From an uncultured Thermoleophilia bacterium (lineage in GTDB: Bacteria > Actinomycetota > Thermoleophilia > UBA2241), in the NCBI GenBank assembly GCA_963784975.1, contig CAWAUK010000014.1, forward strand, positions 1-32,000: a stretch of DNA of 32,000 nucleotides, in the 5' to 3' direction. Numbering within the stretch: position 1 is the stretch's first letter; each line of letters begins with the position of its first letter. Below are positions 1-32,000 of this stretch, piece by piece. Under the pieces are notes generated by a model that worked only from the letters and a program-made list of their open reading frames with translations, had not been told where the DNA came from and made no database searches. A program made the translations under genes and the position numbers.

Positions 1-519
1 GCGCAGGCGGAGTACGAGCGCTTCTACAGCACGCTCGGCGGCAAGCCTGTGCACGCCACGCTGGCGACGCACTGGGCGCGCCTCGTCGAGCTCCTCTACG
101 CGGCCGAGCGCGCCCACGAGCTTGCCACCGACCCGGAGATCATCGACCCGGCCGTCCGCAACATCCCGACCCGCATCGTGGGCGAGGGCGTCGGTGTGGT
201 CGAGGCTCCGCGCGGCACGCTCTACCACCACTACAAGACCGACGACAAGGGCATCGTCACCGCGGTCAACCTCATCGTCGGCACGACGAACAACAACGCC
301 GCCATCTCGATGTCGCTGAAGAAGGCCGCCGAGGGCATCCTCACCGGTGGCAACGAGATCCGCGAGGGGCAGCTCAACATGATCGAGATGGCGTTCCGCG
401 CCTACGACCCTTGCTTCGGCTGCGCCACGCACACGCTGCCCGGCGACATGCCGCTCGAGGTCACGGTCAAGAGCGAGGCCACGCGCGGCGTCATCGCCAG
501 CGTCAAGAGGAACATGTGA
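1..519 (+). CDS. [NiFe]-hydrogenase large subunit, C-terminal part (5' end outside window); cytoplasmic group-3-like
   Basis: The frame is open from nt 1. The translation contains GVVEAPRGTLYHHY and the C-terminal Ni-ligand motif DPCFGCATH, followed by a 28-aa extension (TLPGDMPLEV...KRNM) of the kind removed by the endopeptidase encoded next. The subgroup call is by resemblance only. Confidence 0.85.
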   Translation, partial: AQAEYERFYSTLGGKPVHATLATHWARLVELLYAAERAHELATDPEIIDPAVRNIPTRIVGEGVGVVEAPRGTLYHHYKTDDKGIVTAVNLIVGTTNNNAAISMSLKKAAEGILTGGNEIREGQLNMIEMAFRAYDPCFGCATHTLPGDMPLEVTVKSEATRGVIASVKRNM

Positions 520-989
520 CGCCGGGCTCCACGCTCGTCCTCGGCATGGGCAACCCGATCCTGTCTGACGATGGGGTCGGGTTGCTCGTCGCCGGGCGGC
601 TCGCCGGCGAATCGCTGCCCGACGGCGTGGAGGTGCGGCAGAGCGAAGTGGCGGGTCTTCGCCTGCTCGAACTTGTGCGCGGATTCACCCGCGTTATCAT
701 TATTGATGCGCTCAAGAGCCCCACTGAGGCCGGGCGCGAGCCCGGCGAGGTGATCCGGTACGAGGCCAAGGACTTCAAGGGCGGTCACCGCTACGGATCC
801 GCCCACTCCATAGGCCTCGACACGGTCCTTGAGCTCGGTCACAGACTCGGCTACGAGATGCCCGAGGAGGTCATCGTGTTCGCCATCGAGGCGGCAGACG
901 TAGAGACGTTCGGCGAGGAGCTCTCGCCGCCCGTGGCCGCGGCCGCCGAGCGGGTGCTCGACCTCGTCCGCCGTGAGGTGGGCGCGTGA
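516..989 (+). CDS. hydrogenase maturation endopeptidase (HycI/HoxW/FrhD family)
   Basis: GTG at 516 overlaps the large-subunit stop (ATGTGA). The product starts VTPGSTLVLGMGNPILSDDGVGLLV (GxGNxxxxDDGxG signature) and has the distal His region GSAHSIGL. The longer ORF from 411 overlaps the hydrogenase gene and was not used. Confidence 0.85.
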   Translation: MTPGSTLVLGMGNPILSDDGVGLLVAGRLAGESLPDGVEVRQSEVAGLRLLELVRGFTRVIIIDALKSPTEAGREPGEVIRYEAKDFKGGHRYGSAHSIGLDTVLELGHRLGYEMPEEVIVFAIEAADVETFGEELSPPVAAAAERVLDLVRREVGA

Positions 990-1912
990 CCGGCGAGCGC
1001 AGCCTGCCCAGCGAGCGGGGTTCCGCAGGCACGCCGCTCACGGGCGTCGGCATCGTCGCCTTCGTGACCCGCGGGCTGCCGGAGCTGCGCACCGCCCTGC
1101 GCGGCGTGCGTGAGACCGCCCCCTCGGGCGCGCAGATCGCCGTGGTCGCATCCGGCCTGGGTGACCAGGACGCGACCTACCTGCTCCGCCAGTACCTGCG
1201 CGGGCGCATCCACGCCCTGGACTTCGAGCACGGCGACGCGCACGGCAGCCACTGCGGTCTCGACCGCGCGTACCAGCTGGTGCGCGGCGACTACCTGGTC
1301 CGGGTGGACGATACGCTCGAGTTCCAGGCTGGGTGGCTCGAGCGCGCCGTCTCGGCCCTCGAAGCGGATCCGTCGCTCGGCTGCCTCTCGCTGGTCCCGC
1401 CGGACGACTACCACCGCGGCCGCGGCCGGCCGCGGACGGTCCACGTCGAGCCCGTCGTCGTCGACCACCTCGACATGCGCTGCTTCGTCGCGCCCCGCGA
1501 CCTGGTGGAGCGGCACGAGTGCGAGCTCATGGGCGAGCAGCCGGACGGCTGCCGCTTCCAGGAGTACCTGCGCGGCGACGGGCGCCGGCTCGCGTTCCTG
1601 CCCGGCCTCGTCAGCCGGCTGGGCCTCGTGGAGGTCCCGACGGGCTTCGACACCTGCAGCCCGGAGGCCGAGCTGCCCCTGCACGAGGGCGCCACCGGCG
1701 CCATGCAGCGCCTGGAGCAGGCCTATGACCTCGGCGACGACATCCTGCTCACCTGCCTGTCGTGCGGCGCATCTGAACTCGAGGTCCTCGCCGCCCGCAT
1801 CCGGTTCTGCGAGCGTCACCAGGTCGCCATCGGGTTCTGGTACGAACTGCGCTGCCCCGAGTGCGGCGAGCTGCACTACAAGGACGACTACCAGTTCCGC
1901 TGCCCGGACTAG
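986..1912 (+). CDS. hypothetical protein: GT-A (family-2 glycosyltransferase-like) domain plus C-terminal zinc ribbon
   Basis: The GTG start overlaps the protease stop (GTGA at 986-989). The N-terminal ~200 aa look GT-A-like (GIVAFVTRG..., IAVVASG..., LVRGDYLVRVDDT as a DxD-like element, ADPSLGCLSLV). The C-terminus has CLSCG...CERH...CPECG...C. I recognise no hydrogenase-maturation family. Confidence 0.6.
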   Translation: MTGERSLPSERGSAGTPLTGVGIVAFVTRGLPELRTALRGVRETAPSGAQIAVVASGLGDQDATYLLRQYLRGRIHALDFEHGDAHGSHCGLDRAYQLVRGDYLVRVDDTLEFQAGWLERAVSALEADPSLGCLSLVPPDDYHRGRGRPRTVHVEPVVVDHLDMRCFVAPRDLVERHECELMGEQPDGCRFQEYLRGDGRRLAFLPGLVSRLGLVEVPTGFDTCSPEAELPLHEGATGAMQRLEQAYDLGDDILLTCLSCGASELEVLAARIRFCERHQVAIGFWYELRCPECGELHYKDDYQFRCPD

Positions 1913-1930
1913 GGCAGGGGAGTCGGCAGT

Positions 1931-4483
1931 GTGAGCTCTTTCCGGCCCGACGATCGCCCGCTCGTCGCCGTCCGGATCAGCGTCCGCGGCGTCGTCCAGG
2001 GCGTCGGCTTCCGGCCCTTCCTCTACTCCCTGGCCCGGCGGTACGGGTTGCGCGGCTGGGTGCTCAACACTTCGGCCGGGGTGGAGGTGCTGGCGGAGGG
2101 CGCCCCGGATGCGGTGAGCGGGTTCGCCGAGGCGCTGACGGCGGAGGCGCCGCCGCGCAGTCACATCGCCGCCTGCGATGTGCGGGAGGTGGAGCCGGGC
2201 GCAGCCGTCGACGGCCCGGCGGCCGGTGAAGCGTTCGTCATCCTCGAGAGCCAAGCCGATCCCGGCGCCTACCAGCTGGTCTCGCCGGACATCGCGACCT
2301 GCGACGACTGCCGTCGCGAGCTGCTCGATCCGGCCGACCGGCGCCACGACTACCCGTTCACCAACTGCACCAACTGCGGGCCGAGGTTCACGATCATCGA
2401 GGACCTGCCGTACGACCGCGAGCGGACGACCATGCGGCACTTCCCGCTGTGCCCGGCCTGCCGGCGCGAGTACGAGGACCCGGGCGACCGGCGCTTCCAC
2501 GCCGAGCCGAACGCCTGCCCCGTGTGCGGTCCCCGCGTGCGGCTGCTCCGGCTGGATGCGGGCGGAGACGGCGTGATCGAGCTGGCCGCCGGCGGCGAAG
2601 CCGACCCGGCGGCGCCCGTCCGCGCGGCCGCCGATCTGCTCAGCGCCGGCGAGATCCTCGCCGTCAAGGGGCTCGGCGGCTTCCACCTCGCCTGTGACGC
2701 CACGGACGGCGAGGCGGTGCGCCGCCTGAAGCTGCGCAAGCGGCGCCTCGACAAGCCGCTCGCGGTCATGTTCGCCGGCCTCGATGAGCTGCGCGCGCAC
2801 TGTCGCGTCGGCTCCGAGGAGGCGGCGCTGCTCGCGTCGCCGGAGCACCCGATCGTGCTGCTGGAGTGGCGCGCGGTCGGGCTGTCGGGCGAGGCTGGCC
2901 CGCAGGCCGGCAGTGGAGACGGCGACCCGGTGGACCCGGAGGTCGCCGTGCGCCAGCGCTACCTCGGCGCGATGCTGCCGTACACGCCGCTCCACGTGCT
3001 GCTCCTGCGGGCCGCCGGCCGGCCGCTGGTGATGACCAGCGGCAACCTGGCGGAGGAGCCGATCGTCAAGGGCTGGGAGGAGATCGACCGGCTGACACCG
3101 ATCGCCGACGCCTACCTGGTGCACGACCGGGAGATCGCCGTGCGCTACGACGACTCCGTTGCGCAGGTGCGCGGTGGCGAGCCGCGGCTGATCCGCCGGT
3201 CCCGGGGCTACGCCCCCTTCCCGGTGGCCCTGCCGCGGCCGCTCCCGCAGACGCTGGCGGCCGGCGCCGAGCTCAAGAACACGTTCTGCCTCACGCGCGA
3301 CGCCAACGCGTTCCTCAGCCAGCACATCGGCGACCTCGAGAACCTGGAGACGCTGGAGCACTACGAGGCCAGCATCGAGGTGTACCGGCGCTTGTTCCGC
3401 CTTGACCCCGAGGTCGTCGCCTATGACCTCCACCCGGAGTACCTCGCGACCAAGTACGCGCTCGCGCAGCCGCAGGCGGAGAAGGTCGCCGTGCAGCACC
3501 ACCATGCGCACGTCGCGGCGCGGCTCATTGAGCACGGCAGGGAGGAGGCCGTCATCGGGGTCGGCATGGACGGCCTCGGCTACGGCCACGACGGCCGCCT
3601 GTGGGGCGGCGAGATCCTCGTCTGCGACCTCACCGGCTACCGCCGGGTCGCGCACTTCGAGGAGCTTCCGCTGCCCGGCGGCGCGGCCGCCATCGCGCAC
3701 CCCTGGCGGACCGCCCTCGGCTGGAGCTACGCGCTCCTCGGGCCTGAGGGGCTCGATCGCGCCGTCGGGCTCCTGAGCCGGGTCGGTGACGGCGGCGCGC
3801 AGACGGCTACCCCGCCGACCGACGAGGAGGTCTTGGCCGTGGTCCGCCAGATCGACCTCTCGGTCAACGCGCCGCTCACCACCAGCTGCGGCCGCCTGTT
3901 CGACGCCGTCGCTGCTCTGGCCGGCGTGCGCCGGTCCATCAGCTACGAGGGCCAGGCGGCGATCGAGCTGGAGATGATGGCGTCAGGTATGGAGCCCGAA
4001 GTGGAGCCCTACGACTGGACGCTTGACGGCGACGCCGAGCGCGCCGCGGCCGGCGAGCTGCGCGGCGCTTCAGACTGGGCGGCCGCCTGGCCTGCGGAAG
4101 CCGGCGCAGAGGCGGCTGCGCGCGCCGCGAGCCGAGCGCCGGCCGTCGTCCGCCTCGCTACGCTGTTCGACGGCGTCCTCGCCGACCTCGAGGCTGGGGC
4201 CGCGCCCGGCGTCATCGGGGCGCGGCTGCACGCCACCGTCGCGGACGTCGTGTACGACCTCTGCCGCCGGGTCCGTGCGTCCGGTGGCCCGTCCGCGGTC
4301 GCGCTCGCCGGCGGCGTGTTCCAGAACCGGCTGCTCGCCGAGCTGTGCGAGCGGCGGCTGGAGGCCGCCGGGTTCGAGGTGCTGGCCGCCGGGCTGGTGC
4401 CCGTCAACGACGGCGGCGTCTCGCTGGGGCAGGCGGCGGTCGCGGGCTATACTGTGCTCGAGCGCCGCGGGGAGCTTCGCTGA
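1931..4483 (+). CDS. hypF: carbamoyltransferase HypF
   Basis: 850 aa. It has an acylphosphatase-like N-terminus (VRGVVQGVGFRPF) and two CxxC-x18-CxxC zinc fingers (CDDC...CTNC and CPAC...CPVC). It also has a YrdC-like segment (KGLGGFHLACDA) and a Kae1-like segment (VQHHHAH). Confidence 0.95.
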   Translation: MSSFRPDDRPLVAVRISVRGVVQGVGFRPFLYSLARRYGLRGWVLNTSAGVEVLAEGAPDAVSGFAEALTAEAPPRSHIAACDVREVEPGAAVDGPAAGEAFVILESQADPGAYQLVSPDIATCDDCRRELLDPADRRHDYPFTNCTNCGPRFTIIEDLPYDRERTTMRHFPLCPACRREYEDPGDRRFHAEPNACPVCGPRVRLLRLDAGGDGVIELAAGGEADPAAPVRAAADLLSAGEILAVKGLGGFHLACDATDGEAVRRLKLRKRRLDKPLAVMFAGLDELRAHCRVGSEEAALLASPEHPIVLLEWRAVGLSGEAGPQAGSGDGDPVDPEVAVRQRYLGAMLPYTPLHVLLLRAAGRPLVMTSGNLAEEPIVKGWEEIDRLTPIADAYLVHDREIAVRYDDSVAQVRGGEPRLIRRSRGYAPFPVALPRPLPQTLAAGAELKNTFCLTRDANAFLSQHIGDLENLETLEHYEASIEVYRRLFRLDPEVVAYDLHPEYLATKYALAQPQAEKVAVQHHHAHVAARLIEHGREEAVIGVGMDGLGYGHDGRLWGGEILVCDLTGYRRVAHFEELPLPGGAAAIAHPWRTALGWSYALLGPEGLDRAVGLLSRVGDGGAQTATPPTDEEVLAVVRQIDLSVNAPLTTSCGRLFDAVAALAGVRRSISYEGQAAIELEMMASGMEPEVEPYDWTLDGDAERAAAGELRGASDWAAAWPAEAGAEAAARAASRAPAVVRLATLFDGVLADLEAGAAPGVIGARLHATVADVVYDLCRRVRASGGPSAVALAGGVFQNRLLAELCERRLEAAGFEVLAAGLVPVNDGGVSLGQAAVAGYTVLERRGELR

Positions 4484-4544
4484 GCGCGGCGCGCAGTCCG
4501 CAGTGCCCGTCCAGCCCGCCCAGACAGCGACAGGATCTTCGCCC

Positions 4545-4874
4545 ATGTGCCTCGCCCTTCCCATGCGCATCACCGCCCTCCACGGCGCCCTCGCGACGAT
4601 AGCCGTCGAGGGCCTCGAGCAGCAGTGCAGCGTCATGCTCGTGCCGGAGGCCGCCGTGGGCGACTACGTGCTGGTGCACGCCGGATTCGCCATCAGCGTC
4701 ATCGACGAGGCGGAAGCGCAGGAGACCTACGACCTCCTGCGCGAGATCGGCGCGTTCGACGAGGGTGACGACTTGCCGGCCGACGAAGGTGACGACGTCC
4801 CCGGCGGCCAGGTCGCCGGCCCAGAGGGCAGCGCCTCCGGCGACGATCCTGTGGGCGGCGATGACGGCCGCTGA
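4545..4874 (+). CDS. hypC: hydrogenase assembly chaperone HypC with long acidic C-terminal tail
   Basis: The ATG at 4545 gives the canonical N-terminus MCLALPMRI (Cys2). The ~70-aa HypC core is followed by a ~36-aa Asp/Glu/Gly-rich tail. The upstream part of ORF 4023..4874 overlaps hypF and is not protein-like. Confidence 0.85.
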   Translation: MCLALPMRITALHGALATIAVEGLEQQCSVMLVPEAAVGDYVLVHAGFAISVIDEAEAQETYDLLREIGAFDEGDDLPADEGDDVPGGQVAGPEGSASGDDPVGGDDGR

Positions 4875-5928
4875 CGACCTCGGCCGGCTCGCCGCCGAGC
4901 TACGTAAGGAGGCCGGGCCGGGCCTCACCTTCATGGAGGTGTGCGGCACGCACACCATGGCCATCGCCCGGTACGGGCTGCGCCAGCTGCTGCCAGAGGG
5001 CGTCCGCCTGGTCAGCGGGCCGGGCTGCCCGGTCTGCGTCACGGCGATGGCCGACCTCGACCGCGTGCTTGCGCTCGCCCGGCTGCCCGAGGTCACGCTG
5101 GTCACGTTCGGCGACCTCATCCGTGTGCCGGCGTCGCGCGGCACCCTGGCCGCGGAGCGCGCCGCCGGCGCCGACGTGCGCGTCGTGTATTCGCCGCGCG
5201 ACGCGGTGCGCATCGCGGCCGAGGAGCCGGAGCGGCAGGTCGTGTTCGCCGGCATCGGCTTCGAGACGACAGCACCCACCACGGCTGCGGCCCTGCTCGA
5301 GGCGCGCGCATCCGGCCTCGCCAACTTCAGTCTGCTGAGCCTGCACAAGACCATGCCGCTGCCGCTCCGCGCCCTCCTCGACCTCGGCGAGACGCCCATC
5401 AGCGGGTTCCTGCTGCCGGGGCACGTGAGCGTCATCACCGGGACCGCGTGCTACGAGTTCCTGGCCGGCGAGTACGGCATCGCCGGGGTGGTGGCGGGGT
5501 TCGAGGCGGGCGATGTCATGGAGGCGCTGCTCATGCTCGTGCGTCTGCCCGAGCCGAAGATCGTCATCCAGTACACGCGGGCGGTCCGTCCCGAGGGCAA
5601 CGTCGTGGCACAGCGCCTGCTGGAGCGGGTGTTCGAGCCGAGCGACGCCGCCTGGCGCGGCCTCGGCGTCATCCCCGGCTCCGGGCTTGCCCTCCGCGAG
5701 GAGTTCGCCGACGTGGACGCGGCACGCCGGTTCGTCGTCGACCCGGGCCCATCACTGGAGCCGCCGGGCTGCCGCTGCGGCGAGGTCCTGCGCGGCGTCA
5801 CCGACCCTGCCGACTGCCCCCTGTTCGCCGCGCGCTGCACACCGGAGGATCCCGTCGGTGCCTGCATGGTGAGCAGCGAAGGAGCCTGCGCCGCCCGGTA
5901 CCGCTTCAGAGGGATCGATGATGCCTGA
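4861..5928 (+). CDS. hypD: hydrogenase formation protein HypD
   Basis: Motifs present: MEVCGTHT, GPGCPVCVT, GFETTAPT and the C-terminal Cys cluster (PGCRCGEVLRG...CPLF...GACMVSSEGAC). The ATG at 4861 overlaps the hypC 3' end by 14 nt. Confidence 0.92.
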   Translation: MTAADDLGRLAAELRKEAGPGLTFMEVCGTHTMAIARYGLRQLLPEGVRLVSGPGCPVCVTAMADLDRVLALARLPEVTLVTFGDLIRVPASRGTLAAERAAGADVRVVYSPRDAVRIAAEEPERQVVFAGIGFETTAPTTAAALLEARASGLANFSLLSLHKTMPLPLRALLDLGETPISGFLLPGHVSVITGTACYEFLAGEYGIAGVVAGFEAGDVMEALLMLVRLPEPKIVIQYTRAVRPEGNVVAQRLLERVFEPSDAAWRGLGVIPGSGLALREEFADVDAARRFVVDPGPSLEPPGCRCGEVLRGVTDPADCPLFAARCTPEDPVGACMVSSEGACAARYRFRGIDDA

Positions 5929-6964
5929 GCGCCCCAGGCGGACCGGCGAGCGCGTCCTCCTCGGCCACGGCAGCGGCGGCAAGCTGTACCGCGACCTCGT
6001 CAAGGACGTCTTCGTCTCCGCGTTCTCCAACCCGGTGCTCGAGCGTCTCGACGACGCGGCCGCGCTGGCGCCGTCCGGCCGCGTCGCCTTCACCACGGAC
6101 GCGCACGTGGTGCAGCCGCTGCGGTTCCCCGGCGGCGACATCGGCCGTCTGGCCGTGGCCGGCACCGTGAACGACCTCGCGACGGCGGCGGCGCGGCCGC
6201 TGGCGCTCGCCGCCGCCTTCATCATCGAAGAGGGCTTCGCCGTGGACGACCTGCGCGCCGTCTGCGCCAGCATGGCGGCCGCGGCGCGCGAGGCGGACGT
6301 CCCCATCGTCACCGGCGACACCAAGGTGGTGGAGCGCGGCGCCGCCGACGGCCTGTTCATCACGACGACAGGCCTCGGAGAGATCGTCGTCGCGCACGAG
6401 CTCGGGTCGGCCGCAGTCCGCGACGGCGACGCCGTCATCCTGAGCGGAGCCATCGGCGACCACGCCGTCGCCATCCTGACGGCGCGCGGGGAGTTCGACT
6501 TCCGCGCAGACGTGCGGAGCGACTGCGCACCGCTCTGGGGCCTCGTCGAGGCCGCGCTGACGGCGGCGCGGGAGCACGGCGGGGAAGAGGCTGTCCGCTT
6601 CCTGCGCGATCCCACCCGCGGCGGCCTCACGACGGTGCTCGCCGAACTGGCGGAAGAGAGTGGCCTCGGGATCGAGGTCGAAGAAGCGGCGATCCCCGTC
6701 GCGCCGGCGGTGCGGTCGGTCTGCGACCTGCTCGGCTACGACCCGCTGACCCTGGCCAACGAGGGGAAGATGGTGCTGGTGACGGCGGCGGAGGCGGCGG
6801 ACGTCGTGGTCGCCGCCATCCGGACGACCGAGTACGGCAGCGAGGCGCGGCGGATCGGCTTCGTCGCCTCCGCGCACCCCGGCCGCGTCGCCCTGCGCAC
6901 GCCGTTCGGCACGCGCCGTGTGCTGGACATGCCGGTCGGCGAACTGCTGCCGCGGATCTGCTAG
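5918..6964 (+). CDS. hypE: hydrogenase maturation protein HypE (carbamoyl dehydratase)
   Basis: AIR-synthase-like protein with an N-terminal GHGSGG and the diagnostic C-terminal PRIC. Its start overlaps the hypD stop by 11 nt. Confidence 0.93.
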   Translation: MMPERPRRTGERVLLGHGSGGKLYRDLVKDVFVSAFSNPVLERLDDAAALAPSGRVAFTTDAHVVQPLRFPGGDIGRLAVAGTVNDLATAAARPLALAAAFIIEEGFAVDDLRAVCASMAAAAREADVPIVTGDTKVVERGAADGLFITTTGLGEIVVAHELGSAAVRDGDAVILSGAIGDHAVAILTARGEFDFRADVRSDCAPLWGLVEAALTAAREHGGEEAVRFLRDPTRGGLTTVLAELAEESGLGIEVEEAAIPVAPAVRSVCDLLGYDPLTLANEGKMVLVTAAEAADVVVAAIRTTEYGSEARRIGFVASAHPGRVALRTPFGTRRVLDMPVGELLPRIC

Positions 6965-6994
6965 CGCCGTCCGCGGCCCGACGCGAGGAGCACT

Positions 6995-7399
6995 GTGGCG
7001 ACGAAGAAGAAGACGACCCCCGGACGAACGCGGCCGGCCCCGAAGCGGCAGCCGGCCGCCCGGCCGCCGCGGCCGGTCATGCCGGTGTGGCTCAAGAACA
7101 CGCTCGTCGGCCTCATCATCTTCACGCTGACCCTACGCATGGGGCTGCTGCCACAACTCGTCGTGTGTGCGCTCACGCTCGGGGTGGCGGTGTGGCAGCT
7201 CTGGGGCCATCGGGCGAAGTGGCTGTGGACGTGGAGCAGCTTCCTCGCCGTGGGGCTCTACCTGGCCGGGGTGTACCTCGCCGGCCAGACGGCGCCGGCA
7301 TGGTTTCTCTACTTCGGCGCCTGGATCTTCGTCATCGTCGCCTTCGTAGGCGAGGGCTCCCGTGCCATCAGGACGCTGAGGGGTACGTCGACGGACTGA
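6995..7399 (+). CDS. small membrane protein, unknown function
   Basis: GTG start with GAGGAG 5 nt upstream. The N-terminus is basic (MATKKKTTPGRTRPAPKRQ) and is followed by 3-4 hydrophobic helices. No family recognised. Confidence 0.5.
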   Translation: MATKKKTTPGRTRPAPKRQPAARPPRPVMPVWLKNTLVGLIIFTLTLRMGLLPQLVVCALTLGVAVWQLWGHRAKWLWTWSSFLAVGLYLAGVYLAGQTAPAWFLYFGAWIFVIVAFVGEGSRAIRTLRGTSTD

Positions 7400-7668
7400 C
7401 GGTCCCTTACTCCGGTCCCTCCAGCCAGTTCGGGAGGGCAGCAAGGTCGTCGTCCTGCGTGGTCCGCGCGAAGGCAGCGTCGTCGTCTTCAGGGTCGACT
7501 CACTCGAGAAGTTCTGGGAGAGGGCGACCGCCGGAGCCGACGCCGACTCGGACGACTAGCGCAAGAGGCCTCGCGGGGACGACGGGTCCACGCTCTGAGG
7601 TTCTCTGGGGGTACGCGCTCGAGGGCCGATCGTCGAAGCGACGGGGTGAGCAGTCCTGTGAGGATGAC

Positions 7669-7744
7669 TGGAGCCCGGTCGCGGATTCGAACCGCGGACC
7701 CCCTCCTTACCATGGAGGTGCTCTGCCTGCTGAGCTAACCGGGC
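7669..7744 (-). tRNA. tRNA-Thr (anticodon GGU)
   Basis: The reverse complement folds as a 76-nt cloverleaf: acceptor GCCCGGU/ACCGGGC, anticodon stem CCUCC/GGAGG, loop AUGGUAA, T-loop UUCGAAU, encoded CCA. Confidence 0.93.
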
Positions 7745-7745
7745 C

Positions 7746-7830
7746 TGGTGGGGGAGCCAGGATTTGAACCTGGGTAGGCTGCGCCAACGGATTTACAGTC
7801 CGCCCCCTTTAACCACTCGGGCACTCCCCC
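7746..7830 (-). tRNA. tRNA-Tyr (anticodon GUA), long variable arm
   Basis: The reverse complement GGGGGAGUGCCCGAGUGG...GGACUGUAAAUCC...GGUUCAAAUCCUGGCUCCCCCACCA is 85 nt, a bacterial type-II tRNA-Tyr layout. Its encoded CCA end is separated by 1 nt from the 5' end of tRNA-Thr, so the two are probably co-transcribed. Confidence 0.93.
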
Positions 7831-7842
7831 GGGAGCCGTGGA

Positions 7843-7871
7843 ATCCTAGCCCAAAGCCGGGGCGCTTTCAA
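7843..7871 (-). promoter_or_regulatory. candidate sigma70-type promoter for the tRNA-Tyr/tRNA-Thr pair
   Basis: On the minus strand: TTGAAA (7871-7866), a 17-nt spacer, then TAGGAT (7848-7843). The -10 element ends 12 nt before the tRNA-Tyr 5' end. This is a pattern match only. Confidence 0.35.
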
Positions 7872-7957
7872 CCGCCCCCGAGGCTGCGGCACGTGCGGCG
7901 GAAGGCCGGTCCGGCGAGCGCGTCGGCGGGCCGCGCAGGCCGGGTCCAGAAAGAGGC

Positions 7958-7991
7958 AGCCGGGGTCGTCAGGTGGATGACGACCCCGGCT
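7958..7991. other. 13-bp perfect stem-loop (GC-rich, 8-nt loop)
   Basis: AGCCGGGGTCGTC-aggtggat-GACGACCCCGGCT. On the minus strand it is followed by a weak T-rich tract (GCCTCTTTCT), so it could terminate an unannotated minus-strand transcript coming from 8000-8270. Confidence 0.4.
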
Positions 7992-8237
7992 TGAAAGGGT
8001 GTGACGCCCGGCCAGGGGGAGCGGGACGTCACGGGGGACTCGCATGTCATCATGGCGGCCGGACGGCGAGGGGGACTCGCCGCGGCGCTTGTGATGACAT
8101 GCGCATTCTATCCGATATACGGTCGCGCGCAACCGTTCTGCGGACCAATCGGCCTCGGGAGAATTGTACCGATTGTCCAGCGGTGATCGGCCTTGGCGAC
8201 GACCGGCAGGCCGCCGCGACAACCAGCTCTTCTCGGA

Positions 8238-8266
8238 TTGAGCGCGAAATATGCCTGTGGTACCGT
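8238..8266 (+). promoter_or_regulatory. candidate sigma70-type promoter for the CAU tRNA
   Basis: TTGAGC (8238-8243), a 17-nt spacer, then TACCGT (8261-8266), 13 nt upstream of the tRNA 5' end. Pattern match only. Confidence 0.35.
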
Positions 8267-8279
8267 AAGCATCCGCCGT

Positions 8280-8356
8280 GGCGGCGTAGCTCAGCTGGTC
8301 AGAGCAGCGGAATCATAATCCGCGTGTCGTAGGTTCGAGTCCTACCGCCGCTACCA
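8280..8356 (+). tRNA. tRNA with CAU anticodon (elongator Met or lysidine-type Ile2; not initiator)
   Basis: 77-nt cloverleaf: acceptor GGCGGCG/CGCCGCU, anticodon stem GCGGA/UCCGC, loop AUCAUAA, T-arm GUAGG-UUCGAGU-CCUAC, discriminator A, encoded CCA. It has A31-U39 instead of the initiator's three G-C pairs, and positions 1 and 72 can pair (G-U). Confidence 0.9.
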
Positions 8357-8911
8357 GCACTCCCATCTCGTGTGACCCCCTTCATCGGTCGGTTTGCTGC
8401 GGTCCTGCTGATCAGTGGCCTGGGCGATCGCGACCGTTCCCGTCCCAGGTCCCGCCGCGTCACGCTGCTGGCGCGGCGACAGGTGGCCGTGCATGCGCTG
8501 GGTGAAGTCCGGATCCGCGAGTTTGCGGCGCGGCGCGTCGATGCGTGAACGATTCTTCAATGGCTCTACCATTTTCTACACATGTATATATTGACAGGGA
8601 GGACGTACTGACGGAGGCTGTGCTGCACATACGGGAAGGCTACCCCTGCGGAAGGGATGGCCTGGCTGTTGTGACGACGCCCCCGCCTCCTCTCAGCCGG
8701 GCTGCCAGGAATCGATCTTGGTGGCTCGGCTGTTGTGCATTCTGGATGCTGCGCAAGGAGGAGAGTTGCAGGAGGTGAGATGACTTCCCGCGGACCACCT
8801 CAGGGCGACGGACGATCCATTCCGGGTCGCAGCGACGCCGAGATGCAACGGCAACATGACGCCGCGGATGTGATAGGCAAGGTACGTCACCAAACGGAAG
8901 GAGGGTCACGT

Positions 8912-9115
8912 ATGCAGTGTTATGTGTGCGCGAAGGCCGGCAAGCAGACCGAGGCGGTCGGCATCTGTATCGTGTGCGGCATGGGTCTCTGCATGGATCA
9001 CGCGATCCGCGAGGATGTCGACCTGTGGGAGGGGGGTTACCCGTTCCCGAAAGAAAAGGCCAAGAAGAAGCTGCCGCGCATCCTCTGCGCGGAGTGCAAG
9101 GAAGTCCTCGTCTAA
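8912..9115 (+). CDS. 67-aa Cys-rich metal-binding miniprotein (DUF2180-like, from memory)
   Basis: ATG at 8912 with GGAAGGAGGG 6 nt upstream. Product: MQCYVCAKAGKQTEAVGICIVCGMGLCMDHAIRED...ILCAECKEVLV, with C3xxC6, C19xxC22, C27xxH30 and C59xxC62. An in-frame ATG at 8780 also has an AGGAGG, so the start is uncertain. Confidence 0.65.
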   Translation: MQCYVCAKAGKQTEAVGICIVCGMGLCMDHAIREDVDLWEGGYPFPKEKAKKKLPRILCAECKEVLV

Positions 9116-9239
9116 CGCGACAACCGCACGCTGAGTCACCTCTCGAAGACCAAGCGCGACCCGGGCCGGTCGCCCGACCGGCGGCCCATCCCGGTGGAGT
9201 GATGAACGGAAACCGGTCAAACGAGGTACGGAGGTAGAG

Positions 9240-10772
9240 ATGTCGCTTTATGAGAAGATGATCAACGAGGCCGTCGGCGCCACCAAGGCAGTGTTCGGCG
9301 TCAACAAGGCCAATCGCGGCGGCACCTTCAAGGTCGTCGATGCCAAGCCCTACGTGGACGCCGTCAATAAGATGACGGTCTATGAGGGTCAGTCCAAGGA
9401 GGTCATCGACCTCCACGTCAAGTCGGTGAACGCGCACTTCGACGTCATGACCTCGCTCACCGACACGGTGCGTCCCGAGGACGACCCGTTCGTCGAGCAC
9501 TATCAGACGCCGCCGATCCTCGAGATCATGTATGAGGAAGATCCCGCGTTCAAAGCTTCGATGTGGAAGTTCATCGACGCCATCGCCGCGAACAAGGCAC
9601 TCATCGGCCGCGAGTCCGTGCGCCGCTACGGTGGCATGTACGGCCCCACCTGCGTCGTCGACTTCGCGATGTCGGTCGGCTCGGTGCCCAACGTCGTGAA
9701 CCAGATCCTCACCGGAATGGACATCCCCAAGGACCACAAGCAGACCATCCTCGCCTGCAAGTCCTGGGGCATGAACACCTCCTACGGACTCGCCGGCGCG
9801 TTCCGCGGGGCCTTGGAGTCGGGCAAGACGGCGGCCGAGGCCGAGCAGGCCGAGGTCGACATGCTGCAGTTCGTGTACCGTGAGCCCTGCGCCGCCCAGT
9901 CGCAGCTCATGGACACCCACAACCTCGGCGGCCACGGCCCGCACACCTCCTTCGACACGCGCAAGTACATGGCGGGCTACAAGGACAAGATGCGCGCGTC
10001 CGTCGTCGCCGCCATGAAGGGCGGGGTGCACTACGCCAACATCACCGCCGTCCCCGCCTACTGCGTCGGCGACGTCGCTCACCACATCGCGCAGTCGGCC
10101 TACAACATGTTCAACGACGACATGGTGTTCGCCATCTACGAGGCAGTCACCGGCGTGCTCGAGAACACGCTCAACCGTGCCCTCAAGGCCGACGCCTTCA
10201 AGGGCCCCTACGACGTCCTTTCGGTGGCGACGGGCTCGACGGCGTGCGCCACGGCGTACATCCTGTGGAAGGACAGCTTCACCGTCCCGATGGTCATCGA
10301 CCTGCTGAACAAGCGCTTCCACAACTACGCGGCGATGCATCCGGACCGCGGCGAGGCCGACGAGCTGCACAACGTCGACTTCATGGACATCCTCAAGCGC
10401 GGTGAGGCGATCCTCGACATCACCCCGCTCGGCAAGGGTGGCAAGGTCAAGGGCGTCGAGGTCGATCTCAGCACGGTGGACAGCAACGAGGTCATCAGCA
10501 ACCCGCAGCGCTACACCTACCCGGCCTGCGCCATCACGCAGCGCTTCGCCGCCCTGATGACGCTGTCCGACTTCCCCTGCTTCCTCACGCCTGAGTGCAC
10601 CACCGCCACCCTCATGACGAACGCCATCGCCGTGGCTCCCGGCGTGCCCGGCGCTCCGGTGCGCGGCTGCAAGCAGTGCGCGACCTGCGACCTGATCAAG
10701 AGGAACGTCCCGATGGCGACCGGCCTTGGCTCCGGCGCCAAGGGCTACTGCCAGTGGAACGTGACCGTCTGA
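9240..10772 (+). CDS. 510-aa conserved-looking protein of unknown function with Cys-rich C-terminus
   Basis: ATG with GGAGG 6 nt upstream and a balanced, protein-like composition. By contrast, the antisense 576-aa ORF is Arg/Gly/His/Val-rich. Motifs include GGMYGPTCVVDF, SWGMNTSYGLAGAF, YCVGDVAHHIAQSAYNMFNDD and a C-terminal RGCKQCATCD...YCQWNVTV. I cannot place it in a known enzyme family. Confidence 0.8.
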   Translation: MSLYEKMINEAVGATKAVFGVNKANRGGTFKVVDAKPYVDAVNKMTVYEGQSKEVIDLHVKSVNAHFDVMTSLTDTVRPEDDPFVEHYQTPPILEIMYEEDPAFKASMWKFIDAIAANKALIGRESVRRYGGMYGPTCVVDFAMSVGSVPNVVNQILTGMDIPKDHKQTILACKSWGMNTSYGLAGAFRGALESGKTAAEAEQAEVDMLQFVYREPCAAQSQLMDTHNLGGHGPHTSFDTRKYMAGYKDKMRASVVAAMKGGVHYANITAVPAYCVGDVAHHIAQSAYNMFNDDMVFAIYEAVTGVLENTLNRALKADAFKGPYDVLSVATGSTACATAYILWKDSFTVPMVIDLLNKRFHNYAAMHPDRGEADELHNVDFMDILKRGEAILDITPLGKGGKVKGVEVDLSTVDSNEVISNPQRYTYPACAITQRFAALMTLSDFPCFLTPECTTATLMTNAIAVAPGVPGAPVRGCKQCATCDLIKRNVPMATGLGSGAKGYCQWNVTV

Positions 10773-10813
10773 GGCGAGCGGACAACGTGCATCTGACGCG
10801 ACGCTGACCGGAA

Positions 10814-10852
10814 CGAGCGGGGATCGAGAAAAGGAATCTCGATCCCCGCTCG
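10814..10852 (+). other. 16-bp perfect intergenic stem-loop between the 510-aa gene and the MIP gene
   Basis: CGAGCGGGGATCGAGA-aaaggaa-TCTCGATCCCCGCTCG. No U-tract follows, so it looks like an mRNA stabiliser, processing site or attenuator rather than a classic intrinsic terminator. Confidence 0.6.
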
Positions 10853-10889
10853 GGCCGCCGCCCTGTCAATTCGTTCTGGAGGTGACACT

Positions 10890-11624
10890 GTGCCGCAACC
10901 CAGCCTTATGAAGCGCGCCGTCGCCGAGATGATCGGCACCTGGGTGCTGGTGTTCCTGGGCACGGGTTCCGTGGTGACGATGGTCGTGTTCTTCAAGTCT
11001 CTCGACGCCGTCAATCAGGCCGCTCTCCTGCTCATCGGCATATCCTTCGGGGTCGCCGTCCTCGTGATGATCTACGTCTTCGGGCACATCTCGGGCACCC
11101 ACATCAACCCTGCTGTGAGCATCGCCCTGTGGATCACCGGGCGCTTTCCGGCCAAGGACATGGTGGCGTATGTCATCGCGCAGCTGATCGGCGCGTTCCT
11201 CGCTTCGGCGACGATCTATGCCCTTTGGGGGTCGCGCGCCGTCGACGCAGGACTGGGCATCACGCTGCCGGGAGCCGGGGTGAGTTACACCCAGGCGATC
11301 TTCGTCGAGATAGTCCTGACGTTCTTCCTGGGGCTCGCCATCTGGGGCTCGGCAGTCGACAGCCGGGCGCCCGGGGGCTTCGCAGGGCTCGCCATCGGTC
11401 TCGTGGTCGCCGCCGATATCTGGGTCGGTGGCCCGCTCACCGGGGCGTCGATGAACCCGGCGCGTTCCTTCGGGCCGTTCCTTGGCGAGAGTGTGTTCGG
11501 CGGCTCGGCCGCCGATTGGGCCAAGTTCCCGATCTACATCATCGGGCCGATCGTCGGCCTGGCCCTGGCGGGCTTGGTGTACGACTACGTCTCAGACCTG
11601 AAGAAGAAGGCCGCGTCTGAGTGA
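10890..11624 (+). CDS. MIP-family channel (aquaporin AqpZ/AqpM-like)
   Basis: GTG with GGAGGTG 5 nt upstream (alternative ATG at 10908). It has six hydrophobic segments and both NPA boxes (SGTHINPAVS and GASMNPARSFGP). Confidence 0.9.
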   Translation: MPQPSLMKRAVAEMIGTWVLVFLGTGSVVTMVVFFKSLDAVNQAALLLIGISFGVAVLVMIYVFGHISGTHINPAVSIALWITGRFPAKDMVAYVIAQLIGAFLASATIYALWGSRAVDAGLGITLPGAGVSYTQAIFVEIVLTFFLGLAIWGSAVDSRAPGGFAGLAIGLVVAADIWVGGPLTGASMNPARSFGPFLGESVFGGSAADWAKFPIYIIGPIVGLALAGLVYDYVSDLKKKAASE

Positions 11625-11678
11625 ACGACGTGCCGCCGGTGTCCTTCCGGGAGACGACGGTGCGAAGCAAGCAGTGAT

Positions 11679-11733
11679 GGGGCGAAGGCGGGGGCGTGAC
11701 GCTGGTCACGATCGCCCCCGCCTTCGTCGCCCC
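11679..11733 (+). other. long GC-rich intergenic stem-loop between the MIP and flavoprotein genes
   Basis: GGGGCGAAGGCGGGGGCG ... CGCCCCCGCCTTCG(TCG)CCCC: a 14-bp stem plus 4 more bp across a 3-nt bulge, with a 16-nt loop. Its presence argues against the GTG 11696 start for the next gene. Confidence 0.55.
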
Positions 11734-11767
11734 GGACGATAGCGTCGAGCAGGGATCTGGAGAACGG

Positions 11768-12388
11768 ATGAACGGCAGGGGTATGAGGCTCCTCGGGGTC
11801 TCGGGAAGTCCGCGTCGCAAGGCGACGGACTTCGCGGTGAACGAGGCGCTCAGGTACGCCCGTGAGCAGCACGGTGCGGACGTCGACTACTTCAGCGCTC
11901 ATCGCAAGTCCATCGGGTTCTGCGTGCACTGCGACGCGTGCATTCGCAAGAAGCAGGGGTGTGCCTTCAAGGATGACATGGAGGAGGTGTATCCCAAGCT
12001 CGAGTGGGCCGACGCCTGGATCCTCGGTACGCCTGTGTACCAGGGGCAGGTGAGCGGCCAGTTGAAGGCGATCCTCGACCGCTGCCGGGCACTCGTCGCC
12101 GGCGAGCCCGGCGTCTTTCGCAACAAGGTCGGGGCCGGCATCGCCGTGGGGGGAGACCGCAGCGGTGGCCAGGAGCCCACGCTCCAGACGATCGCAGGCT
12201 TCTATCTCATCAACGAGATGATCCCCGTCGGCGGCGGCGCGTTCGGCGCGAACCTCGGCGCCGCCGTCTGGTCACACGACAAGGGCGCCGCCGGCGTCGA
12301 GGCCGACGATGAGGGCGTCCGCGCGATCCACCGTGTGGTCGACCGCCTGGTCGAGGTCACCCGTCTGGTCGCTCGTCCGGTATCCTGA
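11768..12388 (+). CDS. iron-sulfur flavoprotein (Isf-type, NADPH-dependent FMN reductase fold)
   Basis: The N-terminus (MRLLGVSGSPRR...) is typical of the FMN-reductase fold, and the compact Isf cysteine motif is present (CVHCDACIRKKQGC, i.e. CxxCxxCx6C). The start could be 11768 or 11783. Confidence 0.8.
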   Translation: MNGRGMRLLGVSGSPRRKATDFAVNEALRYAREQHGADVDYFSAHRKSIGFCVHCDACIRKKQGCAFKDDMEEVYPKLEWADAWILGTPVYQGQVSGQLKAILDRCRALVAGEPGVFRNKVGAGIAVGGDRSGGQEPTLQTIAGFYLINEMIPVGGGAFGANLGAAVWSHDKGAAGVEADDEGVRAIHRVVDRLVEVTRLVARPVS

Positions 12389-12395
12389 GGAAGTG

Positions 12396-12968
12396 ATGAC
12401 GATGACGCTGAAGGTTGTGTGGGGCATCAGCGGTTCCGGCGACAAGATGCCCGAGACCGTCGCCGCCATGGCGCAGGCTCGGGAACGGCTCGACCTGGAG
12501 ATCACGGCGGCCGTGTCCATCGCCGGGGAGCGGGTGCTGCGCTGGTACAAGCTGCGCGAGACGGTCGACGAGATCGCGAAGTCGGTGAAGATCGAGAAGG
12601 ACGCCAACTCGCCGTTCATCACCGGGCCGTTGCAGATCGGTCAGTACGATTGCCTGCTGGTGGCGCCCGCGACTGCGAACTCGGTGGCGAAGATCGTGCA
12701 CGGCATCGAGGACAGCATGCTGACGAACGCCGTCGGGCAGACCGCCAAGTCGACGACGCCGATCTACATCATGCCGGTCGATCTCCGCCCGGGCACGACG
12801 GTGACCATGCGCCCCGGCGGCGAGCGCCTCGAGCTCAAGATCCGCGCGATCGACGTGGAGAACACCAGCAAGTTGCGCACCATGGAAGGCATCAGCGTGT
12901 TCGAATCGCCCTCCGAGATCGAGGGCATCCTCCGGGCTTGCGCGGAACGGAAGGACGTCGGCTCGTGA
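12396..12968 (+). CDS. AfpA/DmrB-like flavoprotein (candidate dihydromethanopterin reductase)
   Basis: HFCD-type flavoprotein motifs: VVWGISGSGDK and LLVAPATANSVAKIVHGIEDSMLTNAV. It lies 7 nt after the Isf gene and overlaps the start of mptG (GTGA). The functional name rests on context plus the known DmrB/AfpA relationship. Confidence 0.7.
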   Translation: MTMTLKVVWGISGSGDKMPETVAAMAQARERLDLEITAAVSIAGERVLRWYKLRETVDEIAKSVKIEKDANSPFITGPLQIGQYDCLLVAPATANSVAKIVHGIEDSMLTNAVGQTAKSTTPIYIMPVDLRPGTTVTMRPGGERLELKIRAIDVENTSKLRTMEGISVFESPSEIEGILRACAERKDVGS

Positions 12969-13936
12969 GGGTGTCGGTCGACACCGGCTGCAGGCTGCAC
13001 TTGGGCTTCACCAACCTGAGCGACGACGTGGGCCGCTGCTATGGCAGCCTCGGCGTCGCGCTGGACCGTCCCAGCACGACGGTCATCGTGGAAGAATGCC
13101 GTGACGCGGTCGTCGTCGGAGACGACCCGGAGCAGATCCGCGCGTGCTATGCGGCGCTTCTGTGACCACTATCAGGTCGACCCCCGGGTCTCCATCGAGG
13201 TCAGCGAGTGCATCCCTCAGCACGTCGGTCTCGGCTCGGGTACGCAGCTCGCCCTGGCCATCGGCCTGGGCCTGGCGATGGTCTGCGGTATCGACGCAAA
13301 TGTGTGGGACGTCGCCTCGGCCATGGGCAGGGGACGCCGGTCCGGGATCGGGACGGCGGCATTCCAGACGGGCGGATTCGTCGTCGATGCCGGTCACAAG
13401 AGGGGCGGGATCCGGTCGGGACGCGGCGCCGACGGTGGTGTGGCGCCGCGATCTTCCCGCAGACTGGCGCTTTGTCGTGGTCGTTCCCGACGCGGACGGC
13501 GGTCTGAGCGGGCACAGCGAAGAGGGGGTCTTCGGAGCGTTGGCGCCGTCGGTGCGGATCTCCGAGGAGATCAGCAGGATCACGCTGCTCAGACTGATGC
13601 CGGCCCTCGTCGAGCACGACATCGAGGAGTTCGGCCGCGCCTTGACTGCGGTGGACCGCAAGACCGGCGAGTACTTCTCGGATGTGCAGGGCGGCATATA
13701 CGGCGGGGGGGAGACCAACGCGGCCGTCGATGCTCTGCTGCGCGCCGGCGCCTGCGGGGCGGGACAGAGTTCCTGGGGGCCGGCGGTCTATGGCCTCGTG
13801 CACGAGAAGGATGTCGGGAGGATCGAAGCAGCGGTCAAGAAGTCCCTGGCGGACGACTGGCAGAGAGGCGCAGGTCTTCGCGAGTCACGGCCGCAACACG
13901 GAAGCGAGAGTGGAAGTACTGAAGGTCGCGCTATGA
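12965..13936 (+). pseudogene. mptG: beta-ribofuranosylaminobenzene 5'-phosphate synthase (H4MPT biosynthesis), interrupted by three +1 frameshifts
   Basis: The GHMP-kinase-like protein is spread over frames 2, 0, 1 and 2. Segment 1 is VRVSVDTGCRLHLGF...IRACYAA, ending near 13157. Segment 2 is FCDHYQVDPRVSIEVSECIPQHVGLGSGTQLALA...GGFVVDAGHK, with the next shift between 13400 and 13435. Segment 3 is VVWRRDLPADWRFVVVVP...SSWGPAVYGLV...LADDW, with the last shift near 13860-13873. Segment 4 is QVFASHGRNTEARVEVLKVAL*. This could be real decay or sequence error. Confidence 0.8.
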
Positions 13937-14518
13937 GGTCGGGCCGAGATCCTGAAGCAGCGCTGCCAGCGCGCGTTCGTAGGCAGATCCCGGCGCCACT
14001 TTGCCCACGATCCGGTGGTTCTCTGTGATCGTCGTCAGCGCAGCACCGGCGCCCAGGCGCTCCAGTCTTGTGGCAAGGACCAGGCTCTCGAGCAGGAGTC
14101 CTTCGGCGCGGTTGATCAAGCGCGGCGCCCCGTGGCGATGCACGCGCCTGACGTCGCCCACGAGACGCATTCTGTCGCCGCCGGGGGTCGCGCTGGTCAG
14201 GACCAGCTCTACGTTGACCGTGCACCCGGCGATGACAGGCGCATGGACGTCTTGCGCCCCCGCGAACAGCAGTTGCTCCGGGGCTCGCAACGCCACGTAC
14301 AGCATCCCGGCATCCGCGGGGAAGTTGGCCACGAACTCGCCGCCGTCCAGGATGTTCGCCAGCGTCCGCGAGCCGTCGTACACGTCCATGCACAGCTCAT
14401 CCGGGCCGCTGGTCCACACACCGATTGGAGCCGCGTGGGGGGTGCCATCGCGAAAGGTGGAGATCAGGACTTCGTAGATCCAGCGGTCTTGCATGCCGAG
14501 CCGGCGCAGCTGATCCAT
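13931..14518 (-). CDS. DUF447-like protein (FMN-binding split-barrel type, H4MPT-cluster associated; from memory)
   Basis: 195-205 aa (WIYEVLISTFRDGTPHAAPIGVW...). ATG 14518 has AGGA 7 nt upstream; GTG 14548 and ATG 14494 are alternatives. Its stop overlaps the mptG stop convergently by 6 nt. Confidence 0.65.
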   Translation of the reverse strand: MDQLRRLGMQDRWIYEVLISTFRDGTPHAAPIGVWTSGPDELCMDVYDGSRTLANILDGGEFVANFPADAGMLYVALRAPEQLLFAGAQDVHAPVIAGCTVNVELVLTSATPGGDRMRLVGDVRRVHRHGAPRLINRAEGLLLESLVLATRLERLGAGAALTTITENHRIVGKVAPGSAYERALAALLQDLGPTS

Positions 14519-14663
14519 GTGTGATCCTGTTTGACGGAGGCGAGTCACGCCTCACCGGTAGCGAGCGACAACTGAAGATGGAGAGGGAGTATATCTCGGG
14601 TGGACACGGGCGGAAGTCCGTCGTCGGGCTCGGATTCTCTCGACCGAGGGAGGTTGGCGCGTC

Positions 14664-15536
14664 ATGAAGAAGATCCTGCTGCAGCTCGACAGCGATCGCA
14701 CGGCGAGCGTGTTCGACGCAGTCACGGCCTACGACGCCGGTGCGGACGTGCTTCTTCAGCATGGCTCGGTGGAGCCGGCCGAGGTCCGTGCCATCGTCTA
14801 CGGCGCCATGTTCACGCGCGGCGGCGAAGACCTCAAGAGTTCGGCCGTGTTCATCGGCGGGGCCGACGTGGCCAAGGGCGAAGCCCTGCTCAAGGAGGCC
14901 TGCGGCGCCTTCTTCGGGCCGGTCCGGGTCTCCGTGATGCTGGATGCCAACGGGTGCAACACCACGGCGACCGCCGCCGTCGTCAAGCTTCTCTCCGCCG
15001 GCGATCTGCGCGGGAAGAAGACGGTCGTGCTGGCCGGCACCGGCCCGGTCGGCCGCAGGGCGGCCGGGCTCCTCGCGAAGGAAGGGGCGGACGTGGTCGT
15101 GGCCGAGACCCTGCCCACGGGGACGATGGAGCGGGCGAAGGACGCCTGCGCCACCATCGAGGAGCGCTTCGGGGTGCAGGTGACCCCCGCCGCCGCCGCC
15201 GACGCAGCCGCCACTGCGCGCGTGCTCGAGGGGGCGGAGGCGGTCCTCTGCACCGGCGCCGCCGGGCTTCAGCTGGTCTCTGAGACGATCTGGAGAGATC
15301 ACCCCACCCTGCGGGTGCTGGGCGACGTGAACGCCGTCCCACCGGTCGGCCTGGAGGGCACCAAGGCGACGTGGGACGGCAAGGACGTTGACGGCAAGAT
15401 CGTGTTCGGGGCTCTCGGCATCGGCAACCTCAAGATGAAGATCCACCATCGTTCCGTCGGACGGCTCTTCGAGCAGAACGACCTGGTCCTGGATGCGGAG
15501 GAGATCTTCGCCCTCGCCAAGGAGCTGGCGCAGTAG
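14664..15536 (+). CDS. mtdB: NAD(P)-dependent methylene-tetrahydromethanopterin dehydrogenase (MtdA/B/C family)
   Basis: 290 aa with GAGGGAGG upstream. The sequence has the MtdA/MtdB layout (MKKILLQLDSD...VFDAVTAYDAGAD..., Rossmann segment VVLAGTGPVGRRAA). Which paralogue it is cannot be decided by eye. Confidence 0.85.
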   Translation: MKKILLQLDSDRTASVFDAVTAYDAGADVLLQHGSVEPAEVRAIVYGAMFTRGGEDLKSSAVFIGGADVAKGEALLKEACGAFFGPVRVSVMLDANGCNTTATAAVVKLLSAGDLRGKKTVVLAGTGPVGRRAAGLLAKEGADVVVAETLPTGTMERAKDACATIEERFGVQVTPAAAADAAATARVLEGAEAVLCTGAAGLQLVSETIWRDHPTLRVLGDVNAVPPVGLEGTKATWDGKDVDGKIVFGALGIGNLKMKIHHRSVGRLFEQNDLVLDAEEIFALAKELAQ

Positions 15537-16734
15537 TGCGAGTCCTCGTCCTCGGAGTGAGCACGCGGGCGATGGTCGAGTCCGCGGTCCGCGGCGGTCA
15601 CGAGGTCGTTGCCGTGGATTTCTTCGGCGATCGCGATCAGGCGGGGTTGGCGGAGAGCTACGCGTTGCAGCGGGATCTCGGCCTGCCGGCGACCGCGGAA
15701 GGGTTGGCGGCGGCGGCGCGACGCATCGCCGCCGACGCGGTCGTCTACGGCGCCAATCTGGAGAACCACCCCGAGGTGGTCGGCGAGCTGACTCACGGAG
15801 TGCGGCTGCTCGGCAATCCGGCCGAGGTCGTCCGGGACGTGCGTGACTGGAGCCTGCTCCGACGCGTCTGTGTGAAGGCCGGGATCGCGCACCCGGTGAC
15901 CCTGCTGCGCGGCGAGGAGGAGCGCGCCCGGCGCGGGCGCTGGTTGAAGAAGCGCCTGCGCAGCGGCGGCGGCCACGGGATCGCGGCATGGGACGGCACA
16001 GCGCTGGACGACGCTCACCTGTCTGCAGGCCGAAGTGGACGGCCGCGCAGCTTCGGTCGCGTTCGTGGCCGACGGCAAGGAAGGTCGCATCTTCGGCCTC
16101 ACCGAGCAGCTCTTGGGGCTTTCCGCGCTGGGTGGTTCCGGTTTCGCCTGGTGCGGCAACGTGCTGCCGCTCGAGGTCCCGGAGGCGGACGCCGCATCGG
16201 TCCGCGCCCAATTGGAGCACATGGTGTCGTGTCTTACCCGGCACTTTGGCCTCGTCGGTGTCAACGGGTTGGACGTGGTGATCGGCCGCGACCCCGAAGG
16301 CGTCGTGCGGCCGTTTCTGATCGAGGTCAACCCGCGCTTCAGCGGTTCCATGGAGCTGGCGGAACGCGCCTTCGGCGTCGGCGTGTTCGCGCTCCACGTC
16401 GAAGGCTCAGCGGGCACTATGCCGCGCGGTTCTTTCGCCGTCGAGCGCGCTCCCGACGGCTGCGTCGGCAAGGGGATCGTGTACGCACGGCGCCCGGTCG
16501 TCGCCCCGGACACCGGGAAGTGGCGTTCCCGCGGCGTCCGGGACGTGCCGTGGTCCGGCCAGCAGTGTCGCCGCCGGGCATCCGGTGTGCACAGTATTCG
16601 CTCGCGGCCGAGACCGTGAGGCGTGCCTTGACGGACTGTCCTCGGCTGCGGCCGCGGTGTATGGAGATATCGAGGAGAAAGAGGAGGGGCGCCGTGGGCA
16701 AACGACTCGCCTTCATCACCGGACGCGCGCGTAG
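15536..16734 (+). pseudogene. ATP-grasp ligase of the C1-cofactor cluster type, interrupted by two +1 frameshifts
   Basis: Frame 2 reads MRVLVLGVSTRAMVESAVRGGHEVVAVDFFGD...KKRLRSGGGHGIAAWDGTALDDAHL up to 16021. After an extra nt at 16022, frame 0 reads LQAEVDGRAASVAFVADGKE...LIEVNPRFSGSMEL...RDVPW. After a shift near 16558-16562, frame 1 reads SSVAAGHPVCTVFARGRDREACL...* and ends at 16734. Confidence 0.75.
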
Positions 16735-16773
16735 GGCGTCCGGCATGCACAGGGGCACAGAGGAGGCGGTGGC

Positions 16774-18410
16774 ATGATGCTCGGCATCCTCGGCGGGCGC
16801 GTCTACGACCCGCGAAACGGCAAGGACGGCGAGGTCGGCGACATCTGGGTGAAGGACGGCCGTGTGGTTGCGCCGGAGGACGTGGACCGAGAGTCGGCGC
16901 AGACCGTCGACGCCGCCGGCCTTGTGGTCATGCCCGGCGGCGTCGACATCCACGCGCACATCGCCGGCGGCGAGGTGAACTCTGGCCGCAAGCTTCAGCC
17001 TGAGGATCACCGCGGCCATGAGCGCGCGCGATCGGCCAACCTGCGCGCGGGCGCCGGAGGGATCGTCCCCTCCACCCACCTCACCGGGTATCTCTACTCC
17101 GAGCTCGGCTACACGACGGTGATGCAGGCGTCCGCCGCGCCGCTCGCGGCCCGGCACGTCCACGAAGAGCTCGAGGACGTGCCCAACATCGACAATGGCA
17201 CCTACATCGTGATGGGCAACAACCACTTCGTCATGCAATGCATCGCCGACAAGCAGCCCGAGAAGGCGCGCGACTATGTGGCCTGGCTCCTGCGAGCCAC
17301 CCGCGGCTACGCGATCAAGATCGTGAATCCCGGCGGCGTCGAGAACTGGAAGTGGGGCAAGAACGTCGCCGAGCTGGACGACGAGGTCATCGGCTACGGA
17401 GTCACTCCGCGACAGATCGTCCAGACCCTGGCTTCTATCGCCGACGATCTCGGCCTGCCGCACTCGATCCACGTCCACGGCATCAACCTGGGCCGGCACA
17501 CGAGCGCCAGAACGAGCATCGAGACGATGGCCGCCCTCACCGGGCATCGCCTGCATCTGTGCCACCTGCAGTTCCTGAGCTACGGGGCGGGACGCGGCCA
17601 CATCCACTCATCGGAGGCGGCCGCCGTCGCGGCGGCGGTCAATGCCAACCCGGAGTCACCGTCGACGTCGGACAGCTGATCTTCGGCGATGCCACGACGA
17701 TGACCTGTGACGGCCCTCTCCAGTACGCCCTCTACCAGACGACCGGCCACAGGTGGATCAACAGCGACGTGGAGAGCGAAACGGGCGGGGGGGTCGTGCC
17801 CATCGTCTACAAGCGCCCGCAATCCCATCAACGCGACGATGTGGCTCACCGGCATGGAGCTCTTCCTGCTGATCGACGACCCGTGGCGGGTCTTCCTGAG
17901 CACCGATCATCCCAACGCTGGTCCCTTCACCAGCTATCCACAGGTCATCAGGCTGCTCATGGACCGCGACTACCGGCGGGAGGTGTTCGAGAGCCTGCAC
18001 CCGCGTGCACGCCGAGGGAGCTCTGCTTCCGGAGCTGGACCGCGAGTACTCTCTCGGCGAGATCGCCGTCATCAGTCGCGCCGGTCCCGCACTGGCGCTC
18101 GGCCTCGAGCACAAGGGCCACCTGGGCGTCGGCGCCGACGGCGACATCGCCATCTATGAGGATCGCGCCGACAAGGAGGCGATGTTCGCCCGCCCGCGGT
18201 ACGTCTACAAGGGCGGCGAGCTCGTCGCACGCGACGGCGTCGTCGTCGCGGATAGTCCGCGGTCGCACGTTCGCAGTGGCGCCGGAGTACGACACAGGGA
18301 TCGAGGCCGAGCTACGCGAGTACTTCAAGGAGGCGTACACGGTCTCGTTCGACAACTTCTCGATGCTTGCCGGCCACGAAGCCCCCTTCGAGATCGTGGC
18401 CTGTCGCTGA
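16774..18410 (+). pseudogene. fwdA: formylmethanofuran dehydrogenase / formyltransferase-hydrolase subunit A (amidohydrolase), interrupted by four frameshifts
   Basis: Frame 1 holds MMLGILGGRVYDP...GGVDIHAHIAGG...AIKIVNPGG...HLCHLQFLSYG...AVNANP. A -1 shift near 17653 leads to frame 0: VTVDVGQLIFGDATTMTCDGP...GGGVVPIVYKR. A +1 shift near 17814-17818 leads to frame 1: [43 protein letters not shown]...HPR. A +1 shift near 18000-18012 leads to frame 2: [27 protein letters not shown]...[15 protein letters not shown]...DGVVVAD. A +1 shift near 18251-18254 leads to frame 0: [13 protein letters not shown]...EIVACR*. Confidence 0.85.
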
Positions 18411-18422
18411 GGAGGTCCGCGC

Positions 18423-19400
18423 ATGCCAGATGACTCATGGTGCCGCGTGCAGCGCGACACACAGCAAGGGCGCCCGGCCGTGCCCGTGGCTCTGAGCCGC
18501 GCCGGTGTGACCAATCTGCGCCGCATCATCTCGATGAAGGACAGCGGCAGGTCCGAGCTGTTCTACGCGACGCTCGACCTGTTCGCCGATCTCAGCTCCA
18601 AGCACGCCGGCGTCCACATGTCGCGCTTCAGCGAGGTGGTCGAGGGTCTCGCCGAGGGCCTCACGCGCAGACCGTTCGCCGACATCGAGTCACTCGCCAA
18701 GCGCATGGCCGAAGACGTGGTCGAGACCCAGGAGGCGACGCGCGCCGAGGTCCACATCAGAGTGCAGTCGCCGATCACGAAACAGACCCCGGTCACGCAT
18801 CGGCCCACGGAGCAGCTCTTCACCTTGGTGGGCATCGCCGCGGCGTCGCGCACGCGGACACGCCTCCTTGTCGGGGTCGAGGTGCACGGCCTGACCGTGT
18901 GCCCGTGCGCCCAGGACATGATCCGCGGTCAGTCACTGGACCGCCTCTGCGCCAACGGCTACAGCGAAGAGGAGGCCGAGCGGATCCTGGGTCTTCTGCC
19001 CATCGCCTCGCACAACCAGCGCGGCAAGGGCACGCTCCTCATCGGCTCGGAGAGCCGCCTTCCCGCGGGCGACCTGGTGGCCATCGTCGAGCAGTCGATG
19101 AGCTCCGAGATCTACGAGCTGCTCAAGCGCCCGGACGAGCTCTACGTCGTCGACAAGGCGCATCGCAATCCGCGCTTCGTCGAGGATGTGGTGCGCGAGA
19201 TGCTGCGCCACGTCGTCGAGGACTATCCGGACCTCCCGGACGACTCGTTCGTTCTGGCCCGCCAGGAGAACTACGAGGGCATCCACGAGCACAATGCCTT
19301 CGCCGAGCGGTACGGCACCATGGCGGAGATCCGCCCCGAACTCGCCGGCAAGACGTTCGCCACGCGGCACACCGCCCTGGGCGAGTGGATGGCGGGCTAG
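18423..19400 (+). CDS. mptA: GTP cyclohydrolase, FolE2/MptA family
   Basis: 325 aa with GAGGAGG upstream. Motifs: [27 protein letters not shown]. The cluster context favours the pterin branch of H4MPT synthesis. Confidence 0.85.
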
Positions 19401-19412
19401 GGGGCGACGGTC

Positions 19413-20760
19413 GTGCCGGATACGCTGTTCGTGACCGGCAGGCTCGCCGCCCACGCGCTGCGCAGGACTCTCGCCAGTCTCGAGCTCGACTTCGACTACG
19501 AGGTCGCGGTCCTCAGCGGCTCGGTGGCGGCCCTCATGCGTACCGAGTGGATCGCGCGGAGACTGCCCGAAGACTGCGGGTGTCGGCAGGTCATGATCCC
19601 GGGGCTCTGCAGGGGCGACCTCACCACGATCGAGACAAGAGTCGGTGTCCCGGTGGTCCGCGGCCCCAAAGACCTCAAGGATCTGCCGCGCCTTCTTCGG
19701 TCAGGAGCGCGTCCTCGAGGGCTACGGCGACTATGACGTGAGGATCCTCGCCGAGATCGTCGAGGCCTACCGGATGCCCTTTGCCGACATCCTCGGACAG
19801 GCGGAGTACTACCGCGCCAGCGGCGCCGACATCATCGACCTCGGCTGCCCGCCCATGGAGGCGTTCCCGGGAGTCGCCGACGTGGTCGCGGGACTCAAGG
19901 ATCACGGGTTCACGGTCAGCATCGACACCTTCCACCCGCAGACCATCCGCGAGGCCGACGAGGCTGGGGTCGACCTCCTTCTCAGCGTGAACGCGCAGAA
20001 CCTCGACCTGGTGCCGCAGCTGCGCTGCAAGGTCGTGGTGATCCCCGACTTCGGCGAGGGCCTCGAGTCTCTGGAGCGCAACGTGGCCGCCGTGGACGCC
20101 TTTGGCGCGTCCTACGTCATCGACCCGATCCTCGATCCGCTGAGCTTCGGCTTCACGGCCTCGCTCGAGCGGTACTGCGAGACGCGTCGGCGTCACCCGG
20201 ACGCCGAGATGCTCATGGGCCTCGGCAACCTCACCGAGCTCACGGACGCCGACAGCGTCGGCGTCAACGCGGTGATGGCCGGCGTCATCGCCGAACTGGG
20301 CATCGACTACGTGCTCACGACGGAGGTCGTCAGCTGGGCGCGAGGCGCCGTGCGAGAGCTCGACCTGGCCCGCAAGTTGATGCACTACGCGCTTCTGAAC
20401 AGGGTCCTTCCGAAGGGCGTCGACGACGGCCTCGTGGCGCTCAAGGACCCCCCGTTCGATACGTATTCGGAGGCGGAGCTGCGCGACATGCAGCGGAGCG
20501 TGCGCGACAAGAACTTCCGGATCTTCGCCGATCGCGAGTCGGTGTACGTCTTCAATCGCGATACCTTCGTGCGCGGCCACGACCCGCGCCGACTCTTCTC
20601 CGCCTTGAACGTCGCGGACCCCAGCCACGCCTTCTACCTCGGGAAGGAGCTCGAGCGGGCCGCTCTCGCGGTCCAGCTCGGCAAGAAGTACACGCAGGAG
20701 TCGCCCCTGCGCTGGGGGTATCTGAGTGGAGACACAGGCGGAGAGGGTGAGCCCGGATGA
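19413..20760 (+). pseudogene. dihydropteroate-synthase-like pterin-binding protein with N-terminal extra domain (H4MPT biosynthesis), one +1 frameshift
   Basis: Frame 0 reads MPDTLFVTGRLAAHALRR...VVRGPKDLKDLP up to about 19688. Frame 1 then reads AFFGQERVLEGYGDYDVRILAEIVEA...GADIIDLGC...TFHPQTIREA...* to 20760. There is an extra nt near 19689 in the ccgcgcc context. Confidence 0.75.
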
Positions 20761-21887
20761 CGCGGGCCATCGGTGTCGATCCAGGGACTGTGAGCTTCGA
20801 CGTCTGCGGCCGGGACGACGACGACGTGTTCTTCGAAGAGACGTATGAGACCTCCGACGTGCGCGACGACCCCGGGATGCTGGTGGAGGCCTTGAGTGCT
20901 TGCGGGCCGGTCGACCTCATCGTCGGACCGTCAGGCTACGGTCTGCCGTGGACCGACGTCCGCGACGTCGGGGCGGAGGAGCTGGACCTGATGCTCCTGG
21001 CCGACGCCGCGGATGGGCCGCGCGGCACGATCATCGGCGGGATGGGACGCGTGCTGGAGGCGCTCAGGGAGAGCGGTCTGCCGGTCTGCTTCGCGCCGGG
21101 CGTGGTGCAGCTCAAGACCGTCCCCGAGCATCGCAAGGCCAACCGGATCGACATGGGCACGGCCGACAAGCTCTGCGCCGTGGCGCTCGCCGTGTGGGAC
21201 CAGGCGCGCCGCCTGGACGTGCCGTACTCTGCGACCTCGTTCGTCTCGGTCGAGGCCGGCGGCGCGTTCACGGCCGTCGTGGCCGTCGAACGCGGCGCGA
21301 TCATCGACGGCTCGGGCGGCACCTGCGGGGCGATGGGATTCAGGGCGTTGGGGGCCATGGACGGTGAGCTCGCGTACCTTCTGCGGGACTTCCCCAAAGA
21401 CGTCCTCGCGAGCGGCGGAGCGGCGTGGATCGCCGGCGCCCCCGAGTGCTCGCCCGAGGAGCTCGTCGCCGCAGCTTCGAGTGACCCCCGTGCGGAGCTC
21501 GCCCTTGAGGCGTTGCTGGAGGACGTGGCCAAGCGCGTCGCCGCCGAGGTGATCCTGCTCGAGGCGCCCCGCGAGATCCTCCTGTCGGGACGACTCGTCC
21601 GCGTGCCGGGCCTGCGCCGCCGTCTCGCTGAAGCGCTGCGCAGGTTCGGCCCAGTCCACGTGATCGAAGGCTACGCGAGCGTCTGCAGTGAGGCCGCGCA
21701 AGGGGCCGCCCTTCTGGGCCAGGGACTGGCCGGCGACCGCGGCCTGAGCGACCTCGTGGACGCGATGGGCCTGCGCGGTGCGTGCGGCGGCGTGCTGGAC
21801 CACCTGTTCGTCAGTGAAGCTGAGTCTGTGCGGAGTCGCCATCCGGTGCCGCGACGTCCGCAGGTGCCTTTCTGGGAGAGGAGCTAG
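20757..21887 (+). CDS. ASKHA-fold (sugar-kinase/Hsp70/actin-like) protein, DUF1464-like (from memory), C1-cluster associated
   Basis: ATGA overlap with the upstream gene. The N-terminal phosphate-1-like motif is AIGVDPGTVSFDV, with later GxG-rich segments (VEAGGAFTAVVAVERGAIIDGSGGT). 376 aa. Confidence 0.6.
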   Translation: MTRAIGVDPGTVSFDVCGRDDDDVFFEETYETSDVRDDPGMLVEALSACGPVDLIVGPSGYGLPWTDVRDVGAEELDLMLLADAADGPRGTIIGGMGRVLEALRESGLPVCFAPGVVQLKTVPEHRKANRIDMGTADKLCAVALAVWDQARRLDVPYSATSFVSVEAGGAFTAVVAVERGAIIDGSGGTCGAMGFRALGAMDGELAYLLRDFPKDVLASGGAAWIAGAPECSPEELVAAASSDPRAELALEALLEDVAKRVAAEVILLEAPREILLSGRLVRVPGLRRRLAEALRRFGPVHVIEGYASVCSEAAQGAALLGQGLAGDRGLSDLVDAMGLRGACGGVLDHLFVSEAESVRSRHPVPRRPQVPFWERS

Positions 21888-21893
21888 GGTCTC

Positions 21894-22781
21894 ATGCATG
21901 TCAACGGAGTCGAGATAGAGGATACGTTCGCCGAGGCTTTCGGGATGTGGGGCTCACGCCTCGTGGTCACGGGCGAAGACATGGGCTGGGCCCGCACCGC
22001 CGCCGAGGCGGCGACGGGCTTCGCCACATCGATCATCGGCTGCGGCTGCGAGGCCGGCACCAACGACCTGGCGCCAGGCGAGGAGACGCCCGACGGGCGC
22101 CCCGGCGTGGCGGCGCTGGTGTTCACGACGTCGCGCAAGAACATGGAGACGGTGCTGCTGCAGCGCGTCGGCCAGGCGGTGATGACCTGCGCCACCTCGG
22201 CCTGCTACGACGGCCTTGCCGCCGATGAGAAGATCAAGGTGGGCGGCAAGCTCCGCTACTTCGGCGACGGCTTCCAGGGCAGCAAGCTGCTTGACGGACG
22301 CCGGCTGTGGCGCGTCCCCGTGATGGACGGCGAGTTCGTCGTGGAGGAGAGCTTCGGCGTTGCCAAGGCCGTCGGCGGCGGCAACTTCTTCATGATGGCG
22401 GAGAGTCTGAGCGCGGCGCTCGCCGCGGCCCAGGCCGCAGTGGTGGCGATGCGCGCCGTGCCCGGCGCCATCATGCCGTTCCCGGGAGGCGTCGTGCGGA
22501 GCGGCAGCAAGATCTCGTCGCGGTACAAAGGTCAGAACGTCTCCAGCAACACGCCCTACTGCCCGACGTTGCGCGCCGAGGAAGGCAGCGCCCTCAGAGA
22601 CGGCGAGAACGCGGTCCTGGAGATCGTCATCGACGGCCTCAGCGCCGCTTCGGTGGCGGAGGCCATGCGCGCGGGCATCGCCGCGGCCTGCCTTCCCGGC
22701 GTGACCCGCATCTCGGCCGGCAACTACGGCGGCTCGCTGGGGCCGTTCCACTTCGCACTGCGCGAACTGATGAGCGCGTGA
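21894..22781 (+). CDS. fhcD: formylmethanofuran:tetrahydromethanopterin N-formyltransferase (Ftr / FhcD)
   Basis: 295 aa with GGAGAGGAG upstream. The N-terminus MHVNGVEIEDTFAEAFGMWGSRLVVTG and the overall layout are typical of Ftr. Confidence 0.88.
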   Translation: MHVNGVEIEDTFAEAFGMWGSRLVVTGEDMGWARTAAEAATGFATSIIGCGCEAGTNDLAPGEETPDGRPGVAALVFTTSRKNMETVLLQRVGQAVMTCATSACYDGLAADEKIKVGGKLRYFGDGFQGSKLLDGRRLWRVPVMDGEFVVEESFGVAKAVGGGNFFMMAESLSAALAAAQAAVVAMRAVPGAIMPFPGGVVRSGSKISSRYKGQNVSSNTPYCPTLRAEEGSALRDGENAVLEIVIDGLSAASVAEAMRAGIAAACLPGVTRISAGNYGGSLGPFHFALRELMSA

Positions 22782-22791
22782 GGCGGCGGCG

Positions 22792-23571
22792 ATGGGATGC
22801 ATAGCATGTGCGGCTCTCGTCCTCGAAGGCGCCGGAGTGACGCTGACGCGCAGGGAATCGAGCAGACTTCCGGTGGTGGCGGAGAGCATCTGTCCTGATC
22901 GCTTCGTGGGTCTCGGGCTCACCGAGATCACCGAGCTCCCCGTCCTCAGCGGCGGCCGTGAAGTGCCGCTCGGCGACGTTTTCGACGTGGATGGGCCTGG
23001 GGCCCAGAACGTGACCGTGACGGGTGATCTCTCCAATGTGGAGAGCATCGGCCAGGGGATGACCATGGGCCGGCTGACCGTGTCGCGCGACGTTGGCCCG
23101 CAACTCGGCGCAGGAATGTCGGGCGGCGAGATCGTCGCGGAGCGCGCCGCCGGCGGGTCGGTGGGCGCAGGGATGTCGGGCGGACGCATCATCGTGCAGG
23201 GCGATGCCGGGCAGGCGGTGGGGTCGCACATGAGTGGCGGCCTCATCGTGGTGCTCGGCGACGCCGGCGAGGGGGCCGGCGCTGGAATGGTCGCCGGCTC
23301 GATCGTCGTCGGCGGTCGGCTTGCCGGGGCCCCGGGAGCGGGCATGAAGCGCGGCGCGATAGTCGCGTTCGGCGAGACGCCCGTGCCGGCGTCGACCTTC
23401 CGCTTCGCCGGCCTCGACCGGCCCGCGTTCCTGAGTTCTTGCCTCCCGGACCTGGAGGACACGGGTCTCGAAGGGTGCTCATGGATCACCGAAGGTGAGT
23501 TCCGGCGCTACGTGGGCGACATCGACAGCGGAGGCGAAGGGGAGGTCCTGGTCCTTGATCAGTCTCAATGA
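22792..23571 (+). CDS. fhcC: formylmethanofuran dehydrogenase subunit C-like (FhcC)
   Basis: Beta-helix glycine repeats: GAGMSGGEIVAE.., GAGMSGGRIIVQGDAG.., GSHMSGGLIVVLGDAG.., GAGMVAGSIVVGG. The start is uncertain (ATG 22792 or GTG 22837). Confidence 0.85.
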   Translation: MGCIACAALVLEGAGVTLTRRESSRLPVVAESICPDRFVGLGLTEITELPVLSGGREVPLGDVFDVDGPGAQNVTVTGDLSNVESIGQGMTMGRLTVSRDVGPQLGAGMSGGEIVAERAAGGSVGAGMSGGRIIVQGDAGQAVGSHMSGGLIVVLGDAGEGAGAGMVAGSIVVGGRLAGAPGAGMKRGAIVAFGETPVPASTFRFAGLDRPAFLSSCLPDLEDTGLEGCSWITEGEFRRYVGDIDSGGEGEVLVLDQSQ

Positions 23572-24520
23572 GAGCGCCTACACCGTCTTCGTGAGGCTGA
23601 GCGCAGCGGCCGAGGCCCTGGGCGTGATGGTGTCGACGCTGGACAACGGAGCGACGGTTCTCGACGCCGGCGTTGAGACGGGCGGCTCACTGGAAGCGGG
23701 CCGCCTGTTCTCCGAAGTCTGTCTGGGCGGCCTTGCCGACGTCCGTCTTCGCCAGATCCAACTGGATGACCTGGTGCTACCGGGGGTCGAGGTGAACGTC
23801 CATCGGCCGGTGCTGGCGTGCATGGCCTCGCAGTACGCCGGCTGGGCACTCAGTGTGCCGGCGACAGGCGCCTCGGAGAAGTACTTCGCCATGGGCTCCG
23901 GACCCGCGAGGGCGTTGTACCGGGGCGATCCCATCTTCGCCGACATCGAGTATCTCGACTCGGCGACGCTCGCCGTGCTGACGCTGGAATCGAACCGTCT
24001 GCCATCTGCTGAGGTGGCCGCCTGGGTGGCGGGCAAGTGTGGCGTGGCACCCGATCGTCTCTCGCTGCTCGTCGCGCCGACGGCATGCCTCGTGGGGTCG
24101 GTCCAGATCGCCGCGCGCATCGTCGAGACGGGGCTCCACAAGATGCATGAGGTGGGATTCGACCTGACCACCGTGAGTTCTGGCTTCGGCTCGTGTCCTC
24201 TCGCGCCGGTGGCGGCCGATGACCTCACGGCCATCGGCCGCACCAACGACGCGGTCCTCTACGGGGGCCGCGCCTGGTACACCGTGGAGACCGAGGACGA
24301 GCACATCGAGAGCGTCATCGAGCGCCTGCCGTCGGTTGCCTCGAGCGACTACGGAGTGCCCTTCGGGGAGCTCTTCCAGCGATACGGCGGTGACTTCTAC
24401 AAGATCGACCCTCTGCTGTTCAGCCCCGCCGAGATCACCATCACGAACAGCATGAGTGGCCGGACCTTCCACGCCGGCGCCGTCGACACCGCCATCCTCC
24501 GCGCTTCGTTGTTCACTTGA
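23555..24520 (+). CDS. mch: methenyl-tetrahydromethanopterin cyclohydrolase
   Basis: About 321 aa from TTG 23555, which has GGGGAGG 9 nt upstream and overlaps the fhcC end; GTG 23495 is an alternative. The sequence (ISLNESAYTVF...LDNGATVLDAGV...GSGPAR...) has the Mch layout. Confidence 0.85.
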   Translation: MISLNESAYTVFVRLSAAAEALGVMVSTLDNGATVLDAGVETGGSLEAGRLFSEVCLGGLADVRLRQIQLDDLVLPGVEVNVHRPVLACMASQYAGWALSVPATGASEKYFAMGSGPARALYRGDPIFADIEYLDSATLAVLTLESNRLPSAEVAAWVAGKCGVAPDRLSLLVAPTACLVGSVQIAARIVETGLHKMHEVGFDLTTVSSGFGSCPLAPVAADDLTAIGRTNDAVLYGGRAWYTVETEDEHIESVIERLPSVASSDYGVPFGELFQRYGGDFYKIDPLLFSPAEITITNSMSGRTFHAGAVDTAILRASLFT

Positions 24521-25398
24521 AGGTCGCGATCCTGGGACAGGACGGCGGCTGGCATACCGAGAGCCTCCGCGGCGCGCTCGCGCGGCGCGGTCTGCCGGTC
24601 GAGTGCTACCCCGTCACGCAGCTGACGGCCAGGGTGGTCGGCGGGCCGCGCCTCACGGCGGCGACCACCCCGCTTGACGGCTGCGACGTCGTGTTCGTGC
24701 GCGCCATCCCGTCGGGGTCGCTGGAGCAGGTGGTCTTCCGCATGGATGCCCTGCGAATGCTCGAGCACGGGGGCGTGAGAGTGGTCAACTCGGCGTTCGC
24801 CATCGAGCACGGCGTCGACAAGTACTACACGTCCGCGCGGCTCCACGACGCGGGTGTCCCGACGCCGCGCACGGTGGTCTGTGAACGCTTTGAGGGGGCC
24901 ATGGCCGCCTACCAGGAGCTGGGCGGCGACGTGGTCGTCAAGCCTCTGTTCGGCTCCGAGGGCAGGGGCATCGTGCGTGTCTCAGACGTCGACACCGCGT
25001 ACCGCGTCTTTCGCGCGCTCGAGCTCGGCCGCTACGTCTACTGTCTGCAGGAATTCGTGCCGCACGGCCACGAAGACATCCGTGCCTTCGTAGTCGGAGA
25101 ACGGGTCATCGGCGCCATGGTGCGCCGCGGTCAGGGGTGGAAGACGAATGCCGCCCAGGGCGCCAAGGGCGAACCACTGGACCTGGACGAGCATCTTCGT
25201 GACCTTAGTCTGCGTGCGACGCGCGTCGTGGGTGCCGAACATGCCGGCGTCGATATCCTCCCCTGCGATGACGGCGGGTACACGGTGATCGAAGTGAACA
25301 CCATCCCGGGGTGGCGGGCGCTGCGCGCGGCCACAGGCGTCGACGCCGCTCAGTGTCTGGTCGACCACGTCCTTGAGGGGTCGGAGTGGACCGGCTGA
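24517..25398 (+). CDS. mptN: RimK-type ATP-grasp alpha-L-glutamate ligase (MptN-like, H4MPT glutamylation)
   Basis: The TTG start overlaps the mch stop (TTGA). 293 aa: MKVAILGQDGGWHTESL..., VVVKPLFGSEGRGI, EVNTIPGW. The MptN name comes from cluster context. Confidence 0.75.
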   Translation: MKVAILGQDGGWHTESLRGALARRGLPVECYPVTQLTARVVGGPRLTAATTPLDGCDVVFVRAIPSGSLEQVVFRMDALRMLEHGGVRVVNSAFAIEHGVDKYYTSARLHDAGVPTPRTVVCERFEGAMAAYQELGGDVVVKPLFGSEGRGIVRVSDVDTAYRVFRALELGRYVYCLQEFVPHGHEDIRAFVVGERVIGAMVRRGQGWKTNAAQGAKGEPLDLDEHLRDLSLRATRVVGAEHAGVDILPCDDGGYTVIEVNTIPGWRALRAATGVDAAQCLVDHVLEGSEWTG

Positions 25399-25476
25399 CC
25401 GGGGCGGCGCACGCCGGAGGTGTACGCTGAGGGTGCGCCCGCGCAGGGGGCGACGTAAAGCAGCCGCTCCGGTCGC

Positions 25477-26334
25477 TCAGTGCGCCCCTTGAGGCGCCGC
25501 CGACGGCCCTTGCTCTCCCGGCGCCGCGGGCTGGCAGATCAGGATCTCCCCCTTGCCCAGCCAACAGGTGTCTCCTGTGAAGCGCCGGTAGGGGCCGCGC
25601 CAGCCGTGTTCAGGGGCCGGCACGCCACGCTTCTGAAGGTGTTCCGCGTAGACACGCAGGAAGGTAGGTTCGTATGTGCAGGCGTAGAGAAAGGTCGGCA
25701 GGAGATTGAGCGGCTCAAATGCCACGATCGTGCCTCTGGCCATCCAGGCGCCGGCACGGATGCCTGCCCTGCCGAACAGGAACAGGGTGCCCCCCTTCAT
25801 CTGCAAGCCTGCGAAGTCGCCCACCTGTCCCTGGATGCTGATGAGGCCTCGCAGCATCCGCATCCCGACCTCGATCCCCGCGCTGCCGTCGATCAGGATC
25901 TCGCCACCCCGCATGCCGACGGTGCTCCCACGATAGGCCGCGCCGACCTGCCCGCCGGCGCTGCCGTGGATGCGGATCAGGCCGCCGGTCATCTCCGCGC
26001 CGAGCCAGTCCGCGGCGTCCCCCTCGACCGTGATCGTCCCGCCGGTCATGTACGCTCCCAGGTGCATCCCCACGTTCCCCCGGATCACGATGCTGCCCTG
26101 GGTCATGCCGCGGCCGATCCACTTCACCTGAGCGAGGTTCCCGCGCAGTTCGAGAGCGGCGCTCTTCTCGCCCTCCACCTCGAAGAAGTCGCCCAGGCGG
26201 CGCCGTCGATTGCCCAGGTAGACCGGCTGCTCCAGGATCTCGGCGTGCCCCATCTCCCTGAGGTTGTCGGGCGAGAGCGCCTCGACTTCGAGAGGCGTCA
26301 TCAGCTCTTCCTTGAGCGTCGCCACGACGGTCAC
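25477..26334 (-). CDS. fwdC: formylmethanofuran dehydrogenase subunit C (second paralogue)
   Basis: 285 aa. The N-terminus VVATLKEELMTPLEVEALSPDN aligns by eye with methanogen FwdC N-termini. Repeats: GAYMTGGTITVEGDA, GAEMTGGLIRIHGSAG, MRGGEILIDGSAG. It starts 24 nt downstream of fwdB. Confidence 0.88.
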   Translation of the reverse strand: MTVVATLKEELMTPLEVEALSPDNLREMGHAEILEQPVYLGNRRRRLGDFFEVEGEKSAALELRGNLAQVKWIGRGMTQGSIVIRGNVGMHLGAYMTGGTITVEGDAADWLGAEMTGGLIRIHGSAGGQVGAAYRGSTVGMRGGEILIDGSAGIEVGMRMLRGLISIQGQVGDFAGLQMKGGTLFLFGRAGIRAGAWMARGTIVAFEPLNLLPTFLYACTYEPTFLRVYAEHLQKRGVPAPEHGWRGPYRRFTGDTCWLGKGEILICQPAAPGEQGPSAAPQGAH

Positions 26335-26358
26335 CTTGCCGCCGCCTCACTCAGTGCT

Positions 26359-27708
26359 TCACGAAGTGTCTTCCTCAGCGGCGGGTCCCGGGCCATTCTG
26401 CGCCGTCCCGGCGTTGCCATGTGGTGCCCTGGCCGCTACCGCCTCGAGGATCCGGCCCATCACCTCCTCATCGGTCGGGTAGGGAGACCGCAGCGACGGC
26501 CGGGCTCGCAGGGGAACCTCGTCCATCCGGTAGACCGTGCCCGGGGCGCTGATGCCGGTCACGGCGGTGGTGATGTGGACGCGAGCGAGCTTGCTGGTGT
26601 GGGTGACCTTCGGGTCCAGCACGATCGTCGGCACCCGGGCCATGTGGTCGATCGCCGGCTTGGGCATCGTCGCTCCGGGATCCGCGGCCAGCACCAGCAC
26701 GGCGTCGACCTCGCCGCGGGTCAACAGGTCGATCGTGGTGTATTCGCCGGGGTTGTAGCGAGGGTAGCCTCGGCTGAAGTCGACGCCGAACGGATACCCG
26801 GTCAGCCAGCTCGTGACGGCATCAGCGCCCGTCACGTTGCCGTGACCGCGGAGCGGCATCGATACGAAGCGGGTGAACTCGTTCATCTCCACGCCCAACG
26901 TCAGCATCGCCGCCGCGTTCATGAACTTGCCGCGAGTCATGGTCAGTCCCATCCCGAAGAACATCGCCCCGTAGCTGGCGCGCTTCATGCGGTCCGCCAG
27001 GTCCTGGAGCTGCTCCAGGGTGAGACCCGTCTCCTCCAGGCGCTCCCGGTCGACGCGACGACCCTTGACCAGGGCGCGGAGGGCCGTCAGCGCCTCAAAA
27101 TCCCTGGCCGGGCGGATCTGCAGGAAGATGTCGGCGATACGCGAACTCGGCGTCTTGCGGACGTCGACCACGACTACCGTCCGCCCCTTGCGGCCCTCGG
27201 GCGTGTATTTGCCTTTCGGGGTCACGGAGTACCGTGTGAAGTGGCGGGGATGGCACTCTGCGGGATTCGCGCCCCAGAGAATGACGAGGTCTGCTCGATC
27301 CTTTATCTCGCCCAGCGTAGCCTTTGACCTACCGCCCAACTGGGCAGCCATTTCACTGGGGCCGTGTCACAACGAGGAGTGGCTGTCGACCACGCCGCCA
27401 AGCCGCTCGGCCAGCGACACAGCCTCGCGCTGGGTCTCGCTGGTGGTATTGCTGAGGCCGTAGATGAGCGGGTAATGAGCGTCGACGAGGAAGTCGGCTG
27501 CCAGCGCCACGGCCGCGTCCAGCGAGGCCGGCTGCCCGTCGATCAGCGCCGGCGGATAGTGCGCCTCGGCGGAATGGTTGGTGAACCAGGCTCCCCCCAG
27601 GGCGCAGGCGTGCCTGGCCTTGACGATGCGATCTCCCTCGGTATGGACTTCGATGTCATCGCAGACGCAGCCGCAGAACGTACACACCGCGTTGCTCACA
27701 ACAGCCAT
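26359..27708 (-). CDS. fwdB: formylmethanofuran dehydrogenase subunit B, selenocysteine-containing (in-frame UGA at 27369..27367)
   Basis: ORFs 27367..27708 and 26359..27351 are in the same frame and are separated only by a TGA. The read-through is 450 codons. The N-terminal Fe-S motif is CTFCGCVCDD. The UGA sits in ...VVDSHSSL-U-HGPSEMAAQLG, matching the Cys/Sec active-site context (U/C-HGPS) of the FwdB/formate dehydrogenase family. GGAGGAG lies 6 nt before the ATG at 27708. Confidence 0.8.
27331..27348 (-). promoter_or_regulatory. candidate bacterial SECIS hairpin
   Basis: The mRNA sequence GCUGCCC-AGUU-GGGCGGU (7-bp stem including G-U pairs, GU in the loop) begins 18 nt after the UGA. 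The distance is within the range described for bacterial SECIS elements. Not energy-evaluated. Confidence 0.45.
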
Positions 27709-27776
27709 GGCTCGCTCCTCCGTCGATCAGGTGATCGATGTCACGGTGCGCCCGCACGGGGCGCAGCTCTGAATGC

Positions 27777-27956
27777 TCACCCCAACGCTCCGCCGCGGAA
27801 ACTGCCGCGGACGCGGCGCGGCAGCCACAGATCGTCCCCGATCGCTTCCCACGCCGGGACCTCCTCGTCATGGGGCGACGTCTCCGGCTCGCGACGGGGC
27901 CGCTCGGGCTGGCTCGGCTGGTGGTCCGAAGCTCGTGATGTGTCCAAGATCACCAC
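27777..27956 (-). CDS. possible 59-aa ORF between fwdD and fwdB
   Basis: It is below the ORF-track cutoff. GAAAGGAG immediately follows the fwdD stop, then GTGGTG. Product: VVILDTSRASDHQPSQPERPRREPETSPHDEEVPAWEAIGDDLWLPRRVRGSFRGGALG. No family recognised, and it could simply be spacer. Confidence 0.25.
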   Translation of the reverse strand: MVILDTSRASDHQPSQPERPRREPETSPHDEEVPAWEAIGDDLWLPRRVRGSFRGGALG

Positions 27957-27965
27957 GCTCCTTTC

Positions 27966-28328
27966 CTAGACTCCGGGGCGGTCACCCGGCGGCTCGTGGT
28001 CCGGTGCCGGATCGACGTCGACCTCCCAGTTCTTCTGAGAAGGCATCCCTGTGCCGTCGGTATCCCCTGACATCAGCTGACAGGTCGGCGGCCCATAGGG
28101 GACGAAGACCATCCCGGGAGGAAGATCACCCTCCGCGCACCTGTACACCGCCTCACCCCAGTCGCTGCGCACACGGACCGACATGCCGGGGGCAAGCCCC
28201 AGTTGAGCGAGATCCTGTGGGTTCATGTCCAGGGTGCTGACGACCGCCAGGTACTCGTCCCTGAGCTTGCCCATGTTCTCCTGCTGGCCCTGCTTGATGG
28301 TCCGACCGGCGATGAACACACAGCGCAT
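27966..28328 (-). CDS. fwdD: formylmethanofuran dehydrogenase subunit D (molybdopterin-dinucleotide-binding domain)
   Basis: 120 aa with AAGGGGG 5 nt upstream. The sequence FIAGRTIKQGQQ...LGLAPGMSVRVRSDWGEAVYRC...GMVFVPYGPP...TDGTGMPSQKNWEVDV matches the FwdD layout. Confidence 0.85.
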   Translation of the reverse strand: MRCVFIAGRTIKQGQQENMGKLRDEYLAVVSTLDMNPQDLAQLGLAPGMSVRVRSDWGEAVYRCAEGDLPPGMVFVPYGPPTCQLMSGDTDGTGMPSQKNWEVDVDPAPDHEPPGDRPGV

Positions 28329-28596
28329 ACAGACCCCCTTCGCACCGGCAGGCGCTTCGACGCGGAGCGCCGTATCGAAACAGGATACCGCATCTCCAAC
28401 TGAAGCGAGTCGTGAGAGTCGTCAGGGTCTCGGATGTCGACACCGCTGGCCGCGTGTCTCGGGCTCATCCTCCCGTGCGATGACCGCGTTATAGTGTGGT
28501 CGAGGTCGACACGATCCCTTGCTGGCGAGTGCTCGCTGCGGTCACTGGCGTCGAAACCGCGCAGAGTCTCGCGGACCACGTCTTCGAGGAGGTGGG

Positions 28597-29487
28597 GTGG
28601 AGCGGCTGACGGGCGTCGAGATCGCCTGGGCGGCGCAGCTGGCCTGCCTGTTCGAGGCCAGCGTCGCCAAACCCGGCAACGTGTCGCCGCGAGTCGGCTT
28701 CGCCGACGCGCGCTTCGAGGACTTCGCGGCCAGCGCCGTGGCGATCGGGCCGGCGCTGCGCGAATCGGGGCTGGTGAGCGTGGGTGAGACTATCGCGAGG
28801 GCGGCGGCCGATACGCGCCGCCTCGTGGCCACCAACACCAATCTCGGCATGATCCTGCTGCTCGCGCCCATGGCGAGGGCCGCCGCGAGTCTCGAAGCCG
28901 GGAGCGGTCTGCGCGTCGCCGTGAGCCGCGTTCTCGCGGACTTGACGTTGCAGGACGCGCGTCTCGCCTACGAGGCCATCCGCGCGGCGTCCCCTGCCGG
29001 CATGGGCGAGGTCGATCACCACGACGTGGGCGAGGACGACGTGACCGTCACCCTGCTCGAGGCGATGGACGCCGCGCGCGAGCGCGATTCCATCGCCCGG
29101 GAGTACGTCACCGAGTTCGAGGTCACGTTCGTGCTCGGCGCGGACACGCTCATGCGCTGCTGGGATGGCGGCGTCTCTTTCTCGGACGCTATCTTGACCA
29201 CCTTCCTCACGATCCTCGCCGCCGTGCCCGACACGCTGATCGCACGCAAGAACGGCAAGGCCGCTGCGGAGGACGTGTCGCGACGTGCGGCCCGCGTGTT
29301 GTCCTGCGGAGGAAGCCTCACCGCGCGGGGGCGTGCTGGTCTCGACGAGCTGACGCGCGAGCTCGGCGACGAGGCCCACGCCCTGAACCCGGGTACCACC
29401 GCCGACTTCGTCGCCGCCTCGATCTTTGCCTTTCTGACAGAGGGCGGGATGCTCGCCGACGTGCCCGCTCTTACGGCCCACTGGTGA
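28597..29487 (+). CDS. triphosphoribosyl-dephospho-CoA synthase (CitG/MdcB) family protein, C1-cluster type
   Basis: GTG 28597 follows GAGGAGGTGG. The product has AAQLACLFEASVAKPGNVSP, TNTNLGMILLLAPMA and LNPGTTADFVAAS. The start could be further upstream in ORF 28519. Confidence 0.75.
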   Translation: MERLTGVEIAWAAQLACLFEASVAKPGNVSPRVGFADARFEDFAASAVAIGPALRESGLVSVGETIARAAADTRRLVATNTNLGMILLLAPMARAAASLEAGSGLRVAVSRVLADLTLQDARLAYEAIRAASPAGMGEVDHHDVGEDDVTVTLLEAMDAARERDSIAREYVTEFEVTFVLGADTLMRCWDGGVSFSDAILTTFLTILAAVPDTLIARKNGKAAAEDVSRRAARVLSCGGSLTARGRAGLDELTRELGDEAHALNPGTTADFVAASIFAFLTEGGMLADVPALTAHW

Positions 29488-30232
29488 GTCGGTGGTCATC
29501 AGGTCGCACGGCGCGGATGTCCGCGGCCGTGATCCAGCCGCGATGAAGAGCCGTCGCGAGCAGCACGCCGTCGGCGCCGGCCTCGGCGAGCGACCGCAGG
29601 TCCTCAGCGGTGCGCACGCCGCCGCCGGCGATCAGGCGCATGCCGGGGAAGGCGGCTCGCACGGCTCGCAGCGCCTCGACATCCGGGCCCGCGCCGGTGC
29701 CCACGTGGCTCAGGGCCAGCAAGATGAACTCGGTCACATCCTCGTTGGCGAGCAGCTCGATCGCGGCGACTGCAGGCTGGCCGGAGAGCGCGGAGCATCT
29801 GCTGAGGACGCCGTGGTCGCCGACGTCGACGCTGACCAGCATCTGCGCCGGCGGCAGGATCTCGCGGATCGCACGCAGCGAGCCGAGGTCCGTCAGTGTC
29901 TCCGTGCCGACGATGACTCGCGCGGCTCCGGCCTCGAGGAGCCGGGACGCGGCCTTCGAGTCGCTGACCCCCGCGTCCACCCAAGGCTCCGCCCCGAGAT
30001 CATCGCGCAGCTCACGGATGACCTCTCGCTGATCGCCCCTGCCTTCGAGTGCGTCGAGGTCGGCGACGTACACGGCCATGCCGCCACACTCGCGGCAGAG
30101 GGCCTGGGCGACGGCCACTGGATCGCTGCCGGCGACGAGCCCGCTGCGCACGGCGCGGTAGTGCTGCCGTTCGCCGCGCAGCCCCTGCACGACTCGTCCC
30201 CCCATGAGGTCTAGGACAGGAATGGCATCCAC
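29471..30232 (-). CDS. HisA/HisF-family (beta/alpha)8 barrel protein, C1-cluster type
   Basis: GTG 30232 has AAGGGAGAGG upstream. The product has VDAIPVLDLMGGRVVQG, LIAGGGVRTAEDL and GADGVLLATALH. The long N-terminal extension of ORF 29471..30415 is Arg/Ser-rich and was not used. Confidence 0.75.
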   Translation of the reverse strand: MDAIPVLDLMGGRVVQGLRGERQHYRAVRSGLVAGSDPVAVAQALCRECGGMAVYVADLDALEGRGDQREVIRELRDDLGAEPWVDAGVSDSKAASRLLEAGAARVIVGTETLTDLGSLRAIREILPPAQMLVSVDVGDHGVLSRCSALSGQPAVAAIELLANEDVTEFILLALSHVGTGAGPDVEALRAVRAAFPGMRLIAGGGVRTAEDLRSLAEAGADGVLLATALHRGWITAADIRAVRPDDHRLTSGP

Positions 30233-31265
30233 CTGGCCTCTCCCTTCTGCGATCCTTGTCCACGAGTACGTGACCGGCGGCGGATGGCCCACGCCCAGTC
30301 TGCCGGCCGGTCTCGCCGGGGAGGCGCTGGCTGTCCTGCGCGCGCTGCTCGCCGACCTGCGCGCCTGGGGCAGGTTCCCCGTGGTGACCACGCGCGACCG
30401 GCGTCTCCGCGACACGCCCCTGACGGCGGATCGCGTCGTCGATCTCGACGCCGAAGTCTACCCCACCAGGCTGGTCGAACTGGCGCGGGAGTGTGGCGCG
30501 GCGCTCGTCGTCGCCCCTGAGGGCGGCGGCGTTCTCGAGCGCCTGAGCTCGCTGGTGTCGGACGCCGGCGTCTGCCTTCTCGGCAGCTCGCCCGAGGCCG
30601 TGGCCGTGGCGGCGGACAAATGGGAGTGCTACCGGCGGTTCTCGCAAGCCGGACTGCCCGCGCCGAGGACGATGCGTGTCTCCCCGGGCGCCGCCTCCGT
30701 GGCGGCGGCTCGAATCCGCTACCCTGTGGTCGTCAAGCCCCTCGACGGCGCCGGCTGTGACGGCGTGGTTCTGGCGACGGATGACGACGTCCTGAAGAGG
30801 GCTTTGCGGCAGCCGGCGCTGCGCGGAGCGGAATCGATCCTCGTGCAGGAGTACGCTTCGGGCGCGGCGGCCAGTGTGTCGCTGCTGGTCGCCGGTGGTC
30901 GCTCGACCGTGCTCAGCCTGAACCAGCAGCGGGTGCGCGCGGGCATCCCCTTCGCGTACGATGGCGGAGTCGCCTCGTGGCCTCATCCGCGGCGCGCGGA
31001 GGCATGCGAGCTCGGGCAGAGGGCCGTGGCCTTGGTGCCCGGCCTGCGGGGATACGTGGGGGTCGACCTGGTGCTTGGCGAGAAGACATGCCTGCTGATC
31101 GAGATCAATCCGCGGGTGACGACGTCATACGTGGGTCTGCGCCGCGTCGTCGACCTCAACATGGCCGCAGCCATCTGGCGCGCCTGCCGGGACGGCTCTC
31201 TGCCCGCCGCGGTGCCCGTGCCGCCCCTCGCGGCGTTCGGAAGGACGTGGGCTGATGACTCCTGA
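30222..31265 (+). CDS. ATP-grasp ligase, MfnD-like (tyramine-glutamate ligase type of methanofuran biosynthesis)
   Basis: The sequence reads ...AILVHEYVTGGG...ALVVAPEGGGVLERLSSLV...LLGSSPEAVAVAADKWECY...PVVVKPLDGAGCDGV...LLIEINPR. ATP-grasp is confident. The MfnD-type call comes from a remembered resemblance to the M. jannaschii enzyme. The start is ATG 30222 or 30204. Confidence 0.7.
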   Translation: MASTWPLPSAILVHEYVTGGGWPTPSLPAGLAGEALAVLRALLADLRAWGRFPVVTTRDRRLRDTPLTADRVVDLDAEVYPTRLVELARECGAALVVAPEGGGVLERLSSLVSDAGVCLLGSSPEAVAVAADKWECYRRFSQAGLPAPRTMRVSPGAASVAAARIRYPVVVKPLDGAGCDGVVLATDDDVLKRALRQPALRGAESILVQEYASGAAASVSLLVAGGRSTVLSLNQQRVRAGIPFAYDGGVASWPHPRRAEACELGQRAVALVPGLRGYVGVDLVLGEKTCLLIEINPRVTTSYVGLRRVVDLNMAAAIWRACRDGSLPAAVPVPPLAAFGRTWADDS

Positions 31266-32000
31266 GTCGCCAGTGACCGTCGGTTGGGACGTGGGCGGCG
31301 TCCAGGTGAAGGCCGCCCGAGTAGAGTCACGCGCCGACGCTCCATGCGCGGTGCGCACGGCGGTGCGTCCGTTCGAGGTGTGGCGCGGCCGCGAGCGGCT
31401 CACAGCCGTCCTCATCGAGGTGGCTGAGGAGCTCGCGCTCGACCCCGGCATGCCGCTCGCGCTGACCATGACGGCCGAACTCTCGGATGCTTTCAGAAGC
31501 AAGCGGGAAGGAGTCCTGTTCGTGATGGACAGTGTGCGCGAGGCCTTCCCGCGGAATCCTGTGTCCGTGCTCGACAGCCGCGGCGAGTTTGCGGCGCTGC
31601 CCCGGGCCCGCTCGCGCCCGCTCGACTTCGCGGCCACGAACTGGATCGCCTCGGCCCTGTTCGCGGCCACGCGCGTCGACGACTGCATCCTCGTGGACGT
31701 GGGCAGCACGACCACGGACATCGTCCCCATCAAGGGGGGTCGTCTTGGCCTGTGAGGGTCGCAACGATCTCGCGCGACTCGGCGCCGGTGAACTGGTCTA
31801 CACCGGCGTGCTGCGAACCAACCCCAACACGCTGACGACGTATGTGCCGGTGCGCGGCCGTCCCTGCAGGGTCGCCGCCGAGTACTTCGCGGTGATGGCG
31901 GACGCCTATGTGCTGCTGGATCGCCTGGATGCGGCGGACTACACCTGCCCTACGCCTGACGGGCGAGATCCCTCGCCGGCCGCCTGCGCGGAGCGTCTGG
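31255..32000 (+). pseudogene. hydantoinase/oxoprolinase-like H4MPT-linked C1-pathway protein, +1 frameshift at a G6 run; 3' end outside window
   Basis: Frame 1 reads MTPESPVTVGWDVGGVQVKAA...ILVDVGSTTTDIVPIKGG up to the G run at 31734-31739. Frame 2 then continues with no stop to the window end: VVLACEGRNDLARLGAGELVYTGVLRTNPNTL...AEYFAVMADAYVLL... Confidence 0.7.

Follow-up and report, generated by a model that had tools for sequence, protein, structure and literature searches.

The window, a 32,000-nucleotide stretch of a Thermoleophilia genome, carries four intact genes on its forward strand at 8912–12388, which encode a DUF2180 miniprotein, a DUF2193 protein, an AqpM-type MIP channel and an iron-sulfur flavoprotein (ISF), each preceded by a Shine-Dalgarno (SD)-like sequence. 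ISF is followed by AfpA/DmrB, mptG, mtdB and the remainder of an H4MPT/methanofuran (MFR) cluster, and the nearest relatives of the locus are Thermoleophilia MAGs. The reading frames and the sequence agree with a preliminary description of same-strand, SD-led genes lying downstream of a tRNA gene. The features are as follows:

8280..8356, + strand: tRNA-Met (CAU), upstream cluster boundary (ARAGORN; Rfam tRNA, 67 bits)
8357..8911, + strand: 555-nt leader 5' of DUF2180, with an AT-rich patch with TTGACA near 8590–8600 (sequence)
8912..9115, + strand: DUF2180 miniprotein, 67 aa, SD GGAAGGAGGG upstream (PF09947, E 1.6e-36)
9240..10772, + strand: DUF2193, 510 aa, SD GGAGG 5 nt upstream (PF09959, E 2.5e-226, residues 2–489)
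10809..10857, + strand: G+C-rich hairpin in the DUF2193-MIP spacer (folding, shuffles, alignment of 13 Thermoleophilia loci)
10890..11624, + strand: AqpM-type MIP channel, 244 aa, SD GGAGGTG upstream of GTG 10890 (PF00230, E 2e-52; TIGR00861, 178.8 bits against a cut-off of 171.25)
11679..11732, + strand: strong hairpin in the MIP-ISF spacer (sequence; fold of 11622–11768)
11768..12388, + strand: ISF-type FMN_red flavoprotein, likely start ATG 11768, motif CVHCDACIRKKQGC (PF03358, E 8e-33)
12396..12968, + strand: AfpA/DmrB-type flavoprotein, probable dihydromethanopterin reductase (TIGR02699, 209.8 bits against a cut-off of 192.45; PDB 3wis/4mwg)
12965..13922, + strand: mptG (beta-RFAP synthase), GTG 12965 (tblastn of intact ortholog)
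13931..14548, − strand: DUF447 protein, flavin-reductase-like, typical of H4MPT clusters (PF04289/PF20766)
14664..15536, + strand: MtdB-like methylene-H4MPT dehydrogenase (PF09176 Mpt_N, E 1.6e-29)

In the leader, a consensus promoter scan gave no site and no known riboswitch was found, the Rfam E-value scan matching tRNAs alone. The ISF reading frame spans 11696–12388 and opens at GTG 11696, ATG 11768 being the likelier start. mptG is split over frames 2, 3 and 1 (tblastn segments 12965–13084, 13158–13400 and 13429–13869), and these breaks are probably indel errors or the mark of a pseudogene. The DUF447 gene is kept at the same position in all Thermoleophilia loci, and the MtdB-like gene is the first C1-transfer enzyme downstream in the window.

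Hairpins had been described in the spacers between these genes, and two were recovered: the one between DUF2193 and MIP (z = −5.1 against shuffles; 21-nt arms, 90% complementary, no U-tract) and the one between MIP and ISF (z = −3.1; the 11622–11768 fold reaches −75.2 kcal/mol). Between DUF2180 and DUF2193 the predicted fold is no more stable than that of shuffled sequence (z = −0.4). The first hairpin is conserved in the 13 Thermoleophilia loci, 10 of its 15 base pairs having changed in a compensatory manner; it probably acts as a terminator/attenuator or stabilises the 3' end of the mRNA, and the conserved hairpins 3' of DUF2193 and MIP may delimit separate transcription units. The reported 7-nt and overlapping junctions both exist, with different partners: the gene beginning 7 nt after the ISF stop (12388; next ATG 12396) is AfpA/DmrB, and it is the AfpA stop that the mptG start GTG 12965 overlaps (GTGA).

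The 510-aa protein, earlier regarded as an unassignable orphan, is identified by profile-HMM search as a member of DUF2193; it does lie outside every characterised enzyme family. The family has already been studied biochemically, a methanogen member binding one [4Fe-4S] cluster in a 2025 paper, and methanogen homologues adjoin a MIP gene (PMC12375889). The M. maripaludis homologue is non-essential, and the M. voltae protein is 13-fold more abundant on FeS2/pyrite (PMC12375889, PMC9431491). Homologues of the window protein reach 74–96% identity in Thermoleophilia, Chloroflexota and others, and it is the most conserved protein of the cluster, with 75% identity to Syntrophobacter (MIP 45%, AfpA 59%, MtdB 69%), 74% to Caldisericota (MtdB 36%) and 54% to Methanobacteria. 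Its AF2 model is confident (pLDDT 90.7, pTM 0.92) and all-alpha, and neither a sequence match nor a Foldseek match was found in the PDB; as modelled, DUF2193 is a deeply conserved family without known fold relatives. Invariant or near-invariant polar residues (E205, N267, D278, H282, D293, D294, Y182, Y243 and Q89) form the pattern expected of an active site. The window protein also has a C-terminal Cys tail (C477, C480, C483, D484 ... C504).

Dieter et al. proposed for DUF2193 a role in carrying iron-sulfur clusters or as an Fe-S/redox sensor-regulator, which would make the MIP a device for Fe/S acquisition and the H4MPT neighbourhood a matter of cluster supply to the Fe-S-rich Fwd, or of co-regulation. 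The rise on FeS2, the retention of C477/C480/C483/C504 in the window and the Fwd genes that come after DUF2193 in many bacterial arrays are consistent with this proposal. Nevertheless, we consider it unlikely, since several full-length members lack the tail while their 470-residue core is still conserved, and neither the 54–75% cross-domain identity nor the invariant acidic, His, Asn and Tyr core residues would be explained. The genes closest to DUF2193 encode MtdB, AOR (aldehyde:ferredoxin oxidoreductase), Mer and MtrH, not proteins of Fe-S assembly, a Pfam profile search found no DNA-binding domain in DUF2193, and FeS clusters are too large to pass through an aquaporin.

The 67-aa protein had been likened to DUF2180, and the PF09947 match confirms this. 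The comparison with rubredoxin did not hold: no rubredoxin match was found, and Pfam otherwise gave just B-box, FYVE and AN1 hits below threshold. Eight ligands, seven Cys and one His (C3, C6, C19, C22, C27, H30, C59 and C62), are invariant among 37 distinct aligned orthologues and would fit a two-metal cross-brace finger; the protein also carries a WEGGYP motif. DUF2180 tracks the channel, being found in 30 of 37 loci with MIP and in none of 25 without it. The channel has two NPA motifs, and its best PDB matches are the archaeal AqpM structures 3ne2 and 2f2b (E 1e-53 to 1e-54, compared with 1e-30 for AqpZ). Alignment to AqpM gives an ar/R filter of F-I-A-R, predicted to be wide and hydrophobic.

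The preliminary description grouped ISF with the channel and the 510-aa protein, and a fuller form of that reading would place miniprotein, DUF2193, MIP and ISF in one uptake-and-redox-conversion pathway in which ISF and the miniprotein would carry electrons to DUF2193. The four genes do lie close together on one strand, ISF and DUF2193 are both Fe-S proteins and the STRING network of the M. voltae protein includes FMN-binding and rubredoxin-like partners (PMC12375889). However, AfpA comes immediately after ISF in 30 of 32 loci, ISF was not found in the archaeal DUF2193 loci examined, a strong hairpin parts it from MIP whereas 7 nt couple it to AfpA/DmrB and the overlapping mptG, and DUF2180 follows MIP rather than DUF2193. 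We therefore hold the single pathway to be the least probable of the readings considered. ISF, which has a compact CxxCxxCx6C motif, instead looks like part of an H4MPT cofactor module, acting with AfpA/DmrB and mptG in cofactor reduction and biosynthesis, because it tracks AfpA and is coupled to these two genes.

Among the 55 bacterial loci with at least 3 kb of downstream flank, which span at least six phylum-level groups, DUF2193 lies inside an H4MPT/MFR C1 cluster in 52, usually as the first gene, and mtdB follows on the same strand in 47. The typical array, DUF2193 > (MIP, DUF2180) > (ISF > AfpA > MptG) > MtdB > FwdD > FwdB > FwdA > Ftr, was found in Thermoleophilia, Anaerolineae, Desulfobacterota, Synergistaceae, Caldisericota and GBS-1, and the DUF2193-mtdB gap is only 78–190 nt in Synergistaceae, Caldisericota and some Anaerolineae. 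The synteny of the window, which recurs in dozens of genomes, is far beyond chance; a neighbourhood conserved in no other genome would have refuted the preliminary description, and it does not apply. Comparative genomics bears out the earlier suggestion of a link to an H4MPT formaldehyde/formyl pathway. Divergent subfamilies show C1 contexts of their own. One with 41% identity has mtrEDCBAFGH-mer-AOR-DUF2193 on three contigs (AOR-DUF2193 gap of 1 nt), in another (31%) an MtrH-family gene overlaps the DUF2193 start, and in a third (28%) Ftr lies downstream. Two Anaerolineae loci without H4MPT genes read DUF2193 > SDR > AOR, and in L025, the sole locus bearing Fae, Fae comes directly after DUF2193 and MtdB. 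Other subfamily contexts are not C1-related (overlap with glycerol-1-phosphate dehydrogenase; a ribose/nucleoside cluster; Zn-ADH with Ldh_2). We did not find the linkage of DUF2193 to H4MPT/MFR clusters in the searchable literature; this bacterial linkage and the C1-gene contexts of the divergent subfamilies are new here, as are the association of DUF2180 with the channel and of ISF with AfpA, and the finding that the DUF2193 model has no Foldseek counterpart in the PDB.

The adjacency might be historical, an archaeal DUF2193-DUF2180-AqpM block having been co-transferred with H4MPT genes and having stayed linked without a shared pathway, its original task being water/osmotic or small-solute stress, or sulfide or peroxide handling. 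Bacterial DUF2193 forms a single clade nested in archaeal diversity (NJ tree), the three-gene block stands alone, with no C1 genes nearby, at archaeal reference-genome loci (Methanobacteriota, Methanoperedenaceae), conserved hairpins flank DUF2193 and MIP, and the cluster has a G+C content of 63–65% compared with 72–75% in the upstream hypothetical region. AqpM is, moreover, primarily a water channel, and in a Methanocalculus strain high pressure raised it 4-fold (PMC12727201). Yet gene order has been reshuffled repeatedly with DUF2193 still inside or heading the C1 cluster, DUF2193 has stayed immediately ahead of mtdB where MIP and DUF2180 were lost, and independent, divergent subfamilies have mer-AOR, MtrH or Ftr as coupled neighbours, all of which makes a purely historical association quite improbable.

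DUF2193 could also serve the maturation, repair or biosynthesis of a cofactor common to its neighbours, either H4MPT/methanofuran or the W/Mo-pterin of Fwd and AOR (e.g. sulfuration or insertion). Bacterial DUF2193 does lie among H4MPT biosynthesis genes (AfpA, MptG, pterin-binding, HPPK/GCHY), with AfpA also upstream in two Methanobacteria loci; Fwd and AOR are both W/Mo-pterin enzymes, several Thermoleophilia loci have MobA/B and a ModC-like ATPase upstream, and the FeS2 response of M. voltae could reflect sulfur supply (PMC9431491). This role is nonetheless doubtful, a little more so than that of cluster carrier: our homologue searches found no DUF2193 in aerobic methylotrophs, which make H4MPT and MFR, and the homologue is non-essential in M. 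maripaludis, an organism that cannot do without H4MPT, MFR and Fwd (PMC12375889). In the arrays Fwd is always separated from DUF2193 by MtdB, Synergistaceae loci have DUF2193-MtdB with no Fwd nearby, and the neutral-solute channel would have no role.

The reading that we prefer, with a probability of roughly 0.4, is that DUF2193 is an Fe-S enzyme of new fold that acts at the formaldehyde/methylene-H4MPT node and, in some lineages, is fed by the channel. Formaldehyde/methylene-H4MPT is the species common to most of its partners (mer, AOR, MtrH, Ftr and SDR), so that the divergent subfamilies support this node, and gene context suggests that DUF2193 handles formaldehyde-level carbon. The archaeal-type module would consist of a soluble all-alpha DUF2193 with a C-terminal Fe-S tail and, in some lineages, an AqpM-type channel and DUF2180, wired in bacteria to the front of the H4MPT/methanofuran C1 pathway. 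DUF2193 would join formaldehyde to H4MPT or free it from H4MPT, or might alternatively make formaldehyde from a small neutral precursor, and its product would pass to the next enzyme of the cluster, MtdB in the window and AOR, Mer or SDR in other lineages. The channel may admit an external substrate, with methanediol/formaldehyde, methanol or a similar small uncharged molecule as candidates, and DUF2180 could be a metal-binding subunit associated with channel or enzyme. Because some members have no tail, the Fe-S tail would not be the catalytic core but would serve regulation or electron entry. There are well-known precedents for pairing a channel with a trapping enzyme (GlpF-GlpK, PduF-diol dehydratase), and the earlier conjecture that a small neutral C1 compound is taken up and converted is now a better-motivated one.

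Several observations weigh against the formaldehyde node. With a single bacterial clade, much of the bacterial synteny could stem from one ancestral arrangement, the archaeal reference loci and some subfamilies have other contexts, and the hairpins may split the transcription units. The Fae reaction needs neither metal nor Fe-S cluster, and L025 carries Fae alongside DUF2193. The dispensability of the M. maripaludis homologue also counts against it, and the pyrite response in M. voltae points to Fe/S physiology (PMC12375889, PMC9431491).

The closest known system is the methanogen DUF2193-MIP pair (M. voltae Mvol_0354; Dieter et al., FEBS Lett 2025, PMC12375889), a full-length match within the same Pfam family that shares with the window the C-terminal Cys tail and the adjacent channel; the archaeal DUF2193-MIP loci examined here also have the small Cys-rich DUF2180 in the same block. 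The window copy differs in being bacterial, its clade 54–61% identical to the nearest archaeal members, in a roughly 12-residue insertion in the Cys tail and in heading an H4MPT/MFR cluster. Fae with MtdB/Mch/Fhc in methylotrophs follows the same pathway logic, with a gene immediately upstream of mtdB and formaldehyde-level carbon that both systems would oxidise through H4MPT and methanofuran. The two proteins have no sequence or fold relationship, Fae being small, alpha/beta and free of any metal centre and DUF2193 being 510 aa long, all-alpha and furnished with an Fe-S tail, and the clusters described here keep FwdD and an archaeal-type FwdB, unlike methylotroph Fae clusters (compare PMC5020050).

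The AqpM channels (M. marburgensis 2f2b; A. fulgidus 3ne2) have, like the window MIP, two NPA motifs and Ile at the H5 filter position; the window filter, in a bacterial host, has Ala rather than Ser at LE1 and is predicted to be slightly wider and more hydrophobic. In GlpF-GlpK, PduF with diol dehydratase and Fe-ADH, and FocA-PflB, a MIP or MIP-like channel stands beside the first cytoplasmic enzyme acting on the permeant. Aldehyde and alcohol oxidoreductases likewise occur near DUF2193 in several contexts, although DUF2193 resembles none of the enzymes encoded in these operons. The flavoprotein gene shares the FMN_red fold match and the compact 4-Cys motif with the Methanosarcina ISF, and its neighbour, which passes the TIGR02699 cut-off, matches the 'putative dihydromethanopterin reductase (AfpA)' of PDB 3wis/4mwg with E 2.7e-17. 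Unlike these known systems, the two form a fixed, translationally close pair ahead of mptG, which by analogy suggests a two-protein counterpart of the archaeal DmrX fusion.

Four intact genes, all on the plus strand and each preceded by a Shine-Dalgarno-like sequence, lie between a tRNA-Met gene and the H4MPT genes, as the preliminary description had observed. The G+C content of the window is high (63–75%), and its closest relatives are MAGs of Thermoleophilia (Actinomycetota). The hyp region stands at 72–75% G+C, against 63–65% in the DUF2180-DUF2193-MIP block.

Features of the window
1931-6964: hypF, hypD and hypE (hydrogenase maturation), directly on the upstream side of the cluster
7669-7830, minus strand: tRNA-Thr and tRNA-Tyr, after the hyp genes
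8280-8356: tRNA-Met, upstream limit of the four focal genes
8912-9115, plus strand: DUF2180 (PF09947, E 1.6e-36)
9240-10772, plus strand: DUF2193 (PF09959, E 2.5e-226)
10890-11624, plus strand: MIP channel (PF00230; TIGR00861 over cut-off)
11696-12388, plus strand: ORF of an iron-sulfur flavoprotein (ISF)-type protein, likely start ATG 11768 (FMN_red; CxxCxxCx6C motif)
12965-13922: mptG region, its start at 12965 overlapping the AfpA stop (junction read in the sequence)
Downstream genes: DUF447, mtdB, fwdA/fhcA, mptA, pterin-binding protein, DUF1464, ftr, fwdC-like, mch, ATP-grasp ligases
25477-26334, minus strand: GXGXG/FwdC-like gene
26437-27693, minus strand: FwdB
27993-28346, minus strand: FwdD (Molydop_binding)

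The last three features belong to a second Fwd-like set in divergent orientation (25477-28346, minus strand), unlike most relatives, in which FwdD, FwdB and FwdA come after mtdB on the same strand. Compared with intact orthologues, mptG is spread over three frames and fwdA/fhcA (16774-18410) over two. The ORF at 15536-16777 (413 aa, after mtdB), which lacks a Pfam match, is probably frame-disrupted: its Arg-rich middle part seems to be in the wrong frame. Given that related long-read 'MFD' MAG loci show similar split matches, assembly indels are likely in mptG and fwdA/fhcA, and the frame breaks in all three genes are probably long-read indel errors; alternatively, the H4MPT module of this genome could be pseudogenised.

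The 510-aa protein, which had earlier been left without an enzyme family, proved in a profile search to be a full-length DUF2193 member (752.4 bits against PF09959, cut-off 25; residues 2-489 on profile positions 2-488 of 498). Its homologues in a large protein database number in the hundreds; the best 120 are 74–96% identical, and the named ones among these are 'DUF2193 domain-containing protein' entries from Chloroflexota. An exhaustive HMMER search of 1.84 billion representatives recovered the family only (137 matches, of which some 15 were full-length 50% clusters), with no relatives outside it. No sequence-profile relative was found among PDB chains, nor any match in the BFVD viral library. 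The AlphaFold2 model, based on a 23-sequence alignment, is of high confidence (pLDDT 90.7, pTM 0.92) and nearly all helical, with a low-confidence C-terminal loop. In the family alignment, E205, P216, N267 and G388 are invariant and Q89, Y182, Y243, D278, H282, D293 and D294 near-invariant; a terpene-synthase-like NSE/DTE motif near D293/D294 was rejected because the motif does not fit.

The cysteine tail of the window protein reads C477-x2-C480-x2-C483-D484, followed after a stretch of roughly 19 residues by C504. Compared with the published motif CX2CX6DX2(H/C)X2C, its spacing is altered by an insertion common to the bacterial clade, and the ligands are kept. Several full-length members of the family lack the tail. 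Each subunit of the Methanococcus voltae protein binds one [4Fe-4S] cluster, on which the oligomeric state depends: the apoprotein is tetrameric, the holoprotein mostly monomeric; Dieter et al. proposed that DUF2193 proteins are Fe-S carriers or regulators, and the homologue in M. maripaludis is non-essential (PMC12375889). The M. voltae protein was also 13-fold up in cells grown on pyrite (PMC9431491). A regulatory or electron-entry function would suit the dispensable tail, and an enzyme would be consistent with the high conservation and with the invariant polar residues of the core. We consider the published idea of an Fe-S carrier or sensor rather unlikely.

The protein encoded by the fourth gene matches PF03358 (E 8e-33), and its translation shows CVHCDACIRKKQGC. 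It combines the flavodoxin-like FMN_red fold with the compact N-terminal CX2CX2CX4-7C motif of iron-sulfur flavoproteins and is a predicted member of this group. The 7-nt and overlapping junctions described earlier are both present, but ISF is followed at 7 nt by the gene of AfpA/DmrB, a predicted dihydromethanopterin reductase-type flavoprotein (TIGR02699, 209.8 bits, cut-off 192.45; PDB 3wis/4mwg, E 2.7e-17), rather than by mptG, which overlaps AfpA. Among the 32 loci with ISF (L001-L068, DUF2193-bearing loci of other genomes), AfpA follows it directly in 30, and ISF never lies beside DUF2193 in archaea; we therefore place ISF in the AfpA/DmrB-MptG cofactor module. The preliminary description had grouped ISF with the miniprotein, DUF2193 and the channel, a grouping that these loci do not support. 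Its wider interpretation stands in part: the link to C1 metabolism is supported, whereas a redox pathway of all four genes, ISF included, is now a very unlikely alternative. The fixed bacterial pairing of ISF with AfpA/DmrB, upstream of mptG, has not been described before as far as we have seen. In archaea, DmrX is a flavoprotein fused to a ferredoxin domain, of which bacterial ISF plus AfpA/DmrB may be the two-protein counterpart.

Hairpin-containing spacers had been reported between these genes, and two of the three were confirmed. Hairpins fold far better than shuffled sequence in the DUF2193-MIP (z = -5.1) and MIP-ISF (z = -3.1) spacers, but none does so in the DUF2180-DUF2193 spacer. The G+C-rich DUF2193-MIP hairpin (10809-10857), which has no U-tract, is kept across 13 loci of Thermoleophilia, and compensatory changes affect 10 of 15 pairs. 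It could act as a U-less terminator or attenuator, or stabilise the 3' end of the mRNA, setting the DUF2193:MIP expression ratio. The MIP-ISF hairpin lies at 11679-11732 (its z was computed for 11622-11768) and marks the border at which the channel module gives way to the ISF-AfpA-mptG cofactor module. The conserved hairpins may split transcription units. The 555-nt leader upstream of DUF2180 contains an AT-rich patch with TTGACA (8550-8610), a candidate promoter region. An Rfam scan found no riboswitch in 7500-12500 and no element in this leader, and a consensus scan for promoters and terminators was uninformative at such high G+C.

The channel exceeds the TIGR00861 cut-off (178.8 bits against 171.25), carries two NPA motifs (HINPAV and MNPARS) and matches archaeal AqpM structures in the PDB at 1e-53 to 1e-54, compared with 1e-30 for AqpZ. 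Its ar/R filter is F-I-A-R, where AqpM has F-I-S-R (alignment to 2f2b/3ne2). By sequence, it is a predicted AqpM-type channel. Aquaporin Z was rejected at 144.3 bits against the NF003838 equivalog cut-off of 256. The 67-aa miniprotein is, as had been suspected, a DUF2180 member (PF09947, 124.7 bits, cut-off 22.2). The idea that it might be a rubredoxin had to be abandoned: no rubredoxin family in Pfam matches even at E up to 10, and the protein has eight ligands rather than a one-iron pattern. These ligands (C3, C6, C19, C22, C27, H30, C59 and C62) are invariant in 36 full-length orthologues. Their pattern is C-x2-C-x12-C-x2-C-x4-C-x2-H-x28-C-x2-C, and a WEGGYP motif is also present. This number of ligands implies two metal sites and suggests a putative two-metal cross-brace finger. 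The only other Pfam matches (B-box, FYVE and AN1) are all sub-threshold, a similarity to WhiB (E 0.24) was dropped as insignificant, and the single-sequence AlphaFold2 model was too poor to use (pLDDT 55). A literature search found no paper that mentions DUF2180.

When one genome was scanned for each GTDB species, 131 relatives came up, of which 80 loci were retained; the window proteins were mapped onto these loci and the flanking ORFs clustered. The proposed association of the 510-aa gene with H4MPT genes and with the channel is borne out across genomes. H4MPT or methanofuran genes are present in 52 of the 55 bacterial loci that have 3 kb or more of downstream sequence, and same-strand mtdB in 47. 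MIP, located 117 nt downstream of DUF2193 in the window, occurs in 37 of all 62 loci with that much downstream flank. DUF2180 travels with the channel (30 of the 37 MIP-containing loci, none of the 25 MIP-less ones). The usual bacterial array starts with DUF2193 and continues with (MIP), (DUF2180), (ISF, AfpA, MptG), MtdB, FwdD, FwdB, FwdA and Ftr. Neither MIP nor DUF2180 is present in Synergistaceae, Caldisericota and some Anaerolineae, where mtdB begins only 78–190 nt after DUF2193. The order in Methanobacteriota and Methanoperedenaceae is DUF2193, DUF2180, MIP, with AfpA upstream in two archaeal loci. The three bacterial exceptions are L053, with a flank of only 3 kb, and two Anaerolineae loci, L031 (8001-12837) and L037 (1040-5882), in which SDR and tungsten-type aldehyde:ferredoxin oxidoreductase (AOR) genes after DUF2193 replace the H4MPT genes. 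The vicinity of L031 also contains a sugar ABC transporter, a SorC regulator, a xylose-isomerase-like TIM barrel, and FIST and LarA-like genes. In a Methanobacteriaceae MAG (L077, 4938-7652), a frameshift-split hybrid-cluster protein, a cupin and a small sulfite/nitrite-reductase-like protein are encoded divergently from DUF2193.

Across phyla, DUF2193 is the most conserved of all cluster proteins. In a neighbour-joining tree, bacterial DUF2193 forms one clade that lies within archaeal diversity, with Methanoperedens plus Methanobacteria as its sister group, so that the bacterial synteny may hold fewer independent events than loci. Purely inherited synteny, which this single clade favours, appears quite unlikely to us. 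Contexts were also looked up for representatives 24–41% identical to the window protein.

Contexts of divergent DUF2193 representatives, by identity to the window protein
41%: mtrEDCBAFGH-mer-AOR-DUF2193 on three contigs; AOR-DUF2193 gap of 1 nt; AOR closest to Pyrococcus furiosus AOR
39%: Zn-ADH and Ldh_2 upstream
38%: glycerol-1-phosphate dehydrogenase, 4-nt overlap
36%: MFS transporter downstream
31%: DUF2193 start overlapped by an MtrH-family gene, then a PNPOx-like gene
29%, without the Cys tail: ribose/nucleoside cluster
28%: Ftr downstream

The first of these is a tight archaeal operon on metagenome contigs L087-L089 (e.g. L087 1-8512) and suggests a formaldehyde branch off methylene-H4MPT. 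Taken together, the contexts indicate that the family accompanies H4MPT-dependent C1 enzymes and alcohol/aldehyde oxidoreductases; a minority of contexts fall outside this pattern. A function in cofactor or W/Mo-pterin maturation seems unlikely to us.

The tight partners of DUF2193 are MtdB, Mer with AOR, SDR with AOR, MtrH, Ftr and, in one locus (L025), Fae, and the species common to most of them is formaldehyde-level carbon, free or H4MPT-bound. Fae was searched with a probe sequence validated by a 60%-identity match in L025, where the gene directly follows DUF2193 and MtdB; with this probe, Fae was absent from the cluster flanks of the other 79 of the 80 loci and from the window. DUF2193 matches PF09959 only and was rejected as a homologue of Fae (PF08714); this sole match, together with the lack of Fae in the window, limits the claim to DUF2193 possibly working at the same node as Fae, not membership of that family.

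The formaldehyde-level partners, strong conservation, invariant polar residues and dispensable tail lead us to favour, at a probability of roughly 40%, a new-fold enzyme acting at the formaldehyde/methylene-H4MPT node, a reading based on genomic context. Where the AqpM-type channel is present, it would feed this enzyme, with DUF2180 as a putative accessory subunit. CO2, H2S or water as a sufficient explanation of the channel link was rejected, as it leaves the MtdB, AOR and Mer neighbours unexplained. Candidate reactions would be formaldehyde ligation onto, or release from, H4MPT, or the production of formaldehyde out of a small, neutral precursor molecule. A more specific version is tentative: DUF2193 might be the founding member of a new-fold family in anaerobes, either a Fae-independent formaldehyde:H4MPT ligase/lyase or an oxygen-independent generator of formaldehyde from a small neutral precursor (for instance methanol or a hydroxymethyl-sulfur adduct) entering via an AqpM-type channel gated by DUF2180.

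Conservation of DUF2193 extends from methanogens to at least six bacterial groups of phylum level, yet the family has no known function or fold. Its near-obligate place at the head of H4MPT/methanofuran clusters, and beside mer-AOR in archaea, makes the hypothesis concrete and assayable. The role of H4MPT genes in anaerobic bacteria has been called elusive (PMC5020050), and C1 entry into the H4MPT pathway there appears unsettled. In the Methanosarcina Mtr/Mer bypass, the step that forms formaldehyde is likewise unidentified (PMC5244752). If the proposal is true, DUF2193 would be the missing entry step in the H4MPT pathway of anaerobic bacteria and a candidate for that step of the bypass, and a new Fe-S enzyme with a dedicated C1-compound aquaporin would bear on both. 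A MIP or porin gene lies near 91% of methanogen DUF2193 homologues (PMC12375889); our literature search found no paper tying bacterial H4MPT clusters to DUF2193 or to an aquaporin. The module is a bacterial variant of a known archaeal gene pair with no assigned function, and what is new is its link to C1 metabolism.

Follow-up and report, generated by a model that had tools for sequence, protein, structure and literature searches.

The 510-amino-acid (aa) protein encoded in the window (the whole 32,000-nucleotide stretch analyzed here, from an uncultured Thermoleophilia bacterium) belongs to the methanogens' DUF2193 iron-sulfur family, of which it is a bacterial and strongly conserved representative. 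Its gene lies at the head of an island of genes for tetrahydromethanopterin (H4MPT)-dependent one-carbon (C1) metabolism (Table 1), a placement that suggests a role in feeding or servicing the C1 pathway. DUF2193 is probably both an Fe-S redox protein and an enzyme. The fuller proposal, that the bacterial proteins are accessory Fe-S redox enzymes of H4MPT-linked C1 metabolism with a [4Fe-4S] cluster in the tail, has in our estimate an even chance of being correct.

Table 1. Features of the DUF2193 locus, with positions in the window
Feature	Position	Strand	Basis
Riboswitch-like leader RNA, three short helices and a pseudoknot	8636..8708	+	Conserved motif, covariation, model R1
Terminator-like hairpin, candidate expression platform	8695..8742	+	RNAalifold
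DUF2180 small Cys-rich protein, 67 aa	8912..9115	+	Pfam PF09947, E 2.3e-35
DUF2193 protein gene, 510 aa	9240..10772	+	Pfam PF09959, alignments, AlphaFold model, dN/dS
AqpM-type major intrinsic protein (MIP; aquaporin)	10890..11624	+	Pfam MIP, E 2e-52
Iron-sulfur-flavoprotein-like FMN reductase	11696..12388	+	Pfam FMN_red, E 8e-33
AfpA-type archaeoflavoprotein	12396..12968	+	NCBIfam TIGR02699, 209.8 bits (cut-off 192.45)
Beta-RFAP synthase, frame in four pieces	12965..13933	+	NCBIfam NF040726/TIGR00144, partial match
MtdB-like methylene-H4MPT dehydrogenase	14664..15536	+	Pfam Mpt_N

A bacterial member of the DUF2193 family

The gene begins with ATG, and a Shine-Dalgarno sequence (GGAGG, positions 9230 to 9234) lies 5 nt before it, bearing out the strong ribosome-binding site described in the initial annotation; the four distinctive segments quoted there were all found in the translation. 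Comparison with three close relatives (L009, L012, and L019) gave dN/dS values of 0.06 to 0.12, indicative of purifying selection. The full-length match to PF09959 (E = 2.5e-226) scores 752.4 bits, the gathering threshold being 25, and aligns residues 2 to 489 with profile positions 2 to 488 of 498. In total, 951 homologs were scored, the best 120 of which are 74 to 96% identical. The label "orphan" given initially was therefore wrong. Spurious long frames do arise in high-GC DNA, as the 576-aa frame at 8640 to 10370 on the reverse strand illustrates, but the Pfam match, the 951 homologs, the dN/dS of about 0.1, and the strong Shine-Dalgarno sequence refute a lineage-restricted orphan or chance frame to near certainty.

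PF09959 is the single Pfam match, in agreement with the earlier reading that P-loop, Rossmann, and radical-SAM motifs are lacking; the CX3CX2C radical-SAM motif is absent from the translation, and the Pfam search found no Radical_SAM domain. The tentative link to an archaeal DUF encoded near DUF2180 genes proved correct, as the gene immediately upstream encodes DUF2180. The initial interpretation was to be given up if the protein confidently matched a characterized family; PF09959, a named family with biochemical work on one member, goes halfway toward such a match. NCBIfam holds no model for DUF2193 or DUF2180.

Archaeal relatives are 54 to 61% identical to the Actinomycetota protein (54 to 56% for the Methanobacteria homologs). 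Among 30 aligned sequences, which represent six bacterial phyla and two archaeal groups, 110 columns are invariant, many of them His, Asp, Glu, or Cys, spread along the entire chain; at the sequence level, this conservation pattern is enzyme-like. In the tree, the bacterial sequences group together in a single clade (SH-aLRT 100) nested inside the archaeal ones. Because of this nesting, and because the channel encoded downstream is of the AqpM type, the module comprising DUF2180, DUF2193, and the channel is, on phylogenetic grounds, of archaeal origin.

The cysteine-rich tail and the predicted fold

Seven Cys residues occupy the last ∼80 positions, as the initial annotation had counted (C430, C447, C453, C477, C480, C483, and C504), and the CxxCxxC reported there corresponds to C477-X2-C480-X2-C483. 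When Cys conservation was mapped on the 30 sequences, C477, C480, and C504 were each kept in at least 90%. The near-invariance of these three residues in bacteria and archaea supports the earlier suggestion of an Fe-S (or Zn) site in the tail. This suggestion is further supported by a Chloroflexia homolog (L064), in which they are replaced together by D, S, and D while the core is retained, and by the PF09959 protein of Methanococcus voltae, MvoDUF2193 (Mvol_0354), which binds one [4Fe-4S] cluster (Dieter et al., FEBS Lett 2025; PMC12375889). By analogy with that homolog, the C477/C480/C504 tail most likely holds one [4Fe-4S] cluster. In deep branches of the family (28 to 41% identity), CX2C...(C/H)X2C is mostly kept and no single Cys is invariant.

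MvoDUF2193 resembles the bacterial protein in its full-length PF09959 match, all-alpha core, disordered Cys-rich C-terminal tail with a CX2C pair and a distal Cys, and adjacent MIP/aquaporin gene. The methanogen motif is CX2CX6DX2(H/C)X2C, whereas the bacterial clade has CX2C-X23-C, in which the CX2C pair and the last Cys are present and the rest differs. The X23 spacing between C480 and C504 is due to an 11-residue insert in the bacterial clade, which has Lys/Arg in place of the archaeal Asp and Lys in place of His/Cys. In the protein encoded in the window, C483 could serve as a fourth cluster ligand. Because the bacterial tail is 11 residues longer and lacks the archaeal Asp/His, cluster binding in the bacterial protein is an extrapolation. 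The bacterial clade also differs by six extra residues in the HNLGGHGPH segment, by the lack of a 7-residue archaeal loop, and by the setting of the gene, which follows a structured leader RNA and forms part of an H4MPT C1 island. The methanogen motif reportedly recurs at the C terminus of a COG2122 ApbE-like protein of methanogens (Mvol_0331), where it is proposed to supply labile Fe-S ligands (PMC9431491); compared by its literature description, the remainder of that protein is unrelated to DUF2193.

The AlphaFold model of the 510-aa protein (pLDDT 86.2; pTM 0.89) is all-alpha, with 28 helices of at least 4 residues, one short strand, and disorder at tail residues 490 to 497 (pLDDT below 50). 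Foldseek comparison of the model to the PDB gave no significant match (best E = 0.27; TM ≤ 0.16), and phmmer and profile searches of PDB sequences with DUF2193 returned nothing below E = 0.6; PDB sequence searches with DUF2180 were likewise negative. According to the model, DUF2193 is a soluble all-alpha protein whose fold has no solved relative. The Foldseek search of the PDB offers no catalytic hint.

Gene neighborhood, leader RNA, and the H4MPT pathway

The DUF2180 proteins share 20 invariant columns among 23 sequences, including C3, C6, C19, C22, C27, H30, C59, and C62, which could between them furnish the ligands of two putative metal sites. The AlphaFold model of DUF2180 (pLDDT 85) bears a weak likeness to zinc ribbons, with nothing significant found by Foldseek in the PDB. 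Downstream, the MIP gene starts 117 nt after DUF2193, and the solved structures nearest to its product are archaeal AqpM (3NE2 and 2EVU; E = 1e-54), with AqpZ at 1e-30. MIP adjoins DUF2193 in 21/21 Thermoleophilia, 6/6 Thermodesulfobacteriota, 2/18 Anaerolineae, and 0/5 Synergistaceae loci. The FMN reductase that follows carries a CX2CX2CX6C motif, read from the translation, and translation probably begins farther in, at 11768 or 11783, since the FMN_red domain begins at residue 30 of the tabulated frame.

AfpA-type archaeoflavoproteins are related to dihydromethanopterin reductases, and beta-RFAP synthase catalyzes the first committed step of H4MPT synthesis. Here, the four pieces of the beta-RFAP synthase gene lie in reading frames 2, 3, 1, and 2 (tblastn with intact orthologs), and the FhcA gene is also frameshifted in this assembly; the island may therefore be error-ridden or decaying. 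C1-transfer genes extend from 14664 to at least 25398 and encode Fhc subunits, Mch, and pterin-binding and ATP-grasp proteins (Pfam Mpt_N, FTR, MCH, GXGXG, Amidohydro_3, DUF1464, and RimK, with CitG, His_biosynth, ATP-grasp_3, and Hydantoinase_A further along).

The association with H4MPT genes recurs across bacteria. MtdB is present in 45/55 bacterial DUF2193 loci with at least 3 kb of downstream sequence, and most of the others have different H4MPT genes. In Synergistaceae (5/5) and Caldisericota (2/2), MtdB directly follows DUF2193, as does a Mch paralog in three Anaerolineae. Over three phyla, Mch occurs in 27/28 genomes with DUF2193, and DUF2193 in 1/353 genomes negative for Mch. The frequencies of DUF2193 in Mch-positive versus Mch-negative genomes were 10/13 versus 0/28 among Thermoleophilia relatives, 8/17 versus 1/184 in Anaerolineae, and 8 to 9/10 versus 0/141 in Synergistia (Fisher P values of 3e-7 to 1e-13, computed on related genomes that are not independent). 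DUF2193 is not a core step of the pathway, because it is absent from M. jannaschii, analyzed as a control, because about half of the Anaerolineae with Mch lack it, and because the homolog in M. maripaludis is non-essential (PMC12375889). In the literature on DUF2180, PF09959, and riboswitches together with methanopterin, we found no publication that connects DUF2193 with H4MPT genes or with a leader RNA.

In bacteria, the H4MPT pathway is known to be entered through the formaldehyde-activating enzyme, Fae (PF08714), which like DUF2193 is encoded in or near H4MPT C1 clusters beside MtdB and Mch. Fae is a cofactor-free alpha/beta protein of about 160 aa, in contrast to the predicted 510-aa all-alpha Fe-S protein considered here. 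Searches of this genome and of three others with DUF2193, one of them a complete chromosome, returned no Fae (G000, G042, G043, and G045). When replacement of Fae by DUF2193 was checked, Fae-like genes were present in 52/201 Anaerolineae irrespective of Mch and also in Mch-negative Thermoleophilia. Because they occur whether or not Mch is present, no complementarity between DUF2193 and Fae is demonstrable.

A conserved motif precedes the module and was detected by model R1 with 65.5 bits at a single place in the genome. The motif occurs 5′ of DUF2193/DUF2180 in 22/22 Thermoleophilia, 7/8 Thermodesulfobacteriota, and 9/15 Anaerolineae, always on the strand of the DUF2193 gene; in two loci (L039 and L045), it precedes DUF2193 though the vicinity has no H4MPT gene. 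Pairing in the proposed structure reaches 91%, compared to at most 48% in slid controls, and 7 pairs show compensatory change. The 3′ strand of the leader RNA extends into the terminator-like hairpin, so that the two overlap. The RNAalifold stem (alignment columns 74 to 83 with 107 to 116) covaries, with one pair being AU in 18 and GC in 11 sequences, and most relatives have a U-rich tail after it, of which the window shows a weak version. An Rfam scan of positions 7600 to 11000 (E ≤ 5) left the leader unmatched, yielding only three tRNAs and two sub-threshold chance matches, and a simple promoter/terminator scan of 8300 to 13200 gave nothing useful. The leader is riboswitch-like and would represent a putative metabolite-type control of the DUF2193 operon. 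It resembles terminator-coupled riboswitches of the THF/ZTP type, which have a compact conserved aptamer-like core, share their 3′ strand with a terminator hairpin, and occur in single or tandem copies ahead of C1-related genes; in contrast to these, it matches no Rfam family.

Candidate functions of DUF2193

Under the proposed function, a module of archaeal origin (a DUF2180 zinc-ribbon protein, DUF2193, and an AqpM-type channel), followed by two flavoproteins, would be controlled by the riboswitch-like leader and head an island for H4MPT-dependent C1 oxidation. Electrons would pass from the tail cluster of DUF2193 to a site rich in His, Asp, and Cys within the helical core. The substrate may be a small uncharged compound able to cross the AqpM channel, which would join or exit the pathway near methylene-H4MPT. 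The sole biochemical study of the family favors a carrier or sensor (PMC12375889), which counts against an enzyme.

A bolder version, which we advance tentatively and consider doubtful as a whole, is that DUF2193 is a missing O2-sensitive Fe-S enzyme that moves a C1 compound into or out of the H4MPT pathway of anaerobes at methylene-H4MPT. The compound, small and uncharged (hydrated formaldehyde is conceivable), would enter via the AqpM-type channel in genomes that encode it. A new class of riboswitch would sense the C1 compound or an H4MPT derivative and turn the enzyme on, and a single transfer out of methanogen-related archaea would have brought the whole module to at least six bacterial phyla.

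The foremost rival, itself unlikely, is that DUF2193 is an Fe-S carrier or an Fe-S/redox sensor-regulator switching between tetramer and monomer, with the neighboring channel serving iron/sulfur acquisition. MvoDUF2193 indeed changes from an apo tetramer to a holo monomer on binding its cluster and is 13-fold more abundant on pyrite (PMC12375889), and a MIP gene adjoins 91% of methanogen homologs (PMC12375889; PMC9431491), as it does DUF2193 here. The protein has been likened to FNR/IscR-type sensors (PMC12375889), in which the oligomeric state also shifts with cluster occupancy. The analogy is functional only: DUF2193 has no DNA-binding or P-loop domain, and its 500-residue core is conserved throughout, with its 110 invariant columns, unlike known carriers and regulators. 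It is presumably about twice the size of such sensors. Also against a carrier or sensor, L064 retains the core without the tail Cys, and the copies in Synergistaceae, Caldisericota, and most Anaerolineae lack MIP and DUF2180 yet have MtdB or Mch next to them. Moreover, DUF2193 co-occurs with H4MPT genes rather than with Fe-S assembly genes, and the putative leader RNA upstream is of the metabolite type.

Ranking behind this, and likewise improbable, is an O2-sensitive enzyme of H4MPT or methanofuran biosynthesis, salvage, or repair in anaerobes. DUF2193 is nearly confined to genomes with the H4MPT pathway, and its neighbors include beta-RFAP synthase, DUF447, an AfpA/Dmr-type flavoprotein, and dihydropteroate-synthase-like, CitG-like, and ATP-grasp proteins. 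However, M. jannaschii makes both cofactors without DUF2193, the M. maripaludis homolog is dispensable, and the gene is missing from 9/17 Mch-positive Anaerolineae and from a 100% complete genome (G038) with Mch and an adjacent Fae. Where the MIP module is lacking, the closest neighbors are the C1-converting MtdB and Mch, not biosynthetic genes.

Very unlikely, finally, is an oxidative-stress module of DUF2180, DUF2193, AqpM, Isf, and AfpA, in which the flavoproteins would handle peroxide or O2 and DUF2193 would be a thiol/Fe-S peroxide sensor or reductase. In its favor, Methanosarcina uses Isf-type flavoproteins to reduce O2 and H2O2, and H2O2 can pass through aquaporins. MvoDUF2193 also forms intrasubunit disulfides, and its STRING partners are tied to oxidative stress (PMC12375889). 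Many bacterial copies nevertheless lack MIP and Isf and still lie beside MtdB or Mch, and a tie to one cofactor pathway is unexpected for a general stress module.

DUF2193 is among the best-conserved methanogen proteins still without a function or solved fold, and the sole published lead has been iron-sulfur trafficking. The bacterial copies contribute independent information in their gene order, their co-occurrence with Mch in three phyla, and their dedicated leader RNA. The function thereby becomes testable, by asking whether the RNA has a C1 or pterin ligand and whether the protein acts with H4MPT. The H4MPT pathway is best known from aerobic methylotrophs and methanogens; if DUF2193 does act as an Fe-S redox enzyme accessory to this metabolism, it would fill a gap in how strict anaerobes of peat, sediments, and guts use H4MPT.

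Family membership and conservation of the protein

The initial annotation described a 510-aa orphan protein. Translation of the window returned this ORF with all four of the segments quoted there, and a GGAGG sequence (9230-9234) lies 5 bases 5′ of the ATG. Chance frames are numerous in the high-GC DNA of the window (63 to 75% GC). With a dN/dS ratio of 0.06 to 0.12 against the closest relatives, the ORF is under purifying selection and is thus a real gene rather than a chance frame. The Pfam profile PF09959 (DUF2193) covers the protein end to end (E value, 2.5e-226), and 951 homologues were scored in a large protein collection, the best 120 of the 951 at 74 to 96% identity; the few named ones are labeled "DUF2193 domain-containing protein." The label "orphan" thus fails: the protein belongs to a known family and is an ordinary representative of it, with its frame intact.

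The closest genomic loci are from Thermoleophilia (Actinomycetota) MAGs (83 to 96% identity), followed by Anaerolineae, Syntrophobacterales and other Thermodesulfobacteriota, Synergistaceae, Caldisericota, and Spirochaetaceae (64 to 78%); the archaeal relatives are Methanoperedenaceae (61%) and Methanobacteria (54 to 56%). The family is compact, with only 137 clusters, ∼15 of them full length, among 1.84 billion cluster representatives. One representative, P0122 (617 aa), is a divergent DUF2193 protein (47% identity) that lacks the tail cysteines and carries an N-terminal extension of ∼130 residues that, on inspection of the sequence, may resemble a PD-(D/E)xK nuclease-like motif.

Seven cysteines were indeed present within the last ∼80 residues (C430, C447, C453, C477, C480, C483, and C504), including the C477-x2-C480-x2-C483 spacing. 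An alignment of 30 sequences that spans six bacterial phyla and two archaeal groups showed C138, C430, and C447 to be invariant and C275, C477, C480, and C504 to be kept in ≥90% of sequences, which bears out a conserved cysteine tail. Invariant columns number 110 and are distributed along the whole chain; His, Asp, Glu, and Cys account for many of them. In deep branches (28 to 41% identity), CX2C...(C/H)X2C is mostly kept and not one Cys is invariant. The published tail motif is CX2CX6DX2(H/C)X2C (Dieter et al., FEBS Lett 2025, PMC12375889). Relative to the archaeal clade, bacterial sequences have an 11-residue tail insert, which yields the spacing CX2C-X23-C and removes the archaeal Asp/His positions; their HNLGGHGPH segment also carries six inserted residues, and they lack a 7-residue archaeal loop. 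C483, which is missing from most other bacterial members, is a possible fourth ligand that would complete a ferredoxin-like CX2CX2C...C set. A Chloroflexia homologue (locus L064, 8001-9545) has all three conserved tail cysteines replaced (D, S, D) yet retains the core, the leader RNA, and the tetrahydromethanopterin (H4MPT) gene context. The joint replacement argues that the three cysteines act as one unit, and the persistence of the core argues that it has a role of its own.

AlphaFold, supplied with the 30-sequence alignment, returned a confident all-alpha model (pLDDT, 86.2; pTM, 0.89) in which tail residues 490 to 497 are disordered. A Foldseek search of this model against the PDB yielded no match (best E value, 0.27; TM ≤ 0.16), nor did sequence and profile searches of the PDB with DUF2193. 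Thus, the fold has no solved relative and offers no clue to the chemistry.

Genomic link to H4MPT-dependent one-carbon genes

The DUF2193 gene lies in a bacterial H4MPT-linked C1-transfer gene set. The adjacent DUF2180 gene agrees with an association that the initial annotation had tentatively raised.

Features of the window, in gene order except for the minus-strand pair
Feature	Position	Strand	Remarks
HycI-like, HypF, HypD, HypE			Hydrogenase maturation; upstream of DUF2193
tRNA genes (Thr, Tyr, Met)	7669-8356		Between hyp genes and C1 island
Leader RNA	8636-8745	+	Riboswitch-like; pseudoknot, overlapping terminator hairpin
DUF2180	8912-9115		PF09947; directly upstream of DUF2193
DUF2193	9240-10772	+	Frame intact
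AqpM-type MIP (aquaporin family)
Isf-like FMN reductase			CX2CX2CX6C
AfpA-type flavoprotein
beta-RFAP synthase	12965-13933	+	Split into four frame pieces
DUF447		Opposite to gene string
MtdB-like dehydrogenase
Conserved protein	15536-16777	+	393 to 413 aa; directly 3′ of MtdB; no Pfam/NCBIfam match
FhcA	16798-18489	+	Split into at least three frame pieces
Other Fhc subunits, dihydropteroate-synthase-like protein
DUF1464, FTR, Mch, ATP-grasp proteins
CitG-like, HisA/F-like, hydantoinase-like			Follow the preceding genes
FwdC-like (GXGXG) and FwdB-like pair	25477-27351	−	Second pair, besides plus-strand Fhc genes; FwdB-like call rests on weak Molybdopterin match

The conserved protein 3′ of MtdB recurs on the same strand in 49/80 related loci, with five phyla represented. 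Relatives (loci L010, L013, and L036) have intact orthologues of both beta-RFAP synthase and FhcA, and the frame breaks here may result from assembly error or island decay; for the MAG, completeness is 83% and contamination is 5.9%.

Among 80 loci sampled with 8-kb flanks, MtdB was found in 45 of the 55 bacterial loci having ≥3 kb downstream, and the remainder mostly carried other H4MPT genes. MtdB immediately follows DUF2193 at the loci of Synergistaceae (5/5) and Caldisericota (2/2), both without MIP and DUF2180, and a Mch paralogue takes this place in three Anaerolineae. MIP and DUF2180 travel together in Thermoleophilia, Thermodesulfobacteriota, and archaea, and a MIP gene adjoins 91% of methanogen homologues (Dieter et al., PMC12375889).

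DUF2193 was present in 10/13 Mch-positive versus 0/28 Mch-negative genomes of Thermoleophilia relatives, in 8/17 versus 1/184 in the Anaerolineae class sample, and in 8/10 (plus a fragment in a ninth) versus 0/141 in the Synergistia class sample. The single Mch-negative exception, among Anaerolineae, is a 1.7-Mb genome with DUF2193 at a contig end. Fisher P values ranged from 3e-7 to 1e-13, which overstate significance because related genomes are not independent. DUF2193 was not found in the control genome of M. jannaschii. These counts indicate that DUF2193 is accessory, occurring almost only alongside the H4MPT pathway and not in every such genome.

The module is of archaeal type. The nearest structures to the MIP protein are archaeal AqpM (E value, 1e-54, versus 1e-30 for AqpZ). 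A maximum-likelihood tree groups the bacterial sequences into a single clade (SH-aLRT, 100) within the archaeal sequences, sister to Methanoperedenaceae and with short branches between bacterial phyla; the root is uncertain because the outgroups are long-branched. This topology is consistent with a single transfer from an archaeon to a bacterium, after which the gene spread among anaerobes. From ∼8.4 kb, GC falls (0.72 to 0.75 in the hyp genes versus 0.63 to 0.65 in the island's first 3 kb, 8357-11000) and a long same-strand gene string starts. Mch occurs in 10/24 other genomes of the genus sampled, so the island is patchy. The GC step at the tRNA genes and this patchiness fit acquisition next to the tRNA genes; the island's right-hand end lies beyond the window.

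A structured leader RNA

A ∼70-nt motif (8636-8708) recurs on the coding strand 5′ of DUF2180 or DUF2193, and some copies are arranged in tandem. It comprises three short helices and a hairpin-loop pseudoknot, with 91% pairing versus ≤48% when partners were slid; compensatory changes occur at seven pairs, and 0/500 shuffles attained the observed values. Its 3′ strand also forms part of a terminator-like hairpin, which itself covaries. A search of Rfam gave no matching family. Across 1 Mb of loci, a covariance model detected 49 copies, every one on the gene's strand. The leader precedes the gene in Thermoleophilia (22/22), Thermodesulfobacteriota (7/8), and Anaerolineae (9/15), and no copies were detected in the Synergistaceae, Caldisericota, and archaeal loci. 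The genome studied here has one copy only. At two loci (L039 and L045), the leader stands ahead of DUF2193 with H4MPT genes absent nearby. The leader looks like a candidate metabolite-responsive control aimed at DUF2193.

Elsewhere (L049, 9180-11792; also L025, L027, and L044), a second leader copy lies ahead of the gene for a 593-aa protein that lacks a Pfam match and is 69 to 79% identical across three phyla. An ORF of ∼170 aa follows, resembling the C-terminal part of the LarC nickel insertase; the pair is not in the window.

Functional interpretation

Previous work on a homologue from Methanococcus voltae reported [4Fe-4S] binding by the tail (PMC12375889). In an earlier proteomics study, the abundance of this protein was higher on pyrite (PMC9431491), an increase given as 13-fold in the 2025 paper (PMC12375889). 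We propose that DUF2193 would be an accessory Fe-S redox enzyme of H4MPT-dependent C1 metabolism, with a small uncharged compound as its probable substrate. Dieter et al. (PMC12375889) put forward a role as a carrier, sensor, or regulator. Such a role is possible, but a carrier or sensor accounts poorly for how large and how conserved the core is, for the tail-less variant, and for MtdB/Mch adjacency in channel-less lineages. A role in cofactor biosynthesis or repair is weakened by the absence of the family from many H4MPT-using genomes and by the non-essentiality of the M. maripaludis homologue (Dieter et al., PMC12375889). A general oxidative-stress role leaves the pathway-specific co-occurrence unexplained. 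The DUF2193 family is of real interest, as are the leader RNA and the gene's setting in bacteria.

Follow-up and report, generated by a model that had tools for sequence, protein, structure and literature searches.

Frameshifts in the one-carbon genes of a Thermoleophilia metagenome bin are very probably consensus errors of its assembly

Introduction

Does the stretch of DNA analyzed here (the window, 32,000 nucleotides) record the recent loss of a metabolic pathway by its source organism, or a fault in the assembled sequence? The initial annotation had found eleven frameshifts in five genes of an H4MPT/methanofuran one-carbon (C1) island, with every other gene intact, and had offered two explanations: local unreliability of the assembly, or inactivation of key pathway steps in the very recent past. 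The window belongs to a draft metagenome bin (77 contigs, 3.6 Mb, 70% GC, 83% estimated completeness) that originates from an uncultured Thermoleophilia/Actinomycetes-like bacterium. We conclude that the eleven frameshifts are very probably consensus errors of the assembly and not mutations of the organism, because the same single-extra-base breaks number in the hundreds across the genome; the H4MPT/methanofuran C1 genes are most likely intact in the cell.

Results

Eleven single-base shifts in five genes

Four kinds of evidence (a codon-position GC plot, a four-genome nucleotide alignment, tblastn with intact orthologues from genomes G013, G005 and G006 as queries, and blastp of each fhcA segment) agree that the shifts are present in the deposited sequence and are distributed as first reported: mptG has three, the first ATP-grasp gene two, fhcA/fwdA four, and a DHPS-like and a hydantoinase-like gene one each. 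Their reported direction was also borne out: ten are one-base insertions (+1), and only the first shift in fhcA is a one-base deletion (-1). The affected genes and their intact neighbors are as follows.

12965..13936, + strand: mptG-like gene (beta-RFAP synthase type, GHMP-kinase fold), in four frame segments
13931..14548, - strand: DUF447-family gene, intact (Pfam DUF447_N and DUF447_C; a single frame-tracker segment)
14664..15536, + strand: methylene-H4MPT dehydrogenase gene (mtd), intact (Pfam Mpt_N, E = 1.6e-29)
15536..16734, + strand: first ATP-grasp gene, in three frame segments
16774..18410, + strand: fhcA/fwdA, amidohydrolase subunit, in five frame segments
18423..19400, + strand: MptA/FolE2-type GTP cyclohydrolase gene, intact (Pfam GCHY-1, E = 1.1e-64; one-frame tblastn match of 329 amino acids)
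19401..20760, + strand: DHPS-like pterin-binding gene (DUF6513, Pterin_bind, DUF4346), with an extra base at ~19688
20757..25398, + strand: DUF1464, ftr/fhcD, fhcC, mch and RimK-type ATP-grasp gene, an intact run (Pfam, one-frame tblastn matches)
31255..32000, + strand: Hydantoinase_A-like gene, continuing beyond the window end, with an extra T at ~31745

The tblastn matches to mptG pass through frames 2, 3, 1 and 2, with extra bases at ~13148 (T), ~13410 (A) and ~13856, each aligned to a gap in all three relatives, and the Pfam domains GHMP_kinases_N and GHMP_kinases_C lie on separate frames. The first ATP-grasp gene runs through frames 2, 3 and 1 (tblastn), its ATP-grasp_3 match being confined to the middle frame (Pfam); the relatives lack both its extra T at ~16022 and its extra A at ~16564, and the latter is also missing from an independent contig, L109. 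In fhcA the frame changes from 1 to 3, 1, 2 and 3: at ~17649 one base is missing, a run of four C being cut to three, and extra bases follow at ~17814, ~18016 and ~18257. The five resulting segments correspond to G013 residues 167-449, 453-504, 508-571, 573-651 and 654-701 at 75-97% identity (blastp); two stops occur in frame 1 between 17650 and 17811, and none in the correct frames of the segments. The DHPS-like gene passes from frame 3 to frame 1 (tblastn), with its Pfam domains spread over the two frames and a gap in three relatives at ~19688. In the hydantoinase-like gene (frames 1 and 2 by tblastn) the two parts of the Hydantoinase_A match, positions 4-99 and 113-197, are in different frames (Pfam). 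The initial annotation had counted the G6 run at 31734-31739 among the shift sites, but this run does not differ in length between the window and any relative; the extra base is instead a T at ~31744-31745, where the window reads CTTGG and the relatives C-TGG.

In the parts covered here, the other genes of the window are in single frames, as had been claimed. Where they can be aligned to a relative (10998-25398 and 28500-31256), tblastn finds each in one frame (mtd, for example, matches over 291 amino acids at 91% identity to G013); positions 1-10900, for which the checks were Pfam and the frame tracker described below, contain no shift.

The lesions are private to the window

The initial annotation had suggested a comparison with orthologous loci; over up to 22 orthologous sequences, each indel proves private to the window. 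Of the four aligned genomes, the three close relatives all lack the ten insertions and retain the base missing at 17649. The four fhcA indels are absent from 22 of 22 other sequences, including 17 independent metagenome contigs. The closest independent contig, L109, has 94% nucleotide identity in fhcA and comes from a different strain; this was the best match in a metagenome scan for same-strain sequence, which found none. A look-up of the exact Mch protein of the window also gave no record.

The same lesions occur across the whole genome

We scanned the assembly with an ab initio frame tracker based on codon usage, the strict setting of which counts same-strand frame switches that do not occur at stop codons. 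It reports about 546 switches in 3.6 Mb, 423 of the +1 type and 123 of the -1 type (77% +1). The true total is probably higher, because the strict setting recovers six of the 11 known shifts in the window; some of the 546 are false calls, since in relatives the tracker also scores as an event a conserved ~47-nt gene overlap that lies upstream of fhcA. The clean control from the same genus, G007, gives no events in 200 kb, and G002, itself perhaps not free of errors, gives 10 per 100 kb. By homology to intact G013 segments, 14 frame switches, 11 of them +1, are detected in the orthologous coding sequence of the bin (G000), over 178 kb.

Splits confirmed by Pfam lie well outside C1 metabolism, in nuoD (three frames), nuoF (two frames), nuoG, an adenosine deaminase gene and a short-chain dehydrogenase gene and, 5-16 kb past the window on the same contig, in a metallophosphoesterase gene and a radical-SAM/BATS gene (three frames); rpoB is intact, and thus not every essential gene is affected. 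The confinement of the shifts to C1 genes was therefore only apparent, because only 32 kb had been viewed, and the +1 bias, which had been read as peculiar to the locus, is a signature of the whole genome.

The events are patchy throughout (index of dispersion 2.1; 38% of neighbor spacings below 1 kb, versus 14% expected), and 20 clusters match the density of the C1 locus (at least six strict events in 6.5 kb). The clustering that the initial annotation had observed does exceed a Poisson model, but its use as an argument against indel error fails, since the errors are patchy everywhere. Likewise, the suspicion of an unreliable assembly was justified, although the unreliability is not local: it affects patches throughout the genome, some 20 of which, the C1 locus included, are equally dense. 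As candidate causes of the patches we considered contig ends, which have no effect and were rejected, and local GC content, for which the difference is small (71.2% at events versus 70.3%) and may reflect detection power only.

Sister assemblies and the insertion signature

Private one-base insertions occur at the same locus, at other sites, in two sister bins (31 in G011 and 22 in G012), and there are none in G013. Those in G011 and G012 fall in genes whose window copies are unbroken, many of them in the orthologues of the run at 20757..25398. Taken together, the three assemblies that are affected have 61 insertions to 3 deletions, at the resolution of the alignment. A homopolymer explanation was rejected: only 15 of the 61 insertions extend a homopolymer, against a background in which 40% of positions equal the neighboring base. 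The inserted bases are a mixture of A, C, G and T. A motif search around the 61 precisely placed insertions yielded nothing that survives multiple-test correction (the best 4-mer occurs five times in 61 events, with an uncorrected p = 0.001 among 256 4-mers), and GATC, TCGA and GTCT contexts, considered as methylation or four-base-codon signals, were likewise not significant after correction. Assemblies of the genus with few contigs have low marker completeness (7 contigs, 72%; 30 contigs, 66%).

The errors that remain in Nanopore data are, as a rule, deletions in homopolymers; the non-homopolymer insertion signature is thus not accounted for by a named technology, which counts against a reading as error.

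Discussion

Gene loss, mutation load and recoding as unlikely alternatives

A real and very recent pseudogenization of the H4MPT/methanofuran pathway, with C1 oxidation just lost and five genes (the indispensable fwdA and mptG among them) decaying, would account for several features of the locus: multiple lesions fall in the same genes, fwdD/fwdB are absent between the ATP-grasp gene and fhcA (they are present in G011, G013 and G005), which indicates a further rearrangement, and fhcC is unusually divergent. Real pseudogenes would also give the pattern in which the ten clustered shifts spare DUF447, mtd and mptA, but by a hand estimate ten random events would spare at least three of seven genes with roughly p = 0.1, which is not unusual. 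Against gene loss, the same type of lesion occurs genome-wide, including in the core respiratory genes nuoD, nuoF and nuoG, and every one of the eleven lesions in the window is a one-base indel; stop codons and larger deletions are absent. The ten-to-one excess of insertions opposes the mutational trend in bacteria, which is biased toward deletions, as Mira, Ochman and Moran reportedly found in 2001. The broken genes show no relaxed selection: relative to position 3, window-private substitutions at codon positions 1 and 2 have a rate of 0.44 in the broken set and 0.43 in the intact set (Fisher p = 0.88), and non-synonymous private changes are not in excess. Four independent indels in the 1.6 kb of fhcA with no other decay are implausible as well. 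We regard recent inactivation of fwdA and mptG, and of the pathway as a whole, as very unlikely.

That events are found genome-wide, and also in sister genomes of the genus, is what one would expect of a real load of frameshifts, in which a mutator population or early genome decay had produced hundreds of true one-base insertions. Yet each assembly has its own sites, some other members of the genus are free of such events (G007 in 200 kb by the tracker; G013, for private one-base insertions, at the locus), and the four fhcA sites are undisturbed in all 17 independent metagenome contigs from the clade; the kilobase-scale patchiness also fits a technical cause, as does the depressed marker completeness of assemblies with few contigs. 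A load of this kind is extremely unlikely.

Translational recoding, by which a +1 ribosomal shift or a four-base codon would make the extra bases tolerable, would explain the strong +1 bias and the open, conserved downstream frames, but the 61 insertions share no sequence context and differ in the base inserted, no site recurs in relatives or independent contigs, and one of the eleven shifts is -1; its probability is close to negligible. Scarcely credible, too, is a combination in which hundreds of non-homopolymer one-base insertions are real, in this organism as in its sister lineages, and full-length proteins are still made by widespread, motif-less +1 recoding, given the private sites, the lack of a motif and the intact state of the same genes in 17 independent contigs.

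Probable consensus error in patches

Under the preferred explanation, error in the assembly, the consensus of the bin would hold spurious single-base insertions by the hundred, most of them not in homopolymers, grouped in kilobase-scale patches that probably mark poor read depth or poor polishing. The region from 13.1 to 19.7 kb would be one such patch, and the shift at 31745 a separate, isolated error. We infer that the cause is consensus error of the long-read type under low or uneven coverage.

The result is mainly a warning about data quality for this bin and for the sister bins G011 and G012. Readers of any of the three would wrongly infer the loss of beta-RFAP synthase and of the formyl-methanofuran amidohydrolase subunit, and from the false loss of these two proteins that H4MPT-dependent C1 oxidation had been lost. 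The several hundred spurious frameshifts also distort whatever is derived from these assemblies, from gene calls and pseudogene counts to estimates of completeness and reconstructions of metabolism.

Comparison with known systems

The island is an ordinary member of the known H4MPT/methanofuran islands of uncultured Thermoleophilia-like Actinomycetota. Its gene content and order (mptG, DUF447, mtd, ATP-grasp, fhcA, mptA, DHPS-like, DUF1464, ftr, fhcC, mch, RimK-like) are the same as in the islands of uncultured Thermoleophilia/Actinomycetota MAGs, its identity to same-genus genomes is 72-90%, and those relatives of its Mch that have a source name are labeled as an Actinomycetes or Thermoleophilia bacterium. 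Unlike the islands of its relatives, the window copy lacks a stretch of ~1.5 kb with fwdD/fwdB upstream of fhcA, and has instead, at 25.4-28.5 kb on the other strand, a fwdD/fwdB/fwdC-like block that is divergent.

With true bacterial pseudogenes the locus shares the occurrence of several frame-disrupting lesions in single genes beside intact neighbors. It differs from them in having no deletion bias, stop codons, larger lesions or relaxed selection, and in that core respiratory genes are hit as well and no relative shares the lesions.

Nanopore errors are usually described as homopolymer deletions, whereas those found here are almost purely non-homopolymer insertions in kilobase-scale patches. 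In other respects the closest likeness is to the errors of long-read or low-coverage assembly: false pseudogenes created by indels are known from long-read assemblies and MAGs, as described in two reports (PMC8103633; the proovframe preprint, 10.1101/2021.08.23.457338), and with such errors the present case shares single-base indels that split conserved genes genome-wide, lesions that are private to one assembly in genes otherwise free of decay, and a depressed marker completeness in the few-contig assemblies of the genus.

Gene layout of the window

The draft assembly that contains the window consists of 77 contigs and 3.61 Mb (GC roughly 70%, estimated completeness 83%, contamination 5.9%), and where relatives of its Mch have a named source, the name is that of an "Actinomycetes bacterium" or "Thermoleophilia bacterium" MAG. 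The gene layout, assigned by Pfam, is as follows.

Gene layout of the window, in order
Up to about 7 kb: hydrogenase maturation genes (HycI-like protease, hypF, hypD, hypE-like)
7672-8353: three tRNA genes (two minus, one plus strand)
From about 9.2 kb: start of the H4MPT/methanofuran gene island, with DUF2193, MIP channel, FMN reductase, flavoprotein
Next: mptG (GHMP fold), DUF447 (minus strand), mtd, ATP-grasp gene
Next: fhcA/fwdA (Amidohydro_3), mptA (GCHY-1), DHPS-like gene (DUF6513, Pterin_bind, DUF4346)
Next: DUF1464, ftr, fhcC (GXGXG), mch, RimK-like gene
Next, minus strand: fwdC/fwdB-like block and one further reading frame, namely
25477-26334, minus strand: fwdC-like gene (GXGXG)
26359-27351, minus strand: fwdB-like gene, weak molybdopterin match
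27367-27708, minus strand: small reading frame, unassigned
Last: CitG-like, His_biosynth-like (minus strand), second ATP-grasp, Hydantoinase_A-like gene

The tRNA trio sits in a 1.5-kb non-coding, lower-GC stretch dividing the hydrogenase maturation genes from the island. In the comparison genomes G011, G013 and G005 the ATP-grasp gene and fhcA are separated by about 1.5 kb of sequence that is absent from the window (16757-16763), from comparison genome G012 and from L109, a metagenome contig of a different strain. The minus-strand block (roughly 3 kb, 25400-28466, between the RimK-like and CitG-like genes) is found in the window and not in its relatives; its nucleotide identity to their ~1.5-kb stretch, which lies on the opposite strand, is only about 65%. 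The fhcC gene (22792-23571) is far more diverged than its neighbours (58% amino acid identity to G013, versus 79-87% for ftr/mch), with in-frame gaps of 36 and 78 nt against relatives and the highest private-substitution rate in the locus.

Frameshifts in the one-carbon genes

The initial annotation described eleven frameshifts in five genes of the island, and several analyses bear it out. GC at third codon positions switches phase within all five genes, and a MAFFT alignment of the window with G011, G013 and G012 (same genus, about 84-90% identical), the comparison of orthologous loci that the annotation had proposed, places window-specific one-base insertions near 13148, 13410, 13856, 16022, 16564, 17814, 18016, 18257, 19688 and 31745 and a single window-specific one-base deletion near 17649. 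With intact orthologues as tblastn queries, mptG runs through frames 2, 3, 1, 2, the first ATP-grasp gene through 2, 3, 1, the DHPS-like gene through 3, 1 and the Hydantoinase-like gene through 1, 2, where the extra base is a T at about 31745 and not part of the G6 run to which the shift had been assigned. Five segments of fhcA align to successive parts of the G013 protein (identity 75-97%), and the wrong frame contains two stops. When 23 sequences were aligned, 17 of them independent metagenome contigs from the clade, each of the four fhcA indels occurred in the window only. The other genes are single-frame, as had been claimed, in every stretch that aligns to a relative; in the genes before about 10.9 kb, judged by Pfam and the frame tracker only, no frame shift was found.

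Frame switches across the genome

A Viterbi frame tracker based on codon usage, for which 1,084 long reading frames of the draft served as training set, recovered 9 of the 11 known window shifts (6 of 11 by a stricter calling rule). Genome-wide, the strict rule gave 546 same-strand frame switches away from stop codons (423 insertion-type and 123 deletion-type), a small share of which are false, because the tracker takes one conserved gene overlap of 47 nt for a switch. Binned at 6.5 kb, the events are over-dispersed (index 2.1), 38% of neighbour spacings fall below 1 kb (14% expected), and 20 non-overlapping clusters match the density of the one-carbon locus; the clean same-genus genome G007 gave no calls in 200 kb. 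Intact G013 segments used as queries revealed 14 switches, 11 of them +1, in 178 kb of orthologous sequence of the draft. Pfam confirmed splits in nuoD (three frames), nuoF (two) and nuoG, in an adenosine deaminase and a short-chain dehydrogenase (two pieces each) and, shortly past the window on the same contig, in a metallophosphoesterase and a radical-SAM/BATS gene. The shifts are thus not special to the one-carbon genes.

The densest patch found is the nuo (complex I) operon on contig C51, where 13 strict +1 switches lie in ~8 kb and almost all genes are split.

Related assemblies

The orthologous locus carries 31 isolated private one-base insertions in G011 and 22 in G012, with one isolated deletion in each; these insertions lie at other sites than those of the window and strike genes that are intact in it. 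G013 has no isolated private one-base insertion in the locus, where the tracker makes merely one or two calls each in G013, G005 and G006; elsewhere the G013 genome is patchy and +1-biased in the same way, and 83 of the 102 strict events called in a 400-kb sample are +1. Taken together, the three affected assemblies have 61 insertions against 3 deletions, only 15 of the 61 extend a homopolymer, and no enriched sequence context was found around them.

At window sites 17814 and 18257, G012 and G011 each have their own, different extra base at most 2-5 nt away (chance of both near-coincidences roughly 0.01 by hand estimate), and these contexts may be locally error-prone. The low marker completeness of several few-contig members of the genus is as expected if frameshifts break marker genes. 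High completeness does not assure a clean consensus in the genus, since G002, rated 98% complete, yields 20 strict calls in 200 kb (C11:1-200000; 13 are +1 and 7 are -1).

Origin of the frameshifts

The eleven shifts very probably represent consensus indel error of the assembly, because the lesions are private, insertion-biased, motif-free, patchy and genome-wide, strike core genes, belong to a class that recurs in sister assemblies at different sites, and are unaccompanied by decay. The kilobase-scale patches would then most likely mark places where read depth was low or polishing failed. No same-strain sequence was found in the collections searched.

Real, recent inactivation of the pathway we consider very improbable: the ratio of window-private substitutions at codon positions 1+2 to those at position 3 is 0.44 in broken and 0.43 in intact genes (p = 0.88), indicating that purifying selection acted on the broken genes throughout the branch. 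A real frameshift load carried throughout the genome would account for the wide distribution of switches and is slightly less probable again. Recoding, which would spare the function of the broken genes, is scarcely credible for motif-free sites that sister assemblies do not share; the marks of genuine four-base decoding, insertion sites that recur and a constant codon context, are absent here. Consensus indel error, the reading we favor, is known to affect long-read assemblies and MAGs (PMC8103633; 10.1101/2021.08.23.457338).

Follow-up and report, generated by a model that had tools for sequence, protein, structure and literature searches.

The window analyzed here, a stretch of 32,000 nucleotides, belongs to the MAG of an uncultured Thermoleophilia bacterium (Actinomycetota; 3.6 Mb in 77 contigs, 83% complete with 5.9% contamination). 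On its minus strand lies an operon of three genes, fwdD-fwdB-fwdC, for subunits of a formylmethanofuran dehydrogenase (Table 1). The central gene appears as two adjacent ORFs that share a single frame and are parted only by an in-frame TGA, as a sequence-only reading of this DNA had proposed with coordinates that all proved correct. Read through this codon, the two ORFs give one protein, with the peptide ...VVDSHSSL-U-HGPSEMAAQLGG... around residue 114. The terminator of the complete frame is also a TGA. The two genes that adjoin fwdB are both intact. The small fwdD product, besides its domain match, scores 77.6 bits with the FwdD model NF042908, a value under the archaeal exception-level cut-off of that model.

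The operon forms part of an island of H4MPT/methanofuran C1 genes, which includes mtd, ftr, mch and several cofactor-synthesis genes. The amidohydrolase gene fwdA (or fhcA) was detected as a single copy in the genome, 9 kb from the fwdB operon, and is broken into at least three frames in the assembly. Relatives of this genome carry intact copies (G019 and G028), and the frame breaks in the window may be either assembly indels or decay. Because the lone fwdA is frame-broken in the assembly, a functional complex in this host is not assured.

Table 1. Position of the fwd operon, its sequence features and the surrounding C1 genes in the window
Feature	Position	Strand	Description	Basis
fwdD	27966..28328	-	molybdopterin-dinucleotide-binding cap subunit, 120 aa; first gene of the operon	PF01568, 50.5 bits
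fwdB	26359..27708	-	read-through ORF of 449 residues, predicted Sec at residue 114	translation and TIGR03129
fwdB, ORF before the TGA	27367..27708	-	113 aa	
fwdB, ORF after the TGA	26359..27351	-	330 aa	
N-terminal [4Fe-4S] motif	27655..27684	-	C9-x2-C12-x3-C16 (CTFCGCVCDD, residues 9-18)	translation
Fourth Cys of the [4Fe-4S] motif	27604-27606	-	C35	alignment
In-frame TGA (27369..27367)	27367..27369	-	UGA predicted to be read as Sec (U114), predicted W/Mo ligand, followed by His115	structure and 99-sequence alignments
SECIS-like hairpin	27331..27348	-	7-bp stem GCUGCCC/GGGCGGU, apical loop AGUU	fold and ortholog conservation
Hairpin, 5' arm	27348-27342	-	GCTGCCC	
Hairpin, loop	27341-27338	-	AGTT	
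Hairpin, 3' arm	27337-27331	-	GGGCGGT	
fwdB terminator	26361..26359	-	TGA	
fwdC	25477..26334	-	GXGXG beta-helix subunit, 24 nt downstream of fwdB	TIGR03122, 264.7 bits (cut-off 130.65); PF01493
fwdA/fhcA	16774..18290	+	amidohydrolase subunit	TIGR03121, matching the N-terminal half
fwdA, pieces in different frames	16786-18024; 17646-17816; 18002-18283		first piece with two TGA inside	
mtd	14664-15536		H4MPT/methanofuran C1 island	
ftr	21894-22781		C1 island	
Second C-like subunit	22792-23571		C1 island	weak GXGXG match
mch	23495-24520		C1 island	
Other C1-island genes			DHPS-like, DUF1464, mptN, CitG-like, HisA-like, ATP-grasp	

The metal-ligand column of FwdB

The read-through product matches TIGR03129 (formylmethanofuran dehydrogenase subunit B) over the whole model, positions 1-421 of 421, with 500.7 bits (cut-off 327.8), and it aligns end to end with the solved FwdB chains 9sfi_Q, 8rja_B and 5t5i_B (E-values from 1e-109 to 1e-115). 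In an alignment of 99 FwdB sequences, the residues C9, C12, C16, C35, H115 and R287 are all invariant; the last is the residue that we take to be the catalytic arginine, after the structure of the M. wolfeii enzyme.

These features bear on the type of enzyme, for which the sequence-only reading had favored a redox-active form over the inactive FhcB form of methylotrophs. That preference is upheld by the full-length FwdB matches, the Fe-S cysteines (the CTFCGCVCDD motif was found as described), the Sec-His site and the FwdD-like gene upstream, and they support the assignment of the product to a predicted redox-type FwdB working with FwdD. FhcB of Methylorubrum extorquens (6s6y_B) likewise belongs to H4MPT-linked formaldehyde oxidation in a bacterium and is homologous over the C-terminal half, but it is shorter (361 aa versus 449) and matches residues 235-415 of the window protein only, with an E-value of 4.6e-15. 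To our knowledge, FhcB has neither a redox site nor a FwdD partner.

The residue encoded by the internal TGA occupies a precise place in these alignments. As printed, they set U114 opposite the Cys of 8rja_B and the X of 9sfi_Q, that is, in the W/Mo-ligand Cys column of the solved FwdB chains, in agreement with the earlier recognition of the U-HGPS context as a metal-ligand Cys/Sec site. Of the 99 bacterial FwdB sequences in the alignment, 78 have U in this column (the window counted), 15 have C, three have T, two have S and one has G. A TGA occurs at the U114 column in about 80 bacterial genomes, and the U-bearing genes are spread over at least seven phyla, their assemblies being labelled as Planctomycetota, Acidobacteriota, Chloroflexota, Rokubacteria, Actinomycetota, Binatota, Gemmatimonadota and Pseudomonadota.

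A sequencing or assembly error at this position, or a recent inactivating mutation, would imply either a true codon TGC or TGT or a decaying gene, and the fragmented state of fwdA in the same island lends this some plausibility. The identical TGA is found, however, in independent assemblies whose proteins share 65-90% identity, and fwdB, in one frame, fits its model from end to end, with a dN/dS of 0.09-0.25 over the whole read-through ORF when the window is compared with seven orthologs. The frame breaks elsewhere, moreover, are indels and not substitutions. We consider error or decay at this codon highly improbable.

Downstream hairpin and selenocysteine machinery

A hairpin located shortly after the UGA had been put forward as a plausible bacterial SECIS, and this proposal was supported. 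The hairpin is present in the minimum-free-energy fold and reaches about -11.4 kcal/mol when isolated; its stem begins exactly 18 nt past the UGA, as described, and its loop 25 nt past it. Criteria of the bSECISearch type call for an apical loop about 16-37 nt past the UGA that has a G near its start. The candidate AGUU-loop hairpin, with a G and a U in its loop, fits these rules for bacterial SECIS elements. The fold energy of the single sequence does not set it apart: positions 27300-27372 fold no better than shuffled sequences (z = -0.59), and Cys-type genes fold at least equally stably, in other shapes. A scan of positions 27150-27450 with Rfam, at E-values up to 10, gave a chance snoRNA match alone, with no curated bacterial SECIS family. 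Since single-sequence thermodynamics is uninformative here, we relied on the comparative constraint on codons, and it is only through conservation across orthologs that the hairpin stands out beyond chance.

This constraint is marked in the 80 Sec-type genes. Within the hairpin, the Leu codon at +10 is TTG and the Gln codon at +9 is CAG in every gene, the Ala codon at +8 is GCC in 77 and the Gly codon at +11 is GGY in 75, while the flanking Leu codons at -1 and +18 are TTG in merely 28 and 9 genes, respectively. RNAalifold, applied to 78 distinct sequences, returned the same 7-bp stem and 4-nt loop. Classic covariation is nearly impossible in this element because wobble bases in the stem are matched with codon positions that are fixed, and only one compensatory case was found: in ortholog L022, an Ala to Ser change in the 5' arm comes with GGA in place of GGC in the 3' arm, the two together turning a G-C pair into U-A. 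The hairpin is present in the minimum-free-energy fold of 66 of the 80 Sec-type genes versus one of nine Cys-type genes. In the tree, Sec-type genes surround that single exception (L039, Gemmataceae), which therefore looks like a recent Sec-to-Cys change.

Decoding of UGA as Sec requires a dedicated machinery, and the sequence-only reading had called for a genome-wide search for selA, selB, selD and tRNA-Sec. All of them were detected above curated cut-offs: selA (529.7 bits), selB (312.6 bits) and selD (318.9 bits) are clustered on contig C41, and two tRNA-Sec genes score 65.9 and 64.9 bits, with the anticodon TCA according to ARAGORN. Further Sec genes are present, namely SelD itself (KSGUAAKLG) and an FdhA-like gene on contig C48 (HCARTUHAPT). 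As C41 and the other contigs with these genes are not the one that carries fwdB, the link between this machinery and fwdB depends on binning. Among five other genomes carrying a Sec-type fwdB, two yielded no selA; these MAGs are 82% and 68% complete.

Taken as a true stop, the TGA would leave a short Fe-S piece and a C-terminal piece that restarts at the ATG at 27351. Annotation pipelines have in effect made this choice: gene callers split fwdB at the TGA, and the nearest public entries (87-100% identity), named formylmethanofuran dehydrogenase subunit B, are only fragments of 330-339 aa cut at this codon. In the window, an ATG does lie six codons past the TGA, but this codon is ATG in only three of the 80 orthologs, where ATA, ATC or ATT mostly takes its place, and there is thus no conserved restart. 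In addition, the stop would fall on the catalytic Cys column, both pieces then being deprived of the metal ligand, whereas the TGA and the hairpin are conserved in about 80 orthologs and the genome holds a full Sec machinery. There is little to recommend a true gene split, and we give it a very small probability. Read-through by itself does not identify the inserted residue, but decoding without Sec-tRNA(Sec), either as near-cognate Trp or Cys or under a reassigned code, is the least probable reading, given the Cys found in homologs at this column (a classic Sec/Cys pair), the position-specific hairpin and the Sec machinery, while reassignment of TGA in this genome is excluded because fwdB itself ends at TGA.

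The reading of codon 114 as Sec is strongly supported by five independent lines of evidence: the alignment column, the constraint on the RNA, the purifying selection acting on the full frame, the machinery and the other selenoproteins of the genome. On these grounds, the TGA is very probably a genuine Sec codon, placed where a redox-active formylmethanofuran dehydrogenase binds its metal.

Distribution and relation to known enzymes

The nearest relatives of the locus come from MAGs labelled as uncultured Thermoleophilia, at 86-90% identity. An even sample of 400 genomes from the phylum yielded FwdB homologs, with E-values up to 1e-40, in two other genomes only. Both belong to the same class, and their identities of 49% and 37% fall short of the level of the Sec-type clade. 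Two lineages coexist within the window's genus. The Sec-type lineage occurs in genomes G000, G033, G028, G012 and G019, and a Cys-type lineage (SSVCHGPTG), at about 50% identity, occurs in many species; G028 carries both. In this group of about 50% identity, the active-site column holds Cys and TGA serves as the normal C-terminal stop.

A quick maximum-likelihood tree (IQ-TREE, LG+G4, SH-aLRT support, with a midpoint root for drawing only) pairs the window with G033 (support 100). This pair belongs, with support 99, to a clade of six sequences that includes two Chloroflexota and one Acidobacteriota and is itself placed inside a Sec-type clade (support 100) made up mostly of Planctomycetota and Acidobacteriota. 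The Cys-type genes of Thermoleophilia are on the opposite side of the tree, with Cys-type genes of Chloroflexota, Burkholderiales and Caldinitratiruptor. This topology suggests that the Sec-type module may have been acquired laterally, beside a resident Cys-type lineage. The abundance of TGA among the best 80 matches could give the impression that the Sec-type is the dominant bacterial form; we rejected this view, as that list is biased by the query. Among 301 evenly drawn genomes of Planctomycetota, 17 have any FwdB/FhcB homolog and 5 of these 17 are of Sec-type. The Sec-type FwdB is scattered, not dominant.

Sec-type loci nearly always have fwdD immediately before fwdB. The usual gene order is fwdD-fwdB-fwdA-fwdC, and the six-member clade of the window shows fwdD-fwdB-fwdC.

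A Sec-containing enzyme of this family had been thought unusual for a bacterium, a view that the literature does not support. Kim et al. (2016, PLoS One, PMC4807772) reported a Sec-fmdB in Rhodopirellula sp. P2 and in two unclassified bacteria, within an fmdD-fmdB-fmdA-fmdC operon, and described glycine-containing homologs in other Planctomycetes. Two reviews (PMC9312934 and PMC13188914) mark the Sec family in both bacteria and archaea, although the text of the second treats methanogens only. The window protein lies within the same large Sec-type clade as the Rhodopirellula protein and shares with it the in-frame UGA at the Cys/Sec position, the H4MPT context, the FwdD gene upstream and a Sec machinery; the differences lie in the host, here a Thermoleophilia MAG, and in the operon, here without fwdA. 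Our search of the literature found no paper joining Thermoleophilia with the formylmethanofuran/H4MPT C1 pathway. The new points are accordingly small: the host phylum, the operon without fwdA and the quantified constraint on the SECIS-like hairpin. In principle nothing changes, since a bacterial Sec-FmdB has been known since 2016; the range of the enzyme is extended to Thermoleophilia.

In archaea, the Sec-type FwuB is attributed to Methanopyrus kandleri and Methanococcus (Vorholt et al. 1997, as cited in PMC13188914). FwuB shares with the window protein the TIGR03129 family, the UHxP motif and the existence of Sec/Cys isoenzyme pairs. The archaeal SECIS, however, lies in the 3' UTR and is served by another machinery, whereas the window has a hairpin inside the ORF together with SelA and SelB; the window enzyme, furthermore, is probably oxidative, and the archaeal one CO2-reducing. 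The solved FwdB chains (5t5i_B and 5t5m from the Methanothermobacter wolfeii FwdABCDFG complex, 8rja_B and 9sfi_Q) resemble the window protein in their [4Fe-4S] cysteines, ligand position, His115 and RGH motif, but they are archaeal, and 8rja_B has Cys as the ligand. Unlike in FwdABCDFG, no polyferredoxin FwdF/G was noticed near the window operon in a non-systematic inspection. Formate dehydrogenase FdhF of E. coli offers a more distant parallel, with the same U-H-G-P-S motif and a hairpin inside the ORF, read by SelB, that also has G and U in its apical loop. It belongs to another enzyme family (E = 3.7e-7), and its hairpin is unrelated in sequence to that of the window, whose loop is AGUU; the weak alignment with 1aa6_A pairs residues 106-211 with 132-231, which by offset puts U114 at Sec140.

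Proposed role in C1 oxidation

During translation of fwdB, SelB loaded with Sec-tRNA(Sec) would bind the AGUU-loop hairpin, so that Sec would be delivered at codon 114 instead of termination. In the folded enzyme, Sec114 and His115, together with Arg287, would form a formate/CO2 redox site on a bis-pyranopterin cofactor, with Sec114 as a ligand of W or Mo and FwdD as the domain capping the cofactor. Cys9, Cys12, Cys16 and Cys35 are expected to hold a [4Fe-4S] cluster through which the electrons would exit. As part of an oxidative C1 pathway, FwdA would hydrolyse formyl-methanofuran, and FwdBD would oxidise the resulting formate to CO2. This scheme of hydrolysis followed by redox chemistry is the reverse of the tunnel model known from the M. 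wolfeii structure. We infer the insertion of Sec, the bound metal, the catalytic direction and the electron acceptor alike.

As to the physiological direction, the company of fwdB in the C1 island (mtd, fwdA, ftr, mch and genes for cofactor synthesis) makes an oxidative role most likely: the enzyme would complete formaldehyde oxidation by converting the formyl group of formyl-methanofuran to CO2. A Sec-type Fwd would imply direct oxidation of formyl-methanofuran to CO2 and a dependence on selenium (and on W or Mo); the Fhc route of methylotrophs, by contrast, releases formate.

The gene arrangement in the sub-clade of the window, which comprises Thermoleophilia, two Chloroflexota and one Acidobacteriota, admits a bolder reading. 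Here the Sec-type module would have lost fwdA from its operon, and it stands beside an Fhc-like set in which ftr and a second C-subunit accompany a lone fwdA/fhcA. The Sec-containing FwdBD(C) might then be a detachable, selenium-dependent formate/CO2 module that docks onto a hydrolase-type Fhc complex or is fed formate by it. We hold this idea to be speculative and rather unlikely; if true, the detachable Sec module would represent a hybrid between the Fwd architecture of archaea and the Fhc architecture of methylotrophs.

The locus also illustrates how the Sec codon is routinely missed in annotation. As the public entries nearest to fwdB are fragments cut at the TGA, redox-active Fwd is being under-called, or taken for broken genes, in MAGs from soil and freshwater. 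The core CCC-AGUU-GGG of the hairpin is invariant and provides a simple marker for Sec-type fwdB genes.

Selenocysteine machinery and selenoprotein genes of the host genome

The genes selA, selB and selD are grouped on a single contig of the Thermoleophilia MAG to which the window belongs (C41; loci L001, L007, L008 and L012), and selD is itself Sec-bearing (KSGUAAKLG). Two separate tRNA-Sec genes were detected, the second of which could represent either a true duplicate or a contamination of the bin. An FdhA-like gene constitutes a third selenoprotein gene of this genome.

Features of the window and of three contigs of the same MAG (G000)
Feature	Location	Strand	Remarks
Hydrogenase maturation set	window 3-6964	+	HycI-like protease, HypF, HypD, HypE-like
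fwdA/fhcA	window 16774-18290	+	sole A subunit found in genome
Second C-like subunit, divergent	window 22792-23571	+	weak GXGXG match, 30.6 bits
tRNA-Sec gene, first	G000:C41:7-100		
tRNA-Sec gene, second	G000:C45:3733-3826		locus L011
FdhA-like molybdopterin enzyme	G000:C48:41709-43127		locus L117; in-frame TGA in motif HCARTUHAPT

Ligand-column residues and multiple FwdB copies in other bacteria

A Gemmataceae MAG (CAWDRY010000022.1, locus L039) carries a variant with Cys (TGC) at the ligand column, which is placed inside the Sec-type genes and in which the full hairpin, GCTGCCCAGTTGGGCGGC, is still present; here Sec was apparently exchanged for Cys only recently, with the SECIS persisting as a relic. 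At two further Gemmataceae loci (L091 and L097) and one from Acidobacteriota (L046), the Sec-type copy has a second FwdB paralog close by, whose residue at this column is Thr (SLTHG). Forms bearing Ser or Gly (P0009, P0014 and P0031) cluster with these Thr paralogs, near the Sec clade, so that non-redox FwdB forms may derive from the Sec/Cys lineage. Several copies also occur in a Caldilineaceae MAG (G444, locus L032), where three FwdB genes are found in a single genome: the Sec-type protein shares 78% identity with that of the window, and the other two, which have no internal stop, 58-60%.

Organization of the operon and C1 island

Within the operon, fwdD and fwdB are separated by 257 nt (27709-27965), against 24 nt at the fwdB-fwdC junction; this gap contains only short ORFs, none with obvious homology. 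The hydrogenase maturation set precedes the C1 island on its upstream side. Besides the fwdC gene adjacent to fwdB, there is a second C-like subunit gene, which adjoins ftr and mch, and its presence suggests two complexes with one A subunit in common. The gene for this A subunit is spread over at least three reading frames in the window, with frame switches near 17650, 17820 and 18005, just one of which is close to a homopolymer (G7 at 17787); fwdA is intact in two genomes of the same genus (G019 and G028).
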